The position numbers and the translations under genes were made by a program. A stretch of 64,000 bases of DNA, taken from contig JAHPZJ010000025.1 of assembly GCA_019058245.1 (NCBI GenBank), positions 28,408-92,407 of the forward strand, read 5' to 3'. This stretch comes from Promethearchaeota archaeon. Its GTDB lineage: Archaea; Asgardarchaeota; Lokiarchaeia; Sigyniarchaeales; SOKP01. The notes beneath the pieces are model-generated. The model was not told the origin of the DNA. It made no database searches and was given only the letters and a program-made list of their open reading frames with translations. Within the stretch, counting starts at the first letter, position 1; every line of letters begins with the position of its first letter. Of the stretch, positions 1 through 64,000 are shown piece after piece.

Positions 1-930
1 ACGATCAAATCTTCCAGGTCTTAATAGTGCTGGATCTAAAATATCTACTCTATTTGTTGCACCAATGATTTTTACATCTCCTCTTTGTTCAAATCCGTCT
101 AATTCGCTTAATAATTGCATAAGAGTTCTTTGAACTTCTCTATCTCCAGATGTCGCAATCTTTAGTCTCTGAGAGCCAATTGCATCTAATTCATCAATAA
201 ATAATATGGTAGGGGCTTTTTCTTTGGCTAAATTAAATATTTCTCGCACTAATCGGGCACCTTCACCAATAAACTTTTGAACTAGTTCAGATCCAATAAT
301 TCTTATAAATGTTGCTTCAGTTTCATGAGCTACAGCCTTCGCTAATAGTGTTTTTCCTGTACCAGGGGGACCAAATAACAAAACTCCCTTAGGAGGATCA
401 ATTCCGATTTTCTTAAATAAATCTGGTTTTTTCAATGGTAGTTCTACCGTTTCTCTTACTTCCTGCATTTGTTCTTCTAAACCACCTACATCAGCATATG
501 ATATATCCGGAACAGAATCAATTACTTCCATTCCTTTAACAAAAGGATCTAATTTAGTAGGCAAAACTTCCATAATTGCGAATGTTCTTTGATTTAAAGC
601 AACTCTAGTACCTGGCACTAATTTTTCATTTTTTACTTTTCTACTAGTATTAACTACAAAACTTGGCCCCGTGGAACTTTTTACAATTGCCCTTCCTTTA
701 TCATCGAGAAAGTCTATAATTGTTGCAGATACTAATGGAGGTTCTCTTAATCTATCGATTTCATTTCTAAGGCTGTGTAATTCTTGTTCTAATCTCAATC
801 GCTCAGCATCTAATAATTGTTTTTCTGTTTCTAAGTTTCGGAGTCGTTTCTCCAGATGCCTAGTATAGGTAATGAGATATTCTCCATCTTTACTTTCTTC
901 TTTTTTTTTCTTTTCTTTAGTCGTAGTCAA
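1..930 (-). CDS. pan: Proteasome-activating nucleotidase (PAN), 3' end truncated by window edge
   Basis: Not in the ORF track. The reverse strand reads TTG at 930 (purine-rich GAAGGGG upstream), then a coiled coil and OB fold, [30 protein letters not shown] and [10 protein letters not shown], open to position 1. Confidence 0.95.
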
Positions 931-1173
931 AAAAAGTATACCCCTTCTTTTCTTTCTTTTAATTACATTTTTAAGAAATTACGTTAATTTATTAATAATC
1001 TTTTAATCATTTAAATTTAAGGTTTCTTCTATACTATTACTTAATAGTGTCAATTTTTAAAAAATTTATAGATTATAAAATATAATCCTAATTAACCATA
1101 AATTATAAGAGTTTTCAATCAAATTCTATTAATATACAGCATATCTTTAATTATTCTGTGTTAGGATAGAACA

Positions 1174-1707
1174 ATGCCAGAACCTCAATATAATAAAATT
1201 GATAAAGAATGTCCTATATGTGGTAGTATTATTTGGGGTAAGGGGCAAAAAGTTCTATTAGAAGGAGCGAAAATTACAGTTTGTCATAATTGCGCTCAAC
1301 ATGGTATAAAAATTCAAAAACCTCCTACAAGTAAATATGCAAAAAAATCTTTCCCCCATGATATGAAAAGTTCTGCTAAACGACAAACTATAAAAAAGCC
1401 TAATATTGAAGCCTTTGAAATAATTCAAGATTATGCTAAAAAAATAAGAAATGTTAGAAATTCTTTAGGACTTAATCAAGATCAATTCGCCCAGAAATTG
1501 AATGAAAAACCTTCATTACTTAGAAGAATTGAGGCTGGAAAAGTAAAACCAACTATTAAATTAGCAAAGAAAATAGAAGAAGTTTATAAAATCAAAATCA
1601 TTAAAAAAGCTGACGAGATTGAAGGAACTATTGAGAGTGGTAAGTATTTGAAAAAATCTAGTGGAACATCTCTTGGTGACATTGCTTTTATTAAGAAAAA
1701 GAAATAA
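1174..1707 (+). CDS. mbf1: Archaeal multiprotein bridging factor 1 (Zn ribbon + HTH)
   Basis: CPICG...VCHNCAQHG ribbon, Cro-type HTH (LNQDQFAQKLNEKPSLLRRIEAGK) and C-terminal TSLGDI motif; next to pan. Confidence 0.92.
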   Translation: MPEPQYNKIDKECPICGSIIWGKGQKVLLEGAKITVCHNCAQHGIKIQKPPTSKYAKKSFPHDMKSSAKRQTIKKPNIEAFEIIQDYAKKIRNVRNSLGLNQDQFAQKLNEKPSLLRRIEAGKVKPTIKLAKKIEEVYKIKIIKKADEIEGTIESGKYLKKSSGTSLGDIAFIKKKK

Positions 1708-1730
1708 ATGATACCCTTAACTTTGTATGA

Positions 1731-3761
1731 TTACTTAGATTCAAATTTGGTAATTTTCACTAAAGTAGAATTATATGCCCCTGAATATCCTAATTCTTCT
1801 GGTTTGCTTGGGGTAAAATGATTTACATTTGTCTTTTCTTCTAAAATAGATGATAAGCCAGAATATATTAGTGCTGTCCCACTTTTTAATATATTTGATT
1901 CTTCTAAAATATACACTCCCCTATAATACTCATTAGAAACAATTACTTTATTACCCTTATTGAGTTCTAATGATTCAATATCTTCTGGGGTCAAAAAAAT
2001 TTTACTAAATTCATCAATATATTTAAAGTGAACCTGTCCTAATTGAGAATGTAAAAGATATAAATGGGAAGGTGAAATAAGTATAAACTCATTAATCTTT
2101 TTAGAGATTCTACCCATAAATTCATTCTCTCCAAAATTAAAATGAGGGCCCTTAGCTTGAATACGATTATTTGAAGTAGGAAATTCTAAATTTTCAAAAG
2201 GAATAGAATCCATATTATATAGTAAATAATAGCCTACTGTAGTTATTGATTCTTGAATATTTTTTGGTAACATTTCTATACAATTATTAAAAATAGTCTC
2301 TTGTGATTCTTGAAATATATTATTATAGCCTATTTTTAAAGCTAAATGTTGAAAAAACTCATAATTAGATATACAATTTTGATACGGACATGGACCCCCT
2401 ATATTTATTGATAGACTTGGAATATAAAAAGGGGATATTATATCATTTGTCTCTAAATCAAATTTTGCTGGAATAACGATATCTGCATATTTTGTGGTTT
2501 CATTTAAGAACATATCTAAAACAATTATAAATAAATCTTTAGTCAATAATAATTTTCTTAATAAGTCTTGATTAGGAAGTGAACTTGCGGGATTGAAATT
2601 ATATATAAAAAGCATCCTATAATTCTTAGATAGTAAAGCAGAACTCAGTTCTATTATAGGAATCTCATTCATTTTTGGTCTTTCTTTAATATTAGTTATA
2701 TAATCTTGTAGAGGTTGGAGAAGTGGCTTTAAAAAATCGCTCTGAGAATAAATTAAACCTGTACCAGCTTTTCCTAAATTTCCAAGCAAAATTTGAACTA
2801 ATGCAATGCATTTCACTATCCTGCCTCCATTGAAGTTTTTCTGAACTCCATATCCAATATTAAACAGAGTATGGTGTTTGAATTTAATTAAAAAATTAAT
2901 AAAATTCTGAACAATTTGATTCTTAATTCCAATTTGCTCCAAAAGTTTCTCTTTCTCGATTTTTGCTACTTCTGAAAAAAGCGATGAATAAGAATCAACA
3001 TAACTTTTCAAAAATTTTCCATCATATATATTATTAGCAATTAATTCATTAAGAATTATTTTAACTAAGAAATGGTCAGTACCAGGGAAGATATGTAAAA
3101 AAAGATCAGCTTTTTTAGCTAATACTGTGCGTCTTGAATCAATTACCACTATCTTGGTCCCTCTTTTCAAAGCTTGCTTTACTAAAAAATATGCATGGTT
3201 ATTAGTTTCTGAAAGATTACTACCCCAAATAACTATTAATCTTGTAGAGGGATCTATAAGTTGAAATGGATTTGTAGTAGAATAAGTACCAAATAATTCT
3301 GTTAACCCAGCACAACCTCCTTCATTACAGATTCCACCATTTGTGATTGTAGCTCCAATTTTCCTGAAAAATCTTAATGGAGCATATTGAGATATAAGAC
3401 CACTATTTCCAGCATAAAAAGCCCCTAAAATAGAGGAAGATTCACCTCTTACTTGAATATCACTTATTTTTTCTGAAATAATTTCGAATACTTTCTCTAA
3501 AGTAGTTTTCTCAAAATTATTTTCAGGTTTTTCCCCTTTCCTAATTAATGGAGTTTTTACTCTTTTTGGATGATATAATAAATTTTCCCTGTTCCTATAT
3601 TTGGGACAAAAAAACCCATTTGTAAACGGATGTTCTTTTAAAGGATGAGTTGATTGCAATTTATGCTCTAAAGCCTCATCATCCCAAATTCCTTTAAATA
3701 CACATGAGCCATAGCAATCTTTTGTACAAGTTCCAATTCTAACTCTTTTTGTATTTATCAT
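1731..3761 (-). CDS. Molybdopterin-dependent oxidoreductase (MopB superfamily)
   Basis: CTKDCYGSC...FCPK Fe-S motif, IWGSN, PGTD, and LDMFLNETTKYADIVIPA. Confidence 0.88.
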   Translation of the reverse strand: MINTKRVRIGTCTKDCYGSCVFKGIWDDEALEHKLQSTHPLKEHPFTNGFFCPKYRNRENLLYHPKRVKTPLIRKGEKPENNFEKTTLEKVFEIISEKISDIQVRGESSSILGAFYAGNSGLISQYAPLRFFRKIGATITNGGICNEGGCAGLTELFGTYSTTNPFQLIDPSTRLIVIWGSNLSETNNHAYFLVKQALKRGTKIVVIDSRRTVLAKKADLFLHIFPGTDHFLVKIILNELIANNIYDGKFLKSYVDSYSSLFSEVAKIEKEKLLEQIGIKNQIVQNFINFLIKFKHHTLFNIGYGVQKNFNGGRIVKCIALVQILLGNLGKAGTGLIYSQSDFLKPLLQPLQDYITNIKERPKMNEIPIIELSSALLSKNYRMLFIYNFNPASSLPNQDLLRKLLLTKDLFIIVLDMFLNETTKYADIVIPAKFDLETNDIISPFYIPSLSINIGGPCPYQNCISNYEFFQHLALKIGYNNIFQESQETIFNNCIEMLPKNIQESITTVGYYLLYNMDSIPFENLEFPTSNNRIQAKGPHFNFGENEFMGRISKKINEFILISPSHLYLLHSQLGQVHFKYIDEFSKIFLTPEDIESLELNKGNKVIVSNEYYRGVYILEESNILKSGTALIYSGLSSILEEKTNVNHFTPSKPEELGYSGAYNSTLVKITKFESK

Positions 3762-3847
3762 TTCTCTTTTAAAAAATTATATCTGATTATTCAGATATTG
3801 AAAAAGTATGAATTAATCGAAATATTAGCTAGTTCTCAATCAAGATT

Positions 3848-4423
3848 TTAATCAATTGATATTTTAACATTTTGAACCAAGGCTATTCTATTCCTTAAGA
3901 ATATAATTATATCTTGGTTATCTTGAGCTTCAAGAGGGCTTCCACAATTAGGGCATCTAAAATTAAGTTCAAATGCTTCATCAAAATTGTATTTAATAAT
4001 TGATTCCTGACAATTTTTACATATAAAAAAATAATTATTCTGTTCAAATTGCAATCTATCTCGCAATTTGCCTTCAATTAAGCTCTTTTTTTCTTGAAGA
4101 ATTTCTTCAATCAGGTCAAATTCATGCCACCAATAATATATAAACCATCCCGTTGATTTATCTCTTATACGTCTAAATTGTGCCAACTTTTCAGAGTATA
4201 ATTTATAAAGTGTTTTACGCACAGTATTTAATTTTAATATTTCAGAATCATCAGGCTCAAAATCAATTTCAGTACCTTGAATGCTTTCTTTTATGTTTTC
4301 AGTTATATCCTCATCAGTTATATCTTCAGATTCAGATTTCATAAGTTCAATTCCAACATATATTGCAATCTCGCCCCCAATAATATATAGAAAAGATTCT
4401 AAGAAGGGATTTAATTTGTTAAT
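3848..4423 (-). CDS. tfe: Transcription factor E alpha (probable ATT start at 4423; ORF track starts at 4342)
   Basis: KLNTVRKTLYKL, RDKSTGWFIYYW and C-x2-C...FRCPNCG. The frame stays open 27 codons upstream of the ATG (FLYIIGGEIA) to an ATT located 8 nt after GTGAGGT. Confidence 0.92.
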   Translation of the reverse strand: MNKLNPFLESFLYIIGGEIAIYVGIELMKSESEDITDEDITENIKESIQGTEIDFEPDDSEILKLNTVRKTLYKLYSEKLAQFRRIRDKSTGWFIYYWWHEFDLIEEILQEKKSLIEGKLRDRLQFEQNNYFFICKNCQESIIKYNFDEAFELNFRCPNCGSPLEAQDNQDIIIFLRNRIALVQNVKISID

Positions 4424-4528
4424 ATGACTTTACCTCACTTAAAAATTAGTATTTGCATGAAATATAATTAGTTTTTATAAAAATTAAATTTTTTTGAAAT
4501 TTTTTGATTTAAAAAATAAATTTATTCC

Positions 4529-5311
4529 TTATACTACTATAGAATACTGCTTTTCTATAATCTCACCATCTATATCAAGAGTTCTAATTAATTTACCTTT
4601 TCTAATTGCCAATATCCGTAATAATTTTGAATTATTTATATTTTTCGGCAGCTCAATTTCAGAAATTTTATAATTATTAAAAATAGTTAGAGATTTCCAC
4701 TTTGTGGGGAGTTCTGATTGAAAATCTGGTAATGCGTTTTCTATTATGTAATTATAATTTCTTTCAGTGTTACTAATATATCCCATACAAAATTGAATCC
4801 TTTTATTCACATCATCATCTTCTACCTTCTTTTTAGAAGGTTGAGGTACCTTTTTTTTGGTAGTAACCTTACAATTCGGATTTATATTAAATGATATTAA
4901 GAAATAACTATTTTTACGGAAGGCTTCAATACTTTCTAACAATAAGTTCTTATTACTATTATCTATTATGTCCACACTATAATTTTTAGTCTGCCCAGTT
5001 GATTTTTTAAGATTCCAATTAAATCCTAATTTATTAATCATTTCACTAATATCCGAACCTGAGATTAGTTTACCTTTAATTTCAAAAGCTTCTTTAGGGC
5101 TTGAAATTCCATTTGTAACTATCTCTAAAATTAAATCCTCATATTCATGACTCCCTTTAAGAGTTAACTTTGTCTTGGTTTGAGAAATTTTCAACGCTGG
5201 CCCTATAAAATCACCCTTAGAATATCTGTAAAAATGACGGTGTACATTTTTATGCTTTTGTGCGGGATCATCTAAAATTGGAGTATCAACAATAAATTTT
5301 AAAAAATGCAT
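4529..5311 (-). CDS. Hypothetical protein
   Basis: 260-aa ORF with typical composition; no motif recognised. Confidence 0.75.
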   Translation of the reverse strand: MHFLKFIVDTPILDDPAQKHKNVHRHFYRYSKGDFIGPALKISQTKTKLTLKGSHEYEDLILEIVTNGISSPKEAFEIKGKLISGSDISEMINKLGFNWNLKKSTGQTKNYSVDIIDNSNKNLLLESIEAFRKNSYFLISFNINPNCKVTTKKKVPQPSKKKVEDDDVNKRIQFCMGYISNTERNYNYIIENALPDFQSELPTKWKSLTIFNNYKISEIELPKNINNSKLLRILAIRKGKLIRTLDIDGEIIEKQYSIVV

Positions 5312-5466
5312 CTTTTTTCTTTCCTTATTTTTCTTTTAATTTAATTCTTGTTCTCTTTATTAAATATCAAAAGATTATAATTTTAAATTTTATTTATTAA
5401 TTAAATTAAAAAAATATAAAATATATCTTAAGATACAGAACACAAAAAAAATTATTTTAATTTGAT

Positions 5467-5667
5467 ATGGTTGCTATTCCTTCTTTATCACTATGGGTTT
5501 TTGCGTGGATATTTCTAATTATAGGGTTAATATCTTTAGTAATTTTAGTACTATACACTAAATATGGAAGAGAAGTATCTATTCGACTTTCAATAATTAG
5601 TATAGTAATAAGCTCAATATTCCTAGGATTTGCATTTCACTTTTTCTTACTTTCAGAGGGACTATAA
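5467..5667 (+). CDS. Small two-TM membrane protein
   Basis: 66 aa with two hydrophobic segments. Confidence 0.7.
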   Translation: MVAIPSLSLWVFAWIFLIIGLISLVILVLYTKYGREVSIRLSIISIVISSIFLGFAFHFFLLSEGL

Positions 5668-5838
5668 TTTAAATAATTAGTTATATTATGAATAAAATTC
5701 GATTTTTTATGAAATTGAACTTATCTAACAATTTAGTCTGATTTATAATTTCTTTTGTTAATATTTAAAAAAGAAGAAAAGTTTTCATTTAATTAATAAT
5801 ATTTCTTCAAGCTATTTAAAAAAAAAAGAGAAGTTAAA

Positions 5839-6255
5839 ATGTTATTTCAAATGGACCCTACTCTTCAGTTTGTATTATGGCTTATTTTAGCAACTATAAT
5901 TGTTACACTAATTCTTTACATTGCGGTTATACTGATTGTATCAAAAACAAAAGCTTCGGACAAAAAATTTTTAATAATTCTTTTAGCATTTATTTGTGTC
6001 CTTGTAATACCCATAGTTTTAGGCGCAATTAGTTCAATATTTGCTGTTTTTGGCGAAATTCCTTGGAGTGATGGTAATTATCTAGCATTATTGGTACCTA
6101 TTATTGGTTTTTTAATAGTACTGGTATTAGTAAAATTTATTTTGGACGTTCCTTGGGATCAAGCTTTATGGATATCTTTGCTAACATTATTTGTTTTATT
6201 CCTTCTTTATACATTGATACCAGGACTTGCTAGCTTTCTTGGATTTACATTATGA
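5839..6255 (+). CDS. Four-TM membrane protein
   Basis: 138 aa with four hydrophobic segments. Confidence 0.8.
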   Translation: MLFQMDPTLQFVLWLILATIIVTLILYIAVILIVSKTKASDKKFLIILLAFICVLVIPIVLGAISSIFAVFGEIPWSDGNYLALLVPIIGFLIVLVLVKFILDVPWDQALWISLLTLFVLFLLYTLIPGLASFLGFTL

Positions 6256-6398
6256 TTAATATCAGAAATAAAATATATAATAAAGCTATTTTTTTTTATT
6301 TATTAATTATGAAATTATTTGCTAAATTCTAATTCATTAAAGATAAATAGAGATAGTTAAAAAATAGATTTATATAAAAGATCAAAAAAAGTATCAGG

Positions 6399-9300
6399 TT
6401 ATATCCTTTCTTTTAATTTTAATCTTGGAGCAAGTCCTAAACTCATCATTTCTTGTAAAAGTAATTTAAACGCATAGGAACAAACTACTTTTGAAATAAT
6501 GGTTCCTTCACCACACACGGGACAATATCGCTTATCTCTATTTCTGTCATAAACTGCTAAGAGACCACATTTTTCACATACTAAAATAACAGTCCTATCA
6601 GATTCATCTAATAATCTTTCTTTTAACAATAAGGCTGAGCCATGACCAACTAAACAATCCCTCTCCATCTCTCCAAACCTTAAACCCCCTTCACGAGCAC
6701 GACCCTCTGTAGGTTGTCGTGTTAAAATTTGAACAGGCCCCCTAGCTCTTGCGTGGAGTTTATCCGCTACCAAATGATATAATTTTTGATAATATATTGG
6801 AGCACAATATATCCCTGCTTCATACTTATCTCCCGTAATACCATTATACATTACCTCTCTTCCATTAAATTCAAAACCAGCTTCTACTAGTTGCTCTTGA
6901 AGTTTTGTTATATCTGTCCATTCGAACGCAGTAGCATCACCCAACTTACCTGTTGTACAGGCTATCTTTCCACTAATACCTTCAAATAGTTGCCCTAAAG
7001 TCATTCTTGATGGCATTGCATGAGGATTTACTATAATATCTGGAATAACACCTAAAGCAGTAAAAGGCATATCAGCTTGTTCAACAACCAACCCTAACAC
7101 TCCTTTTTGACCATGTCTAGATGAGAATTTATCGCCCAATTCAGGAATTCTTAAATCTCTCACTTTTATTTTAACTAATTTGTTCCCATCAACAGTTTCT
7201 GATATAATTACAGTATCAACAATTCCTTGTTCATTATGTCGCATATTTTTTGAAGTTTCACGCCTATTTGGTTGCATAAGCTCAAATTCTTCATAGGATT
7301 TAATAAATCTAGGCGGAGATGTTCGACCTATAAGTACGTCGCCTCCGTTCACCTGTGTTTCTGGTTCTATTATTCCATCAACGTCTGAGAGAAGGCGGTA
7401 TGATTCTGCAGATTTAAATCCTCTAACACCTCTTTCTGGAATCTCAAATTTATCAACTTCTCCACCAGGGTATTTTCTTTCTTCGGCATCATATGTTCTA
7501 AAAAAGTGACTCCGCGCTAAGCCTCGCTCAATTGAAGCTTTATTTATAATAATAGCATCTTCAATGTTAAATCCTTCGAAGCTCATCATAGCAATAATAA
7601 AGTTTTGACCCGAAGGTCTCTTATTTATCCCTATGATCTCCATCGGACTAGTTTTCACTAAAGGCTGTTGAGGGTAATGCAACGTGTGGCCTCTTGTGTC
7701 TAATCTCAAATGCATGTTTGCTGCAAATAAACCTAATGCTTGCTTTACCATTCCAGCTTCATAAGTATTTCTCGGAGATTGATTATGTTCTGGAAAAGGA
7801 ATAATAGAAGCACAGATTCCTAAAATTGCAGCAGGTGATATTTCCAAATGAGTATGCTCTTCGGTTATATCTTCTTCAAACATTGCAATATATGCATTTT
7901 CTTCTTCTTCAGCATCTAAATATTCAATTACACCTTTATGAACCAAATCTGACCAAATATACTTATTCTGTTTGAGTTTTTCTATATCATCTTTTGAAAC
8001 AAGTAAATTTTTATTCTTCAAGACAAATAATGGTCTAGTTGCCCTACCTGCATCACAATTTATCTGAATCTCTTTTGATTCATTATAATAACCAATATTT
8101 ACGTGTTGCCCAATTTCACCTTTCCTTCTTTTTTCTCTTAATTGACGGATGAATGGATTATATTGTTGATGTATTCCTACTAATTTCCCGTTCAGAAAAA
8201 CTTTTACTTTATCTCCTTTTACATTTTTGACTTCATTTATGGGGATAACTCCTAAATCAATTAGTATGTTTTCAATTATCCTCTCATCTGCTCCAACAGA
8301 TATTATTGATGCTAATCCAAGATTCTTGACTAAACCACAATTAGGACCTTCGGGTGTCTCAGCAGGACAAATTTTTCCCCATTGTGTTGGATGTAAATCT
8401 CTTGCCTCAAAGTGTGGTTGACTGCGACTTAATGGCGATATAACTCTTCTCAAATGACTTAAAGTTCCAACATGATTAGTTCTATTTAAAAGTTGACTTA
8501 CTCCTGCCTTACCTCCAACCCAATTTCCAGTTGCTAAGGCATGTCTAATTCTTTCTGTAATGACATCTGCTCTTACAGCAGTTTTAATATTTGGAGCTCT
8601 TCCTCGAACAGCAGTTCTTTCCAATTGATATTTAATATCTTTCACTAAATTTAAAAATGCCACTCTAAATAAAGATGTGAATAATTCACCAGCTAGCTTT
8701 AATCTTTTATTTGCATAATGATCCTTATCGTCGGGTTCTCTTAAATTTAATGCTAATTCCATAACTTTTTGTGCCATTTGTCCTAAATAATAGGCTTTTT
8801 TAATTCTATCTTCTTCATCATTACCTATGTGAGGTAAAAGATATCTATCTAAAACTTGAAGAGCTCTTCTAATACGGTAATCTTTCGTTTGACCGATGGC
8901 GACTCTTTTTCCTATATAATCAAGTGCATTTTGCTGAGATTTCTCTGGATCTTTTAATACTTGAATCTCAGAGGCAACATCAATTACTGGAATTAATTCT
9001 TTCTGAATTTCATCATTTTCAGAGATTGCTTCAAAAATCTCTCTATCTGAATGTAATCCCAACGAACGCATCAATATCGCTAAAGGAATCTTTCCTGGAA
9101 CTGAAGGAAATGATACTCTAAGATTGCCATCTTTCTTCCTTTCTATTGTTACAGGTGCTCTAAATCCGCTTCTAGTTGAAAATACTTTTGCTTGATGAGT
9201 TGCGCTAGAACTTCTACTTGCCTCCTCTGCCAGTATTCTATTTGGGGCTAGATCTTCTTGAGTAACAAGAACTCTTTCAGTTCCATTTATTATGAAATAA

Positions 9301-9770
9301 CCTCCAGGGTCTAAAGGATCTTCACCCCTGTTAATTAATTCTTGTTCTGAAAGGCTTTCTAGAGGACATCGACAACTCTTTAGCATTATTGGAATCTTCC
9401 CAATATATATATCTAAGGTTTCTTCGGCTTCTTCTCTCTGTGTCCTCTCGTCAATGGTTATTGGAGTCATTTCTAAAGTAATATCTGCAGCATAACTTAA
9501 TTCTCTAATTCTTGCTTCTATTGGAGTAATCTCCATAGTAGCACCATCTGCCTCTCTTACCTTAGGTACTCCAACTTTAATTTTTCCGAATTTTATTTTA
9601 AAACCTGGAATATCAGGGATTACTTCACCTGATTCATCAACAATTATTTGCATTTCATATTCTATAAAGTTGTTATATGAATCTAGATGTTGACGTACTA
9701 AGCCCTTTTCATCAAATAAACTTTTTAGAATAATCCATTTATCAGTATTTGATAATTTTTCTGAACTCAA
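6399..9770 (-). CDS. rpoB: DNA-directed RNA polymerase subunit B (Rpo2, unsplit)
   Basis: GYFIINGTERV, ETPEGPNCGLVKN, GDKFSSRHGQKG, RFGEMERD and C-terminal Zn ribbon. Confidence 0.99.
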   Translation of the reverse strand: MSSEKLSNTDKWIILKSLFDEKGLVRQHLDSYNNFIEYEMQIIVDESGEVIPDIPGFKIKFGKIKVGVPKVREADGATMEITPIEARIRELSYAADITLEMTPITIDERTQREEAEETLDIYIGKIPIMLKSCRCPLESLSEQELINRGEDPLDPGGYFIINGTERVLVTQEDLAPNRILAEEASRSSSATHQAKVFSTRSGFRAPVTIERKKDGNLRVSFPSVPGKIPLAILMRSLGLHSDREIFEAISENDEIQKELIPVIDVASEIQVLKDPEKSQQNALDYIGKRVAIGQTKDYRIRRALQVLDRYLLPHIGNDEEDRIKKAYYLGQMAQKVMELALNLREPDDKDHYANKRLKLAGELFTSLFRVAFLNLVKDIKYQLERTAVRGRAPNIKTAVRADVITERIRHALATGNWVGGKAGVSQLLNRTNHVGTLSHLRRVISPLSRSQPHFEARDLHPTQWGKICPAETPEGPNCGLVKNLGLASIISVGADERIIENILIDLGVIPINEVKNVKGDKVKVFLNGKLVGIHQQYNPFIRQLREKRRKGEIGQHVNIGYYNESKEIQINCDAGRATRPLFVLKNKNLLVSKDDIEKLKQNKYIWSDLVHKGVIEYLDAEEEENAYIAMFEEDITEEHTHLEISPAAILGICASIIPFPEHNQSPRNTYEAGMVKQALGLFAANMHLRLDTRGHTLHYPQQPLVKTSPMEIIGINKRPSGQNFIIAMMSFEGFNIEDAIIINKASIERGLARSHFFRTYDAEERKYPGGEVDKFEIPERGVRGFKSAESYRLLSDVDGIIEPETQVNGGDVLIGRTSPPRFIKSYEEFELMQPNRRETSKNMRHNEQGIVDTVIISETVDGNKLVKIKVRDLRIPELGDKFSSRHGQKGVLGLVVEQADMPFTALGVIPDIIVNPHAMPSRMTLGQLFEGISGKIACTTGKLGDATAFEWTDITKLQEQLVEAGFEFNGREVMYNGITGDKYEAGIYCAPIYYQKLYHLVADKLHARARGPVQILTRQPTEGRAREGGLRFGEMERDCLVGHGSALLLKERLLDESDRTVILVCEKCGLLAVYDRNRDKRYCPVCGEGTIISKVVCSYAFKLLLQEMMSLGLAPRLKLKERI

Positions 9771-9815
9771 AATTCATAAAACCATAATATTTTTTCTTTT
9801 TAATAAAAAATGATA

Positions 9816-10073
9816 TTAAACTTTTTCCTTTTTTACATAACGGTAATAGTCTGCGGATTTCACAGTTGTATTAGATTCTCGAATTATTCTCACAATATCT
9901 CCTTCTTTTGCTCCAATAGCAATCGCAACTGGATCTTTTTCAAACATTTGTGGTAAATCATTTACATCAATTCGATATTTTTCTAAAAGATTTTGCGATT
10001 CTTCTTTAGTTAAAAGGACATGTTTAGGGACGAATTTATGGAGCAAAACATCTATTCGTTTCTTTTTACTCAA
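9816..10073 (-). CDS. rpoH: RNA polymerase subunit H (Rpo5)
   Basis: HKFVPKHVLL...LPQM..KDP...GDIVRIIRES...YYRYV; directly upstream of rpoB. Confidence 0.97.
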   Translation of the reverse strand: MSKKKRIDVLLHKFVPKHVLLTKEESQNLLEKYRIDVNDLPQMFEKDPVAIAIGAKEGDIVRIIRESNTTVKSADYYRYVKKEKV

Positions 10074-10181
10074 GGAAAACTCTACTCTTCTAATAAATAA
10101 TAATTAATGAAATGATACCCGTCTAAAAAATTTTTCCATTTTTTCCTCATTTTTCTTATGAAAAACGAGGATTTTACAGAA

Positions 10182-10817
10182 TCAAGACGAATGAAAACAT
10201 TTAAAAACCCAATAACCACTTCTTTTACATAAAATTTCGATATTTTCATCGGGAAAAGTATCCTTAAAGAATTTTTTAGTAAATAATGCTCCCATTTTTT
10301 TTTTTATTACAAATTGAAAAGAACCATTTCTATTTAGATACTCTGGAATAATATCTAATATTTTTAGGAATTCTTTTCTTCCTTGACGTAAAGGAGGATT
10401 CATATAAATTCCATCAAATTTTAAATTTTTATTCTCAAGAGGTTCAAAATAATTGCCTGATAAAATAAATATATGATTTTTTGCATTTTTAAGATTTAAT
10501 TTAACATTTTCCCTGGTGCACCATATTGCTCGCATGTTGATATCTATGAGATATATTGAACTTTGAGGAGATTCATAACCCAAAACAATTCCTATTGAAC
10601 CATAACCACATCCTAAATCAAGTAGAACTTTCGATTCTGTAGGAATATCCATATTTTCTATAAAAACCTTAGTACCTAAGTCTATTTTATTATAAGAGAA
10701 AACTCCTGGAATCGTCTTAAAAATATAAAGATGTCTTCTTAAACTTTCCGATATAGTGTAAATTTTTACATTTGCCTCAGGAAATTTACTATAATAATGA
10801 TTTCTTTTTCTTTCCAT
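10182..10817 (-). CDS. Class I SAM methyltransferase (RsmC/MTS-like)
   Basis: GVFS..KIDLGT, LLDLGCGYG and NPP motifs. Confidence 0.88.
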   Translation of the reverse strand: MERKRNHYYSKFPEANVKIYTISESLRRHLYIFKTIPGVFSYNKIDLGTKVFIENMDIPTESKVLLDLGCGYGSIGIVLGYESPQSSIYLIDINMRAIWCTRENVKLNLKNAKNHIFILSGNYFEPLENKNLKFDGIYMNPPLRQGRKEFLKILDIIPEYLNRNGSFQFVIKKKMGALFTKKFFKDTFPDENIEILCKRSGYWVFKCFHSS

Positions 10818-10845
10818 GATATAAATTTTAAATACTTTAACTTAC

Positions 10846-11850
10846 TTATTTTTTCTCATTCCAACGCGGATATGTTCCTCTTTCCATAAAAATTTTATTA
10901 GATTTTACGAGTATTCCAGATTTTGCTTTAAGAATTTGAAAGGCATCCTTTAAAGTATTCCCAAATCCTATTAATTCTTTTTTCAATGTCATAAATGCAA
11001 TTAACATATTTGGTTTTATTCTAGCATCAATATAGCATATACCTGCTGAAGCTAATCCCGCCCCATGACATAAAGCATCAACTGCTGTATCTCTAACATA
11101 TATCTTGGGTAGATGAGAGACCATCTTTTCCATTGGAAATACAATTTTTCTCAAATAGTAATCATTGCCCTCTGTATGATAAATTGTTAGAGCATCTTTT
11201 AAATTTTGTAGGGTTATCAAATTAACATTTTCTTTAAAATCTCCTACTCTCGTTCTTCTGAGTTCAAGCATATGAGCTCCTGAACAAAGAGCTTCTCCTA
11301 AGTCAAAACAATATTTTCTTATATAAGTTCCTGCTTCACACCCAACTCTAAACAATATATGACTATGATCAACATCAATAACTTCACTATAATATATTTC
11401 TCTTATTCTTAATTTTCGAACTACAGATGACTTTATTGGAGGTCTTTGATATATCTTGCCAGTGAATAATTTGAATATTTTTTCTATTCTTTTTCTTTTT
11501 TCTGGAGAGTGTAAATACATAACTCCTACATATTCTTTTCCAGCATTTAATAGTGCTGATAATACTCTCGTTGCTTTTCCAAGAGCACAAGGTAACACAC
11601 CAGTTACTTTTGGATCAAGGGTTCCTCCATGACCCGCATTTGAAATTCCCAAAATTTTACGAACCCATGAAACTACCTCGTGACTAGTTGGTCCACTTGG
11701 TTTATCAAGATTTATTACCCCATATTGGAGTAGTGTATCAATACTTCTATTTTTGGGGTCACATCCATAATTTGGATCTGAAATATCTTCGGATTTAATC
11801 AATAATTGTTCTGGTTCGTCAGAAGGTAATTTGAATTCTAAATTTTCCAT
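10846..11850 (-). CDS. cbf5: H/ACA pseudouridine synthase Cbf5
   Basis: LDKPSGPTSHEVV, GHGGTLDPKVTG, CEAGTYIR and PUA domain. Confidence 0.97.
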   Translation of the reverse strand: MENLEFKLPSDEPEQLLIKSEDISDPNYGCDPKNRSIDTLLQYGVINLDKPSGPTSHEVVSWVRKILGISNAGHGGTLDPKVTGVLPCALGKATRVLSALLNAGKEYVGVMYLHSPEKRKRIEKIFKLFTGKIYQRPPIKSSVVRKLRIREIYYSEVIDVDHSHILFRVGCEAGTYIRKYCFDLGEALCSGAHMLELRRTRVGDFKENVNLITLQNLKDALTIYHTEGNDYYLRKIVFPMEKMVSHLPKIYVRDTAVDALCHGAGLASAGICYIDARIKPNMLIAFMTLKKELIGFGNTLKDAFQILKAKSGILVKSNKIFMERGTYPRWNEKK

Positions 11851-12092
11851 ACTAATGAGAAGAGAAGGGAATGTTTAATTAATAATAAAAAGAGAGATCT
11901 CATAAACCTTTCCTAATTTAGAATGTTATGGTTATTTCTGTTAAATAAATTAAAATTCAATTAAAAAAAAAAAATTTATGTAGATAATTTATTAGTATTA
12001 AAAATAGTTATAGTGGAATAAGCTGATATATATATGGTCTGTACATTTAAATGAATTATTTACCTTTGGACAATTTAATACCAACGTTAATA

Positions 12093-12926
12093 TCACTCTA
12101 TAGGAAAAAAATCGGGTAAATCTCCTGGCACTTTCAAATTCCATTTAGGTCTTCTTTTTTGAAGAAAAGACATTATTCCTTCACGTGCATCTGATTGCTT
12201 TCCTGTCCAGCTTGAATATCTATGATTTATACTCTCCACCTTATCTATATCTGTCTCGGTAAGGAATTGATAAAGCATTCTCTTTGTAAGAGATGTACTT
12301 ACAGGCGCACTTAATAATATCTCATCAGCTATTTCTCGGGCGGTATCCATTAATTTATCATCAGGTACTACTCGACTAACAAGGCCGTACTCTAAAGATT
12401 CTTGAGCATTTAAGATTCTGCCAGTATACATTAATTCAGCAGCACGACTAATTCCAATTATACGAGGTAAAATCCAGGGACATGAAATCTCAGGTAAATA
12501 ACCACGTCGATTGAATACAATTCCTAAACGTGCACTCTCGGAAGCAATTCTTATATCAAAAGGTAAAATAAATGTGACACCAATCCCAACAGTAGGACCA
12601 TTAATTGCAACTATTACAGGCTTCATCAACGAAAAAAACCGTCTAGTCATACTTCCTTCACGTCTGACCCTTTCATCTCTCTCACGTGACCTATTTGAAC
12701 CATCAAGTGCCGTAGCACCACTCGATAAATCAGCACCAGCACAAAATCCTCTTCCAGCACCAGTTAATATTGTAACCCGTAAATTAGGATCATTTTCAAC
12801 TTTCATAAGTGCATCCCAAACCTCCATCCCCATTTGCCAAGTATAAGCGTTCAAATGTTCTGGTCTGTTTAAAGTGATTGTTGCAACCTCATCTGAGGAT
12901 TGGAAAATTATTTGTTCATATTCCAT
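12093..12926 (-). CDS. Enoyl-CoA hydratase/isomerase (crotonase) family
   Basis: ITLNRPEHLNA, FCAGADL, AINGPTVGIG and DAREGIMSFLQKR. Confidence 0.93.
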   Translation of the reverse strand: MEYEQIIFQSSDEVATITLNRPEHLNAYTWQMGMEVWDALMKVENDPNLRVTILTGAGRGFCAGADLSSGATALDGSNRSRERDERVRREGSMTRRFFSLMKPVIVAINGPTVGIGVTFILPFDIRIASESARLGIVFNRRGYLPEISCPWILPRIIGISRAAELMYTGRILNAQESLEYGLVSRVVPDDKLMDTAREIADEILLSAPVSTSLTKRMLYQFLTETDIDKVESINHRYSSWTGKQSDAREGIMSFLQKRRPKWNLKVPGDLPDFFPIE

Positions 12927-13304
12927 GTTTATAAAAACCTCCTTTTTATCTTTATTTTTTTTAACTAACTAATTTTATTTCCTAAATTATTTAAAGTTTT
13001 AATTCTCATATTGCCCACCCTTTTAAAATAAGTGAAATAAAAAATCTGTGGTAATTATTGTACTAACATTTCTTTACATTATGTTTATTTTTATACTATA
13101 AATCTTAGATATATCTCCTCTTCTTATCATTAAAAATAAATAGTTCCAAAAAAACCAATATCAATAATACAATTGTAATATCATGGAACTAAATATATAT
13201 CTCAAAATTATTTCATTTAATATTGAATGATATATAATAAATCTGCCCTTTTTTTTCGTTTATCTACTTAATGGAAAGGATTTTTTTACCTTTATTTTAG
13301 ATAA

Positions 13305-13342
13305 TAATTTTTTACCTTTTCGTTGCTAAAGGTAAAAAATTA
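13305..13342. repeat. Perfect 15-bp inverted repeat with 8-bp spacer, plus an extra direct half-site near 13281-13293
   Basis: TAATTTTTTACCTTT-tcgttgct-AAAGGTAAAAAATTA, read directly from the sequence. Confidence 0.85.
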
Positions 13343-13519
13343 GTTTCCTCTCTGCAGAGAATCAATTGATCAGTATTATTAAACCAAAAACCTTAGATCA
13401 TATTCTTAAATATTGTTAACTCTTATATTAAAATTCAGGAAATCTTTAGAAAGAGGATTTTGGGATATGATAAAATTTGAAGGACACAATATCTATATAT
13501 AACGTATATACCTGAATAA

Positions 13520-13623
13520 CGGGCTATAGGGGAATTGAACCCCCGACCTTTCTTTTTAAGGGAGAACTTCCCATAAATGTCAGGTTAAAAGCCTGCTGCG
13601 CTACCTGCCTGCGCCAATAGCCC
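13520..13623 (-). tRNA. tRNA-Lys(TTT) with ~30-nt non-canonical intron at about 44/45 (13549-13578)
   Basis: Acceptor GGGCTAT/ATAGCCC, D stem GCGC/GCGC, anticodon arm GCAGG-CT TTT AA-CCTGA and T arm GGGGG-TTCAATT-CCCCT. An extra hairpin sits between the anticodon stem and GGTC. Confidence 0.9.
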
Positions 13624-13748
13624 ATAAAGATTTTCATTTATAATTAGGTGTGAATTGCATAAGAATAAATCCATTATAATATAAAAATTTTATTTAAATG
13701 AGTATCTTTCCTTTAAATTTTAAATAGCATATAGAAATATATCAAAAA

Positions 13749-14774
13749 TTAACCCTTTTCTCTAAAGTGTTCGAATCCATGACTCTTAATTTCTTTTCTC
13801 TCACTTTCCTTAATAATAAAGATATTTTCCTCGGAAATAATCTTTCCAATTCTAAAAAGATGCCCATTTTTCGATTGAATTTCGTTTTGAGCCTTGTTAA
13901 GATCTTTAGGATCTAAAGTAAATATATGAATAAATTCTTCACCCCCATTAAGAACTAACTCTTCTAAAGAAACATTGAATTCATTGGAATATTGAACTGC
14001 TTCCTTATCAATTAAATTTTCGTTAAAATCCAGTTCAAATCCTATATTTGGATTTGAAAGCATCAAATCCTCTAATGATTTTGATAATCCATCAGAAGAA
14101 TCTATGCTTGAAGTTGCTAAATTTCTTTCTGATAGTATAAAGGCTTCAATTCCAGTGAGCTCAGGTTTTAAAATACTCATTATGGATCTCTTATATTTTG
14201 GAAAATCATGTAGATCTCCCTTTTTATTTATAAGGATATCGAATCCTACTCCTGTTAAACCAAATTTATTATTAGCTATTAAAATATCTCCAACTTTTAT
14301 TCCTTTTCTGTAAATAATAGAGGAAGGTTTTTTAAAACCAAATACCGTTGGATTTATTATTAATTCTTTAGTTTCATTAAGATCTCCACCAATATAATCC
14401 ATATCGAATTTCATACAACTATCAATAACGCCATTTAAGACATCTACAAATTCAGTCTTTTTAAGTTCCTTCGGTAAACCAAATGAAATAATTATACCTC
14501 TAGGTTTTACACCTTTAACTAATAAATCACTGATATTCATTAAAACTGATTTTTTTCCAATTTGATAAGAACTCATTAAAGATGGTACATCTGTAGTAGA
14601 TACAAGCATATCAGAATTAAAAATAATATTCCCATCAAATTTTTTTCCTTTAAATTCAAAGAAAAAAGAATCATCCTTTAAAAGTTCTTTTCCAGTTTTT
14701 TTTAAAACTAAATCTTCTATGATTTCTATTAACTTTTTTTCCCCTAAATCCCCTATCTGAAGATTATTTTTCAT
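13749..14774 (-). CDS. thiL: Thiamine-monophosphate kinase
   Basis: GEKKLI, NISDL, GGDLN, SIDSSDGL and GGEEF. Confidence 0.92.
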   Translation of the reverse strand: MKNNLQIGDLGEKKLIEIIEDLVLKKTGKELLKDDSFFFEFKGKKFDGNIIFNSDMLVSTTDVPSLMSSYQIGKKSVLMNISDLLVKGVKPRGIIISFGLPKELKKTEFVDVLNGVIDSCMKFDMDYIGGDLNETKELIINPTVFGFKKPSSIIYRKGIKVGDILIANNKFGLTGVGFDILINKKGDLHDFPKYKRSIMSILKPELTGIEAFILSERNLATSSIDSSDGLSKSLEDLMLSNPNIGFELDFNENLIDKEAVQYSNEFNVSLEELVLNGGEEFIHIFTLDPKDLNKAQNEIQSKNGHLFRIGKIISEENIFIIKESERKEIKSHGFEHFREKG

Positions 14775-14842
14775 TAGATAAAATTTAAAATTTTATTACT
14801 ATTATGATTTTTGATTAGAATCGCATTATTAAAAATTTCTTT

Positions 14843-14943
14843 GCCTCTGTGGCTTAGTGGTATAGCAACATTTCATATCATTTCGATAAAAAGGTTAAAG
14901 ATTCGTAATCTGTAGATCGGGGGTTCAATTCCCCCCAGAGGCT
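14843..14943 (+). tRNA. tRNA-Thr(CGT) with 29-nt intron in the anticodon stem (28/29 or 29/30; about 14870-14899)
   Basis: Acceptor GCCTCTG/CAGAGGC, anticodon arm ACAGA-TT CGT AA-TCTGT after removing the insert, and T arm GGGGG-TTCAATT-CCCCC. Confidence 0.92.
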
Positions 14944-14947
14944 TAAA

Positions 14948-16003
14948 TTATACTTCTTCTGTAAAAACATATCGCTTTATCATTTGCAATGCCAGCATTT
15001 TAAATGCATCATTAATATTTTCTCCTGTTTTAGCAGATGTTTCAATATAGGAAAGATTTAATTTTTCTGCAAGGGATTCTCCTTCATTAGATGAAACAAC
15101 ACGGTTATCTTCCAAATCTATTTTGTTTCCAACGAGAATAAGTGATATTGATGATGAAGTACTTCTAATTTCTTTAAACCAATTTTCTAAACTTTCAAAT
15201 GTATCTTTGCGAGTTACATCATATACTAAAATTCCAGCTTCCGCATTTGAGAGGTAAGTTTGTCTCACACGCTTGAATTGTGCTTGGCCTGCCAAATCCC
15301 AAATAACAAAGCGAACTTTTGATTCTAATCCTTGAAAATCACATTCCTTTTTCATTATAGATGTTCCAATTGTAGATTTGTAGTCAGTTTGAAACGAATC
15401 TTCAACAAAACGATGAACCATGCTTGTTTTTCCTACTCCTCCTTCACCACCAAGGATGAGTTTAAATGCATATTCTCCTGATTGTACCTTTATTTTTTGA
15501 AGTGTGTCTAATTTTCTTTCAATATTTTTGGTTTCTTTTTCAGTGACTAATTTTGGTATTACAGGACTCACTGTTCTCCCATCAAATATTCTCGCAATTT
15601 TCTCAGCAGCTAGATAGGCATAAGGAAAAACAGGATCCACCATTGCAACTGATGTTAAGACTGTTACAAAAATCGCTTCGGGTCCAGCTTCGCAGAAAAT
15701 GAATCTTTGATCTTCAGTGTCAAAAGTTCCTGTTCCAAAAGAACCTGAACTAAATTCTTCGGTGATTCTAGTTAAAACAGGTTCTACTAAGGCACTAACT
15801 CCACCTATAACATCTTCCTCTACCTCAGTATCTTCAGCCCCTTTTAAAGCAGACATTACTAAACCTTCTCTATTCACTATAAGAGTAGCGATCAAATTTT
15901 CTCCAATTTCCTGCTTATACCATTTAAGCAATGCTTCAAGTTTTTTTCTATCGACTGACATGGATTCGATAACCTTTCTTATTTCTATGCAAGTGTAATA
16001 CAA
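14948..16003 (-). CDS. Roadblock/LC7 domain fused to a Rab-like small GTPase (start probably at 15961)
   Basis: N-terminal roadblock (LIVNREGLVMS); G1 GEGGVGKT, G2 TIG, G3 WDLAGQ, G4 NKID and G5 SAK. Confidence 0.92.
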   Translation of the reverse strand: MYYTCIEIRKVIESMSVDRKKLEALLKWYKQEIGENLIATLIVNREGLVMSALKGAEDTEVEEDVIGGVSALVEPVLTRITEEFSSGSFGTGTFDTEDQRFIFCEAGPEAIFVTVLTSVAMVDPVFPYAYLAAEKIARIFDGRTVSPVIPKLVTEKETKNIERKLDTLQKIKVQSGEYAFKLILGGEGGVGKTSMVHRFVEDSFQTDYKSTIGTSIMKKECDFQGLESKVRFVIWDLAGQAQFKRVRQTYLSNAEAGILVYDVTRKDTFESLENWFKEIRSTSSSISLILVGNKIDLEDNRVVSSNEGESLAEKLNLSYIETSAKTGENINDAFKMLALQMIKRYVFTEEV

Positions 16004-16291
16004 AATAACCTAAATATATTTTTATATAATAGGTTTGTTATTAAAATTTATAGAAAAAGATAAGTCTCAAGAAAACACGAATTAAAAGTTCAATATGAAT
16101 TAGGAAATTTAAATCTCTTCTTTTTATAATTAAAATTTTTTTAAGATAAATTTCATTCCAATCTTCTTTCTTATAACGCTATTAAAGACATTGAATATAA
16201 TTATATTCCTAAATACTCTTTTTTTTTTAACATACTGAATATTATTCGGTTTAATATCAAAACATTTAAATATTATATCTAATATTATCTA

Positions 16292-16546
16292 ATTAGTGAA
16301 TCTAGTTCGTTTGAAGAGGTTTTAAATATTTATTTACCCGATATAAAGAATAGCAAAGATGAAGAAGAATCTGTAAAATCTTTCATAGATTTCAATAAAA
16401 AGGATAAAATTTTATATGATAATCTATATATCGGAGTCTTTAAAATAGTTATCAAATTTCCAATAGAAAATAAAGACAAATTTCTAACTCAAATTAGAAT
16501 TGAAAGATTTTCATTAATGAATGATATTTTTTTAACCTCCTATTAA
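16292..16546 (+). CDS. Possible 84-aa hypothetical protein lacking an ATG/GTG/TTG start near its 5' end
   Basis: Stop-free frame ISESSSFEEVLNIYLPDIKNSKDEEESVKSFIDF...LTSY* in very AT-rich DNA. Confidence 0.4.
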   Translation: MSESSSFEEVLNIYLPDIKNSKDEEESVKSFIDFNKKDKILYDNLYIGVFKIVIKFPIENKDKFLTQIRIERFSLMNDIFLTSY

Positions 16547-16784
16547 TATTATCATTTTTTCCTTGTTTGAATTATTTCTTAATTTCAACTTGTATAATAT
16601 TCCAGCTGAAAAACAAAAACTTACATATCATTATATCATTATATATTAAATTGATATAATTAGAAAGATTGAATGATACACTCAGGATTTAAATGATAGT
16701 AAAATTTTAAAATAGTAAAAATTTCTATTTATCAATTAACCTTTCTAATAGAATCATTATAAGAGGGAAATATTAAAGGAACAA

Positions 16785-16991
16785 GCAGGGGTAGCCAAGA
16801 TTCTAGAATATATCATCTAGAACTCTACTAGATTGCCTCTATTAGACTAGAATGGAAATTTGGTCTACGGTGCTAGAATATTACGTGATTATACGTCTAT
16901 GGTGAGACTGAGGCTCTAGTGACATAGGTCTTCGTGGGTTCGAAAATCGACGTAAGTTATACGAATTCGATAGAAAATCCCACCTCCTGCA
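16785..16991 (+). tRNA. tRNA-Leu(GAG) with three non-canonical introns: 15/16 (16800-16858), 30/31 (16877-16906) and 59/60 (16945-16977)
   Basis: Mature sequence GCAGGGG TA GCC AAGTTTGGTCTAC GGT G CTAGA CT GAG GC TCTAG, long variable arm, GTGGG TTCGAAT CCCAC CTCCTGC A. Each insert folds with BHB geometry. Confidence 0.92.
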
Positions 16992-17137
16992 TCTAATAAT
17001 AAATCAGCCATTTAATCAAAATATCTATTTAATTTTTCATTCAAATAAAGTTCAAAATTATTTTCAATTATTAAGTGATAAATGTAATAAATATTCGATA
17101 GAAAACGTAAATAGGTAATTAAAAATTGGCACTCAAA

Positions 17138-20100
17138 TTAAAAAAAATCAGCTAATTTATGCTGCTTTAATTTAGGATTATTTGTCAAACTTTCTACATA
17201 TTCCTCTATTAGTTCCATCCTTTGTTTTGTATAATCATCTAAATTAAAACTTTTGCATAAATCTTTGGCACGAGGTATATATTTTTCAATCCCTCCACGA
17301 TTAACTGTTAATATTACTCGATTACCACATTTAGGACATTTTCCCCCATTCGAAATCGGAGGTCGTCTATATTTTTCATTACATTTAACGCATCGAAATT
17401 TTTGAACTGAGAATTTTCTTAAATTTCCCAGTATATCAGGATTAAAATGAGTGGTTAATATCTTTTCTGCTACATTTTTTGCGTCCACAGCTTTTATAAT
17501 TCTTGCTAGGTGAAGTTGAGCATTAATTTTATCATCCATTGTCTCATATGTTTTATAAGCAGAAGTTATTGGTCCCTCATTTATATTATCGGTAGGTATA
17601 TTATACCAAATATTTTCATATTGATTGGGTGTTCCTAAATGGCTTTTCACTAACTTCATTAGCTTTTCAATTTCAGAAGGAGAACAGTATCTTTCTGTAG
17701 CCTTATAAAATTCTAATGGATATTTTTGTAAAGTATCTATATTATGTGCTTCGATGTCTATCTCATTAGGGTCAATCTTTGTACCAATTACCAAAGTAGC
17801 ATCCATTCTACCACCAATTTTACTTGGAAGATAATGTCTTGAAAAATTCAATAAAGGATCTAAGAGTAGCATTACTCCATCTTCATCACCGTCGCAATTT
17901 CTTCTCTTTGCAGCATGCCAAAAAGGATGGGCATAAATAGATCGAGCTGGGGTAGATCCTATTATTCTACCTATTATTCCCGCACTAGTATGTGGTGCTA
18001 GACCTACAACTAGATGTCCAATTAAATTATCTCTAGCTATTATATTGTAGAAAGGTTCCATATGATAAAATAGTGTTAATTCATCATCCAGAAAATTAGC
18101 TACTTTAACAAAATATTCTGCGCAATCATCGGAAAGGATTATATCTTGTACTTTCAATTCTAAAATCTGATTATCATCTATGAGAGGATTTCCTTTAATA
18201 TCATTTCCATATCCTAAATCTTTTAGGGTGTCAATGGACGTTCCGATTTCTTTAGGTGTAAAATGAGTTAAAGGTATATCAGTAGCATCGTATCTTATTT
18301 CTGCTGTTTTGTAAACTAGTACATCATTTTTTGCCCTTAAAATACCTTTTTCAATAGGCTCAGGAACTTTATACTCATTTGTTAATCCAATTATTCCCTT
18401 TAATTTCTTGGGTAATTGAATTTTAAGTTTTTCTAAAACTTGACTAATATATTCCTTTATATTAAATTTTGCCTCACTAGATGTTTCCAGCCGATTGTTG
18501 CATTTTGGACAAGTAATTTCATAAGTAGGGTATAGCGTCTTACAATGTGAACATATTTTTTGTAATTCAGTATGCATTCCACAATTAGGACAAATATTAA
18601 AAATACTTGATCTTCCACAATTTAAACATTTTTTTCTGCATACATCAATTCTAATTTTACCCGTTTCAAAAACATTTTTTTTACTACTAATATTAAACGA
18701 ATTCTTTTTTTTGGATTCTGTTTCATTATCACCTTTTTTTTTACCAGTGTATTCTATTGCCTTTTCAAATAATCTTGTACTCCCAACAACATTACTCAAA
18801 GGAAAAAGGGCATGAACACCTTTCATACTTTTTTTCTCTGCCTTTTCAGGTCGTCCCATTCTCGATCCCATAAAATATGGGGCCTTATTTTTAATTTTAA
18901 TCAATGAAATCTTATTAAAATAAGAAAATACATTATCCTCACTTTCTATTTCCTTACATTTTTTATCATTTAAATTAAAAATAGTTTTATATATGAAATT
19001 CATACTTTCACTAAAAACTATTTTACTATTTTTTATTTTATGAGGAATAAATGCTTTTTCCAGAATTTTTTTAATCGATTCCTCATTTTTTAAAACAATT
19101 AGTTGTTCTGATTCAGAAAAATTCTTTATAAATTCTGTTCGTAATGTAATTAACTCTGTAACTGTCAAATTTCCCCAGAAATCTAGATAAAAAGGATGTA
19201 AGGGAATATCATATTTTTTCGAAATCTGGACAGCTTCTTGCGCTGTAGGAATCACTTTAAAAGGATTTTTAATAAAATTTTTTAACCTCTCATCAACATC
19301 TCCTTCATTTTTAAGAGAATTTTCCAATTCTAGTGCCCACCATTCTTCAACATACCCAGAAGGTATTAATATATGATTATTTTCGGTAAATTCTCCATAA
19401 CCAAATAGTATATCACCTAAAAATAATACTTCTTCAATTTCTGAAAAAAAAGTCTTGGCCTTTTTAACACTTGAGATTTTTATTACATTCCCATTTTTCA
19501 GTTTTACAATTGGACCAGCAATATTATTAACTGGACATATACTAGTACTTTTACCCGGACGTTCAATTCTCAACTGTGTGCCAATTGCAACAAAATCATC
19601 TAATAATGCCATCGTAGCAGGATGCATTCCGCCTGCAGCTAAACCAGTATTTCTAGATCGCCCATATCTTATCCTATGACCCCCTATTTTTGAGGGATGA
19701 CTAAAAACAGGGCGTCCTGCGATAATATCTGCAATATATTTCGAGTTTGGTGTGATTTTTAATTCTATTCGTTCCTCATTTTGCTTTCTTTTTTCTTTCG
19801 GTTCTTGATGTTGAGCAATTTTCTTTAAATCTGCCAACCAATCCCAACCTTCTAAGTTCATAGCTTTAGCTATCTTTAGTAACTTTGGTGCCTTAAGTAA
19901 AATGCCATCATTTAAAACTAAGCAAGCACCACCTCTTATTTTATTTGTTTCAATCCTAGGTAAATCTCTAAAAGCTGAAACCTCTTCATCCTCAGTTGAA
20001 TCACCATTTATTTCCACAGGTAAATTGCTGACAGCATATCGAATCTCTTTAGTAGATGAAGGGTATTGCAAATGCACTCTTCTATCATATAATTTTACCT

Positions 20101-20659
20101 CTTCAACGTATCGACCAATTTCCCCATCAGTTGCTTTATATTTAGGAAGATTTGATTTTTTTCTTACATAATCTGCAATTAATACACATAAAGCCGTAGT
20201 AGTACCTCCTGCAGCTCGAATGGGGCCCGCAAAGTATAATGATAAATATTTTTTTCCTAAATTATCTTCTCGAATTAAAATTTTAGAAATACCTTCTAGT
20301 GGTGCACTTACAACCCCCATAGTTTTAATTGCTAAACCTACTCTAATAGCTCTATCCACTCGCGCCTCTAATGTATCAATACTTCCAATTTTTCTATCTA
20401 AAATATCAGTAACTACTTTAAAAATTAGTTCATCTTCAGTTAAGTCCTTCTTTTTTAACTCCCTTATTAATTCTGCCACTCCTTTTGGCCCTACCAATTT
20501 CTCTACCCTTCCTGCTAAATCTTTTGCTTGAGGGGATTCCACTTCTAATTCAGGATCTAATCCTTTTTGTCGTGCTCTTTCTGCAATTGAATAGCACTTA
20601 TCTACTTGTTTTTGAATTTGATTAAAGTATAATTCCATCGTTTTGCTCATATCATGCAA
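17138..20659 (-). CDS. polC: DNA polymerase D large subunit DP2
   Basis: YFAGPIRAAGGT, RYGRSRN, RMGRPEK, catalytic RRNCDGDED and Zn fingers. Confidence 0.98.
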   Translation of the reverse strand: MHDMSKTMELYFNQIQKQVDKCYSIAERARQKGLDPELEVESPQAKDLAGRVEKLVGPKGVAELIRELKKKDLTEDELIFKVVTDILDRKIGSIDTLEARVDRAIRVGLAIKTMGVVSAPLEGISKILIREDNLGKKYLSLYFAGPIRAAGGTTTALCVLIADYVRKKSNLPKYKATDGEIGRYVEEVKLYDRRVHLQYPSSTKEIRYAVSNLPVEINGDSTEDEEVSAFRDLPRIETNKIRGGACLVLNDGILLKAPKLLKIAKAMNLEGWDWLADLKKIAQHQEPKEKRKQNEERIELKITPNSKYIADIIAGRPVFSHPSKIGGHRIRYGRSRNTGLAAGGMHPATMALLDDFVAIGTQLRIERPGKSTSICPVNNIAGPIVKLKNGNVIKISSVKKAKTFFSEIEEVLFLGDILFGYGEFTENNHILIPSGYVEEWWALELENSLKNEGDVDERLKNFIKNPFKVIPTAQEAVQISKKYDIPLHPFYLDFWGNLTVTELITLRTEFIKNFSESEQLIVLKNEESIKKILEKAFIPHKIKNSKIVFSESMNFIYKTIFNLNDKKCKEIESEDNVFSYFNKISLIKIKNKAPYFMGSRMGRPEKAEKKSMKGVHALFPLSNVVGSTRLFEKAIEYTGKKKGDNETESKKKNSFNISSKKNVFETGKIRIDVCRKKCLNCGRSSIFNICPNCGMHTELQKICSHCKTLYPTYEITCPKCNNRLETSSEAKFNIKEYISQVLEKLKIQLPKKLKGIIGLTNEYKVPEPIEKGILRAKNDVLVYKTAEIRYDATDIPLTHFTPKEIGTSIDTLKDLGYGNDIKGNPLIDDNQILELKVQDIILSDDCAEYFVKVANFLDDELTLFYHMEPFYNIIARDNLIGHLVVGLAPHTSAGIIGRIIGSTPARSIYAHPFWHAAKRRNCDGDEDGVMLLLDPLLNFSRHYLPSKIGGRMDATLVIGTKIDPNEIDIEAHNIDTLQKYPLEFYKATERYCSPSEIEKLMKLVKSHLGTPNQYENIWYNIPTDNINEGPITSAYKTYETMDDKINAQLHLARIIKAVDAKNVAEKILTTHFNPDILGNLRKFSVQKFRCVKCNEKYRRPPISNGGKCPKCGNRVILTVNRGGIEKYIPRAKDLCKSFNLDDYTKQRMELIEEYVESLTNNPKLKQHKLADFF

Positions 20660-20897
20660 AGAAATTTCACCTTTTGAACTTGAGAAGAATTAAAATAATG
20701 ACGCTTTGAGTTAATATACTTATTTTCTGATTAAAATTAAATTGAATTATTAATCAGCTATTTTATTAATAAATTTTAAGAGAATGCTAATTTTCTACAG
20801 TGTCTTCATATAAATAAAAAATGTTTTTTTGTTAATAATAAATGATTTAATTTAATTTTTCAATACTTATTATAATTGCATTTCAGATGGTAGGATA

Positions 20898-22688
20898 TTG
20901 AAAACCGATAATTTAAACGAAAAAATTATTCTTATCCAAGAATTGGTTAATTCTGGTATTAATGTAACTCCTTCAATTATGGATTTTCTTCAAAATCTAG
21001 AGGATCCTTTAAAGAAGATTAAATTTATTATTAAAAATATTAGTTTTTTGCCCGATTTTAATAGCCATCTTACTCTGGATGTTTTACAAAAAATAACAGA
21101 TGAGGAATTGCAAAACGAATTACAAAAAGTGTTCCTCAAAAAAATTGATTCAAAAATTTTACAGGATAAAGAAGAATCGGTTGAAAGTGCTAAATTAACA
21201 GATTCGCCGAAAGTAATAAACCCTGCAAAATCAAAACCGAAAATTATTACAAATTCCACTGATATAACTCAACTTGAAAATCAATTAGAAAATCAAGAAG
21301 ATTCTTTAATCTTAAAAAAATCTCAAATGAAAACACCACTATTCCCAATAAAGACTAATTCTAAAGTAAGAACTTTTGAAGGATCAAAATCGACTCTTAA
21401 ATTTAAACCAATAGCAAAAGAGTATGATTCTAATTTTAAGATTTTAAAAGATCCTACAGGTAAACTATACACAAATGGAGATTATGAAGATTTTTATAAT
21501 CTAACCCTTGACAAGTTTAAACGACTTCGGAATTTAATGAGAAAAAAACCAGAGGTTCTTTCTGCAAATAATATAAATAATATCTTAAGGTTAACTAATA
21601 AAGTAGAAGTTTCTGTGATCGGGTTGGTTAATGAAATTCGGGAGACTAAAAATCAAAATTGTTTTCTTACAATTGAAGATTTGACGGGTTCAGTTAATGT
21701 TATAGTACGAAAGGACTCAGAGAATCAAGAAAATATACAATTGACTAATAAAATAATTAATGATCAAATGGTTTATATTGAAGGAACTTACAATCCTAGC
21801 GAAAGGGGAAGGAGTGGAATCATTTACTGCAACTATATCTCTAAAATTGATATTCCAAAAAATTATGAACCAAATAAGGCGTTAGATCCATTATCTATTG
21901 TTTTAATTTCAGATACTCACATTGGGAGCAAAGAATTTGAAGAAAAATTATGGAATCGATTTATTAATTTTCTAAATGGGAAAATAGGAAACCAACATCA
22001 GAGAGAAAGAGCAGGTAGAATTAAATATATAGTAATTAATGGTGATCTTGTTGATGGAATTGGTGTATATCCAACCCAAAAAAGTGATCTTATCATATCT
22101 GATATATATGACCAATTCAAAGAAGCAGCAAAAATTATTTCAGGAATCCCTGATCACATCAAAATATTTTATAGTTCAGGAAATCATGAACCTGTAAGAA
22201 ATGCAATTCCAAGACCATCAGTTCCAAAGAAATATTCCATTGATCTTTTAAATCAGGAAGTTATTTGTGTAGGGAATCCCTCCATGATTCAAACGCACAA
22301 CGTTAATACATTAGTTTTTCATGGTGATAGTATGCTCGATCTAAATATGCTAATTCCTGGTTTGGAAAACAATAAACCAGTAGAAACAATGAAAGAGTTA
22401 TTAGTATGTCGGCATTTGGCTCCAATCTATGGGAAAAAAACACAAATAGCCCCTCTAGATAGAGATTGGCTCGTAATAGATAAGATCCCTGATGTTTTTC
22501 ATACAGGTCATATACATATAAATGGTATGGGATCATATAGTAATATTTTGTTAGCAAATTCAGGATGTTTCCAAAGTCAGACAGATTTTATGAACTCTTT
22601 AGGTATTAAACCTACGCCGGGAATTTTATCAATAATTGATTTAGATACTCTAAAAGGAACACAATTAGACTTAAAAAGTAATATTTAA
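20898..22688 (+). CDS. DNA polymerase D small subunit DP1 (proofreading exonuclease)
   Basis: OB fold (IEDLTG) and calcineurin-like motifs SDTHIGS, GDLVDG, GNHE, HG and GHIH. Confidence 0.96.
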   Translation: MKTDNLNEKIILIQELVNSGINVTPSIMDFLQNLEDPLKKIKFIIKNISFLPDFNSHLTLDVLQKITDEELQNELQKVFLKKIDSKILQDKEESVESAKLTDSPKVINPAKSKPKIITNSTDITQLENQLENQEDSLILKKSQMKTPLFPIKTNSKVRTFEGSKSTLKFKPIAKEYDSNFKILKDPTGKLYTNGDYEDFYNLTLDKFKRLRNLMRKKPEVLSANNINNILRLTNKVEVSVIGLVNEIRETKNQNCFLTIEDLTGSVNVIVRKDSENQENIQLTNKIINDQMVYIEGTYNPSERGRSGIIYCNYISKIDIPKNYEPNKALDPLSIVLISDTHIGSKEFEEKLWNRFINFLNGKIGNQHQRERAGRIKYIVINGDLVDGIGVYPTQKSDLIISDIYDQFKEAAKIISGIPDHIKIFYSSGNHEPVRNAIPRPSVPKKYSIDLLNQEVICVGNPSMIQTHNVNTLVFHGDSMLDLNMLIPGLENNKPVETMKELLVCRHLAPIYGKKTQIAPLDRDWLVIDKIPDVFHTGHIHINGMGSYSNILLANSGCFQSQTDFMNSLGIKPTPGILSIIDLDTLKGTQLDLKSNI

Positions 22689-22709
22689 TTATTCATCTTA
22701 AATATTTAA

Positions 22710-23411
22710 ATGAACAATAAAGACATTATGAAGTTTTCAATTCCTCGTAATGATAATTCAGAAATGCTCCTGTATATTTGGAAAATAATTGATCTTCCAA
22801 GCATCTCACAAAATGATTTGTTATATAAAATTTCATTTGATTTATTCCTTTATACTCCTGATGAAGCAATTGAATTCATTGAAGCATGCATCCAAAATAA
22901 ACTGCTTGAAAAAGATAACGATAAATATCTTAAATTATCAAAAAATTTGAGCCAAAAGTTGCAAACATGGCAAATAAAAAGGAAAAATTCAATTTTACAA
23001 AAAATAAGTGCCACTAAGGAAATTATTCAATTACAGGATAATATTGATAACAAAAAAACTACGAACTTCAATGTTTTAATCAATAGATTCACCGATAAAG
23101 GAACCTTGAATAGATCTGTCTCTATATCTGATGCCGCATTTGAAGAATTAGAATATGATAGTACAAAAGGCATTATTAAATCAAAAGTCAAAGGTTCAAA
23201 GGAAGAACCATACATAATAGAAATAAATACTAATAACAAAACTCTAACGCATAACTGCCACGATTTTGAGACAAGAAGAGCCGATAACAAAAAATTTTGT
23301 AAACATATAACAAAATTGTTTTTATTATTAAAAAATAAAAATAAGAATACCGCAGAATTCTTTCTTAACAATATTGCAGAAAATATAGATAAATGGGATT
23401 TTTCTGCTTAA
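22710..23411 (+). CDS. DUF2240-like N-terminal domain + SWIM-type Zn finger
   Basis: ISFDLFLYTPDEA..IE....LL at the N-terminus; VKGS...Y...HNCHDF...FCKH at the C-terminus. Confidence 0.7.
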   Translation: MNNKDIMKFSIPRNDNSEMLLYIWKIIDLPSISQNDLLYKISFDLFLYTPDEAIEFIEACIQNKLLEKDNDKYLKLSKNLSQKLQTWQIKRKNSILQKISATKEIIQLQDNIDNKKTTNFNVLINRFTDKGTLNRSVSISDAAFEELEYDSTKGIIKSKVKGSKEEPYIIEINTNNKTLTHNCHDFETRRADNKKFCKHITKLFLLLKNKNKNTAEFFLNNIAENIDKWDFSA

Positions 23412-24715
23412 ACTAACTTCTTGAATATATTATTTTTTAATTTAATCTTGTCTGATTGAATTAAAACTGGTTTATGATTCAAGATAATTTTAATTTTATC
23501 TATTTCCAATAGGCATTTTTCAAGAAGCTCAATTTCAATATCTAATTTAATAATCTTGGTTCTTCCATAATGTCCCATAGATTTAACCTCAGCAGAGATT
23601 ATTCCTGCTAACGTTAATTCATTGATATAATCACTTATTCTTCTTTTAGTTAGTTGCCTAATTCCAGGTAATAATCCTCTTATTTCTGAATACACATCAT
23701 ATATATCACCAGAAATGATAATGTGTTCAGGACTAAACTTTAATATTAAATAAAGGGATGTCAAAACCAATTGTGCCTGAAATGGCATACCTTTTATATA
23801 TTCAATGATGTAATCGTTTTCTAAATCTCCTTGGGCGTTCTCTACATGCTTAGCTGTTACTTGTTTATTTTGAGCTCTTTCAGCTAATTCACCTGCCTTT
23901 CTTAACAATTGAAGTGCTTTTCGAGCATCTCCATGTTCCTTAGCAGCAAGAGCAGCGCATAATGGAATGACCTCCTCCTTTAAAACACCTTCTTGAAAAG
24001 CAATTTTAGCCCTTTCAGTTAAAATATCTCTTAATTCACTAGCATCATAGGAAGGAAATACTATATGTTCTTCTCCCAAACTTGATATTATTCTTGGATC
24101 CAAAGTCTCTCGAAATTTCAATTTATTTGAAATTCCTATTATACTGGTTTTGCAGTTATCTAAATTCTCATTTAATCTAGTCAAGTCATATAAGATTTCA
24201 TTTCCCCCTTTTTTACCTACCAATATATCTATTTCATCCAAAACTAAAAAACAAATTGAATTGCCAACTTTAGAATCTAATAATCCTAGCAATTTTTTAA
24301 ATATAATATCTTTAGGCAAACCTGTAGGTGGAATCTTCTCGCTTCTCGATATTGTATTATAGATATGAGCTAAAATACGATATGGAGTTGACACTACATT
24401 ACAGTTAATATAAATCCACCATGGTTTAATTCTTGAACTTTGTTGAGCTAATTTTTGACTCACATATCTTATAGTTGCTGTTTTCCCCGTACCTGTCATT
24501 CCATAACATAGAAAACTTGGTGGAGTATCGCCTAATAAAGCACATGCTGTTTTTTCGGCAATATTCTTTATCTGAGAATCACGATGAGGTAGATCTTCGG
24601 GAATATATGAAGATTCTAAAGCATCTCTATTATTAAAAATTCTTGGTCCTTTGAGATAGTTTTTGTAAAATTTCTCGATATTAAATTGATAATTATTATT
24701 TTGATTCTTCAACAA
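23408..24715 (-). CDS. cdc6: Orc1/Cdc6 replication initiator
   Basis: LPHRD, GMTGTGKT, LDEID, LDPRIISSL, HGDARKA and C-terminal wHTH (GRTK). Confidence 0.96.
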   Translation of the reverse strand: MLKNQNNNYQFNIEKFYKNYLKGPRIFNNRDALESSYIPEDLPHRDSQIKNIAEKTACALLGDTPPSFLCYGMTGTGKTATIRYVSQKLAQQSSRIKPWWIYINCNVVSTPYRILAHIYNTISRSEKIPPTGLPKDIIFKKLLGLLDSKVGNSICFLVLDEIDILVGKKGGNEILYDLTRLNENLDNCKTSIIGISNKLKFRETLDPRIISSLGEEHIVFPSYDASELRDILTERAKIAFQEGVLKEEVIPLCAALAAKEHGDARKALQLLRKAGELAERAQNKQVTAKHVENAQGDLENDYIIEYIKGMPFQAQLVLTSLYLILKFSPEHIIISGDIYDVYSEIRGLLPGIRQLTKRRISDYINELTLAGIISAEVKSMGHYGRTKIIKLDIEIELLEKCLLEIDKIKIILNHKPVLIQSDKIKLKNNIFKKLV

Positions 24716-25037
24716 TTATAGCACCATTATTTTATTAGTAGATATATTTACTCTCGAAATTTTCGAATATATACTGTATCTCAATTGCATATTTAAAATT
24801 AATTATTAATCTAAAAAATGTTAAAGCTTTAATACATAAATTAGACGAACCTTTTCAATAATTTATATTATTATTGTCGGTATTTTAAAAGAATGTTATT
24901 TATCAAGCAATATTTATTAAATCCCTATTAATATATTGATTTTTCAATTAAAAAAAGTTTAATTTAATTAACTACTTGTTTAATTATTATTTTTTCTTAA
25001 TCTATAGGAAATTATACCGTTACCAACTGAAAACAAA

Positions 25038-25790
25038 TTGACAATTATAGAAAAAAATAATAAAAGAATAGCTTTTATTTTAGCAATAACATTCGCATGT
25101 CTGATTTTGACTAGCTTTTTGGTAATAACTTTTATATTCAATTGGGCAGATTGGATTGCTCTATTAATATTTAGTCTCTTATTGATTGTTCCCGCATATA
25201 TTTCAAATGCTTCAATGGTTATTACAGGCGGAGGTAAACCAATTGATGGGGGTAAAAATTTTCGAGATGGTAGGAGAATTTTAGGGGATCATAAAACTTG
25301 GAATGGATTAAAAGGACCACTGTATATCGGAATTCCAATATCTCTTTTCATTTTCATTCTTTTTATCATATTTTGGGTACCAATAAATGATTTAATAAGT
25401 GATGGTATTGCTCGAGATCAATATTCGATTTATAATAACATCGAGATTTTTCAATACTATTTTATCGGTGGACAATTTCCAATAAACTTTCTTGTTTTAA
25501 TTATAAGAATCGTACTAGCATCATATGGAGCTGTAATAGGAGATTTGATTGGTTCATTTCTAAAGAGGAGATTTGATATAAAAAGTGGAGCCCCTTTTTG
25601 GGTTATAGATCAATTAGATTTCGCAATAGTAGCTTTATTATTTGTTTCAATCCCAGGATTTATCCTTCCGAATACCTTTTTACTTCCTGATATTTTTATC
25701 GTTACTTTTTTGATTATTTTAACCCCAGCGGTTAGTGTTATAGCAAATACAGTCGCATACGTCATCGGATTAAAAGATGTACCTTGGTAA
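25038..25790 (+). CDS. carS: CDP-archaeol synthase
   Basis: PAYISN, PIDGG..F.DGRRILGDHKTW, GDLIGSFLKRR, DQLDF and C-terminal KDVPW. Confidence 0.93.
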   Translation: MTIIEKNNKRIAFILAITFACLILTSFLVITFIFNWADWIALLIFSLLLIVPAYISNASMVITGGGKPIDGGKNFRDGRRILGDHKTWNGLKGPLYIGIPISLFIFILFIIFWVPINDLISDGIARDQYSIYNNIEIFQYYFIGGQFPINFLVLIIRIVLASYGAVIGDLIGSFLKRRFDIKSGAPFWVIDQLDFAIVALLFVSIPGFILPNTFLLPDIFIVTFLIILTPAVSVIANTVAYVIGLKDVPW

Positions 25791-25807
25791 AGATGTAGAA
25801 ATTGAAC

Positions 25808-26308
25808 CTATTGCTTGAACTTACATTTTATTTGCAAAGGGGTACTATTATTTTCAAATACGACATATTTTTCAAAAATATAATTTACGGCTCTAATATA
25901 ATCCCCATTACGACCGATAGCAATTCCTCTTTCATTATAAAATTGAAAATAAATAGATATTTCCCTTGAATCCGTTATATCATTAACCTCAATTTTTATA
26001 TCTTTAATATTTAAATCAGGAAAAAAACTAAAAAGAAGATTAATAAGAGTATTCTCTATTCTTATAATAATTATCTTTCTTCCAGCAATTTGCCTTCTCA
26101 TTGAATTTAAATGCATTTGAGAGCTAAAGTAATCGTTTTTTTTAACAAAAAAGAAGATATACTGATTAATTACCAAAATAAATTCTGGATAGATTCCTTC
26201 TGTTTTTTGTGCGAAATATTCACGTAATTTCAATTCGAAATTTGAATATTTTTTTATAAATGATAACATTTGATATAAAATCAAATCTTCCGCTATCGTG
26301 TAGAACAT
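25808..26308 (-). CDS. NusA-like KH-domain protein
   Basis: RGIAIGRNGDYIRAV KH GxxG loop; size matches archaeal NusA. Confidence 0.7.
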   Translation of the reverse strand: MFYTIAEDLILYQMLSFIKKYSNFELKLREYFAQKTEGIYPEFILVINQYIFFFVKKNDYFSSQMHLNSMRRQIAGRKIIIIRIENTLINLLFSFFPDLNIKDIKIEVNDITDSREISIYFQFYNERGIAIGRNGDYIRAVNYIFEKYVVFENNSTPLQIKCKFKQ

Positions 26309-26424
26309 ACTTTGATTTTTTCTATTATCAATTTAAAGTACTAAGAATTTTATATACTTACATAATTGATATAAAATATATTTTATAATATACAAAAAAA
26401 AATCCTCATTAGGAGTATCTAAAT

Positions 26425-26862
26425 ATGAAAAAATTTGGGTATAGATTCCTTGATCACACTGCTGATGTTTCAGTCGAAAGTTGGGGTACAAGTTTAGAAG
26501 AAGCTTTTGAACAAACTGCATATAGCTTAATGGAAACAATAACTCCAAATTTAAAATTAATATCTCCTGTTAATCACAAAACCATTAAAATTGAAGCAGA
26601 GGATAAAGAAGCTCTACTTTTTGATTTTCTATCAGAATTTCTCTATATATTTGATGTAGAACAGTTAGTTTTTAATGATATAAAAGTCCACAAAATAGAA
26701 AAAGGTCAAAAAAAATTTCAATTAGTCGCAAAAATTAAAGGAGAAATGTTTGATAAAAAAAAACATGAAATAGGTTGTGAGGTAAAGGCTATCACTTATT
26801 CTTTTATGAATATAGAAGAAAAAAAGGATCAAGTTAAAATTAATATTGTTTTTGATATCTAA
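26425..26862 (+). CDS. Archease
   Basis: FLDHTADV, EVKAITY and C-terminal VFDI. Confidence 0.96.
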   Translation: MKKFGYRFLDHTADVSVESWGTSLEEAFEQTAYSLMETITPNLKLISPVNHKTIKIEAEDKEALLFDFLSEFLYIFDVEQLVFNDIKVHKIEKGQKKFQLVAKIKGEMFDKKKHEIGCEVKAITYSFMNIEEKKDQVKINIVFDI

Positions 26863-26929
26863 TATAATAAATGAATAAGATACGCTATTTCAATAATTTA
26901 AATAAAATAAAAAGGTTATAAAAGTTAAT

Positions 26930-28402
26930 TTAACCTTTCACTACACCAATAGGAACAAATCTCACTACTTTTTCAACAATTCCAAGATCATGGCTAACTT
27001 GAACAACTTGATCTATATCCTTATAAGCACCAGGAGCCTCTTCAGCAATAACTTTCATCGCAGCAGCTCGAATTATGATACCTTTTTTGCTTAAATCCTC
27101 TTTAACACGTTCTCCCCAGTACTTCTTTGTTGCTTTTGATCTTGACATTACCCTTCCTGAACCATGAGCTGTCGAACCAAAAGAAAGATCCATGGCCTTT
27201 GGTTTACCAACACATAAATAAGAAGCAGAACCCATAGTTCCTGGAATTAAAGCTGGCTGTCCTATTGATTTATAATCATTTGGCAAAGCTGGATGTTCAG
27301 GAGGAAAAGCTCTTGTTGCACCTTTTCTATGAACATTCAATTTCATTTTCTTACCATTTACTTCATGCTCCTCTATTTTTAATATATTATGGCAAACTCC
27401 ATAAATTAAATGCATATCTAAATCATCAAAATCCTTTTTAAATGTATTTTGAAAGGATTCTCTTAACCAGTGAGTAATAAGTTGACGATTTGTGAACCCA
27501 AAATTTGCAGCACAACCCATTTGTTTCAAATAATTCTGGGCTTCTGGTGTGTCAGCCGGTACACAAGCTAACTCTCTATCTGGTACCTTAATATCATATT
27601 TCTTCATCGCTTGTTCGATATTGCGTAATGAATCAGTACACACTTGATGTCCAAGAGCTCTACTCCCTGTATGTACCATAACTGTAATTTGATCCTTTCT
27701 ATTTATACCTAAAGCTTTTGCAATAGTCTCATTGTAAATTTTATCAACTTTCTGAATTTCCAAAAAATGATTCCCACTCCCTAACGATCCTAGTTGTTTA
27801 ATAGCTCGCTGTTTTGCTTTTTGGGAAACTAAACTCGCATCAGCATCTTTTAAACATCCATTCTCCTCTAAATGTGTAAGATCCTCTTCAATAGCATAGT
27901 CATTTTCTATTGCCCAATTCACACCATTGTTTAGAACATCATCTAAATCTGAAAAACTTATATTTAGCTTACCTTTTGAACCTAATCCTGAAGGGATATT
28001 GTTAAAAATACTATCCAAGAGAGTTGGCAGCACACCCTTAACATCGCTAAGGGTTAAATTCGATCGAAGCAGACGAACCCCACAATTTATATCATATCCT
28101 ACTCCACCTGGAGAAATCATCCCACTCTCTGCATCTGTCCCTGCAACACCTCCAATACAAAATCCATATCCCTGGTGAGCATCCGAAAGAGCAATCGCAT
28201 GCTTCTCTATCCCTGGTAAACACGCTACATTGCAAATTTGATCTATTGTACGATCTAATCGAATCTTTTCTAATATATATTCATTCGCATAAATCTTCAC
28301 CGGAACCCTCATCTCAAATTTCTCAATTATCCCTTTAGTCCTTGCCATCAACGTCTTTGGAGGAATCTCGTAGATATTGTCTGCTATTTTATTTACATTC
28401 AT
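26930..28402 (-). CDS. rtcB: tRNA-splicing ligase RtcB
   Basis: DAHQGYGFCIGG, VGYDINCG, GSGNHF, HTGSR, HRKGA, STAHGSGR and EEAPGAYK. Confidence 0.98.
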   Translation of the reverse strand: MNVNKIADNIYEIPPKTLMARTKGIIEKFEMRVPVKIYANEYILEKIRLDRTIDQICNVACLPGIEKHAIALSDAHQGYGFCIGGVAGTDAESGMISPGGVGYDINCGVRLLRSNLTLSDVKGVLPTLLDSIFNNIPSGLGSKGKLNISFSDLDDVLNNGVNWAIENDYAIEEDLTHLEENGCLKDADASLVSQKAKQRAIKQLGSLGSGNHFLEIQKVDKIYNETIAKALGINRKDQITVMVHTGSRALGHQVCTDSLRNIEQAMKKYDIKVPDRELACVPADTPEAQNYLKQMGCAANFGFTNRQLITHWLRESFQNTFKKDFDDLDMHLIYGVCHNILKIEEHEVNGKKMKLNVHRKGATRAFPPEHPALPNDYKSIGQPALIPGTMGSASYLCVGKPKAMDLSFGSTAHGSGRVMSRSKATKKYWGERVKEDLSKKGIIIRAAAMKVIAEEAPGAYKDIDQVVQVSHDLGIVEKVVRFVPIGVVKG

Positions 28403-28511
28403 CTTAAATTTATTAAGAAAACAGTTTTCAAAAAGATTTTCATTTAATCCTATAGGATTTAAAGAATTATGATAATAAATAAAAAAAGCAAAAAATAATG
28501 AATATAAACCT

Positions 28512-29243
28512 TTATTTAATTTCTATATAAGAAACTAAGCCTAAATTGTCTAAAGCGCCAATTATTCGCTGAATCTCTGTCTCTGGCTGTCCTGATTCCT
28601 CCGCAATCTCCGATATTGTGTGAAAACCATCTGCTAAATGCGCGATCTTGAACTCTTTCTTATCCAAAATACCTTGCGTTATCACCTGAGTTGGCAATCT
28701 TTTTAACGTCCATTCTGGCTTCTGATCTCTTACCACACGTAAATCATCCTCAGACAGTATCAAGCCCTTCTTTGATATCTGTTTCTGGGTTTTTTGAAAA
28801 TCCTTCTTGAATATCTTTAAAATTGGTAACTTCAGCTGGATCTCGGCTAGTTTACCAACCTCTAAAATCTCATCAATCACCTTATCAAAATCGCGAAAAA
28901 TACGAACATCTCCAGACCACGCTTCGAGCTTATCTCCAAACTCCTCGACAAATTGATCTATAATATCTGTCAGGGCTTTATGCGTAATTTTAGCATCGTC
29001 ATTTTTATCAGCAGCGGCGGTTATTAGCACTCCCTCCTTAAAGACTAAAAGTAAATAAAATACTTGCATATCTATTACTTTAAGTTCTCCACTTCCTTTT
29101 GAGAACTCTACAGAAAAATCTTTAAGTGCTGTTAAAAAACCGCTTACTAAATCCTGATTAAACTCGATACTCCCATATTTACGATGGATTAAGCAGATTC
29201 CCGTATTCTGATGGATTAAGTAGACATTATGGAGCAGATTCAT
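28512..29243 (-). CDS. Longin-like domain + C-terminal winged helix
   Basis: VYLIHQNTGICL...DLVSGFLTALKDFS longin pattern; LADGFHTISEIAEE...LDNLGLV wHTH. Confidence 0.75.
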   Translation of the reverse strand: MNLLHNVYLIHQNTGICLIHRKYGSIEFNQDLVSGFLTALKDFSVEFSKGSGELKVIDMQVFYLLLVFKEGVLITAAADKNDDAKITHKALTDIIDQFVEEFGDKLEAWSGDVRIFRDFDKVIDEILEVGKLAEIQLKLPILKIFKKDFQKTQKQISKKGLILSEDDLRVVRDQKPEWTLKRLPTQVITQGILDKKEFKIAHLADGFHTISEIAEESGQPETEIQRIIGALDNLGLVSYIEIK

Positions 29244-29700
29244 TTACCTCCTTGACTTAATTGGGAAATTGGATAAATATATTCACACATTTAAACACAC
29301 GATTTACATTTTATGTATTTTAAAAATTTTATTTTAGTTATATTAAAAATATATATTCTTTATAATTTATAGTAATACTCCGTATATTTATAATTACTTC
29401 ATCTAAAGTTGTTGGAATATGGTCGTTTAACCCGCTTTTTTTTTCACTATTCACCATATTATGGTGAAGAATAATAATGTTGATTGTAGTATTTTTTCAC
29501 AGTTTCACTTAGTATGGCAGGGTTTTCCTTTATTTTTTGATAATTTAATATTATTAGTAAATTGACTCTAAAATATAAAAGGGATTGGAATGATTTTGAA
29601 GTTTTTTTTGTATATTAGTATTATAATTAAATTAAATCAAATAATTGAATAGTTGAAAAGTAATTTTGTAATTATTATAAAAAAGAAAAAAAAAATAATA

Positions 29701-30450
29701 TTATCTAATTTCTGAACCACATAAAGCACAGAACTTTGCTAGTTCAGATACTTTGGCTCCACAATTTGGGCAAAAATTAATTTTTCTTTCAGGGTTTATT
29801 ATTTGTTGAGGATCATGTAAATTTGCTTGCAGTTCTGAAAGTTCTGGAGTGTCAATAGTCGATAATTTGTTTAATATCGCTAGATTAAAATATCCTTTAA
29901 TTTGATAGATAAATCCGATGATTGCTGGTACAATTAAAAACCATAATGAACTTAAGAGTGTACCTTTTTTTAGTTTATCGCACCCCATAATTGCTTCTTC
30001 AGATATATTAGCTGGAAACATCTTAAAGTTATTCTCAAAAAATAATTTCAGATTTTTCCATGCTTTCATTTCAGCTGCCACGCCTACATATATGAACACT
30101 ATACCCGAAATCATAAGAATTATAGGTACAGAGAGCGAGATATAGATAGGTAATGAGGAAGAGATAAAGAAAAGTAAAGCTATGTTAACGCCTCCGATAA
30201 TCAAGACAACCATACCACATATTCTTGATATAAAACCCTTGATATATTTTGAGCGAAAATTATGTAACAACGGGTTATTTAAGGCATAATTTGCTCTTTT
30301 AAGACTTTTTATTGCAACAAAAATAAGAATCATTGCAACAAAACCAGCCATTCCTGTGATAATGCTTACAATGGTTAAAATTGCCACAACTTGAATATAT
30401 TTTCCAAAATCATGGAATTCTTTATTAATACCTATGTTTATATTTGACAT
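29701..30450 (-). CDS. Membrane protein with C-terminal double Zn ribbon
   Basis: Several TM segments; FCPNCG...FCALCG. Confidence 0.8.
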   Translation of the reverse strand: MSNINIGINKEFHDFGKYIQVVAILTIVSIITGMAGFVAMILIFVAIKSLKRANYALNNPLLHNFRSKYIKGFISRICGMVVLIIGGVNIALLFFISSSLPIYISLSVPIILMISGIVFIYVGVAAEMKAWKNLKLFFENNFKMFPANISEEAIMGCDKLKKGTLLSSLWFLIVPAIIGFIYQIKGYFNLAILNKLSTIDTPELSELQANLHDPQQIINPERKINFCPNCGAKVSELAKFCALCGSEIR

Positions 30451-30617
30451 TTTTTTTTCTAATTTGATATTTTGGTAATTGATATAGTCTTCTCAAAAAT
30501 AATTGATTAAAGAACGGGAGTCCATTAATTGTGAATTGAAATAGAATCCCAATACAAGCTTTAAGAAGGGTATAGAATGTACTAAATGAGGTTTTTTCTT
30601 TTCTCCTCTATTGATAA

Positions 30618-31619
30618 TTAGTCTTTATGCATATTTTTGATTTCTTCTAAAGGGAGTATCTGGCGAGGTTCATGTACAACAAGACCTTGAGCATATTTTC
30701 TTAAGATTGAAATTATACTTAAAAACTCCGATTTTTTTATTATAGTATTTATGGCGTACCATCCTTCAGAATCTGCCCCAGCTAATTTAGAAATTGTAGG
30801 ACGCTTTAATGCGGGAAGCGTTTTTAATATTTTATCTAAGTTCTCTTCTCTGACATTTAAAAATACATGAAGAGATTTTGAAGCTTTTATAACACCTTTT
30901 AATAAAACCAAAATATCTTTAATTTTCTCTCTTTTCCATTCATCTTTCAAGGCATTTTTGTTTGCTATTAGAACAGCAGTAGAGGTATCAATAACATCAA
31001 TAATTTTTAGATTATTAGCTTTAATAGTTGATCCTGTAGCGGTGTTATCAATTATAACATCTACTTCTTCTGGAGGTTTGGCTTCAGTTGCTCCAAATGA
31101 TAAAAATATCTTAATTTTATCATTTTTTCCCCATTTTCTCCAAGGAGTAATTATAAGAGGATTAACATCACCATAAAGTTTCTTATATGTTTTATTATTC
31201 TTAATGTAATCTAAAGAAAGAGTTAGATATTCAGTTGAAATTCTTAGAACCTTCTTATCGTCATAGAATTTTTGGAGTACGTCATCTAAAGAATTGATGT
31301 GTTCCCAATCATTAGGAATACAAAACACAATTGAAACACCACCTATTTCTAAATCTAGTAATACTTCCACATCGGCGTTAGTTTCTTTAACCCAATCTTT
31401 ACCTGATATTCCTAAATCAAATTCATTTTCACCAATTAAATAATTAGGAATTTCTTGAGGACGTAATAATTTAATATAAATTTCTGAATCTTTTACAGAT
31501 GGTCTATAATCTCTTTTTGAAGAAAATGTTAGCTTTAATCCAGCTCTTTCAAAAAAGGAGGCAACCTCATCATGAAGGCTTCCTTTAGGAAGTGTGATTT
31601 TTAATTTTTTATTATTCAT
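30618..31619 (-). CDS. hisG: ATP phosphoribosyltransferase (long form)
   Basis: LPKGSL, RPQEIP, DLGISGKDW, SFGATE, TGSTIKAN and C-terminal regulatory domain (PTIS). Confidence 0.95.
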   Translation of the reverse strand: MNNKKLKITLPKGSLHDEVASFFERAGLKLTFSSKRDYRPSVKDSEIYIKLLRPQEIPNYLIGENEFDLGISGKDWVKETNADVEVLLDLEIGGVSIVFCIPNDWEHINSLDDVLQKFYDDKKVLRISTEYLTLSLDYIKNNKTYKKLYGDVNPLIITPWRKWGKNDKIKIFLSFGATEAKPPEEVDVIIDNTATGSTIKANNLKIIDVIDTSTAVLIANKNALKDEWKREKIKDILVLLKGVIKASKSLHVFLNVREENLDKILKTLPALKRPTISKLAGADSEGWYAINTIIKKSEFLSIISILRKYAQGLVVHEPRQILPLEEIKNMHKD

Positions 31620-31865
31620 TTAACGTCACTAAATTTTTGAAATATAATAATTTATTTATGAAAAAATTTGCAAATTTTATTTTTAATTAGACTTTTTAAG
31701 ATTATTTATACTATCTAAAGGCATAATAGATTATCTTAAAATATGAGTAAACAAGTCTTATTGAATCTTTATAGAGAATATTGTTAAGATTGCTTTAATC
31801 TTTATTTTATATTGCTAAACCTATTAAATCTTGAGGGGATATAGGACCTACAACTTTCAGGAAAG

Positions 31866-31893
31866 GTAAATTCAGCGTTTGATTTCAATGAAA
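31866..31893 (+). repeat. 28-bp direct repeat, copy 1 (copy 2 at 32507-32534)
   Basis: GTAAATTCAGCgtttGATTTCAATGAAA versus GTAAATTCAGCatccGATTTCAATGAAA (25/28 identical). Confidence 0.8.
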
Positions 31894-32028
31894 ATTTCAT
31901 GTAAAAAATGAGATGAAAAAAATAGAGAATGTTCTTCAATATTTTACTTTTTTTGGTAATTAAATCATAAGAATTATAAAATTTAAGAATTTAAAACATA
32001 TAAATAGCTTATAAAGATAGCCTAATTA

Positions 32029-32394
32029 TTACCTTCTCAATGCCTTTTCAATAGTATCTAATTCTTTTTCTAATTCCTTTTTTCTTTCTTCAAGTAATTT
32101 CTCTCGTTCTAGCAGTTCTTCATTACTTGGTGTTGTTAAATATTCTCCTTTTTTATGAGCGGAGTGTGTATTTTTCAGTTCTTTTAAAATTTCATGTCTA
32201 TTTAACTTTTTAAATGATGGATCTGATTTATTTGGATAGATTGATCGATTAATATCAGCAATCCTTTTCCTTACTGCAGACCTAATAAATTCAGACTTAG
32301 TTTGCAGTTGTAAGTGTGAATATCTGTCTATTTTTTTGTAAAGCCTTTCGGATACCATTACTTTAATAAATTTCTCTTTTTTTTCATCCGTCAT
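32029..32394 (-). CDS. Ribbon-helix-helix (CopG-like) DNA-binding protein with coiled-coil tail
   Basis: FIKVMVSERLYKKIDRYS...TKSEFIRSAV. Confidence 0.8.
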   Translation of the reverse strand: MTDEKKEKFIKVMVSERLYKKIDRYSHLQLQTKSEFIRSAVRKRIADINRSIYPNKSDPSFKKLNRHEILKELKNTHSAHKKGEYLTTPSNEELLEREKLLEERKKELEKELDTIEKALRR

Positions 32395-32420
32395 TTTAAA
32401 TATCCATTATTACTATAATT

Positions 32421-32447
32421 ATGATCATTATGATCAATATGATCATT
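32421..32447. promoter_or_regulatory. Three tandem 9-bp repeats (ATGATCAWT), probable RHH operator
   Basis: ATGATCATT ATGATCAAT ATGATCATT, 27-53 bp upstream of the RHH start. Confidence 0.6.
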
Positions 32448-32506
32448 TTCATATTTAAATCTTACTTGACACAAAAGTAAATTTATTATAATATTGAGTT
32501 AGAACA

Positions 32507-32534
32507 GTAAATTCAGCATCCGATTTCAATGAAA
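32507..32534 (+). repeat. 28-bp direct repeat, copy 2
   Basis: Matches 31866-31893 at 25/28 positions. Confidence 0.8.
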
Positions 32535-32671
32535 GTTTTTTTGAAAAAATTTTTCTCCCTTAAAAAAAAATATCTGGATCAAATGAACAATGAATTCTCA
32601 AGAGTTATAAAATTACATGTCTTCAAAACACAGCGGATTTACTATTTTGATTAAAGAAACAAAAAAAAAAT

Positions 32672-32989
32672 TTAATTAATAATTTTTTGAATCATTTCAT
32701 AATTTCCAGTACATTGAATTTTCTCTTCTCCTTCTTTTATATAGAATTGAACATCTTGGTATGGCCAAAAAATTCTTTGCTCACAAACAAAGCCTGTTGT
32801 TACTACAATATTCAATTGATTTTTCATCGATTCAACCACGTTCATATATTTGTTATATTGTTTTTCAGAATCCCGCATTACATTCACATTAAGCACCACT
32901 ATTTCTTGACCTTCTTATGCAATTAACACTTTGAGACGCTCTATTAAATACATCCATTTAACTTCCCACGAAGTATTTTGTTCGCTCAT
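32672..32989 (-). pseudogene. Hypothetical gene with in-frame TAA at codon 25
   Basis: ATG at 32989 (AGGA upstream) gives MSEQNTSWEVKWMYLIERLKVLIA*EGQEIVVLNV..., continuing in frame into the 32672-32899 ORF. Confidence 0.5.
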
Positions 32990-33051
32990 AAATCCTACTT
33001 ATATTGAGATTATACAAAAAAAAAAAAAATAAAGAGATTCTCAAAATAATA

Positions 33052-34743
33052 TTAATGAATATTTGGATATATTACCTTATTTGGATAAATTTTCCGTGCT
33101 TTTTTTATTAATTCAAGAGCAGCATCATTTTTTTTCATATTGAATAATATTTCTGCTTGTTCTGAATATATTTCAAATAATGATTCTTTTTTCAATTCTG
33201 GATTGATAATATCTTCTAAAACTCTTAAAGCATCCTTATTTTTTTTTAAATAGAATGCAAGATATCGTGCTTTTTGTAGGTAAAATTTTAATAAGTTTGG
33301 ATCAATTTTGATAGCAGTATCTAATACTTCTAAAGCTTTTTCATATTGATCTATGAAACAATAAATTGAGGCTAATTGTGAATAGTATTCTGAATTATTT
33401 GGTTCTAATTCAATTGCTCTATTTAATGCTTCTATTGCTTCTTCAAATTTATTCATCCAAATTAAAATATTTGCTAAATTTAAGTAATAATTTGATACAT
33501 TTGGGGCCATTTCAATAGCTTTCTTGATTGTTCTTAAAGCTTCATGATATTCGCCTTTAAATTGTAAGATTTGTGTTTTAATGGCATAATTTAAAGAATT
33601 TTTAGTATCCATCTTAATTGCTTTACCAACATATTCTAAAGCATTATTTACTGTTTCCTGATGTTTGGGGGGTGGTAGTTCTTTACTAGCTTCTTTAAGA
33701 TATAGTAAGGCTCTTTTTTGTAAATATTCTAAACGTTCAAAAATGTAGATATCGGAAGTTAAGATTAAAGAGGGAATTTCTTTCAGATTTAGGTAATTTA
33801 CAAAATATTTTTTCTTAAAGTCTTTAAAGATATTTATTAAATAATTTCTTATTAAGTTATAAAGAGGTGGTTCTAGATCCTCATGAAAGAGATTATATTT
33901 TTTAATTAATTCAAATAATACTTCTTCACATATATCATTTATAATGATTTCCTTAAAATCATAAGAATTTACAAATCCTAAATAATAATGATCTCTTAGA
34001 ATAGATTGTATAACACCTTTAAAAATAGTTCCATATTCATCTGTGGATCTAAAATAAACACAAAATTCGTTATTTGATGATTTTAATTCATAAATTGTTA
34101 TATAACAAGCATCTTTTTCAATAACCTTGTGTAAAAACCATTTTAATTCCGTTTTTGTTAACTTACTCTTCCCATATTTCTTGATGAAATCATCCAATGA
34201 AATTGAAATATTAGAGGTTTTATCAAAAAATTTAACATGGTTTAAAGCTAAGTATAGAATTGAAATATTTAATTTATCTTCAGACAGCGACTTTAATTCA
34301 TCAGTTGTTAATTCATTTTTTAGTTTGAGAAATTCAATTATAATATTTTCATCTTTTATATTAAAAGAATTAAATAGGTGAGAAATTTGATTAAAATTTT
34401 TGGAAAATGCTTTTTGCTCTAAATCTAGTATAGTCTTAATGCCTAATCTATAAGATTTAAGTCGTTTTAATAACTCTTTTACTCCTAAACTTGAGATTGA
34501 ATAAATACTATTCTTTTGATCACGTGAGACGTTAATACAATTTTTGTTTTTTAATTTTTTAGCCCACTTATGGAAAGTATTTTTATTCATTCTATTTGTT
34601 ATACCTTTCTCGGAACTATTTATGAATTCTTCACGTCTCATCGGACCATAAACGCTTAATGCATAAAGAATGATATCTTCATATTGTTTAATTTCCCAAA
34701 TTTGAATGGGTATTTTATTAGGAATGATATTCATTTCAGCCAT
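33052..34743 (-). CDS. N-terminal winged helix + C-terminal TPR repeats
   Basis: MNKNTFHKWAKKL...YSISSLG wHTH; several TPRs (EALRTIKKAIEMAP, EAIEALNRAIELEP). Confidence 0.85.
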   Translation of the reverse strand: MAEMNIIPNKIPIQIWEIKQYEDIILYALSVYGPMRREEFINSSEKGITNRMNKNTFHKWAKKLKNKNCINVSRDQKNSIYSISSLGVKELLKRLKSYRLGIKTILDLEQKAFSKNFNQISHLFNSFNIKDENIIIEFLKLKNELTTDELKSLSEDKLNISILYLALNHVKFFDKTSNISISLDDFIKKYGKSKLTKTELKWFLHKVIEKDACYITIYELKSSNNEFCVYFRSTDEYGTIFKGVIQSILRDHYYLGFVNSYDFKEIIINDICEEVLFELIKKYNLFHEDLEPPLYNLIRNYLINIFKDFKKKYFVNYLNLKEIPSLILTSDIYIFERLEYLQKRALLYLKEASKELPPPKHQETVNNALEYVGKAIKMDTKNSLNYAIKTQILQFKGEYHEALRTIKKAIEMAPNVSNYYLNLANILIWMNKFEEAIEALNRAIELEPNNSEYYSQLASIYCFIDQYEKALEVLDTAIKIDPNLLKFYLQKARYLAFYLKKNKDALRVLEDIINPELKKESLFEIYSEQAEILFNMKKNDAALELIKKARKIYPNKVIYPNIH

Positions 34744-34944
34744 ATTACTACAACTTATTTTTAAAAATTTAAAATTAACTAGTTAGGACAAGTATTAGGA
34801 CAAAAGACATAAATTTCTAAAAAATAAATTACTTTTTAATCAATTATTAAAAAATCTCCTTATATAAAAATAAAATAATAGTAATTTTTGTGTTATAAAT
34901 TGTAGTTCCCTCTATTATTCATTTTATAAAATCATGGTGAAAAT

Positions 34945-35142
34945 TTGTTTAAAAGGATAGAGAAATATAAATGTCCCCGCTGTGAAAGTGAAGATATATT
35001 AGAATTTGATAATTTTATCTCTTGTTACAAATGTCATTTAGATTTTGATAAAAAATTTCTTGGAGTAATTAATGATGAAAATATTTTGGCTCGAGAAGAG
35101 CTGAAAGGTATTTTTGATACTTTTAGTAAAAGAGATACTTAA
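34945..35142 (+). CDS. Small Zn-ribbon protein
   Basis: CPRC...CYKC; GGTGA ribosome-binding site before the TTG. Confidence 0.75.
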   Translation: MFKRIEKYKCPRCESEDILEFDNFISCYKCHLDFDKKFLGVINDENILAREELKGIFDTFSKRDT

Positions 35143-35469
35143 TTTTCTGAAATATCACTAAATCTTCGATAAAGAGAAAGTAAATGTTTTAAGAAATAAC
35201 CATTATCATATAATTAGAGTTGGAAATGAATTAAAAGTAATTATTAAAATGAAACAAAACACAAAACTCGAAAATACAAGATTATTTTAACATTTCTCAT
35301 TTGAATATCTCAATCGATTCTTTTTCATTTATAATATTCCTTATAATTCTTACATTTTAATTATAAATAAAAGAATATAAAAACAGAGATAATTAGACTT
35401 CAATAATAATTATCGATAACATACATTTAGACTCTTAAAGCCCAAATAAATTAGAAAATCTTAAAAAAG

Positions 35470-35838
35470 TTGATATTGAGTATTTCATTAAACAGAATTA
35501 CATATAATAAAAATTTGAGTAATATGAATTACTACATTTTTTTTGTAACTGTACCTAATATTGAAGAAGGTCAAAAAATAGCTAAAATTTTAGTAGAAAA
35601 TAAACTCGCAGCATGTGTAAATATTATTCAAAATATCCTTTCAGTTTATAGATGGAGAGGTAAGATTGAAGAAGATAATGAACATTTATTAATTATCAAA
35701 ACCACAGAAGAAAATAACACCAAAATTATTAAAAAAGTAAAGGAAATCCATTCCTATACAGAACCAGAGTGTATAGGCCTTAAAATTGAAACTGGATCAG
35801 ACACATATTTAAATTGGATTAAAGAAATGGTTGAATAA
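35470..35838 (+). CDS. cutA: Divalent-cation tolerance protein CutA (start probably at 35524)
   Basis: LVENKLAACVN, SVYRWRG, HSYTEPE and YLNW. Confidence 0.93.
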   Translation: MILSISLNRITYNKNLSNMNYYIFFVTVPNIEEGQKIAKILVENKLAACVNIIQNILSVYRWRGKIEEDNEHLLIIKTTEENNTKIIKKVKEIHSYTEPECIGLKIETGSDTYLNWIKEMVE

Positions 35839-35862
35839 CTAAGAAATATCTATTATATAATT

Positions 35863-36699
35863 ATGCTACATGATATTTTTCAAATCGATTGGATCTTTGT
35901 TGATACAATTATAATAATTCTATTGATTCTACTCTTAGTTAGTGTAAAGATTTTTAAATCAACTCATCGATGGCGTTCATCCTTTACTAATATGTCTATG
36001 GATACATTTTTTATTTCAAATCTTCAAAATCTTGTTGGAAATAAATATATTCGTATAAAAAAAGTGGTTTTAATAAAAAATTCTTCTTTACAAGAAAAAG
36101 CTAGTAAAAATCCAACTATTATAATTTTGAGAACACATCATAGTAGGAGATTCTTAAAAATTTTAGCTGAAGCTCTAGGGAGTAATGGTTTCAACATTGT
36201 TTTAGCAAATTTTAAAATTAGAAATTATCTGAATAAAAATAATTACACAAATATCGTAATTAGTGAGTTAAAATCTATCATTTCGATAATTTTGGACGCG
36301 TATGAAAAAAGGGGATTAATAATAAATCAAAATTATATATCATTAAGCCATTCAGCATCAGTTCTTCTTTATAAAGCGATTTTAACAGATAGTAAAAATA
36401 AAGGTCTAATTTTAATTAATCCAAAAATAGATTCAGAAAATCTGAAAAATTTTACTGAAATTAATAAGAATAAACATGCAAATATTCATTTGTATACTAT
36501 TTTTAGCAAATATTCTTTCTTTATATTTTCTAATAAAAACTTAAAATTTCTACAAACTAATATTTCCTCTCAAAAATTATCAGAACTAAAAGTTATAATC
36601 CTTGAAAAGGCTAAAAAATCTTTCAAATATTATGAAACTATTGTATTAGGAACCATTATTAATATTATTGAAAATAAATTAGTAAAATTAAATACCTAA
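35863..36699 (+). CDS. Membrane-anchored hypothetical protein (degenerate alpha/beta-hydrolase-like)
   Basis: N-terminal TM; LAEALGSNGFNIVL, SLSHSAS and GLILINP pattern. Confidence 0.6.
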   Translation: MLHDIFQIDWIFVDTIIIILLILLLVSVKIFKSTHRWRSSFTNMSMDTFFISNLQNLVGNKYIRIKKVVLIKNSSLQEKASKNPTIIILRTHHSRRFLKILAEALGSNGFNIVLANFKIRNYLNKNNYTNIVISELKSIISIILDAYEKRGLIINQNYISLSHSASVLLYKAILTDSKNKGLILINPKIDSENLKNFTEINKNKHANIHLYTIFSKYSFFIFSNKNLKFLQTNISSQKLSELKVIILEKAKKSFKYYETIVLGTIINIIENKLVKLNT

Positions 36700-36708
36700 A
36701 TTTTTCTG

Positions 36709-37416
36709 ATGAAAAAAGAGAGAATTTTAAGAGATCATCATGGATTTATAATATATTCTGAAGAAGATTGGACACTCTTAAAAAACAAAAGAGTGAGAGC
36801 TATTGAATTATTAAAAATGTTCACAAAAGAAGGATTCAATCCATTTATTTATGGAAGTATTGCACGTGGCAATATCCATGAAAATAGTGATATTGATATT
36901 ATATTTCTTAACCAAGTTCCCTCATTTCAGATTGAGTTTATTTTAAATAAACATGGTTATAAAAATTATTTTAGAGAAATTATTATGGCAACTCCCTTAG
37001 ATTCAATAAAACTTTACATTTATTTAAGCGAATTAGAAAGTATAACTATACCATTATCAAAATTAGATAAAAATATTTTAGAATTTTATGATTTTGGTGG
37101 AAAAATCAACTTAAGTCAACTTAATTCAGATTTAAGAGTGGCGGGTATTGATAAAAGACTGGTTCTAATCAAACCTAACCCTGAAGGTCACGAAGAAATC
37201 TCAATTATAGGCAACGAACTGAGAGCAGCAAAAGAAGTAGGTATTAGTATTGATACATTAAAAGAGCGTAAAAAAGTGTTATTGAGAAGAGAAAAGTATG
37301 GAAAAACTGGAGTATTTTTAAAAAAACAACTTCAAATTAATGAAACCACTGAAGAAGCTTTAAAAAATTTAGCACATAAAAAATCTATTGTGAGAAAAAA
37401 ATTATTTAAAATATGA
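36709..37416 (+). CDS. Nucleotidyltransferase (Pol beta superfamily)
   Basis: YGSIARGNIHENSDIDI, FGG, GIDKRL and GKTGVFL. Confidence 0.88.
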   Translation: MKKERILRDHHGFIIYSEEDWTLLKNKRVRAIELLKMFTKEGFNPFIYGSIARGNIHENSDIDIIFLNQVPSFQIEFILNKHGYKNYFREIIMATPLDSIKLYIYLSELESITIPLSKLDKNILEFYDFGGKINLSQLNSDLRVAGIDKRLVLIKPNPEGHEEISIIGNELRAAKEVGISIDTLKERKKVLLRREKYGKTGVFLKKQLQINETTEEALKNLAHKKSIVRKKLFKI

Positions 37417-38564
37417 AAAAGATATCTTTAACTAAATCGGAAGGAGACACTTATTTTATAAAAAGTAGGGATATACCAAAAGGGTGTAAGTATTGTCTAA
37501 AAGGGAGTAAGGTAGTATTATTTCTAAATGGTATATGTCAAAAACCAGACCATTGTTCTTGGTATTGTCCAATTTCGGAAGAAAGGAGAGATAATAATCA
37601 AACCTATGCAAATGAAATTGAGATTACATCTAAAGAAGAACTAATTAAAGAAATAAATATGATTAATGCTCAAGGAATGAGCATTACTGGCGGGGAAACG
37701 CTTTCAGATTTAAACTTTGAAAGAACAATTGATTATATCAAATATACTAAAAATAAAAAAGGAAAAAAGTTTCACATTCACCTTTATACAAATGGCATTA
37801 ATTTTAGTGAAGAAAAAGCTGAAAAATTATCTATAGCTGGTTTGGATGAAATACGATTTCATCCTTCTAAAGAAGAATGGGCTAATATAGAGAAAGCTCT
37901 AAATAAGCATATGGCAGTTGGAGTAGAAGTACCCGTTATCCCTGAAAATGAGAAATTAAAAGAACTCGAACAATTAATCCTCTATTTAAATACAATTGGA
38001 GTAGATTTTATTAATTTAAATGAATTTGAATATTGTTTTCCAAATAGTGAATCATTAAAAGAACGAGGCTTTCAATTGAAAAAAGGAACAATTGCCACGG
38101 TTGTTGATAGTAAGGAAACGGGACTTAATTTAATAAGAAGCATCGGGTCTAAAGTATCTCTAAAGATGCATTTTTGTACTATAAGAGCAAAAGACTATTT
38201 TCAATTAAAAAACCGATATATTAGAAGAGCCAAAAACATCAGGCTAGCTTATGAAGTAATTAATGAAGAGGGGCTTATAATTTATGGACAAATAGAGGGC
38301 AATCAAAAAGAATTAGATGAATTGTATAAAATTCTATTGAATAAGCTAAAAATTCAAGATAAATTGATTTCGTATAATAGAATTAATATTAAACTTCCCT
38401 TTTATATATCAATTAAAGAAGAATTTTTATCACTTCTAGAAAATTATAACTTAAAAGGTTTTATTGTTGAGATTACACCTTTTAGGCATTTAAAATACCA
38501 ACAAATAACAGAAAAAACCCCTATTAAATTATTTAAAGAAGAGTATGGCTTTGATAGAAGTTAA
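37413..38564 (+). CDS. Radical SAM protein
   Basis: PKGCKYC, C-x5-C-x3-C, SITGGE, HIHLYT and GLDEIRFH. Confidence 0.88.
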   Translation: MKKISLTKSEGDTYFIKSRDIPKGCKYCLKGSKVVLFLNGICQKPDHCSWYCPISEERRDNNQTYANEIEITSKEELIKEINMINAQGMSITGGETLSDLNFERTIDYIKYTKNKKGKKFHIHLYTNGINFSEEKAEKLSIAGLDEIRFHPSKEEWANIEKALNKHMAVGVEVPVIPENEKLKELEQLILYLNTIGVDFINLNEFEYCFPNSESLKERGFQLKKGTIATVVDSKETGLNLIRSIGSKVSLKMHFCTIRAKDYFQLKNRYIRRAKNIRLAYEVINEEGLIIYGQIEGNQKELDELYKILLNKLKIQDKLISYNRINIKLPFYISIKEEFLSLLENYNLKGFIVEITPFRHLKYQQITEKTPIKLFKEEYGFDRS

Positions 38565-39030
38565 AAAGGTTCTTACCAAAGATTTAAACAAAATAACAAC
38601 TCTCGAAAAGAAAATTTTTAAGGAGAATGCATTTTCGAAAGAATTAATTGAGAAATTAATTATGAAAAACTTATTCTTTTTAAAACTGGAAATTTCTAAA
38701 GTAAAGAATAAGATAATTGGTTTTATTATTGCTTTAAAAGATCAAAACAAAAATGTTAGTATTATTAACTTTCTTATTGATCCCAAATTTCAAAATAAGG
38801 GATATGGGTCATACCTTCTACAATATACTATAGAAAAGATAAAAAAATTAAATAATATCAAAAAAATTACCTTAAATGTTCAATTAAGTAATTCCATTGC
38901 TATTTGTCTGTATGAAAAATTCAATTTCAAAAGAAATCCAACAATTTTAGAGAATTATTATCAATCTGGAGAAAGTGCTTATTTAATGGAACTTGAAATT
39001 AACTCTCGATTAACTAAAACTTATAAATAA
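38545..39030 (+). CDS. GNAT N-acetyltransferase (RimI/Ard1-like)
   Basis: IDPKFQNKGYGS, LNV..SN..AI.LYEKFNF and YYQSGESAYLM. Confidence 0.88.
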   Translation: MALIEVKKVLTKDLNKITTLEKKIFKENAFSKELIEKLIMKNLFFLKLEISKVKNKIIGFIIALKDQNKNVSIINFLIDPKFQNKGYGSYLLQYTIEKIKKLNNIKKITLNVQLSNSIAICLYEKFNFKRNPTILENYYQSGESAYLMELEINSRLTKTYK

Positions 39031-39103
39031 ATTCTATTATAATATGTGTAAATATTAAATTAATTATTTTTAATGAATTTAAAATAGAAGGTGTTTATTA
39101 AAA

Positions 39104-39256
39104 TTGGCTCCAGTAGATAAAGAACTTCAAGAAGAAATTAAAAAGGGTGTAACACTTCAAAAAGTTGATGAAGAAGAGTTAAAGAGACGTGAAGAAGAAA
39201 AAAAGAAACGTATGGAAGAGCTAGAAAAAGTTAAAGAAGCTCTAGGAGAAAAATGA
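39104..39256 (+). CDS. Unannotated 50-aa peptide with WH2-like motif and charged helix
   Basis: TTG start after GAAGGTG; MAPVDKELQEEIKKGVTLQKVDEEELKRREEEKKKRMEELEKVKEALGEK*; T-rich tract downstream. Confidence 0.8.
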   Translation: MAPVDKELQEEIKKGVTLQKVDEEELKRREEEKKKRMEELEKVKEALGEK

Positions 39257-39409
39257 AAAAACAGTATATCTAAAAGAGTTAATTTTTATCTTTTTTATTT
39301 ATTTTATTATTAAAAAATAATTTTTATTATACTAGATTAAATTAAGCTTTTCTTTAATTTTAGATTAGTTTTATTTAATACATAACTTTTTAAGATAAAG
39401 TCTAAAGAT

Positions 39410-40483
39410 TTGAAAATTCTAAATCTTGATCTAAAACTTGGAAAAGTAAAAGTACAGGTTGAAAATCTATACGATTTATGGTCTCTGTATAATATTATTG
39501 ATAAAAATGATGAAGTTAGTGCTTTAACTCAGAGAAGAGTCGTTCTTAGAGAAGGTACCAAGGGTGAACGAAAACGAATGAGATTAAAACTAAAAGTTGA
39601 GGATGTCTCCTTTCATGAATTTTCAAATCGATTGAGAATTAAGGGCAAAATTCTTGAGGGTCCAGACGATTTTGTCAGTTTTGGGTCATATCACACTTTT
39701 AATGTTGAAATACCACAAAAAATAACAATTATTAAGGAATATTGGTTAAATAATGAAATTAATCGACTAAAAGAGACTTCAAAATTTGAATCTAACTTCA
39801 TAATTCTAGTATGCGCAATCGAAACAGGATTAGCAACAATAGCACTTATTACCAATTTCAGTCATAATAGAATTGCTACGATCAGAAAAAACATCCCTGG
39901 TAAAAGATATAAACAGACCTATCGCAATAAGGCGTTAGAGGAGTTTTTTAGTGAAATAAAAAATGTTATGATTGAAAAGACTAAAAATTCAGAAATCGAT
40001 TTAATTATATTGTGTGGACCAGGTAATACTAAAGATAATTTCTTACAATATTTTCAAAAAGATCCAGAGATGACCTTTAAGGGAACAATAGAAACTTGTC
40101 AAGCAAGTTCTGGGACAGAGAGTGCTATTAGAGAGACTTTAAAATCAAATAAATTGGAAAAGTTAAAAAAAAAAATTAAAGTCCTGCAAGAAACAGAAAA
40201 AATTGAAAATATTATGACACAATTTGTAAAGGATGCCGATCTCATAGTTATCGGACTTGAAGAAGTGTCTAAAGCCTCTGAAAAAGGTGCAATTAAACAG
40301 TTAATGATAGCAGACATTTTAATTAGAGGTTCCTCTAAAAAAGATAAATTAAAAATAGAAGAAATTATAAACAATGTTAAAAATAGTGGTGGGGAAATTA
40401 GTATGATGAGCACTGAAAATATAACTGGGGAGCAATTAGTAAACCTAGGTTCTATAATTGGAATTTTACGATATAAACTTTAA
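39410..40483 (+). CDS. pelA: Pelota/Dom34 ribosome rescue factor
   Basis: DLWSLYNII, RLRIKG.I, GSYHT, GPG, GEQL..LGSI.GILRY. Confidence 0.95.
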   Translation: MKILNLDLKLGKVKVQVENLYDLWSLYNIIDKNDEVSALTQRRVVLREGTKGERKRMRLKLKVEDVSFHEFSNRLRIKGKILEGPDDFVSFGSYHTFNVEIPQKITIIKEYWLNNEINRLKETSKFESNFIILVCAIETGLATIALITNFSHNRIATIRKNIPGKRYKQTYRNKALEEFFSEIKNVMIEKTKNSEIDLIILCGPGNTKDNFLQYFQKDPEMTFKGTIETCQASSGTESAIRETLKSNKLEKLKKKIKVLQETEKIENIMTQFVKDADLIVIGLEEVSKASEKGAIKQLMIADILIRGSSKKDKLKIEEIINNVKNSGGEISMMSTENITGEQLVNLGSIIGILRYKL

Positions 40484-40491
40484 TAAAAAAA

Positions 40492-41526
40492 ATGACCTCT
40501 GAAATAATTTATGTGAATGAGAAATCAGAAATTCCATTATCTGGTGTAGATTTCATTGGTGTAATTGATAGAGGTACTAATGTTATTGAAGTGAAACCTT
40601 TAACTTTATGCAACTTGAATTGCAAATATTGTTTTGTAAGTGCTGGAGATTATACTACTAATTTTATCGTCGATCCAAACTTTTTACTCAGTAAAATAAA
40701 AGATATTATTAAAATAAAAGGAAATTATAAGATTGAAATTCATTTTGCTCCATATGGGGAAATTTTGTTATATCCAGGATTAATTGATTTAATAAAAGAA
40801 TTATGGAATATCGAAGGAGTAGAAGTAATCTCTCTGCAGACCAATGGATTATTACTTAATGAAGAAATAATAAAAAAATTAGAAAAATATAAAGTAACAA
40901 GAATTAATATTAGTTTAAATTCACTAAATCAAAAAAAAGCTATGTTTTTAAGTAATTGTGAGAAGTATAACGTAAAGAGCCTCTTAAAGAGCATCTTATT
41001 GTTACTAAAAACACAAATTGACGTATTGATCGCCCCTGTGTGGTTTCCTGGAGAAAACGATAAGGATATTGAAGATATAATTAAATTTGTTCTAAATCTA
41101 AGAAATAAAGGATTCTCCCAAAAAGAAATTCAAATTGGAATTCAAAAATATTTGATTTATAAGACTGGACGTAGATTAAAAAAAATAAGACCAAAAAGCT
41201 GGGATTATTTTTACAAGCAACTATCTGTAATGGAAAAAAAGTTTGGAATTAAACTAAAATTAGGTCCACGAGATTTCGGAATCCATAAACGGGAAATAGG
41301 TGCCAGTCTGAATATACAGAAAAATGATCATGTCAGATTAAAAATTATTTCTAAAGGTCGATGGAAAAGAGAATTTATTGGGAAATTAAATGATAACTTT
41401 GGTATAAAAGTACTTTTAAATAAACCTATTCTGCACCCTGAACATCTGATTGGTAATTATATTGAAACTAAAATTATTAAAGCCAATTATAAAGATAATA
41501 TTCTAACAGCATCTTTTTCAATATAA
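40492..41526 (+). CDS. Radical SAM protein with C-terminal TRAM-like domain
   Basis: GVIDRGTNVIEV, CNLNCKYC, QTNG and IQKY....GR. Confidence 0.88.
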   Translation: MTSEIIYVNEKSEIPLSGVDFIGVIDRGTNVIEVKPLTLCNLNCKYCFVSAGDYTTNFIVDPNFLLSKIKDIIKIKGNYKIEIHFAPYGEILLYPGLIDLIKELWNIEGVEVISLQTNGLLLNEEIIKKLEKYKVTRINISLNSLNQKKAMFLSNCEKYNVKSLLKSILLLLKTQIDVLIAPVWFPGENDKDIEDIIKFVLNLRNKGFSQKEIQIGIQKYLIYKTGRRLKKIRPKSWDYFYKQLSVMEKKFGIKLKLGPRDFGIHKREIGASLNIQKNDHVRLKIISKGRWKREFIGKLNDNFGIKVLLNKPILHPEHLIGNYIETKIIKANYKDNILTASFSI

Positions 41527-41618
41527 ACTTAAATAATAAAAATATTATATTAATCAAAATAAGTAAAACATTTTAGAAATTTATAGAAATAGTACATAGT
41601 TTTAGAGTATGAATTAAA

Positions 41619-42242
41619 ATGAGTCCCATAATTACACATGAAGATGAAATTGAGCTTGCAAGGACTGAGAAGGAACTAGTCTCCCAATTTAAAAAATTAG
41701 CTAAAAGGCAGAGCGCACTTATAGATTCCCAAAAAAGATATGCAGAGAACCTAACTCGAACGAATATTACTAGAGATATGGTAAATCGAACTTTTAGAGA
41801 TGTATTAAAACAAATGGAAACTCTTGCTCGAGAACATAGATCCAATATTAAAGATGAAGAGGTAAAGTTATTCAAAGAAATAATCGAAAAAAATGACGAT
41901 TTCATTAAAGCTAATAATACATATCTTAATGCAATTAAAGATATTGCAGCACAAAAGGAGTATTTAGTTCAAAAAAAAGTTGAATTTGCAGATGCTTTGG
42001 ATAGTGTTGCAAGTAGAAGATCTACTGTGATTAGAAAAGCTCTAGATGTTGAAAAGGCGAAAAATAAATTAATCGATGGAGATAAATTAAATATCCTTGA
42101 CCAACAACTGAATGATGTTCAAAGAGAATTTGATAGAGCACGAGATATACTATTAAAAAAAATATATCAGTTCACTGAAGTAAGAGATGAGATTAACGCA
42201 CTATGGATTAAATTAAAAGATACTGTAACAGAATTAAATTAG
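41619..42242 (+). CDS. All-helical coiled-coil protein, BAR-domain-like
   Basis: 207 aa with three long amphipathic helices and an SNX-BAR-like pattern. Confidence 0.6.
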   Translation: MSPIITHEDEIELARTEKELVSQFKKLAKRQSALIDSQKRYAENLTRTNITRDMVNRTFRDVLKQMETLAREHRSNIKDEEVKLFKEIIEKNDDFIKANNTYLNAIKDIAAQKEYLVQKKVEFADALDSVASRRSTVIRKALDVEKAKNKLIDGDKLNILDQQLNDVQREFDRARDILLKKIYQFTEVRDEINALWIKLKDTVTELN

Positions 42243-42362
42243 AAAAAAAATCACACTTTTTTTATATTTTTTAAAAAAAACTGAGCTTAAACTTAAATTT
42301 ATTAAATTAAAATCCATTAAATTATTAGTAAAAATAAAAAATATGTAATATAAAGAATTAAA

Positions 42363-42830
42363 ATGTGTGCCGAAGAATTTGCAAGTTTCTTAGATAGCAC
42401 TCGAAAAGCGCCTTTGGAAGAAAAGCTAAATGCATTTGGCGATATCATTGAAAAGATAATGTCAATTGTTCTACGTATACCAGATTTAGTAGATCAATCT
42501 ATTGGTTCTGTAAACGATAAGGTTTCGAATTTACAAAATCAAATAAATTCTTTAAATAACCAAATTACATCTCTACAATCTAGATCAGGAACGGCTCCAG
42601 GAGCACCCGCTCCAGCTACACGTGCTCCAGGTGGTCCATCAGGTAGCCCACCAGGACCTCCACCACCTACACCGGGTGGTCCTCCAGGCGGTCCCCCGGG
42701 TGGTCCTCCAGGTGGCCCCCCAGGTGGTCCCCAAGGTCCTAGTCGTCCAGCTAGTCCAGTTTCGCTTAGAGGGGCTATAATGGGAGAACTAAAACAGTTG
42801 TTTGCTAAGAGAAAAAGTCAATCTGACTAA
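42363..42830 (+). CDS. Coiled coil + GGPP polyproline repeats + C-terminal amphipathic basic helix
   Basis: PPGPPPPTPGGPPGGPPGGPPGGPPGGP followed by SLRGAIMGELKQLFAKRK; GC-rich repeat at about 42590-42750. Confidence 0.88.
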   Translation: MCAEEFASFLDSTRKAPLEEKLNAFGDIIEKIMSIVLRIPDLVDQSIGSVNDKVSNLQNQINSLNNQITSLQSRSGTAPGAPAPATRAPGGPSGSPPGPPPPTPGGPPGGPPGGPPGGPPGGPQGPSRPASPVSLRGAIMGELKQLFAKRKSQSD

Positions 42831-43024
42831 ATAATATTATCAAACAACAAATATAATTAATCTTTTTTCTAGTTGAAAAACTCTCTTATGATACCTAGTT
42901 TAATTTGAAATTTAATTATAATTAATTTCAACATCAGATTTTCTGAAAAAATTTCAATTAAAATTAAAAATTTTAGAAACCTACCTTACTAAATCCCAAG
43001 TTTAAAGTAAATAGGTTAAGGTAA

Positions 43025-44779
43025 TTGGAACCTTCAAAAGAGTTATCGATAAAAATTGCAAGTGTTAGAGTATGCCATGACTTGCAAAGACAGATACTCG
43101 AAATGACTTCTTTTTTAAGAGTAATGAATAATTTTTATAAAAGAAAAATAGAGCTCCAAAATCGAGTAAAACCATTGATACTAAGAAAGTTTAAAGAAGA
43201 AATAAAAAAGAATAATAATAATGAATATTGGCTTCATTCCTTACCAATTGCCTTAAATATATTGAGTAAAGATTTTTTAAAAAAAGAAGATTCTTTTAAA
43301 TTTCCCGATATCATTATCCTATTTGAATCATGGATGCATTTAGGTATTAAAGCTCTTTATCCTCGAATTGCCCTTCAATTTCAATTTCCCGGATTATTTA
43401 AAGGTGAAAAAGTAAGGAATCTTTTTCAATTTATTTATTCTACTTCTCGTGGCTTCGGTTTTCCCATATATTTTGGGCCAGAATTCTACTCCTATAAGTT
43501 CAAGTTAGCTCGTATTTTAGATCCATTATTAAAATGGAGTTATACTGTTTGCCATCGAGCAAATCAAGCTATTATGCTTGGGAATAAACTTTTAAAATCT
43601 AAAAGACATCATCCAGGTGAATATGAATCAGTTATAATATCCGAATTTACAAATAATATCTTTAAAGGAATTGATACAATTTTACATGGATATTTTAAAA
43701 ATGAAGCAAAAGATTTAGGTAAATTTTCTTCCTTAAACGATGTCCTTTCAAATTCTACTTTTTATTATTCTATTGGAGATCATGCTATTAGAATTGAAAG
43801 AGACAATTCAAATAAAGTTTTATCGGTTCCTCTAATGACTCATGAATTTATTGTAAAAAATTATTCGGTTGATTTCAATTTTTACGTTAAAACACTCTTA
43901 GAAGTAAATAAAGAGTTAATCAAAAAAATAAATCACTATAGAGAACTGAGGAATAATCTTATAAGTAAATTAAAGAAGAAAGAAAAAGTCAAATTATGGA
44001 CGGAACAATCGAAGCATTTTGCGAAAAAAATTGCGAGAATGTCCAGAAAACTCTCAAAAAAATATCCAATTATTGACATTTATAGCCACTATAAAACACT
44101 ATTAGAAAAAATTAGAGAAATCTTATTTACCACACCACTCTATATGCATGTAATTCATTTTCCTGAAGAACGTCAGGATCTTTCTAAAAAATCACCCAAA
44201 AAAAGAGAAGAATTTGATATGCCTAAAAAAGAATCAGGTGATTCAAAAATCTTGACATTCATTAAAAATTATGAACGGACACATAACTTTAATTTTGAGG
44301 AAGTAGAAGTTATAGGTGAACTTGAGAAATTACAAAACATTATTACCAAAATGTGGATAACATTCAAAGATAATCATTTTAGATTTGCTATGAATGAATT
44401 AAATACATTATCTACGTTTAGTATAAATGATAGGAATTATGAAGTTAAAATTAATGAACTTTTGGACAAAATTCTTCCTATTTTAGCTATATATGAGATA
44501 TTTAATAGACCTTTATTTAAATCAGTCTATCCAGAGTTGATACCACAAACCAAAAGACTTGGAACATATTTTGCTCGTTTTTTATCGTCAAAGTATAATC
44601 TTTTTGGTACTAATTTAATGAAAATATTTAATAGACTAGCTTTTCATAACTGGAGTTATCTCATAATTAAGAAAGAAATGAATCGGAGAGAATTTTTTAA
44701 TTATCTTCTGAAATTACCAATCTGGAAATATATTCCTTCAAAATTAAAAACACAAATAATTGAACAAAATAATAATTGA
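43025..44779 (+). CDS. Hypothetical protein
   Basis: 584-aa ORF; no motif recognised. Confidence 0.75.
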   Translation: MEPSKELSIKIASVRVCHDLQRQILEMTSFLRVMNNFYKRKIELQNRVKPLILRKFKEEIKKNNNNEYWLHSLPIALNILSKDFLKKEDSFKFPDIIILFESWMHLGIKALYPRIALQFQFPGLFKGEKVRNLFQFIYSTSRGFGFPIYFGPEFYSYKFKLARILDPLLKWSYTVCHRANQAIMLGNKLLKSKRHHPGEYESVIISEFTNNIFKGIDTILHGYFKNEAKDLGKFSSLNDVLSNSTFYYSIGDHAIRIERDNSNKVLSVPLMTHEFIVKNYSVDFNFYVKTLLEVNKELIKKINHYRELRNNLISKLKKKEKVKLWTEQSKHFAKKIARMSRKLSKKYPIIDIYSHYKTLLEKIREILFTTPLYMHVIHFPEERQDLSKKSPKKREEFDMPKKESGDSKILTFIKNYERTHNFNFEEVEVIGELEKLQNIITKMWITFKDNHFRFAMNELNTLSTFSINDRNYEVKINELLDKILPILAIYEIFNRPLFKSVYPELIPQTKRLGTYFARFLSSKYNLFGTNLMKIFNRLAFHNWSYLIIKKEMNRREFFNYLLKLPIWKYIPSKLKTQIIEQNNN

Positions 44780-44792
44780 AGTTTACTGAGTA

Positions 44793-45402
44793 TTAAAATT
44801 CCAAAAATCCAGGATCATCAAAAATGTCGTCGATTTTACGTTCCTTTTTTATCTTGGTCTCACTTTCAGTAAACAAGGATTCCTCATCTGTACGAACTCC
44901 TCGTTCTAATTCTTCGGTATCTAATTTTAAAACTGTATCCTTTTCCAAACTCTTATATTTTTCGCTTTTTATTTTCCAGTCGTTAACCTCATCTAAATTA
45001 ACATCTTCTTCTTCTAATAGTACAGCAGCTTTAGTTTTACAAAGATCTGATAAAATTGAATAAGCTAATGCTAATTCACCCCATTCGTGATCATCTTTTA
45101 ATTTTTTTATTCTTTTCTCTAATCTTTGCAATTCTTGATCAGCATAATAAACATCAATAAAATCTCCGAATGCATCTACAGGTTCTGAAATAGAATTTAC
45201 TAATACTTCTTTTGTTAATCCACAATTTCCACATTTCACTGTAGCAAAAGCACCTTTCTTCTTTATATCAGTAACCTTAACACTTTTTTCACCGCATTCG
45301 AGGAAAGATCGGAATCCAATCTACTCATTCTGGGCAGGTGAAAATTTTAGGCACTCTCTTTACTCGTTTCGGTGATACTTGTTTACGCTTTCTTCTTCCC
45401 AT
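44793..45402 (-). CDS. elf1: Transcription elongation factor Elf1 with C-terminal extension; split by a 31-nt intron (exons 45402-45328 and 45296-44793)
   Basis: MGRRKRK...PKIFTCPE|CGEKSV...VKCGNCG...EPVDAFGDFID once 31 nt are removed; 192 aa spliced. Confidence 0.9.
45297..45327 (-). other. Putative BHB mRNA intron in elf1
   Basis: Central helix CCAG/CTCG, bulges AA|T and AA|T, inner helices GAG/TTC and AGATTGG/CCGATCT, outer exon helices GC/GC and TTCACC/GGTGAA. Confidence 0.8.
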
Positions 45403-45599
45403 TATTATCACTACTAATATCTAAAAAAATAGATCTTTATTCAATTAGAATAAAGATAAGGAAACCTAAAATATTTTTGCTTTTATGTTAGAAGTTTTTA
45501 GGGAATTAGTAAAATTTTTTAGGAATGTTTTATTATTTTATTTACTCTTTTTCACTGAAATGTTTTAGCAGTTTTAATTATAAGGAGTGGATTTTAGGC

Positions 45600-46700
45600 G
45601 TGGAACACAAAAATTTAACATTAGAACAAGATAAGAATTTAATCGATAACATTCTTGATAATGTAGATATGAAATATATCATTCTGTTTTTGTATGTCAT
45701 CAGAAATGATTTATTCAAAGATTTAACTAACGAAAGTATCAGAGAGTCATATGAGAGAGTGTTGGTATTAGATGAAATATATAAAAAAAACGTAATAAAT
45801 TTTTGGGATGAAGAATTTATCGAAAATTATATTGATTTAGGTTTAATTAAAAATATTAGAAGTATGAGAGAATTCCAACAAAAGGACGATGATTTTATTC
45901 TAAAGTTGGGAGAAGAAACTATAACCATTGAGAATGATACAATTTCTGTTCCCGATGATACACTCTATTTAATAATAAATAAGAAATTTAAATTCCTGAC
46001 AAGAAGGAATTTTAATTTAGCACTTACGAGATTAAAAGGTGTTCGATGTGAGAAGAGTAATATAATTCATCCATTAATTTATGGGATTGGTGAACATGAT
46101 TACACCTTATCTGATGATTTATACATCATATTAGATCAATATGGGAATATTTATCAAGCTATTAAAATTGAAGTTACAATTGAAGGATTTTATCAAAGAT
46201 TTAATGAAATTCAAGAAAAGATTAGCAAATATATAAAAATATTCGACCCTACATTAAATACAAAACCAGTAATGAAAAAAATAACAAAAGCATTAGAAGA
46301 AAATAAAGATATCATACAATACCTCAAGGATGAAAAAATAGAACTTTCAGATAAGTTTATTTTCGAGAAATTAAACAAAAACGATAGTATATTTCAAAAA
46401 TGGAATTCTCAACTATTATCATTACTAACAATTAGAAACAAAATAGAAAGATTAGATAAAAAATTAATAGAGTTAAAGAAATTCTATTCAGGTAAGAATA
46501 AAAAATATAGATATTTAGAATTTATTGAAAAAATTTCTTTTAATGAAGAAAACATCGTGGATACAATTCAAAATTTATTAATAGAATATCGAAAAGAATT
46601 AATTAAAATTAATGAAGATATTTCTGAAATAACGGAGAAGGAATTAAAATTATTAAATTTAGACTATGAAAGGTTAATAATAATGAGTAGTGAAGATTAA
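45600..46700 (+). CDS. Hypothetical protein, wHTH-like region + coiled coil (probable GTG start at 45600)
   Basis: GGAGTGG precedes the GTG; RRNFNLALTRL...DYTLSD helix-wing pattern; C-terminal heptads. Confidence 0.7.
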   Translation: MEHKNLTLEQDKNLIDNILDNVDMKYIILFLYVIRNDLFKDLTNESIRESYERVLVLDEIYKKNVINFWDEEFIENYIDLGLIKNIRSMREFQQKDDDFILKLGEETITIENDTISVPDDTLYLIINKKFKFLTRRNFNLALTRLKGVRCEKSNIIHPLIYGIGEHDYTLSDDLYIILDQYGNIYQAIKIEVTIEGFYQRFNEIQEKISKYIKIFDPTLNTKPVMKKITKALEENKDIIQYLKDEKIELSDKFIFEKLNKNDSIFQKWNSQLLSLLTIRNKIERLDKKLIELKKFYSGKNKKYRYLEFIEKISFNEENIVDTIQNLLIEYRKELIKINEDISEITEKELKLLNLDYERLIIMSSED

Positions 46701-46702
46701 AA

Positions 46703-47668
46703 ATGAAATGCCCTGCATGTAATATACAAATGCAACCATTAGTAGAGGGTATTTTTCAGTGTCCCCAATGCAAAAAAATAATTAAACAAAAAGATAAGGA
46801 ACTACAAACAAAGGAGAAAAAAGCAATTGAAGGCAGTGTTTTTCAAGATGGTGAATATTTTCATAAAAATGTAAGTTTGAATAAACAATATGAAATCTGT
46901 GAAAAAGGAATTACTATCAATAAGACCAGTAATAGACTATTCGCAGTACTAATTTGTCATAGTGCATATTTAAAGGATGAGAAATATGTGAGATTATCTT
47001 GGTGGAAAAATTACCAACATGCGGGAATGTTTAAAATTTATGATAAATATGTATTAAATAATCTTATCATTGCTTTAGAGAGAGTAGATGAATCTTTTGA
47101 TGATATTTGGAATTGGAAAGGTAAATTTGGGAAACAAGAACCCAAAACAGAAGAGGACTTGCAAAAGGAAAAGAATTTGGAGATTATAAAATATAGAATT
47201 CTTGAAAATAAAACATGTCCTAAATGTCAGAAAAAGATGGATAAAATGAAATCACATTATGAATGTCAACATTGTGGTGAAATCGTTATTTTAGAAGGTT
47301 ATAACCAACCGATATTCAATATTGCTCCGGGTGACCTTGATCTACGATTTCATGCTAATTTTCCAATAAATTATTATTTGCCAGTGAGTGGAATAACTCT
47401 TAAATGGTTGATGGGTGAATGGAAAGCATTAGCAGTAATTTTTTCGAAAGATAATCCAAATAAAAAATGGTTAAGATTCTATTGGTGGATAAGAGATTTA
47501 AGTAATATTTTAAAATTTGGACAGAGAGAAATGGGAAATGGTACTCAGATGGGGTGGAAAGCTCAAAAGGGTGTTTCATCTCCAAATCTTTATGAGAGAA
47601 ACTTAGTTAAACCTCTAATTAATGCTTTAAAGAATATATTAATTGAATTAGATTGGAAAATTAATTAA
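46703..47668 (+). CDS. Duplicated Zn ribbon + PC4/PUR-like domain protein
   Basis: Two CxxC...CxxC ribbons, each followed by related segments (GIT...YVRLSWW and GIT...WLRFYWW...WKAQKGVS). Confidence 0.7.
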   Translation: MKCPACNIQMQPLVEGIFQCPQCKKIIKQKDKELQTKEKKAIEGSVFQDGEYFHKNVSLNKQYEICEKGITINKTSNRLFAVLICHSAYLKDEKYVRLSWWKNYQHAGMFKIYDKYVLNNLIIALERVDESFDDIWNWKGKFGKQEPKTEEDLQKEKNLEIIKYRILENKTCPKCQKKMDKMKSHYECQHCGEIVILEGYNQPIFNIAPGDLDLRFHANFPINYYLPVSGITLKWLMGEWKALAVIFSKDNPNKKWLRFYWWIRDLSNILKFGQREMGNGTQMGWKAQKGVSSPNLYERNLVKPLINALKNILIELDWKIN

Positions 47669-47695
47669 AATTAATTTAGAAGCTAAGGGAAGAAA

Positions 47696-48835
47696 TTGTC
47701 AGAAATTCAAGATACTACATGGAAAGAGTTATTAAAAATCTTTCAAGATGGGCTTGAAAAAGCAATTGAAGAATTACAAAAAAGAGATGTAGAGAACATT
47801 CCAGGGGCAAAAGAAGCCTTGATTCAAAGATTAAATAATATGAAGCTTCATTTCCCAAAGAATAATGGAGAAATATTTTTAAAATCTATTAATGATAAAA
47901 TTCAAAATGCTTTTTTTCCTAATAGCACTAATTTCTCAGAAGCTTTTGAAAAAATATTAAAATCTAGAACACATGAGCAAGATTTTATAATTAATGAATT
48001 ATTAAATGGTTTTATAACTTCTAAAGCGAAAGCAATAGCATCAGGAAGTCAAGGACCGATAATAGATAGAATTGTTGAGGCCTTTAGTAAGAGAAATGAT
48101 TTTCATATCGTTGATCATCAATTTTTTGCCATGTTTGGCGATCCAAATAAACCACGTCACTATGTAAAAAAACAACTTGAAGAGCTTGTTAATATGTTTG
48201 GTCTTGTATCCAAAGAACTGGTAATTGAAAAAGATGTGAGAAGGAGTGAAGAAAAAATTTATACTTTTTACACATTTCCAGATGAAATCATAAAAATTCT
48301 TGAAGAGAAGTATTTAATAATTGATGAAAAACTAGGATATGCCTATGTTTCTGAAAATTTTGATAGAAATGTTTTTATATGTATGTTTTTGGCAAATATT
48401 GCTATAAATAGAGATAATATTGAAAAAATTGGTGGTTCTTATACAATTAATGGAATATCCGCAATTTTTGCATTAATCTTATTACTAAGTTTCATGCCAA
48501 AATTAAGAGCAGATGAAACTAATCCTGTTTTAAACGATCCAAATTTCGATGAAAAAAATATGAGTATAATTCCGAAATCTTGGATGATGAAACAGGTTTT
48601 AGAACCTCTATTTGAACCACTCATCAAAATCATTGCATATCGAATAGGAGGAGGATTATGGCTCTCAAAAATAATAGATTCAGAAATTAATAAGAAGATT
48701 CATACTCAAATAAGATTTCTTCTCAAGGATGTGAATAAATGGATTCTAGGGAATTTATGTCGAGTTGAGATTCCCATATTTATTGAAATATCTAATATAT
48801 TTACTGAAATTCTAGTAGGTTATGATGAACAATAA
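47696..48835 (+). CDS. Hypothetical protein with central wHTH-like segment
   Basis: RHYVKKQLEELVNMFGLV...YTF pattern; tightly spaced in the cluster. Confidence 0.7.
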   Translation: MSEIQDTTWKELLKIFQDGLEKAIEELQKRDVENIPGAKEALIQRLNNMKLHFPKNNGEIFLKSINDKIQNAFFPNSTNFSEAFEKILKSRTHEQDFIINELLNGFITSKAKAIASGSQGPIIDRIVEAFSKRNDFHIVDHQFFAMFGDPNKPRHYVKKQLEELVNMFGLVSKELVIEKDVRRSEEKIYTFYTFPDEIIKILEEKYLIIDEKLGYAYVSENFDRNVFICMFLANIAINRDNIEKIGGSYTINGISAIFALILLLSFMPKLRADETNPVLNDPNFDEKNMSIIPKSWMMKQVLEPLFEPLIKIIAYRIGGGLWLSKIIDSEINKKIHTQIRFLLKDVNKWILGNLCRVEIPIFIEISNIFTEILVGYDEQ

Positions 48836-48860
48836 AAAAAAATAAATTATTAACAAAAAA

Positions 48861-50168
48861 ATGAGCTATAAAAAAAAATCTACGAGGACTGTAAAATCAG
48901 GAAGAAAAAGAGAGAAATGGACAGATATTTTACCAAGATATCTGACCTTTATCAGTCACATGCGTCCTATCCTTAGAGAAACAAGAAGAATTATTATAAA
49001 TTTAGATGCAGATTTATTATTAGATACAGAAGTTTTAGATAAAATTCGTCAAGAAGAAGAAAAAAGAAATATACGTAAGGTTAGGGCTCTTTCAGAATTT
49101 TCCGCTATGTATAGATCAAATGTTTATGACATTATTAAAGACTTTATAATTAAATATAGAGAGAATATTCCTATAATAGATATTAAAGATTACATTTTAG
49201 ATTTTCTTCATGAATCTGTTGATGCTTTAAATGTATTGCGTCATATTACGAATCCAGATGAGCTTAATTTAGAGAATACCTACTTATACCAACTTGTAAA
49301 ATTTATTGAAAGTAAATTATTTCCAAGAGGAGCAAATCTTAAAATTATTTATAATAAATTAATACAGGAATCTATCGATTTTTATGAATGTCAACGACAT
49401 ATATTACAACCTCATACATTTTATCGGGAAAAATTAGAAAATCCCGATTATTTTGAAATTCCAGGGATATCTCCGAAAATATATCAAATAATTAATAATA
49501 TAACATCTCTTTATAATTTAGATCCTAATTTTGGAGAATTTCCCGAAAGAGAAAACTGTGAACTTCCAATAATTTTAAAGAATGATATATTTCTTCCTTA
49601 TGTAGATTCTATAGCAAATCCAGAAGAAGAGTCTATAGAAAAAATTGCTGAACGTATTGGATTACGCCTGCTTGATGAAATTTTTTTAGCTCCAGAGGAA
49701 GATTTTGTTGAATTGCTCTTAGAAAACAATTTTTTACGTGAAAACAAACAATCAGATGGAATTTTGAGATATTATCCACAATTTAGCAATGAAACTATGA
49801 TATTATATTATTTAGCTTTTGCTTCTCAAAGACGAGGTTTTCTCTCAAAAGAATTAGTTAATTGGATTTCAATGAATTTTGCATTCTTGATTTATATGAG
49901 TATTTTAAAATGGAAATTATCTGATGAAAACATCTTCTATGCTATTTTTAAAGATTTGCAGACAAATGAAAAAGTACTGCCTTATTTAATGAAACTTATA
50001 TGTTTTCCGAATTATTTGGGACTAGACAAGATGAAGATTCGAGATTCCGTCCAATATCGGAAAGAAATTTTTAATTTTATTGGATCTCAAATTGATAATT
50101 TAAAAGATTTAATTAATGAAACAGCTAATTATTGTAAAAATATTGATGAAAATAATAAAAAAAATTAA
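48861..50168 (+). CDS. Hypothetical helical protein with basic N-terminal tail
   Basis: 435-aa ORF starting MSYKKKSTRTVKSGRKR; tightly spaced in the cluster. Confidence 0.75.
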   Translation: MSYKKKSTRTVKSGRKREKWTDILPRYLTFISHMRPILRETRRIIINLDADLLLDTEVLDKIRQEEEKRNIRKVRALSEFSAMYRSNVYDIIKDFIIKYRENIPIIDIKDYILDFLHESVDALNVLRHITNPDELNLENTYLYQLVKFIESKLFPRGANLKIIYNKLIQESIDFYECQRHILQPHTFYREKLENPDYFEIPGISPKIYQIINNITSLYNLDPNFGEFPERENCELPIILKNDIFLPYVDSIANPEEESIEKIAERIGLRLLDEIFLAPEEDFVELLLENNFLRENKQSDGILRYYPQFSNETMILYYLAFASQRRGFLSKELVNWISMNFAFLIYMSILKWKLSDENIFYAIFKDLQTNEKVLPYLMKLICFPNYLGLDKMKIRDSVQYRKEIFNFIGSQIDNLKDLINETANYCKNIDENNKKN

Positions 50169-50189
50169 TCGAAAAAAAATTAGAGTATA

Positions 50190-51299
50190 ATGAGTAAACA
50201 AAAAACTGAAAAAGAAGAAAAAATTGTATTTTCCGATGATGTTATAAAAGAACGACTCGGAAAATATGGTGCGGTCTATTTTCCTTCAGATATTAAAGAA
50301 ACAGTAGATGATATTTTAGGAAATGAAACCAAAAAAGAAATCTTAAGTGATTTTTTTAAAGCGTTAAAAAAATATAATGAATTTACTGAAAGATTAAAAT
50401 ATACTAAGTTAGCTCCAAATCTAACTGTGCTTCTATATGGTCCTCCCGGAACAGGAAAAACTTCTTTAACAAGAGGTTTTGCTAAAGAACATAATATTCC
50501 TATGTGTGTAGTAGAATCTGATAGGCTTGTATCACCTTTACTTGGAGACACTATTAAAAACATCCGTGGAGTTATTGAACTTGCAGCTGAAATCGCTAAA
50601 GAACGAGGGGCCTTTGTATTATTTTTTGATGAAATTGACGCAATTGGCTCTGAGAGATCAAATATTCACGAAGTAGGAGAAATCAAACGCGCAGTAATTT
50701 CTTTTCTACAAGTTATAGATAAAACTAATTATGAAGGAGTCCCTCTTGCAATTTTTGGAGCGACTAATCATCAACATCAATTAGATTCGGCAATTTGGCG
50801 TCGTTTTACATTTCATTTTAAGTTTGATTTCCCAGAATTCCAACTAAGAAAAAAAATTATTGAATCATTTATGAATAAACTGAAAAAAGCAAAAATTGGA
50901 ATTGATGATTCAATTTATTCTAATTTAAACAATGAATATGAAGAAGTTCTAGTAATTTCTAAAGAATTAGAAGCTAAATTAGGATATAAAGTATCTGAAT
51001 TTGATAATAACATCTTATGGACAGAGTTTCGTAAAAAAAATAAAGTAGAAGGTCTTTTGGCATTAACATATGGATATTCTGGGTCGGATATTGAAAGAGG
51101 AACAAGAGTAGCAATATTAAAAGCTATTAATACAGAACTTTTGACATATGAACTTTTTTATAATTCCTTAAAGTTAGTTGGTGGCACAGCTATTCATGTT
51201 GATAGACAAGATATTTTAAGTGATTCACTCCCAAAAAAAAATCGTATAAGTAGACCTCTTAGGGATAAAAAGAGCATATCTGGTCCTCCTGAAATTTAA
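50190..51299 (+). CDS. Single-domain classic-clade AAA+ ATPase
   Basis: [21 protein letters not shown]...LDSAIWRRF and GYSGSDI. Confidence 0.93.
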   Translation: MSKQKTEKEEKIVFSDDVIKERLGKYGAVYFPSDIKETVDDILGNETKKEILSDFFKALKKYNEFTERLKYTKLAPNLTVLLYGPPGTGKTSLTRGFAKEHNIPMCVVESDRLVSPLLGDTIKNIRGVIELAAEIAKERGAFVLFFDEIDAIGSERSNIHEVGEIKRAVISFLQVIDKTNYEGVPLAIFGATNHQHQLDSAIWRRFTFHFKFDFPEFQLRKKIIESFMNKLKKAKIGIDDSIYSNLNNEYEEVLVISKELEAKLGYKVSEFDNNILWTEFRKKNKVEGLLALTYGYSGSDIERGTRVAILKAINTELLTYELFYNSLKLVGGTAIHVDRQDILSDSLPKKNRISRPLRDKKSISGPPEI

Positions 51300-51344
51300 A
51301 GATAACAAATAAAGAACGATTAGAATAGAATTAAATTAATAATT

Positions 51345-52388
51345 ATGATGAATAAAAACCAAATATTTGATCTGGATAAGATTAAAGAAGTAACAATCCC
51401 AATTGAGGAACTTCAGATAAAAGTTAATCAAATAATCAATTCTTCTAAAAATGTAACAGATAATATTCATATCATTGAAGACGAATTTGAGGATGAGAAA
51501 TTATTTTCTCAAATAGAAACAGTACAAGAACTATTAAAAAGTGTTAATGATAAATTGAATTCAGTTTCAAAATCAAATTTAAATAAATTCTTGGATTTTC
51601 AAGAACGCTTGATTAAAAAATATAAAGAAAATTTTAAAAACAAATTAAAAATACTTACTTTAACAGAAGAAAATATAAAACTTATTGGATTATCTTTTAT
51701 TGAAGAAAAAAGAATTAGTAAAATTCTCGATAATGTTTCTTTTATTCCTTCAATTGAAATTTCACAATGGTTACAGCTTTTAGATTCATTGAAGTATAAT
51801 ACTATTTTTCTTAAATCAGTAAAACAAATAGAACATTATTTTCAAGAACTATTACAAGAAAGACTTGACATAGAAATAAGTAAAATTCCTAATCATACAG
51901 ATCCAATTCTAATTAGTGATTATAAAGAATATTTTAAAAACAATCTTAATTCAACATTCAAAGACTTTTTACAAATTATTGAAAGTAAACTTTCACAAAA
52001 AGAGTTAGAATCGAAAGAAGAAATAAGAAAACAAATAGAAGAGAGAGAAGAATTAGAAAAACTAAAAAAAAAACAAAAAGAACAAAAAAAATCTTATGAG
52101 GCTTATTTAAATCTTTCAGAAAGTGAATTCGAGAGAATAAGAAGGAAAAAAAGTAGAGAAAAATTAACCGATGTTTCTAAAGGAAAAAATCTGGAAAAAG
52201 AAATCGAATTAAGTGAAGAAGTTTCTGAAAAAATTAAAAAATTTAAATCTCAATTTAAAAAAAATTTTGATGAAAAATATATGATTCAAAAAGATGATGA
52301 CATAGATCCTATTGATATAATAAGAAAAAGAAAGAAGAGAAAAGAAAAGGAATATAAGGAATATAAAGACCATTTTGAAAATCTTTAA
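51345..52388 (+). CDS. Coiled-coil-rich hypothetical protein
   Basis: 347 aa with K/E-rich helices. Confidence 0.75.
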   Translation: MMNKNQIFDLDKIKEVTIPIEELQIKVNQIINSSKNVTDNIHIIEDEFEDEKLFSQIETVQELLKSVNDKLNSVSKSNLNKFLDFQERLIKKYKENFKNKLKILTLTEENIKLIGLSFIEEKRISKILDNVSFIPSIEISQWLQLLDSLKYNTIFLKSVKQIEHYFQELLQERLDIEISKIPNHTDPILISDYKEYFKNNLNSTFKDFLQIIESKLSQKELESKEEIRKQIEEREELEKLKKKQKEQKKSYEAYLNLSESEFERIRRKKSREKLTDVSKGKNLEKEIELSEEVSEKIKKFKSQFKKNFDEKYMIQKDDDIDPIDIIRKRKKRKEKEYKEYKDHFENL

Positions 52389-52411
52389 TTAAAATAAAAA
52401 AGGTTTTTTAA

Positions 52412-54025
52412 ATTCTTAAAAACATTTTAAATATTTCCATTGGTTCAACCGAAATTCCAATTCAAGATAGGTTCACATTGATTCATGGAAAAATCAAGAA
52501 GAATTTATTGAATAAATTTAAAAGTGAAACATTTATTGAAATTTCTGAAAATATGAATATAATCTCTATTGAAAAACTCATTGGTCTTTTAAATGAAGAA
52601 GCTCAAGGATATGATAAATTAAAAGATGCGTTAAGACTTATAGAATATATTCATGAATATAATAATGTTTTATCTAAAAATATAACTCTTTCTTCTCAAC
52701 TCAATGAAATTATAAATAATTTAAATTTAATTCTTAGATTTTACACTCTTTCAAAAAGAAAAAATCTATTATTAAAAGAATTAAAATTATCAGAATTTTA
52801 TAATGAATCAAGGAATAAAACAGCTCTTTCAGATTTATTGAAAAAATTAATTGATTCCTTAAAAAATAATAAAGCCAAATTAAAATTTCTGGAGGAAGAT
52901 TACCTCCAACGGAAAAACCAAGTTGATCAGGTTAAAAATAAAGTTGAAGAATTGAATATAAAAATTCAAAAATTAACTAACAAAAAAAAGCAATGTTTCA
53001 ATCAAATTAACAGAATTACACGGTCAATGTCAGAAAATACTCCAGAAATAAAAGAAGAATCTAAATTTACTGGTAAAAACACTAAAAATAATCTAACAAA
53101 TGCCCAAAAAATAAAAAATTTTCAATTAAAAGCAAAAGATATTCAATATAAGATTAACGAAAGTAAATCAAAGAAAACTGAAAATGAACTTAAACTCAAA
53201 GATTTAAATCCCATCTTTGAAAGTTATAAAAGTGATTATGAAAATACTTTAGAAATTATCAATAACGAAGAAAATAGAATAAATGAAATTCAAATTGAAT
53301 TAAAAAAAGAAATTAGTGATAGTAAAGATACGTTCATTGAGGATCTTGAACTAGTAGATTTAAAATCATTAAAACCCTCACAAGTTATTAAGGATGAAAT
53401 AGAAAAAATAGATAGAGAATTGGCTCAAATTTTTATTCCAAAAAAGGACTCTAATTCTCAGAATGCTTCTGCTATATCAAATATCATTCAAAATCTAAAA
53501 GAATTGGAAGAATACATTAATAAACATAAATCAGAACTTACTATAACAGTAAACGAAAACGAAACAATCAAATGCATTGACCAATTTACTAATTTGGAAA
53601 ACATTATTAGCGAAATAGAATTTTTGATAAATAAATTCTTATCAGAAGTTAATTTAATTGCTCAATTTAGATTGGCTTTAAATGACAATAATAATAAATT
53701 TTTTATTAATACAAAATTCATTAGGAGAGATAATAAACAGGTGAATTTCGATGGATTGACCACTCCAGAAAAGGTCTTTTTCATTATTGTATTCTATATA
53801 TCAATTAAACTTCATACCAAAAGTAAAAATATTATTATTTCAAATGTTTCAATATTAACCAAATATAATAAAGCGGGGTCTATATATAGAACAATTAGAA
53901 AAATTTTACCACTTTTTGAAAAGGATGATATTCTTTTAGGATTTAATTTAGTCTTTATTTTATCAAACTTAGAATTAAAAAAAGAAATAAAAAATTTAAA
54001 AATAAAAACAATACAAGAGATTTGA
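52412..54025 (+). CDS. SMC/Rad50-like coiled-coil protein with degenerate ATPase head (probable ATT start at 52412; ORF track starts at 52478)
   Basis: N-terminal ILKNI.NI...IPIQDRFTLIHGK, long coiled coil, and C-terminal FDGLTTPEKVFFIIVFYISI....NIIISN where LSGGE...hhhhDE normally lies. Confidence 0.65.
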   Translation: MLKNILNISIGSTEIPIQDRFTLIHGKIKKNLLNKFKSETFIEISENMNIISIEKLIGLLNEEAQGYDKLKDALRLIEYIHEYNNVLSKNITLSSQLNEIINNLNLILRFYTLSKRKNLLLKELKLSEFYNESRNKTALSDLLKKLIDSLKNNKAKLKFLEEDYLQRKNQVDQVKNKVEELNIKIQKLTNKKKQCFNQINRITRSMSENTPEIKEESKFTGKNTKNNLTNAQKIKNFQLKAKDIQYKINESKSKKTENELKLKDLNPIFESYKSDYENTLEIINNEENRINEIQIELKKEISDSKDTFIEDLELVDLKSLKPSQVIKDEIEKIDRELAQIFIPKKDSNSQNASAISNIIQNLKELEEYINKHKSELTITVNENETIKCIDQFTNLENIISEIEFLINKFLSEVNLIAQFRLALNDNNNKFFINTKFIRRDNKQVNFDGLTTPEKVFFIIVFYISIKLHTKSKNIIISNVSILTKYNKAGSIYRTIRKILPLFEKDDILLGFNLVFILSNLELKKEIKNLKIKTIQEI

Positions 54026-54534
54026 TTTTATTGTCAATAGAAATGAACAATATAAATGAAATTGTTAAAAACATTACAAAAATTATTTTAACAAATCCAC
54101 AAAAGGTCATTAGAGAAGAAGATCTTAGAAATTTGAGTAGAGATCTTGATTTTGAACAAATTATGAGTGATGTTTATCTAAATTTGAAAAACGTAGGTTT
54201 TGAACTTATTAAAACAAAATTCCTCGAACAGCAATATTACATTCTAACATCAGAAGGAAAAGATGATAATATCACACCTTCACAATATGGTGTTTTGGCC
54301 TTAATAATAGCATTAAGTAAGGAAGTTGATGAAAATATTAAGATCAAGGATTTAAAAGAAATTTTTGATGAACTATGGGCATCTGATGTTCAATTTTTAA
54401 TTAATAACGATTACTTAAGGACTTTTGAAGATTTGGGAATAATTAAAGTAACTCCATTAGGTAAAGCAATAATGAAAAATGTCATTAAAGATTTAAAATT
54501 GCAAAATTTACTTAATTTATTTGGAAACAAATGA
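54022..54534 (+). CDS. Tandem winged-helix protein (KITE-like: ScpB/MukE/Nse1-3 type)
   Basis: LKNVGFELIK...YYIL, then GVLALII...LINNDYL...IKVTPLG; overlaps the stop of the SMC-like gene. Confidence 0.6.
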   Translation: MILLSIEMNNINEIVKNITKIILTNPQKVIREEDLRNLSRDLDFEQIMSDVYLNLKNVGFELIKTKFLEQQYYILTSEGKDDNITPSQYGVLALIIALSKEVDENIKIKDLKEIFDELWASDVQFLINNDYLRTFEDLGIIKVTPLGKAIMKNVIKDLKLQNLLNLFGNK

Positions 54535-54565
54535 AATCTTAATGTTTAAAAAAAATAAAAAAAAT

Positions 54566-54994
54566 TTATTCTTCAATTGGATTTTCTAAATCCATTTTAA
54601 ATTGGTCAACAATTTTTTTTACGCGATCTGCTGAAGGGCCTGTCCCTCTTACTTCATTTTCATCAACAATTATTTTTCCATTCAATATTGAGATAATATT
54701 TTGATCTTCAATATAATTTACATGACCTTTAGAAAATATGGTTGCGATTCTATCTGCTAAAGCTTTCATCGGAAAAGGTTCTTCTTCTAAACTCACAAAG
54801 TTGTAGAATGAGCTTCTGATAAAGAGTTTTGGAAATGATTTATTTTTCTCATTTTTCGCATTTATTAAAATCAAATTCGAATCTTCAGAAACTCCTTTTA
54901 ATTGACCAACAAAGAATTTGTCCTTATCTAGATACACTTTAACAATTTTATCAATTAATAATCCTAACTCCATATTAAATTGTCTTAATGACAT
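54566..54994 (-). CDS. Sm-like (Lsm) protein with C-terminal extension (SmAP3-like)
   Basis: LIDKIVKVYL...GQLKGV...NLILINA...LFIRSS, followed by LADRI...G.GP.ADRV. Confidence 0.85.
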   Translation of the reverse strand: MSLRQFNMELGLLIDKIVKVYLDKDKFFVGQLKGVSEDSNLILINAKNEKNKSFPKLFIRSSFYNFVSLEEEPFPMKALADRIATIFSKGHVNYIEDQNIISILNGKIIVDENEVRGTGPSADRVKKIVDQFKMDLENPIEE

Positions 54995-55151
54995 GATCCA
55001 TCAGATAATTCATTTGTACATAATTTAATTTATTTTTGCTTTTATACTTAATATAGGAAGTATTTTTTATAAAAACTATATCTTTTCTATTCATTTGATA
55101 TTATTATTGGAAAGATTAGTTATTTTGAACACTGTGTCTTATTAAATAGTA

Positions 55152-56381
55152 GTGATTTGTAATAATATTAACGTGAAACTTACTGAAGTTATCCAAATAA
55201 ACTATTCAGTAGAGTTATCAAGATTATGTCATTTAGCAAAGAATCTTTACAATTTAGCTAATTGGTATGTTAGACAACACTTCTTTAATCTCGATACTCT
55301 CTTATCATATTATGATTTAGATTTCATTCTAAAAAATAAACATGAATATCTAATTTTACCTTCTCAAACATCACAACAAATTCTCAAATACGTGACTAGA
55401 GATTGGAAGTCTTATTTCAGAGGATTAGAAGAATATAAAACAAATTTTAAGAAATTCAAAAAAAAACCCAAAATCCCACAATATAAGAAGAAAAATGGAG
55501 AGTTTGTAGTAATTTTTACCAATCAGCAATGTAAAATTAAGAATGGATATTTATATTTTCCAAGAAGGGTCAATCTTGAACCAATTAAAACAAGAATCAC
55601 CGAAAGATTAAAAGAAGTGAGAATGATCCCTTTAGGCGTAAAATATAAAATTGAACTTGTATATGAAAAAGAACTGAAGGATTTAAAATTAGAAAAAGGT
55701 CATGTGTTAAGTATTGATTTAGGATTAAATAATCTCATAACTGCAGTAAATAATAATGGATGTCAACCTTTTATTATTAAGGGGGGGATGATAAAATCCA
55801 TAAATCAATATTATAACAAGCAAGTGGCATACTATAGAAGTATCGAAAATAAAAAAGGTAATTTCACCGATACAAAAAGGATTCAAAAACTCCATTTAAC
55901 TCGAAATAATAAACTTATTACATTTTTTCATCGAATCTCTAAGAATGTAATTGAATATTGTACTTTACATAACATTGGAACAATTGTCATAGGATACAAT
56001 TACGGATGGAAACAAAAGATCAACATAGGAAAAAGAAATAATCAGAAATTTGTACAAATCCCTTTCTTGAAATTAGTACAACAAATCGAATATAAAGCGA
56101 AATTGAAAGGAATAAATGTCCTAAGAGTTAATGAATATCACACATCTAAATGTTCTTTCTTAGATAATGAACCAATTGGAAAACATACGACCTATGCAGG
56201 AGAAAGAATTTCCAGAGGGCTGTTCAAAACCTCCAAAGGTATTGCACTCAATGCTGATGTGAATGGAGCATATAATATCATGAAAAAAGCATTCCCAAAT
56301 GCCATTTCGGTGGATGGGATAGAGGCATTCGGACTAATGCCGCAAATACTACAACAAAATATCGTTGATATTAGTATTTGA
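55152..56381 (+). mobile_element. tnpB: IS200/IS605-family TnpB with no adjacent TnpA
   Basis: AKNLYN, LPSQTSQQ, SIDLGLNN, IGYNYGWKQ, NEYHTSKCS, RGLF and NADVNGAYNI. Confidence 0.93.
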
Positions 56382-56420
56382 AATAAAATAAGTATAATTT
56401 TACCTGTTTTAATGGTCTAA

Positions 56421-57077
56421 CTAATCTAAAATACAATATATAAGTTTAGAGATATTTTCTCCGGATGTAGCACTTGTTTTAATAATCTTAAGGTTAGGAT
56501 TAATTCTTTTAGCATCATTAACCATTTTCTCAAGATTTATATCCATTACATCCATCAAATCAATTTTATTAATCACAGCTATATCTGACATTTTAAAGAG
56601 CATCGGATGTTTTTCAATTACCCATTCCCCCTCAGTAATTGATACGATTACTATTCGTTTCTCGGTACCCAAAATAAAATCAGAAGGACATATCATATTT
56701 CCCACATTTTCTATGAAAAGAATATCAACCTCATCTAAAACATAATTTTTTAATACTTGGGATATATGATATGAATTTAAGGCACATTCTCGACCAGTGT
56801 TTATCTGAATTGTCTTAACTCCATGCTGTTCAATCCTATCAGCATCTATCCGAGTAGCAACATCACCATTAATAACTAAAATTCTGTAGTCCTTAGTAAT
56901 TCTTTCTACAATCTTCTCAATAATTGCTGTTTTACCTGCACCTATTGCTCCTACAAAATCAAATGCTCTTATCTTTTTTTGTTTCAATATCTGATCATTC
57001 TGCTCGGCCAATTTATCATTATTTCCTATTAAATCTTCATTTAACTCAATAACTCGAGAAATTTTTTTATCGGACAT
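56421..57077 (-). CDS. hypB: Hydrogenase nickel incorporation GTPase HypB
   Basis: GAIGAGKT, INTGRECAL, ENVGNMICP, ITEGE..KHP and NKID. Confidence 0.92.
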   Translation of the reverse strand: MSDKKISRVIELNEDLIGNNDKLAEQNDQILKQKKIRAFDFVGAIGAGKTAIIEKIVERITKDYRILVINGDVATRIDADRIEQHGVKTIQINTGRECALNSYHISQVLKNYVLDEVDILFIENVGNMICPSDFILGTEKRIVIVSITEGEWVIEKHPMLFKMSDIAVINKIDLMDVMDINLEKMVNDAKRINPNLKIIKTSATSGENISKLIYCILD

Positions 57078-57178
57078 CTTATTTTTTCAATTACTCTTTT
57101 AAATTTGATAGAATATAAAAATAAAGATTTACACCTTGATAATTTTTGTGAATTTGAATGAAATTTATGTTTCAGGTT

Positions 57179-58120
57179 CTATCTTTTGGAAAATTGATAC
57201 TTAAATACAATATAAGCTCCTAAGATCCCTCCCAAATCAGGTAAATAAATAATAATAGAAGAAAGATCATACCAAACAAATAATAAAACGGGGAGTACTC
57301 GAAGTAGTATGATAATTAATAGAAAAGCTTTTCCATTCATTCTAACTGGAAGAAAATACATAAGCCCCGTAATTTTTTTATTCATAATTGGAAATATTGA
57401 ATAGGATATCAATCCTAAAATGCCTCCCCAAGCTAAACCAGTATAGATGGGAAGGTCATTTAATGGATATATTGATATTAGAGAGAGTCTCAATAAAACA
57501 TAGAATAAAGCAGTAAATAAACAGCAAGTTACATACAATTTTATTAAAAAGTTTGTTCCAAAACTCATTTCAATATTTCGAGTCATAAAATATAAAAAAA
57601 ATAACATGATAAATAAGAAAAATAAACTAATTAAGTCCCCAGAACAAATAAAAAGGCTAGTAAAAATAGTATGATATGTAAATTCATATATTAATCCATG
57701 TAAACTTAAATAGAAAAATTCTGGAATATTGTTATAGATAAAAATTAAAGCTGTTATGGAGAATATTATAATTAAAACAAATAAAATCTTAGAACCTTGA
57801 TATTGGGAAGGTCTTTTATAAGATGTCTGATAACTCCTTAACGTTCTTTCTCTTTGTTTATCTTGTCTCCTTAAATATTTCTTTAAGGTTTTTGGACCTT
57901 TATCTAAATAAAGTTTTGATTCTTGTTTTTTTGCAATTGCTTTCTGGTATCCCTGTTGAGACTCTCTTGGGCTTATAGGAACAACAGGCACATGTTTTAA
58001 TTCAAATGTACACTCATGATTTTCTGGTAATCGATGTCTTTTGCAATAGGTTCCTCCACAATATTTACATGTAAATGGCAAATAACTGATCGGATCTCCA
58101 CAAAATTCACAATATGTCAG
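57179..58120 (-). CDS. AN1-type Zn finger + rhomboid-like (probably inactive) membrane domain; probable CTG start at 58120
   Basis: CEFCG...LPFTCKYCGGTYCKRHRLPENHEC; rhomboid-like TM pattern with GLAWGG and PDLGG. Confidence 0.8.
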   Translation of the reverse strand: MTYCEFCGDPISYLPFTCKYCGGTYCKRHRLPENHECTFELKHVPVVPISPRESQQGYQKAIAKKQESKLYLDKGPKTLKKYLRRQDKQRERTLRSYQTSYKRPSQYQGSKILFVLIIIFSITALIFIYNNIPEFFYLSLHGLIYEFTYHTIFTSLFICSGDLISLFFLFIMLFFLYFMTRNIEMSFGTNFLIKLYVTCCLFTALFYVLLRLSLISIYPLNDLPIYTGLAWGGILGLISYSIFPIMNKKITGLMYFLPVRMNGKAFLLIIILLRVLPVLLFVWYDLSSIIIYLPDLGGILGAYIVFKYQFSKR

Positions 58121-58319
58121 TCTAATTCACCAAGAAAACAAAAAATTATTTCAATACCTTAATCAAAGAATTGAAACCAATAATAATGAATAATTATGAT
58201 CCTTGATAATTTTTACTTTTTATTTAATTAATTCCTTTTTAATCTAACAAAAAAATTTTAAAATTAAGCATTTAAAATAGAAAACTCTCCTAAAATTTAA
58301 GATTTATTAAAGATTATTA

Positions 58320-59309
58320 TCAAATATATGGATTTATAGCAGGTGGAGCATAGATCAGAGCGTATGTCGTTATTAAAAGGATTAACAATGAGCCACATAG
58401 TCCAAGATATACTTTTTTATTCCATCTCCAAATGTTTTGTCCATCTAAAATCCCTATAGGAATCATATTAAAGGTGCCAAGCATGAAATTTAAGTTTGCT
58501 GCTAAACATATCAATTGATTAAGGGGATAATCTGGAATTATAAAAGAAATTACAAGAAGTATACTACCATATACGAGGTTAATTGTTGGTCCTGCCGCTT
58601 TACATAATCCCGTGGTTCTGTTAATTGTACTTAAACCTAAGACAACAACTGCACCAGGTAATGCTAAGGAAGGAAAGCTATTTCCACCAGAGATCAATGA
58701 ATAAATATTCATCACAACACCAATTACCGTTAACATCATTCCATAGGTCAATAATCTAAATTTTGTTTGAAGATTAAAATGTTTTGCTACTTGTCTATGT
58801 CCTAACTCATGAAAAAGAAAAGCTGTGGCATAAAAACCAGCTAACATAAAAATTGTCCATTCATATCCTTTAAGAGTTATTAAATTTGGAATGAAAGTTA
58901 TAATACCAATAAGAAATATTAGTGATACGCCGATTATAAAATGAAATAATTCTGATTTATGAGGCAATAAAATACCTTTAAAATTAATTCCAGAATCAGG
59001 ATCAAATGCATCTACAGGAATTTGACTCTCTTGGCGATACCAAGTATATGTTCCATCTGTAGTTCCTCGAACAACCCCTGAAGTAGTTGATTGTTGATAT
59101 GATTGCTCTTGAGAGATAGGAACTGTTTCTGTTGGTTGATTATAAGAAGAAGTCATAGTTGGAGTTTGTTGGAAACTAGTAGATCCTCTTACAATACTAC
59201 AATCATGATTTTCTGGTTCTTTATGCCGTAAACAATAACTATACCCGCATTCATTACAATAAAAGGGTTCTCCAATTATTTCATCTCCACAATGAGCGCA
59301 ATTTACCAT
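58320..59309 (-). CDS. AN1-type Zn finger + M50 site-2 protease
   Basis: CAHCG...CNECGYSYCLRHKEPENHDC; HELGH, AAGP and FNMIPIGILDG. Confidence 0.9.
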   Translation of the reverse strand: MVNCAHCGDEIIGEPFYCNECGYSYCLRHKEPENHDCSIVRGSTSFQQTPTMTSSYNQPTETVPISQEQSYQQSTTSGVVRGTTDGTYTWYRQESQIPVDAFDPDSGINFKGILLPHKSELFHFIIGVSLIFLIGIITFIPNLITLKGYEWTIFMLAGFYATAFLFHELGHRQVAKHFNLQTKFRLLTYGMMLTVIGVVMNIYSLISGGNSFPSLALPGAVVVLGLSTINRTTGLCKAAGPTINLVYGSILLVISFIIPDYPLNQLICLAANLNFMLGTFNMIPIGILDGQNIWRWNKKVYLGLCGSLLILLITTYALIYAPPAINPYI

Positions 59310-59520
59310 GATTATTACCTAGTCTTAAAATTTCAATAGTTTATTTTTAAATAAATTATAATATTGAAGATTTAAAATTTTATTGAGAATATTATTATTG
59401 AATAGTATTCTTAAGTTCTTTATTTTTCTTTTCTCATACTTATTAATGTTAAATTAAGAAAAATATATTAAGCTGAAGTTTACTTTTTAATTAGAGTTAA
59501 AGATTTTGTAGGTCTATGAT

Positions 59521-59682
59521 ATGAGTGAAGATGAAAATAATGATGAAATGTCATTGGATGAGGAACGCAAGAAATTAAAAGACATAGGGGTCAATAGTAC
59601 ATGGGGTTTATTATCATCTGGAGAAAAAAAAAATAAAAAGCCCGAAGATGAAAGTAAACCAGCTTTTAGAGGATTTAAATAA
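59521..59682 (+). CDS. Unannotated 53-aa charged peptide
   Basis: MSEDENNDEMSLDEERKKLKDIGVNSTWGLLSSGEKKNKKPEDESKPAFRGFK*; AGGT upstream. Confidence 0.6.
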   Translation: MSEDENNDEMSLDEERKKLKDIGVNSTWGLLSSGEKKNKKPEDESKPAFRGFK

Positions 59683-59846
59683 TAATTTTAATAATTTCTT
59701 ATTATTCCTAAGTGAAATTGCTATATTTCATTTAATCGGCTAATATTATATCTAAATCAATATCAAATTGATTAATCAACCAAAAAATAAATAAAGCTCC
59801 AAATACTAATTTTAAATATTATCTATAGTTTTTAGGATAATATAAT

Positions 59847-60113
59847 ATGACTCATAAGGTATATTGCCCTACCTGTGAAGAAATCGTCACTCTACGCAGA
59901 AAGAATTTTGACCATGTTTATCATGAAGTTTTATGTTTTATGGTAATCTTAACTTTAGGTTTGGGCTTTATTATTTACTTTATCTTAAAATATTCTAAAA
60001 AACCAAATACATGTCCTAATTGTGAATCTCAATTCGATTTAAAAAATTTATCAACAGATATGATTAATATCAATAAACGTTTTGGTTCTGGTACTACATT
60101 TACTTTACCTTAG
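59847..60113 (+). CDS. LITAF-like Zn-ribbon membrane protein
   Basis: CPTC, a hydrophobic stretch of about 25 aa, then CPNC. Confidence 0.7.
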   Translation: MTHKVYCPTCEEIVTLRRKNFDHVYHEVLCFMVILTLGLGFIIYFILKYSKKPNTCPNCESQFDLKNLSTDMININKRFGSGTTFTLP

Positions 60114-60366
60114 GCTTCATCTTTTTATTACATCTTGGACAAATGAGATCATTATCAGAAAGTTCTTTTTTCATTATTGTTTTTTGATATTTGCATTTTG
60201 AATTTGGACAAATAAGAATATATTTGTTCAACTTGGTTATAGGTTTTTCATCAGATATCTTTTGCATATCTTCAATTTGATTTTTTGATTTTTGATCGGG
60301 AGCTTTAACCTTTTTCTTTTGCTTTTTCTCCTTATCTTCTGGTTTGATCCATTTGTCTAATCCCAT
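60100..60366 (-). CDS. Small Zn-ribbon protein
   Basis: MGLDKW...CPNSKC...CPRC. Confidence 0.75.
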   Translation of the reverse strand: MGLDKWIKPEDKEKKQKKKVKAPDQKSKNQIEDMQKISDEKPITKLNKYILICPNSKCKYQKTIMKKELSDNDLICPRCNKKMKPKVK

Positions 60367-60503
60367 TCATTCTCACAAAATATATTTATCGGTTTATTAT
60401 TATGAAGATTTAAGATGTTCAATTATTTATTCGTTATTTATAAATATAACCTAATAATTAAAAAAGAGAAAAAAATAAAAATTTGTTTATCCACAATGAT
60501 TAT

Positions 60504-61748
60504 TTAAAAGACTTGAACATTTCCTGAAATAAGTCTCTTTCTTAAATCAATGAAATTTTCTTTATTCAGTTTTTCAGCTGAAACTTCTTCCGCTATTTTC
60601 TTTATTGAATCAAAATTAACGTTGTCTGCAGGGATTAATTCAATTGAATTAACCCAAGGGTCTGTTATTGGGCGTCCTATTTGAGATAATAATTTAACAT
60701 GAGCTTCTATTATATCTCCTTGACCTCTTTTAATAATATCTCTTGCTATTTCTGTACTTAAAACATTATATAATTTCCCTACATGATTTATTGGATTTTT
60801 TCCGCAAACCGCTTCTAAACTCATTGTTCTGCAGGGTGTGATAAGACCATTAGCTCTATTTCCACGACCCACTTCTCCATCATCACCCGCTTCGGCAGAT
60901 GTCCCAGTAATAGTCATGTACATTATTCCTTTTTCTATATTATCACCAACATTTACTTGACACGATACATCTCGTTCTGGGATAATATCTGCCGCTAAAT
61001 CTAAGACTGCTTCTTTTATTTGAGTTGTATAGCTAATATATTCACTAACGTCATTAATATATTTACTTACCATTGCTGCAGCAATTGTAATACCTACTTC
61101 ATTTCCAACCCTCTCTACCATTACCTTTATGTCTTCCCCTGAAGCCTTACATTTATCCTTGAATTTATCTGAATTAATTAACATCTCTGCTTCTAAAGCT
61201 ATTTTTTCTACATCAGAATATGGAGCATATCCTACTCCGAAACTCGTATCATTTGCAAGTGGGACTTCTTCAGTATGATGTGATTGATCAAAAACTCCTG
61301 TTAAATCTATTGATCCTGGTCGAACAGCATAATCAAACTGGATATCTTTATTCAAATCAAGGTTTCTAAAAATATCGGAGAGAACCTTTCGTTGTGTTTC
61401 TATACAAATGGTTGGAATAGGAATATATTCAAGTTTACTTGTACCATCGCCACATTCTGTAAGGATCTGATTTATAGCTCGTCCAACAATGAGAAAATAT
61501 TGTGGTTGGATAATCTGACCTCCACCAAATTCCGGTCTTGCAGTACCTCCAACTAATGCTGCCTTATCTACGTTATGGTGATAAACTCTACCAAAATTCT
61601 CAAGATAATACACACATAATGCCCTAGAACAAGCATCAGCGACAGCATCACAAACAGTGTCAGGATGTCCAATTCCTTTCCTTTCAACTAACTCTGGGAA
61701 TTCACTTTTTTCAATTGGTAAAAAGTTAGCACGAGTAATTTTCAACAT
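60504..61748 (-). CDS. mat: Archaeal S-adenosylmethionine synthetase
   Basis: [35 protein letters not shown] and GKNP.NHVGK. Confidence 0.97.
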
Positions 61749-61936
61749 TTCACTTAACCAACTTGTTAATCATTTACATAGTTCTTTTAAATATATTTTT
61801 AAATTTATTATCAGTTAAATTCCTTATTAATTGAAAAATGCAATCAATACATTTTTTAGTTGATGATAATATATAACTTTTTAAATTTTTTATTCTTCTA
61901 ATATGCATAAGATTCATATAATTCTTCTATTAGATA

Positions 61937-62506
61937 ATGCAAATATTACCATCATTAAATGATATTAGGCGTTTACGCAAAAAATTAAATATCAGTCAAA
62001 AAGCTTTAGGAGAAAAATTAGAGCTCTCACAATCCATAATCTCAAGAATAGAAAGTGGTGAAGTAGATCCTCCTTATTCCAAATTAAAAAAGATTTATGA
62101 ATATTTAGAGAATGAACGTAAGATAAGAGAAAAATCAAAAAAACATGCCTCTAATATTATGAGTTCAGATCTCCAATCTATAAAGCTTAGCACAACTTTA
62201 AGAGAAGCAGTTGATTTAATGAACAAGTATGAAATTTCTCAACTACCAATAATAGAAAATAATATAAATTTAGGAAGTATCACCTCTAAAAAAGTACAGA
62301 AATCCATAACGGATAATCCTGAGATTATTAAAATGGATGTGTCTCTTATAAAAGAATTACCCTTTCCTGAAATTAATAGAAATTGGAATGCAAAAGATAT
62401 ATCAAATCTCCTTTTGCAGTATCCTGCTGTGCTGGTAAGAGAAAATAATAATTATATTGGAATAATTACTGATTCCGATCTTCTAAAAATAAATAATAAG
62501 AAATAA
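61937..62506 (+). CDS. HTH + CBS-pair transcriptional regulator
   Basis: ISQKALGEKLELSQSIISRIESG; ISQLPI and GIITDSD. Confidence 0.9.
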   Translation: MQILPSLNDIRRLRKKLNISQKALGEKLELSQSIISRIESGEVDPPYSKLKKIYEYLENERKIREKSKKHASNIMSSDLQSIKLSTTLREAVDLMNKYEISQLPIIENNINLGSITSKKVQKSITDNPEIIKMDVSLIKELPFPEINRNWNAKDISNLLLQYPAVLVRENNNYIGIITDSDLLKINNKK

Positions 62507-62563
62507 CAAAAAAAAAAAAGAATAATTTTTTTATATAATATTGTGTTTTAAAGAGTAGATTTA

Positions 62564-63562
62564 ATGATTGAAGAGATAATTGAAAAGCTAAACGTTTTAT
62601 TACAAAAGGCTAATTACGAAACATTGGCTCTGGGTAATTTTGCGGCAAAAAAGAATAAATTTTGCTTTGATCTATTAGTTAAAAAGAATGATTTAGTATT
62701 TAGTGTAAAAGTTATTCCTAATATTGATAATTTAAATCCAAATATCGTACGAGATATTAAATCGTTATCTACAATTCTTAAATCAAAGCCTTTATTAATT
62801 GGAATTAGGAATAGATACCAAAAATTAGAAGACAACACAATTTATTTAAGAGAAGATTTACCGTTTATAACACTTAATACATTTGAAAATATTCTTAATA
62901 GCAATTATCCCCATATTTTAGCTAGACGAGGTGGTGGAGTAGTATTTTTAGATGGATTATTAATGAAAGCTTTAAGAGAAGATCATTTATTATCAAGAAA
63001 GGAATTATCTGATAAATTAGGTGTAACCAAAAGGACTTTATGTGCTTATGAAAATGAATCTATGCGACCTTCAGAGAAAATTGCTAAAAAAATACTTGAA
63101 CTATTGGAAAATGATAAACTTTTTAGAAAAATCAATATATTCGAATGGCCAATTAAAGTTGAAATAAAAAATTTCGAACTTTTCGAAGGAGAGGAACTGA
63201 CTGAGTTTGAAACTCATGTTCAAGAGATTATTAAAGATATCGGAGTTTCTTCTTATTGGTATAAAAAAGGTTCAATTCCCTTCAAATTATCTTTATATTC
63301 TATTTCTGATAAGAAAGAATCCGAAGGATTTTATCCTCTCTTTTCTGGTATAACTGAAGAACAAGGAAAAATTAATGAAATGAGCTTTAAATGCCTAAAA
63401 ATGTTTACAAAATTATTCCACAAAAAATCATTATTTATTATAAATAATGGAATAAAAATACCTGAAAAATTCCGTAAAGAAAAAATACCTATTGTTAAAA
63501 TTGGAAATTTAGAAAAAGTAGATGATGAAGAAGAATTCATTGAACTCATCCAAGATTCATGA
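62564..63562 (+). CDS. Conserved archaeal HTH regulator (nuclease-like N-domain + Cro HTH)
   Basis: CFDLLVKK, NIDN, ARRGG and LSRKELSDKLGVTKRTLCAYE. Confidence 0.88.
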   Translation: MIEEIIEKLNVLLQKANYETLALGNFAAKKNKFCFDLLVKKNDLVFSVKVIPNIDNLNPNIVRDIKSLSTILKSKPLLIGIRNRYQKLEDNTIYLREDLPFITLNTFENILNSNYPHILARRGGGVVFLDGLLMKALREDHLLSRKELSDKLGVTKRTLCAYENESMRPSEKIAKKILELLENDKLFRKINIFEWPIKVEIKNFELFEGEELTEFETHVQEIIKDIGVSSYWYKKGSIPFKLSLYSISDKKESEGFYPLFSGITEEQGKINEMSFKCLKMFTKLFHKKSLFIINNGIKIPEKFRKEKIPIVKIGNLEKVDDEEEFIELIQDS

Positions 63563-63569
63563 GGATAAT

Positions 63570-64000
63570 TTGGAATTAATTTGTGGGATAGACGAGGCTG
63601 GTAGAATTTAATTCGCTTCGAATTTTATATTAAAAGGCTCTGTCTTAGGTCCTATGGTTATATGTGGTATTTGTTTTATTAAATCAAATTTAGATTTCCT
63701 TTCAGAAATAGGAGTTAAAGATTCAAAAAAGTTATCTCCTCAAAAGAGAAAAAGTTTAGCGGAAATTTTGAAAAGAAACTGTTATTCATATAATATTATT
63801 GAGATAAGCGCTCTTGAAATTGATGCGAGGGAAATTAAAAAAATTTCATTGAATCGACTAGAAGAATTAAAAATGGCAGAAATTATAAACAAATTAAAAC
63901 CTGATACGATATATATTGATGCTGCTGATGTTAATGAAGAGAGATTTGGAGTTTCTATTAAAAATCTATTAAATTATAAACCTAAAAACATCATCTCTAA
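63570..64000 (+). CDS. rnhB: Ribonuclease HII split by a 30-nt intron; 3' end truncated by window edge
   Basis: TTG after GAGGA; MELICGIDEAGR|GSVLGPMVI...GVKDSKKLS...IYIDAAD once 30 nt are removed. Confidence 0.93.
63605..63634 (+). other. Putative BHB mRNA intron in rnhB
   Basis: Central helix TGGT/ATTA, bulges AG|A and AA|A, inner hairpin AATTCG/CGAATT, outer exon helix AGACGAG/CTC-T-GTCT; contains an in-frame TAA. Confidence 0.85.

Follow-up and report, generated by a model that had tools for sequence, protein, structure and literature searches.

A ~40-residue module from one order of Loki-type Asgard archaea, found free, fused to profilin and in tandem arrays: a candidate WH2/beta-thymosin-like binder of actin monomers

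Profile comparisons indicate that a 50-residue micro-protein, encoded in the 64,000-nucleotide stretch of archaeal DNA analysed here (the window), represents, in stand-alone form, a module of ~40 residues that is restricted to a single order of Loki-type Asgard archaea. The sequence of this module, its predicted models and its fusion to an Asgard-type profilin suggest that it may bind actin monomers in a WH2/beta-thymosin-like way, a reading that is offered tentatively and with real reservations.

The product of the gene, M/L-APVDKELQEEIKKGVTLQKVDEEELKRREEEKKKRMEELEKVKEALGEK, is encoded in AT-rich DNA (24-31% G+C in the window), and the elements around the gene are collected in Table 1. The earlier note had described a standalone small ORF preceded by a ribosome-binding site, and this description holds: the GGTG of the Shine-Dalgarno-like sequence stands at the same distance from the start genus-wide (GGGG or AGTG in a few species), and ATG, GTG and TTG start codons interchange at one fixed site behind it across relatives. 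The ORF proves to be a genuine, strongly constrained gene, with pairwise pS of ~0.5, pN of ~0.08 and a mean pN/pS of 0.15; for example, it differs from its homologue at L002 by 14 synonymous and 1 non-synonymous changes. A chance ORF or antisense artefact was considered and rejected because the other five frames of the locus are closed and because of the pN/pS of 0.15. The same note called the gene unannotated, which is true of the ORF track alone, since NCBI records of metagenome-assembled genomes already list homologues as 'hypothetical protein'. The protein itself probably escapes shotgun proteomics because a K/R-rich sequence of this kind would yield very short tryptic peptides.

Table 1. 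Positions in the window of the micro-protein gene, its presumptive signals, the two halves of the encoded module and the flanking genes
Feature	Position	Strand	Description
GNAT acetyltransferase	38545-39030		flanks the micro-protein gene
Near-invariant upstream block	39032..39055	+	directly after the GNAT stop; holds the TATA-like TATTATAATAT
Shine-Dalgarno-like AAGGTG	39088..39093	+	10 nt 5' of the start codon; read from the sequence
Micro-protein gene	39104..39256	+	50 codons plus TGA, TTG start; from ORF calling and translation
WH2-like half of the module	39122..39166	+	residues 7-21, ELQEEIKKGVTLQKV: amphipathic helix, Gly, then L-x-K-V
Charged helix half of the module	39167..39244	+	residues 22-47: D-E-E-E-L...K33..R36-M-E-E-L-E-K-V...L47
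Oligo-T tracts	39283..39308	+	3' of the micro-protein stop; read from the sequence
Pelota/eRF1-type protein	39410-40483		other flank; radical-SAM proteins follow

A DNA alignment of 12 species of the genus revealed that almost every column is invariant over the ~25 nt 3' of the GNAT stop, in contrast to the synonymous sites inside the ORF, which differ at ~50%. This block is probably the gene's own archaeal promoter (BRE-TATA), given its position ~60-70 nt before the start, and it could instead be another regulatory element. Oligo-T tracts are a general archaeal termination signal, and those that follow the stop codon are likely the terminator of this gene, so the gene is probably monocistronic; a search for a hairpin-type terminator after the gene found none. 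The upstream block and the T-tracts together suggest a separate transcription unit.

By six-frame searches of 40 relatives, the micro-protein turned up in 23 of the 24 genomes sampled from the genus, always as an open frame of 51-63 codons and with an identity of 76-98%, and weaker matches appeared in other families of the order; stand-alone members of the family are 50-55-aa ORFs throughout. When the phylum was surveyed through 251 sampled genomes, the gene was present in 50/54 from its own family and 5/5 from a second family, and in just 1/190 from 26 other families (E 8e-4). Therefore, the family belongs to one order, in which the gene is near-universal and single-copy, and the conservation in Asgard genomes to which the earlier note had looked is strong within that order and does not extend across Asgard archaea. 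The more than 520 database relatives are all named 'hypothetical protein'; relatives whose records name an organism are almost all Promethearchaeota, plus one contig labelled bacterial. Within the genus, the identity of the micro-protein (78-98% in this comparison) exceeds that of the adjoining Pelota (64-89%) and GNAT (58-83%) proteins, and the radical-SAM genes of the same loci are also less conserved.

The residues that define the module can be read from the free homologues and from its other copies. In alignment A1 of the homologues, conservation reaches 90% or more at I12, L18 and V21, and K20, E32, K35 and R36 do not vary. Across 106 module units, numbered as in the 50-mer, the best kept positions are L18 (105/106), K/R33 (102/106) and R36 (101/106), followed by D22 (79/106), K20 (67/106) and G15 (62/106); position 21 is P in 44 units, I in 41 and V in 17 (P/I/V in 102/106), and positions 12, 26, 37, 40, 43 and 47 are hydrophobic. 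The charged helix (residues 22-47) is the most conserved half. AF2 predicts the equivalent of these residues to be helical in both fused and tandem forms, and places the G-x-x-L-x-K-h-D stretch in low-confidence loops between helices.

Profile searches place the module in at least four architectures, among them profilin fusions, tandem arrays and LRR fusions. The arrays are ~490-aa proteins of family f2 with ~ten units, 7-9 of which score with the profile, and their units carry a doubled hydrophobic residue (LL, LI, LM) before E-I. The AF2 model of an array contains ~37-residue helices, long and amphipathic, joined by ~9-residue low-confidence loops that hold L-x-K-h-D; it shows no compact fold (pTM 0.17) and, as a prediction, has the beads-on-a-string look of multi-WH2 proteins. 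In the LRR fusions, one of which occurs in the genus of the window, the module precedes a ribbon-helix-helix (RHH) or zinc-ribbon part, and there are short forms that consist of the module and a C-terminal domain and nothing else. Many long matches in the representative search covered only the charged, low-complexity profile positions 21-40 and were set aside, and a search of the 5.8-billion set, in which charged low-complexity proteins crowded the listing, found no longer relatives.

The link between the module and the actin system comes from its fusion to an Asgard-type profilin. In the fusions (36 clusters, ~250 aa), a linker joins an N-terminal domain to one module, after which comes a further domain at the C-terminus; some family members have up to four modules. 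An hhalign comparison of the micro-protein family with the fused module aligned 41 columns at 46% identity, with a probability of 97.3% and an E-value of 1.8e-11. One fusion protein was modelled with AF2 at a mean pLDDT of 76 (76-89 per 10-residue block over residues 1-120), and a Foldseek search of the PDB with its N-terminal domain retrieved Odin profilin (5zza_P; E 4e-10, TM 0.88, 29% identity), then Loki profilins 1 and 2 and eukaryotic profilins, with Roadblock proteins far lower. The Pfam Profilin model matched two fusion members below its cut-off (E 2.5e-4 and 1.5e-3), and two members of the fusion family are precomputed as PF00235. On the combined grounds of predicted fold and sequence, the N-terminal domain can be assigned as an Asgard-type profilin. 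The fusion coexists with the free micro-protein in two genomes of the window's family (G180 and G240).

The C-terminal ~60 residues of the profilin fusions (columns ~250-322 of alignment A3) form a further conserved domain, in which an invariant Y-D-D-F is followed by a helix. This domain has no Pfam match and also accompanies the module in proteins that lack profilin (P0187, P0209).

Actin is present in this archaeon. Its genome (G000), 3.09 Mb at 76% completeness, has genes for five actin-family proteins, two of which score 441 and 428 bits with Pfam Actin, the level of Lokiactin; the actin and profilin that the earlier note had presumed are thus there, as the 441-bit Lokiactin and as profilin-like proteins. 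This Lokiactin (L021:1474-2616; loci L047-L063) is 98-100% identical across the genus, 99-100% at the protein level in 17 of its genomes, that of the window included, and 88-93% identical across the order, 40/41 sampled genomes of which carry actin. Asgard archaea in general carry actin (PMC9433394), so it counts against an actin-binding role that the module family, by comparison, is found in one order alone.

A protein of 412 aa encoded in the same genome (contig C10, L078:1474-2709) combines a profilin-like N-terminal domain, homologous to that of the fusion family (E 4e-16), with a TrmB-type winged helix (Pfam E 8e-11). Its gene lies ~290 nt downstream of an actin paralogue (L022:1402-2619), and its domain composition suggests that it could be an actin-sensing transcription regulator.

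Because profilin is the sole firm functional tie, and because domains joined in one protein often contact each other or act in one pathway without having a ligand in common, it could be argued that the target of the module is profilin, gelsolin, a different cytoskeletal partner or membrane lipids, and not actin itself; the module would then be part of the actin system but no equivalent of WH2. This proposal appears quite improbable, as the module has no proline-rich stretch for the poly-Pro site of profilin and binding of this type does not explain the fusions to LRR and RHH parts.

On the resemblance of the module to known actin-binding segments, the evidence is divided. The spacing L8-x3-I12-x2-G15-x2-L18-x-K20-V21 is the canonical WH2 spacing, and conservation of the motif among homologues, whose absence the earlier note had named as part of a refutation, was borne out, with L8, I12, G15, L18, K20 and V21 all kept in alignment A1. 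The amphipathic helix of WH2 is represented by a helix with conserved L8 and I12 that is ended by G15 and is helical in the AF2 models, and the doubled hydrophobic residue of the array units fits this pattern. For the L-[KR]-[KR]-[VT] segment, the Leu lies at the expected +6 from the Ile, but the window protein (LQKV) lacks the first basic residue. The layout of a beta-thymosin is also found, in that the protein is a free 50-55-aa peptide and the module is modelled as helix-loop-helix. Some members have a canonical LKKV, and distant members such as ELRKEIEASGKDKLKKV have a 2-residue insertion, which we take to give the beta-thymosin (thymosin beta-4) spacing. The array units, on the other hand, do not keep the basic residues around the Leu, and the profilin fusions have Pro at position 21.

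Family models gave this resemblance no significant score. The earlier note had suggested scoring the protein against the WH2 HMM; Pfam WH2 (PF02205) did not match the window protein at E <=10, and it matched 2/32 relatives (best E 0.031), neither of which reached the cut-off. The most canonical relatives scored 13-15 bits (E 0.03-0.6) against a gathering threshold of 23.1 bits. When genomes were scanned with the same model, family members scored 13.3-13.6 bits (E 0.39-0.6), and matches in control genomes reached similar levels; in two genomes (G027, G029) the micro-protein homologue was the best match genome-wide, but at E ~0.5. Pfam Thymosin (PF01290; threshold 24.8 bits) matched no family member in five genomes at E <=10 and none among the 32 members. 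In addition, the regular expression h-x3-h-x2-G-x2-L-x-K-[VT] occurs in 2 frames of the genome, the micro-protein and the C-terminus of TFB, versus 2-8 in shuffled proteomes, so the WH2-type pattern alone is not beyond chance in this genome.

Comparisons with structures and learned features pointed weakly towards the WH2/thymosin reading. The best PDB match of the family profile is the N-WASP tandem WH2 chain 3m3n_W (E 0.044), but the weight of this match is reduced because a profile of the N-terminal half puts de novo TIM barrels with repeated LQEALKKG first (N-WASP following at E 0.19) and because three repeats in one chain help the score; both the TIM-barrel and the N-WASP matches are helped by repeats. 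By language-model features, the nearest named clusters are Thymosin PF01290 (scores 0.87 and 0.86), which serves as a lead only. The WH2/beta-thymosin-like motif of the earlier note therefore stands as far as its canonical spacing and its conservation are concerned, and fails on HMM significance and on frequency above chance, so that on sequence grounds membership of the module in the WH2 or thymosin family is not established.

Patterns of this type are also seen in a 762-aa protein from a JGI metagenome (P0210), which is eukaryote-like and contains FHA, PP1-binding and two SAP domains. It has at least 12 repeats of the type RNAIKAGVQLKKV, which match positions 8-23 of the family profile and, weakly, Pfam WH2 (E 0.002), so WH2-like patterns look to occur also in seemingly nuclear proteins.

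These results leave room for the view that the module serves generally as a helical adaptor or spacer and that its resemblance to WH2 is convergent, a product of helix capping and amphipathic periodicity. It could take the form of a helix-loop-helix, a piece of antiparallel coiled coil, or an E/K/R-rich single alpha-helix with a hinge, and serve oligomerisation, spacing or a partner other than actin. The residues G15, L18, h21, D22 and E25 would fit a plain helix-loop-helix equally well, as its C-cap, hydrophobic staple and N-cap signals. Conservation in the module is highest in the charged helix, which has R36 and a heptad-like stripe of hydrophobic residues; R36, K/R33 and a long charged helix are, as sequence features, foreign to WH2 and count against the actin reading. 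The same view accommodates the long amphipathic helices of the arrays, the scores and chance frequency described above, and the presence of the module in LRR proteins with RHH or zinc-ribbon parts, where no link to actin is seen, and before an unrelated C-terminal domain. However, the array is modelled without compact packing, and in the 50-mer residues 27-36 are purely charged, which would leave the short first helix of a hairpin with hardly any surface for packing. Spacers are seldom 78-98% identical with invariant single residues, and the repeated fusion to profilin would be hard to understand without a functional connection to the actin system. A convergent adaptor or spacer is for these reasons rather unlikely.

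Gene neighbourhood offers a different perspective, in which the micro-protein would be linked to translation as a partner of aEF1-alpha, Pelota or the ribosome, and gene position would reflect function. Across the genus, and at loci L034, L038, L039 and L044 in three other genera from two further families, the genes run in one order, GNAT - micro-protein - Pelota - radical SAM; in genera g2 and g9 (L043:729-1403, L045:1733-2326) the small homologue faces a convergent ZPR1 gene. Both Pelota and ZPR1 count among the partners of EF1-alpha, a shared connection that may be a coincidence. The gene also resembles those of housekeeping factors in being near-universal, single-copy and highly conserved in its order. 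Nevertheless, it has its own promoter-like block and T-tracts and lies ~150 nt from Pelota, the ZPR1 genes are convergent and not co-transcribed, and in family f4 the neighbours are MoxR ATPases. The TMA7 model (PF09072), tried for the charged C-terminal half, found nothing in five genomes up to E 10, and among the 32 members no match to a ribosomal or translation family emerged at that level. As a core translation factor would not be expected to be confined to one order, and as the profilin fusions and arrays would be left unexplained, a role in translation is very unlikely.

The neighbourhoods do not point to actin either, since no actin-related neighbours were found beside the micro-protein relatives or the array genes examined. 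The array genes adjoin YggS-like and TrmI genes, and the profilin fusions lie among Asgard-type genes (AAR2, GPP34), none of which is for actin. A BAR-like gene 2.4 kb downstream of the micro-protein gene in the window was considered as a functional link and dropped; its proximity carries no weight because it is unlinked in other families, lying 77 kb away in G030 and megabases away in G038. Beside this BAR-like gene, the window encodes (42363-42830) a coiled-coil and polyproline protein that ends in SLRGAIMGELKQLFAKRK, which by eye is like the first helix of the module in LRR fusions (SLRHSIMGEIKQAIP in P0214); Pfam had no match to this protein.

If the module does bind actin monomers, its two halves suggest how it might do so. 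In the first half, a short amphipathic helix (L8, I12) that ends at Gly15 would be followed by an extended L18-x-K20-[V/I/P]21-D22, whose Leu could anchor on the actin surface as part of the L-x-K-V segment. In the second half, a long charged helix with the invariant Arg36 and a hydrophobic stripe at 37, 40, 43 and 47 would add contacts along the monomer. The free micro-protein may then buffer Lokiactin monomers or hand them over, the profilin fusion may act as a higher-affinity or two-site profilin, and the ten-unit proteins may line up several actin monomers.

The known Asgard actin regulators are profilins and gelsolins. Searches of full-text literature found no report of a free WH2 or thymosin-like protein in Asgard archaea, and the WH2-like motifs that have been reported there lie inside gelsolins only (PMC9433394; 10.1101/2025.11.30.690169). 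It is possible, if doubtful, that Loki-type Asgard archaea have a WH2/beta-thymosin-like actin-binding module of their own, in the form of a free 50-residue binder, a profilin chimera and a ten-unit protein. If so, archaeal actin regulators would gain a third class, next to profilins and gelsolins, and with it the first candidates in archaea for the sequestration of monomers and for nucleation through their alignment, as the ten-unit protein could align actin monomers in the way that Spire, Cordon-bleu and VopL do. It would also raise the question of whether WH2-type binding is pre-eukaryotic or convergent. Actin binding by the module is directly testable, as a 50-residue peptide can be synthesised and rabbit actin has already served in assays of Asgard actin regulators. 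Should the partner turn out not to be actin, an unnamed and sharply defined ~40-residue module, better conserved than its Pelota and GNAT neighbours, has still come to light.

Comparison with known systems places the module nearest to two eukaryotic-type elements without making it a copy of either. Like the WH2 segments of WASP, WAVE, WIP, Spire, Cordon-bleu and VopL/VopF, it has an amphipathic helix with hydrophobic residues at i and i+4, a Gly, a Leu at Ile+6, x-K-V and a charged stretch; it occurs singly and in tandem arrays and near profilin-related functions, and its loop is predicted to lack a fixed structure. Unlike WH2, it fails the Pfam model, has one basic residue (LQKV) and often none in the fused or array copies, frequently has Pro at position 21, and continues into a conserved 25-residue charged helix (Arg36, K/R33), whereas WH2 has no conserved sequence after LKKV. 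The beta-thymosins (thymosin beta-4, ciboulot, actobindin) share with it the free peptide of ~45-50 residues, an N-terminal helix, a segment of the L-K-K-T/V type, a second helix and the existence of multi-repeat forms, and distant members of the family (MSDKPK..., ...EIEASGKDKLKKV) have an 8-residue Ile-to-Leu spacing, presumably that of thymosin beta-4. In contrast to beta-thymosins, the module has no match to the Thymosin HMM and is archaeal and confined to one order, and its second helix, which is far longer and better conserved, follows directly, with no Pro-containing linker.

Other comparisons concern elements that are unrelated in sequence or differently arranged. The linker of Asgard two-domain gelsolins contains the WH2-like motifs LVDV, LKDV and LRRV (PMC9433394; bioRxiv 10.1101/2025.11.30.690169). 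The module shares an L-x-x-V segment with these motifs, and the gelsolin one contacts actin in crystal structures, so the corresponding site is usable on an Asgard-compatible actin; the gelsolin motif differs in being part of the gelsolin fold, in having no amphipathic helix-Gly prefix of its own and in being unrelated in sequence. In trypanosomatid profilin, a WH2-like helix binds the actin cleft and both parts of the protein touch one actin monomer (PMC10907219), which resembles the profilin fusions in combining profilin and a WH2-like element in one polypeptide. The trypanosomatid element, however, is an internal insertion in a eukaryotic protein, while the module stands after the C-terminus of profilin, across a linker of ~25 residues, and is followed by a further domain. 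Finally, the C-terminal peptide of Arcadin-2 from Crenarchaeota binds the hydrophobic groove of crenactin and sequesters monomers (PMC5173319). As an archaeal peptide that acts on an archaeal actin, which is what is proposed for the module, Arcadin-2 is the nearest archaeal functional analogue, although its peptide shows no sequence relation to the module, forms part of a larger protein, sits on its target in the opposite orientation and acts on crenactin, not Lokiactin.

Follow-up and report, generated by a model that had tools for sequence, protein, structure and literature searches.

Short BHB inserts interrupt conserved protein-coding genes of a Lokiarchaeia archaeon and are very probably removed by tRNA-type splicing

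The closest described counterpart of the inserts reported here is the intron of the cbf5 pre-mRNA in Desulfurococcales and Sulfolobales (Watanabe 2002; Yoshinari 2006; Yokobori 2009, PMC2738675). It is a small BHB intron located in coding sequence, within a codon of a catalytic motif, which is cut past the second bulge base by a hetero-oligomeric EndA and has been gained and lost among relatives, and the present inserts resemble it in these features. However, the cbf5 intron occupies one gene of Crenarchaeota and its splicing has been demonstrated, whereas the inserts described here, whose splicing we infer from sequence, interrupt at least 11 unrelated genes of one Asgard genome, cluster at 28-34 nt and occur twice in one host gene; cbf5 itself is uninterrupted, as are the dnaG and EF-2 motifs of this genome. 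Non-canonical tRNA introns are also known in Asgard archaea (PMC11291895; bioRxiv 10.64898/2026.10.13.758758), where the BHB motif, the repeated gains and the oversight by annotation are shared with our inserts, but both studies cover tRNA genes only and the word 'mRNA' does not occur in the latter. In Haloferax, the 5' UTR of HVO_1309 holds a BHB intron (PMC7714728), which likewise makes an mRNA the EndA substrate; this intron is untranslated, 46 nt long and leaves the reading frame unbroken. In the literature searched, splicing of this type was found to be confirmed for cbf5 as the only archaeal coding gene, and no paper was found to report such mRNA introns in multiple genes. HAC1/XBP1 splicing excises a short frame-breaking intron with a protein endonuclease and a tRNA ligase (RtcB in animals), where stress-activated Ire1 and a stem-loop motif act on one transcription-factor mRNA. 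A protein endonuclease and an RNA ligase would likewise remove a short frame-breaking intron here, but Ire1 (no KEN/Ire1 RNase domain above cut-off in the 76%-complete genome, best E 0.08) and its stem-loop motif are both absent.

The window analysed is a stretch of 64,000 nt of contig JAHPZJ010000025.1 from assembly GCA_019058245.1 (Promethearchaeota archaeon; Lokiarchaeia, Asgard). An earlier note on this DNA had described two independent BHB inserts of 30-31 nt within 19 kb, both blocking translation and both in the key motif of their gene, and this description holds: a 31-nt insert in elf1 and a 30-nt insert in rnhB, unrelated to each other in sequence, lie 18.3 kb apart. In elf1, exon 1 (45328..45402, minus strand) comprises 25 codons from the ATG at 45402 and its 3' end is the first zinc-knuckle Cys-Pro-Glu. 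The insert (45297..45327, minus strand) introduces a frameshift and TGA, with the stop one codon past this motif in the unspliced reading, and exon 2 (44793..45296, minus strand; 167 codons and stop) is on its own called as a truncated 148-aa ORF. As the note had anticipated, the intron is thus hidden behind a truncated call, the 148-aa product having only a faint Pfam match in a public assembly. Removal of the 31 nt from 45327 to 45297 gives a 192-aa protein, the same length as intronless homologs. The insert folds with central helix CCAG/CTCG, bulges AA^T/AA^T, apical loop GATTC and inner and outer stems of 10 bp (z = -3.5). A C-C mismatch leaves 3/4 pairs in the central helix, a state found in 13 of 15 insert-bearing loci, with 4/4 pairs in two relatives. 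Its BHB score is the top one of the entire genome; the score was devised after the elf1 and rnhB introns were known and therefore somewhat flatters their ranks.

The rnhB (RNase HII) insert at 63605..63634 (plus strand) interrupts the Arg codon of the DEAGRG motif and brings an in-frame TAA. Exon 1 (63522..63604, plus strand) ends in the first two bases of this codon and exon 2 (63635..64000, plus strand) extends past the contig end. The start is uncertain, with in-frame ATG at 63522/63525 and TTG at 63540 or 63570; ATG 63559 was rejected as out of frame. Here the central helix TGGT/ATTA pairs 4/4, with bulges AG^A/AA^A and apical loop GCTTC, and the fold has z = -2.5, with equally good folds in 6 of 200 shuffles. 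For both genes, excision at the BHB register yields the exact homologous protein, and, as in cbf5, two 3-nt bulges surround a 4-bp helix that has helices on either side, with borders compatible with cutting after the second bulge base. Both are conserved single-copy genes with one match each genome-wide, a count that leaves some room for an intact paralog because the genome is 76% complete.

Within the family, the elf1 insert occurs at the identical nucleotide in 15 of 49 loci (30-32 nt) and the rnhB insert in 69 of 107 distinct loci (28-31 nt). Every copy of either blocks translation, the rnhB inserts by a stop (65) or a frameshift (4). In a genome assembled from metagenomes, stops and frameshifts could indicate pseudogenes, transposon footprints or assembly errors, but dozens of independent assemblies have inserts of diverged sequence at the same site, and the elf1 insert recurs in an independent assembly, differing by one loop-side change. 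A near-identical locus occurs in the study behind SRR14802572. Furthermore, the rnhB frames downstream of the insert are intact (218-226 aa), and purifying selection is equal in intron-bearing and intronless copies (dN/dS 0.163 vs 0.147). An origin by decay or artefact is therefore extremely unlikely.

The rnhB alignments also show that the fold is maintained. The central helix pairs 4/4 in 49 and 3/4 in 20 of the 69 loci. Across 63 junctions, observed pairing (89.5%) exceeded that of shuffled controls (82.2%) and of slid ones (43.5% at most), and 62 two-sided changes were counted vs 15; the relatedness of the loci inflates these figures. Pairing of the intron with the Gly wobble base (UG, GC, UA, CG) is seen at 62 of the 63 junctions. 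Synonymous sites flanking the rnhB intron are under constraint: the Glu codon GAG is used in 68/69 intron-bearing loci vs 20/33 others and the Gly codon GGA in 0/69 vs 14/33. The flank divergence ratio was 0.44 between intron-bearing pairs vs 1.11 between intronless pairs at rnhB, and 0.21 vs 1.35 at elf1. As a lead, intron presence seems to be exchanged together with short flanking tracts. A cDNA-like flank match to an intron-bearing allele was found in none of the four intronless Elf1 contigs checked, and three close intronless Elf1 contigs, which span the divergent promoter, are genomic.

The borders bear on translational bypass, in which the ribosome would hop over the hairpin in the style of T4 gene 60 and the RNA would stay uncut. 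The elf1 insert of this genome, with its hairpin, its direct repeat GAATG and its matching GAA codons at both ends, the first directly followed by a stop, is compatible with such hopping, but the take-off and landing codons are mismatched in 9 of 15 elf1 loci. The rnhB junction lies inside a codon. Three loci read AGT in the genome, so that hopping would insert Ser there, whereas the conserved Arg is regained solely at the BHB register; the borders of the other loci are compatible with this register within a short ambiguity. Since the conserved exon-exon helix and the 3-nt bulges are also unexpected under hopping, we regard bypass as very improbable. Group I/II self-splicing introns have a ribozyme core of hundreds of bases; no Rfam intron match was found in the window and the inserts measure 28-34 nt.

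The host encodes the enzymes that tRNA-type splicing would need, as predicted from their sequences: a hetero-oligomeric EndA with a broad-specificity loop and an RNA ligase. The EndA is of the (alpha-beta)2 type, its alpha subunit is nearest to Aeropyrum EndA (E 4e-35) with the catalytic Tyr, His and Lys and the K-P-R loop (PMC3241643), and a second paralog lacks the His; the genes of the two subunits lie around C28:126271 and C20:60077. The note had placed rtcB and archease at 26.4-28.4 kb, which is correct: rtcB, the presumed exon joiner (26930..28402, minus strand), scores below NCBIfam cut-offs though the DINCG, GNHFLE and EAP-AYK motifs are present, and its cofactor archease (26425..26862, plus strand) is above cut-off (PRK00407). 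Their neighbourhood, 17 kb from elf1, carries no weight as evidence. Genes adjacent to rtcB align to homologs along their called length, where an intron shared with the reference would escape.

The tRNA introns of this genome are 29-33 nt and fold like the mRNA inserts. Those of tRNA-Lys(UUU) (13520..13623, minus strand; 31 nt) and a tRNA that is probably Thr(CGU) (14843..14943, plus strand; 29 nt, apical loop ATTTC), both Rfam matches with non-canonical insertions, match the mRNA inserts in size as claimed; their central helices are laxer than canonical. A further lead is that the introns share an apical pentaloop NNNU(C/A). Whole-sequence similarity among 21 introns did not exceed that of shuffles.

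Genome-wide, at least 12 BHB inserts were found in 11 genes, one of which has two introns, with 6 of the 12 checked by fold and motif only. The ten beyond elf1 and rnhB have the same geometry (29-34 nt) and their hosts are of mixed function, including a Rab-like GTPase, an ABC ATPase, CdhA, AhcY, CobO, UppS and a receiver domain. The inserts are thus confined neither to information-processing genes nor to 5' ends, and the idea that mRNA introns are widespread stands for their multiplicity but not for their frequency, as well under 1% of genes are affected as far as detected. Without filters, the BHB scan yielded 12 million sites in the true geometry and as many in the mirror geometry. Among gene-restoring, translation-blocking candidates scoring at least 17.5, seven had the true geometry vs one mirror; among candidates that scored at least 15 and had a junction-spanning homolog, four vs one, the mirror one being antisense elf1. 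Coding-score filters initially overlooked both the elf1 and rnhB introns, so that de novo counts are lower bounds. Spliced alignment of conserved proteins, as proposed earlier, recovered elf1 and rnhB and nothing else over 385 kb of homolog-covered sequence. Four further candidates (C17:49991, C13:-187766, C8:27519 and C17:113177) were rejected as intact genes or intergenic.

The note had also drawn an analogy to HAC1/XBP1, by which conditional splicing would control a gene set through EndA/RtcB activity. The unspliced message is non-productive for 11 of the 12 introns, the rnhB intron is kept across most of the family and a negative-regulator role has been proposed for the cbf5 intron (PMC2738675), all of which would suit such a switch. 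However, the target genes are functionally unrelated and tRNAs need EndA constantly. The elf1 and rnhB introns are both missing in many close relatives, of the 23 genus loci scored, 2 have the GTPase intron, which a 98%-identical ortholog lacks, and the rnhB tree, a quick one, requires at least 7-12 changes of intron state. Ire1 substrates carry two stem-loops, whereas the geometry here is BHB, and no KEN/Ire1 domain was found above cut-off. A regulatory switch is thus improbable.

It is highly likely that the inserts are cbf5-type BHB mRNA introns that undergo constitutive splicing and have a patchy history of gain and loss. As hairpins of about 30 bases resembling tRNA introns interrupt these genes, the mRNAs are very probably cut and rejoined by the tRNA-splicing enzymes EndA and RtcB. 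The pre-mRNA would fold locally, with an outer exon-exon helix, a central helix of 4 bp between two 3-nt bulges, and an intron hairpin of about 9 bp; in each bulge the (alpha-beta)2 EndA would cut past the second base, and RtcB, aided by archease, would then join the exons and restore the frame within the conserved motif. Such introns probably behave like tolerated passengers, persisting only where conserved codons can maintain the BHB, and their gain and loss are patchy inside one Lokiarchaeia family. In metagenome contigs, a collection that is probably DNA, the clade-specific spliced rnhB junction had no match and a small-gene junction had three, all unspliced.

The prevailing view is that archaeal coding sequences are intron-free save cbf5. 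It would change if relatives of eukaryotes had a dozen or more mRNAs per genome spliced by an endonuclease, which would also be a prokaryotic precedent for RtcB-dependent mRNA splicing. Truncated or split calls of elf1, rnhB, cdhA, ahcY, cobO and the Rab-like GTPase bias the metabolic and eukaryotic-signature inventories of Lokiarchaeia. The arrival route of BHB introns has been stated as unresolved (bioRxiv 10.64898/2026.10.13.758758), and it becomes testable because coding genes give close intron-plus/minus allele pairs with synonymous sites. Tentatively, the inserts of about 30 nt might belong to one mobile micro-intron family of tRNAs and mRNAs, marked by the NNNU(C/A) pentaloop, which a cofactor perhaps reads, and moving among Lokiarchaeia lineages by recombination with 15-30 nt of flanking exon. 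If this were true, mRNA splicing would be a routine, spreading trait of this Asgard lineage that is independent of the spliceosome.

Bulge-helix-bulge (BHB) inserts interrupting coding genes are a real feature of this genome, and two of them are located in the window. The elf1 insert comprises 31 nt on the minus strand (45327..45297), where a single register has BHB geometry, with helix CCAG/CTCG and the bulge AA^T occurring twice (^ denotes the cut position). From the start at 45402, the unspliced frame ends directly past the first Cys-Pro-Glu, while removal of the 31 nt gives 192 residues, the length of intronless homologs, and the spliced junction is identical to one intronless relative at 17 of 17 residues. 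The rnhB (RNase HII) insert is 30 nt on the plus strand (63605..63634) and places an in-frame TAA within the Arg codon of DEAGRG; its helix is TGGT/ATTA and its bulges are AG^A and AA^A. Folding z-scores were -3.5 for elf1 and -2.5 for rnhB, and each gene gave a single match in the genome. Both inserts had been proposed in the earlier note and are confirmed here, as are the RtcB and archease genes that it had placed at 26.4-28.4 kb. For about 50 other window genes, the homolog alignment spans the whole called length. False BHB matches were produced by the GC-rich repeats of a proline/glycine-rich protein (42363-42830, within the segment 41619-42830). Eight co-directional genes at 45525-54534, including an AAA ATPase and an SMC-like protein, keep their order across the family, a single family of Lokiarchaeia.

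Among relatives, the rnhB insert was found at the identical nucleotide in 69 of 107 distinct loci, with lengths of 30 nt (n=65), 29 nt (n=2), 28 nt (n=1) and 31 nt (n=1). All 69 block translation and have 3 or 4 central pairs. Across 63 aligned junctions, 89.5% of the structure was paired; shuffling gave 82.2% and sliding no more than 43.5%. Two-sided changes numbered 62 against 15, and both sets of figures are inflated by the relatedness of the loci. In 62 of the 63 junctions, the Gly codon just ahead has its wobble base paired to the intron, and in three loci with genomic codon AGT the Arg is regained only if the cut follows the second base of the bulge. On the rnhB tree, 12 state changes are required, at least 7 of them forced by strong branches. 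The closest named rnhB loci come from Promethearchaeia/Lokiarchaeia genomes, among them Loki_b32, Hel_238_bin13 and ABR05. The probable rnhB start (ATG 63522/63525) overlaps the final 40 nt of an upstream HTH regulator gene (63522-63562), an overlap also present in relatives.

For elf1, an insert of 30-32 nt occupies the identical site in 15 of 49 loci. Ribosomal bypassing, in which the insert would be skipped during translation, is appealing for elf1 in the genome under study alone; it fails in 9 of the 15 elf1 loci and for rnhB, and we consider it extremely improbable. The rnhB copies carrying the intron have a dN/dS of 0.163, against 0.147 for intronless copies, and their synonymous choices are constrained; for elf1 and rnhB, flank divergence relative to the gene rate was 0.2-0.4 in intron-bearing pairs and 1.1-1.4 in intronless pairs. 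Pseudogene and artefact readings are rejected on grounds of conservation and selection. Five public Elf1 calls (P0012, P0075, P0090, P0112 and P0117) begin at an ATG within the 3' end of the intron and lack the first zinc ligand; these are annotation artefacts of intron-bearing alleles. An apparent tandem duplication of the Elf1 domain, in one frame of about 260 residues, was noticed in five genomes of genus g9 (G008, G019, G027, G034 and G040).

Outside the family, every elf1 match listed reads uninterrupted and none of the 150 rnhB matches listed is interrupted, with 97 more rnhB rows outside the listing. In the Thermoproteota MAG INS_M20_B145 (locus L237, ~550-600), the AG^A site of rnhB is likewise occupied, here by 16 nt that contain a stop and have all 4 pairs of the central helix (AGGT/GCCT). 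Their removal gives a full RNase HII. This insert is a candidate for an mRNA intron in a non-Asgard genome at a shared position.

The whole genome was scanned for inserts of 27-34 nt in BHB geometry, and mirror geometry served as the control. The elf1 intron ranked first, followed by tRNA T-arm introns and additional mRNA inserts. Ten inserts in coding genes lie beyond the window (given as contig:position). That at C13:239819 (30 nt, TAG), in a conserved 87-aa protein, occurs in five genomes and is missing from about 25 relatives; the protein (C13:237378-240087) is 74-96% conserved across the family, frequently in two or more copies, near an actin-like gene. A receiver domain insert (C23:13253, 31 nt) was found by the scan and failed the homolog filter; its excision presumably restores the motif. 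A Rab-like GTPase is interrupted at its G3 motif (C4:1366, 30 nt) by an insert that one other genus member also has. In an ABC ATPase, the insert follows Walker B (C3:41590, 31 nt). The remainder, at C28:107060 and 106949, C10:121094, C22:46679, C29:64620 and C1:5013, comprise two in cdhA (32 and 34 nt) and one each in ahcY (32 nt), cobO (30 nt), uppS (30 nt, stop-free and in frame) and a small CxxC gene (29 nt), all checked by fold and restored motif. Among roughly 2,700 genes, 11 carry a total of at least 12 inserts, a lower bound because the scan by itself recovered half. Conserved motifs are hit, as the earlier note had said of its two inserts, but the genes are not solely information-processing ones and the inserts are not solely near 5' ends.

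Two leads, both spotted post hoc, concern the apical loop and the exchange of flanks. The loop ends UC in 9 of the 12 mRNA introns, against 6% of background hairpins, and most of the ten inserts outside the window have an apical pentaloop with a U(C/A) end, which several tRNA introns also match (background 17%). The fourth loop base is a U in 61 of 62 rnhB and 14 of 15 elf1 introns. The closest elf1 pairs with and without the intron differ at 4 or 5 of 30 junction nt against 2 of the other 270, and another close pair has 9 junction changes against 12 elsewhere. Had the intron been lost by way of cDNA from the same gene, the flanks would be identical, so short-tract recombination fits these three pairs, from two intron-bearing loci, better. 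Close alleles with and without the intron (L063 with L290/L292, L064 with L289, L024 with L220) show a cluster of synonymous changes no further than about 18 nt from the junction, which suggests that the intron may have been swapped along with a short flanking tract.

The genome (3.09 Mb, 29% GC) encodes two EndA (tRNA-splicing endonuclease) paralogs. In one, the catalytic Tyr, His and Lys are all present, and its best alignment is to Aeropyrum EndA alpha (E 4e-35); the alignment covers the loop in which Lys44 confers broad specificity (PMC3241643). In the other the His is absent. This EndA class is the one tied to splicing of cbf5 (PMC2738675), a known archaeal mRNA-intron gene. A HAC1-like switch, with splicing regulating the host genes, is improbable, as no Ire1 domain was found in the genome (76% complete), the insert-bearing genes have no common function and the introns are absent from close relatives. 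Very probably, EndA would cleave the pre-mRNA at both bulges and RtcB with archease would then join the exons.

As of 2020, cbf5 was named the sole other mRNA case next to a Haloferax 5' UTR intron (PMC7714728), and introns in further archaeal genes had been predicted, not confirmed (PMC2738675). In the literature searched, mostly without subscription papers, we came across no account of introns within the coding sequences of Asgard archaea. The coding-gene BHB inserts described here are very probably a variant on the known archaeal mRNA-intron type.

What the first reader, a model, noticed from the sequence alone, without database searches (positions are those of the whole stretch)
63605..63634. 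BHB-type intron splitting the catalytic DEAGRG motif of RNase HII
Seen: GAC GAG GCT GGT AG|AATTTAATTCGCTTCGAATTTTATATTAAA|A GGC TCT GTC TTA GGT CCT. The 30-nt insert introduces an in-frame TAA, and its removal restores DEAGRGSVLGPM. The fold has a fully paired central helix TGGT/ATTA (two G-U pairs), 3-nt bulges AGA and AAA, an inner AATTCG/CGAATT hairpin and an exon-exon helix; canonical BHB cut positions give the exact junction. The visible remainder of the gene is intact. Inference: second EndA-spliced mRNA intron.
Basis: partly seen in the sequence, partly recalled or inferred. Interest (0 to 1): 0.93.

Follow-up and report, generated by a model that had tools for sequence, protein, structure and literature searches.

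The report
tRNA-type mini-intron splits Asgard RNase HII
The only RNase HII gene found in this Asgard (Loki-type) archaeon is broken inside its active-site motif by a 30-base insert shaped like a tRNA intron, and more than 120 related genes indicate that the insert is cut out of the messenger RNA, something the papers I could search document for only one other archaeal coding sequence (cbf5).

Summary
Confirmed. A 30-nt insert (63605-63634, in-frame TAA) splits the Arg codon of DEAGRG in the only rnhB found in this 76%-complete Promethearchaeota MAG. Cutting after the second base of each bulge restores the motif exactly.

It is neither an artefact nor a pseudogene. In the same family, 81 genes carry a 28-31-nt insert at the identical site and 44 lack it. 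The bulge-helix-bulge covaries (91% of cells paired, 12 of 21 pairs compensatory, 0/500 shuffles), including silent exon positions pairing with intron bases. Interrupted genes keep the acidic active-site residues and normal dN/dS (0.16). Two EndA subunits (the catalytic one with the broad-specificity loop) and RtcB are present.

Another 41 archaeal rnhB genes (DPANN, Hadarchaeota, Thermoplasmata, Bathyarchaeia labels) have 23-47-nt BHB inserts at the same site. In one DPANN order the intron travels with an adjacent LAGLIDADG-like gene; that gene was not found in this family.

Splicing itself is inferred; no RNA run was listed. Corrections: the probable start is ATG 63522, and the 3' bulge may be 4 nt. 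I found no paper on it, but this scan has reported the same rnhB intron before in at least 21 other genomes.

The parts
63522..63604 (+). rnhB exon 1 (probable start ATG 63522; 27 codons plus AG of the split Arg codon; holds the Asp-Glu codons of DEAGRG at 63591-63596; overlaps the end of the upstream gene)
   Evidence: open from ATG 63522; N-terminus matches intronless relatives P0099/P0100
63605..63634 (+). 30-nt BHB-type intron, in-frame TAA at 63609-63611
   Evidence: same site in 81 family genes
63635..64000 (+). rnhB exon 2, open to the contig end (3' part of the gene not assembled)
   Evidence: TIGR00729 ribonuclease HII, E 3e-22
63599..63602 (+). central helix, exon strand (TGGT)
   Evidence: pairs with 63629-63632; last pair kept in 80/81 genes with 4 pair types
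63603..63605 (+). 5' bulge AG^A (cut after 63604)
   Evidence: AGA in 76/81
63606..63628 (+). intron hairpin (helix h'), 63606-63614 with 63620-63628
   Evidence: 88% of cells paired, 8 of 9 pairs with changes on both sides
63629..63632 (+). central helix, intron strand (ATTA)
63633..63636 (+). 3' bulge AA^A(G) (cut after 63634); 3 or 4 nt depending on the exon-helix register
63590..63645 (+). exon-exon helix h: 63590-63598 with 63636-63645
62564..63562 (+). upstream PRK04140-type HTH regulator gene (conserved neighbour, probably co-transcribed; not a homing endonuclease)
26933..28240 (-). RtcB RNA ligase (Pfam match region), the likely ligase
   Evidence: (E 4.6e-170), for coordinates
45297..45327 (-). 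second BHB-type insert (31 nt) in elf1, same splicing system

Best explanation
The insert is a bulge-helix-bulge intron in the rnhB pre-mRNA. The transcript folds so that four exon bases pair with the intron's 3' end between two bulges (shown by covariation). The two-subunit EndA cuts after the second base of each bulge and RtcB joins the exons, rebuilding the Arg codon and the DEAGRG motif (inferred from established tRNA and cbf5 splicing; both enzymes shown present). Unspliced RNA yields only a 29-residue peptide, so active RNase HII depends on splicing. In this family the intron is old, mostly inherited, and is lost or regained as a short DNA patch by recombination (shown for one pair of close relatives; direction open). 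It is probably a near-neutral passenger at a conserved target site rather than a regulator (inference).
For: Exact excision restores the motif. Only rnhB match in G000. 81 genes with a 28-31-nt insert at the same site vs 44 without in the family; none in 24 other Asgard genes. Structure: 90.9% of cells paired, 12/21 pairs and 75 cells with changes on both sides, 0/500 shuffles as high; slid controls 29-46%. Silent Gly position pairs with its intron partner in 80/81 despite 14 and 10 changes on the tree (37% expected from intronless exon letters); it is A in 0/81 intron genes vs 19/44 intronless. Acidic active-site residues kept in all interrupted genes; median dN/dS 0.162 vs 0.156. 41 distant archaeal rnhB genes have 23-47-nt inserts at the same site, 37 with 4/4 central pairs, while chance matches (mostly bacterial) pair poorly. 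EndA alpha keeps Tyr138/His146/Lys177 and the loop residues matching Aeropyrum K44/R46 (PMC3241643); second subunit on C20; RtcB.
Against: No spliced RNA or peptide was observed. The single-sequence BHB is weak: two G-U pairs in the central helix and a predicted minimum-energy fold that differs from it. The genome is 76% complete, so a second rnhB cannot be fully excluded here, although nearly all relatives, including >=95%-complete ones, show a single full-length match. Relatives are not independent samples.
Confidence: 0.92

Rival explanations
1. The RNA is not spliced; the protein is made from exon 2 alone, starting inside the insert (the 213-aa product that databases call ribonuclease HII), as an inactive or non-catalytic form.
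For: Gene callers report this 204-213-aa product throughout the clade. An ATG/GTG/TTG lies in frame inside the insert in 50 of 81 genes.
Against: 31 of 81 have no such start, including this genome (ATA at that place). The product lacks the Asp-Glu of DEAGRG, yet exon 1 keeps both in 81/81. It does not explain exon-intron covariation, or 23-47-nt inserts of all three frame classes.
Confidence: 0.03
2. Translational recoding (ribosome bypass of the hairpin, or stop read-through) skips the insert without RNA splicing.
For: The insert is a hairpin, in frame in 77/81 family genes, usually with a stop at its second codon.
Against: The stop is TAA, TAG or TGA and sits at six different codon positions; several genes have two stops; 28-, 29- and 31-nt versions shift the frame. 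Read-through would put 10 residues into the active-site motif. The conserved feature is the BHB geometry with exact EndA cut positions.
Confidence: 0.02
3. The gene is a pseudogene, or the insert is an assembly artefact.
For: In-frame stop; the gene is cut by the contig end; MAG 76% complete; no reads could be laid.
Against: An identical 30-mer occurs in a different species' assembly (G043) and homologous inserts in 80 more genomes and about 22 metagenome contigs. dN/dS matches intronless genes.
Confidence: 0.02
4. The insert is excised at the DNA level (small programmed deletion) instead of from RNA.
For: The boundaries slide by one base (A at both ends); intronless alleles exist among close relatives.
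Against: No junction-form contig of this clade's type was found in the metagenome collection. The nearest intronless allele differs at 14 of 45 flanking bases, so it is not a clean excision product. G-U-tolerant covariation points to RNA.
Confidence: 0.01

Closest known systems
cbf5 pre-mRNA intron of Desulfurococcales and Sulfolobales (PMC2738675; Watanabe 2002 and Yoshinari 2006 as cited there)
   Same: Short insert (cbf5: 16-44 nt) inside a coding sequence, splitting a codon in the catalytic motif; BHB-like fold with cuts after the 2nd bulge base; often an unconventional BHB needing the two-subunit EndA; patchy gain and loss.
   Different: Different host gene (rnhB) and lineage (Asgard, plus DPANN, Hadarchaeota, Thermoplasmata, Bathyarchaeia labels). 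It splits the Arg codon next to the catalytic Asp-Glu rather than the catalytic Asp codon. cbf5 splicing was shown by cDNA; this is not. In a DPANN order the rnhB intron is linked to an adjacent LAGLIDADG-like gene; PMC2738675 calls the origin of the cbf5 intron unclear.
Non-canonical BHB introns of Asgard tRNAs (bioRxiv 10.64898/2026.10.13.758758)
   Same: Same motif and presumably the same enzymes; most Asgard genomes there have two EndA paralogues; none yet shown spliced in an Asgard cell.
   Different: That preprint covers tRNA genes only: 'mRNA', 'cbf5' and 'rnhB' do not occur in it. [quoted passage not shown]
BHB intron in the 5' UTR of Haloferax HVO_1309 (PMC7714728)
   Same: EndA-processed intron in an mRNA.
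   Different: Untranslated region, not a coding sequence. The paper states that cbf5 was the only other mRNA example known.
Collaborative homing of phage introns with free-standing homing endonucleases (described in PMC10448857)
   Same: An ORF-less intron in a conserved gene with an endonuclease gene beside it: seen at 9/9 copies of the LAGLIDADG-like gene found in the DPANN sample, 7 with the intron.
   Different: Phage cases involve self-splicing introns (own knowledge). Here the intron is a protein-spliced BHB. No such gene was found in this genome's family, and its nuclease activity is untested.

Membership tests
EndA-spliced BHB mRNA intron (cbf5 type) | Insert interrupts a coding sequence and exact removal restores a conserved protein motif | tested here: met
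EndA-spliced BHB mRNA intron (cbf5 type) | 4-bp central helix between exon and intron, flanked by bulges, with borders after the 2nd base of each bulge | tested here: met
   4/4 pairs here; 61/81 with 4 and 20/81 with 3 in the family; 37/41 with 4 elsewhere
EndA-spliced BHB mRNA intron (cbf5 type) | Strict 3-nt bulges on both sides (canonical hBHBh') | tested here: inconclusive
   5' bulge 3 nt; 3' bulge 3 or 4 nt, the 4-nt register better conserved. Relaxed forms are also typical of cbf5 introns (PMC2738675)
EndA-spliced BHB mRNA intron (cbf5 type) | Structure maintained by selection (covariation) | tested here: met
EndA-spliced BHB mRNA intron (cbf5 type) | Host encodes a two-subunit broad-specificity EndA and an RNA ligase | tested here: met
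   subunit assembly and substrate range are inferred from sequence
EndA-spliced BHB mRNA intron (cbf5 type) | Spliced mRNA observed, or cleavage by EndA in vitro | not testable with these tools
   no RNA run was listed for this stretch
Group I / group II self-splicing intron | Ribozyme core of 200 nt or more matching Rfam models | tested here: not met
   30 nt; no Rfam match at E<=1
Pseudogene | Relaxed selection and accumulating lesions | tested here: not met
   dN/dS 0.162 vs 0.156; active-site residues kept; full-length spliced ORFs of about 216-217 aa from the motif onward
Collaborative homing unit (intron plus free-standing homing endonuclease) | Endonuclease gene adjacent to the intron-bearing gene | tested here: inconclusive
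   Met in 10 non-Asgard loci and in the DPANN order sample; not found with this query in 135 genomes of this family; DNA downstream of rnhB is not assembled in G000
Collaborative homing unit (intron plus free-standing homing endonuclease) | Endonuclease cuts the intronless allele and spares the intron-bearing one | not testable with these tools
   needs a cleavage assay

The most novel reading that the evidence does not exclude
rnhB holds a mobile, protein-spliced mini-intron family spread across many archaeal lineages by collaborative homing with a free-standing LAGLIDADG-like endonuclease. It became established in a Loki-type Asgard family whose members splice several housekeeping mRNAs (rnhB, elf1 and others) with the tRNA machinery. 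That would be routine mRNA splicing in the archaeal group closest to eukaryotes, and a first concrete route by which BHB introns arrive.
Probability: 0.55. Interest if true: 0.9.

Novelty: new member of a known kind. Interest (0 to 1): 0.77.

Why it matters
Archaeal coding-sequence introns are documented for essentially one gene, cbf5. A second family, conserved across a whole Asgard family and recurring at the same codon in distant archaea, suggests EndA/RtcB mRNA splicing is common and overlooked. It makes a DNA-repair enzyme (RNase HII removes ribonucleotides from DNA; own knowledge) dependent on the tRNA-splicing pathway. Public databases annotate the N-terminally truncated 213-aa product, lacking the Asp-Glu of DEAGRG, as 'ribonuclease HII', so annotation of these genomes is systematically wrong. 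The link to an adjacent endonuclease gene and the patch-like exchange offer a directly testable answer to how BHB introns spread, which PMC2738675 and the 2026 Asgard tRNA preprint both leave open.

Tried and rejected
RNA evidence: no RNA holder was listed for the stretch, so no reads were laid; this is no evidence either way.

Spliced junction in assemblies: a pattern for this clade's junction found nothing in metagenome contigs. A gap-tolerant pattern gave 26 stretches, 23 with the 30-nt insert by match length and three intronless genes that I did not place. Full-length protein hits were intronless relatives, not transcripts.

Genome-wide census of mRNA BHB introns: a loose scan showed no enrichment over frame-shifted controls (760 vs 750-811). 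A strict scan gave 3 vs 2-7 and missed this intron and elf1. I give no genome-wide count.

Phylogenetically independent pairs for the covarying position were too few to test (3 pairs, p 0.5). Rfam: no match. The careful tree did not finish; the quick tree was used and cannot tell gain from loss.

NCBI taxon labels proved unreliable: family members are titled Hod-, Odin-, Hermod- or Thorarchaeota, and two 'Methanosarcinales' records fall in the same order as a Woesearchaeota genome. I therefore do not claim Methanosarcinales. Fisher tests ignore kinship and, for the patch, use borders chosen after looking. Seven of eight literature searches concerned archaeal mRNA introns; none returned a paper on an rnhB intron, but subscription journals are mostly not covered.

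Full report
Observation. They place TAA (63609-63611) in frame two codons after DEAG. Among the deletions tried, only this one or its sequence-identical one-base shift restores DEAGRGSVLGPM. The reading frame is open back to ATG 63522, and that N-terminus matches intronless relatives, so exon 1 is 63522-63604 and unspliced RNA gives a 29-residue peptide. Exon 2 is open to the end of the window, which is also the contig end. It is the only RNase HII match in this 3.09-Mb, 76%-complete assembly. Record titles of family members name Promethearchaeota, including Loki_b32, so this is a Loki-type Asgard archaeon.

Anatomy. TGGT (63599-63602) pairs with ATTA (63629-63632), the 5' bulge is AGA, and the intron forms a hairpin (63606-63628); an exon-exon helix closes the structure. 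Cuts after the second base of each bulge, the rule given for cbf5 in PMC2738675, give exactly the insert. Alone, this fold is weak evidence: z -1.57 against shuffles, and the BHB-constrained fold is about 6 kcal/mol above the predicted minimum. The 3' bulge is 3 nt if a C-G pair next to a G.G mismatch closes it, or 4 nt in a register that is better kept across relatives.

Relatives decide the question. In the family, 81 rnhB genes from 8 genera carry an insert at the same place (77 of 30 nt; also 28, 29, 29, 31) and 44 do not; 24 genes from other Asgard families do not. All 81 have at least 3 of 4 central pairs and 61 have 4. On 73 distinct sequences the structure has 90.9% of cells paired, 12 of 21 pairs and 75 cells with changes on both sides; no shuffle of 500 reached that pairing level, and slid controls gave 29-46%. 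The clearest signal is at silent exon positions. The third base of the Gly codon pairs with its intron partner in 80 of 81 genes as U-G, C-G, G-C or U-A, through 14 exon and 10 intron changes on the tree, against 37% expected from intronless exon letters. It is never A in intron-bearing genes but is A in 19 of 44 intronless ones. A formal independent-pairs test had too few pairs. The interrupted genes keep the acidic active-site residues and have the same dN/dS as intronless genes, 0.162 against 0.156. They are therefore working genes, and the insert has to be removed.

Machinery. The genome has two EndA paralogues and RtcB, the latter in this window. The 197-aa subunit is closest to the Aeropyrum pernix catalytic subunit and keeps Tyr138, His146 and Lys177, plus Lys55 and Arg57, which align with K44 and R46 of the loop that gives broad substrate specificity (PMC3241643). 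The 200-aa subunit lacks the His. This is the type of enzyme expected for a relaxed BHB. A second insert of the same kind in this window, 31 nt in elf1, restores the zinc-knuckle CPEC when removed.

Wider distribution. Beyond this family, 41 archaeal rnhB genes have inserts of 23-47 nt at the same junction, 37 with 4/4 central pairs and nearly all with a paired hairpin; chance matches, mostly bacterial, do not fold so. On an RNase HII tree they form separate groups labelled Woesearchaeota/Nanoarchaeia, Micrarchaeota, Hadarchaeota, Thermoplasmata, Bathyarchaeia and others; labels are partly unreliable. Every insert whose length is a multiple of three carries an in-frame stop (77/77 in the family, 7/7 elsewhere). 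The only six without a stop shift the frame. This suggests selection against a read-through protein (inference; kin not independent).

How it spreads. Presence needs at least 14 changes on the best quick tree, at least 6 on well-supported branches. An intronless allele (L303) is 96% identical to an intron-bearing one (G114) outside a 45-nt patch around the junction but differs at 14 of 45 bases inside it, where it resembles another intronless genome, G039. The intron thus comes or goes as a short recombination patch, not by clean excision or copying of the gene's own mRNA; the direction is open. Following a lead from earlier scan notes, I found a LAGLIDADG-plus-HTH gene directly upstream of rnhB in 10 non-Asgard loci. 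In 301 genomes of one DPANN order, all 9 copies of that gene sit before rnhB and 7 of those rnhB genes have the intron. The gene is in 6 of 9 genomes matching the intron pattern against 2 of 189 matching the intronless pattern. This resembles collaborative homing (PMC10448857). The gene was not found with this query in this genome's family, where the neighbours are an HTH regulator upstream and, in relatives, fibrillarin downstream.

Mechanism and rivals. Most likely (0.92) the rnhB pre-mRNA is cut by EndA at the two bulges and joined by RtcB. Shown: the structure, its conservation, the need for removal, and the presence of the enzymes. Inferred: the cleavage and ligation themselves. Translation of exon 2 alone, ribosomal bypass or read-through, pseudogene or artefact, and DNA-level excision each fail on several counts, listed under rivals. 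No RNA run was listed, and no spliced form was found in assemblies or protein collections.

Comparison and novelty. The closest known case is the cbf5 intron (PMC2738675), which a 2020 paper calls the only other archaeal mRNA example besides a 5'-UTR intron (PMC7714728). A 2026 preprint on Asgard BHB introns treats tRNAs only. No searched paper mentions an rnhB intron. It meets every testable defining feature of the cbf5 type except strict 3-nt bulges, which remain open, so I file it as a new member of a known but very small kind. The mobility link would make it a new variant if the endonuclease is shown to cut. This scan has reported the same rnhB intron before, in 22 findings from at least 21 genomes; those notes were leads only, and the numbers above are my own. 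Interest 0.77.

Noticed in passing
window 45297-45327 (-): 31-nt BHB-type insert in elf1 (helix CCAG/CTCG with 3 of 4 pairs, AAT bulges); removal restores the CPEC zinc knuckle and the reading frame.
   Followed up: partly
G000 C23:15430-15459 (+) and C28:106916-106949 (-): Two further BHB-like inserts came out of my strict scan, restoring a GMGYVG dehydrogenase motif and a CdhA cysteine motif; both match earlier scan notes.
   Followed up: no
L303:314-1030 (GCA_019057915.1) vs L081 (G114): Intronless rnhB about 96% identical to an intron-bearing allele outside a 45-nt patch around the junction, 14/45 different inside it: intron presence exchanged by patch recombination.
   Followed up: yes
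L171:6612-7688, L191:1727-2737, L192, L215, L243, L304-L312: LAGLIDADG_3 plus HTH protein (about 340 aa) directly upstream of rnhB in DPANN, Thermoplasmata- and Hadarchaeota-labelled genomes, about 50% identical across them. The two copies beside an intronless rnhB have a changed codon at the site (AAG, CGT), which might make them resistant to cutting.
   Followed up: partly
P0001-P0212 (public proteins): Databases hold the exon-2-only 204-213-aa product as 'ribonuclease HII', without the Asp-Glu of the DEAGRG motif.
   Followed up: yes
window 63522-63562: rnhB probably starts 41 bases inside the end of the upstream PRK04140-type regulator gene, suggesting translational coupling.
   Followed up: partly
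   Followed up: no
window 55152-56381 (+): 409-aa ORF that looks like an IS200/IS605-family TnpB by its sequence (own recognition, not tested).
   Followed up: no
G003:C18:144667-145191, G018:C9:18861-19388, G087, G097, G100, G154: A weaker second RNase HII-family match inside longer open frames (277-587 aa) in six family genomes.
   Followed up: no
L156, L158, L168, L254, L182, L215, L243: NCBI titles mislabel many of these MAGs (Loki-family genomes as Hod-, Odin-, Hermod-, Thorarchaeota; Woesearchaeota-like ones as Methanosarcinales).
   Followed up: partly
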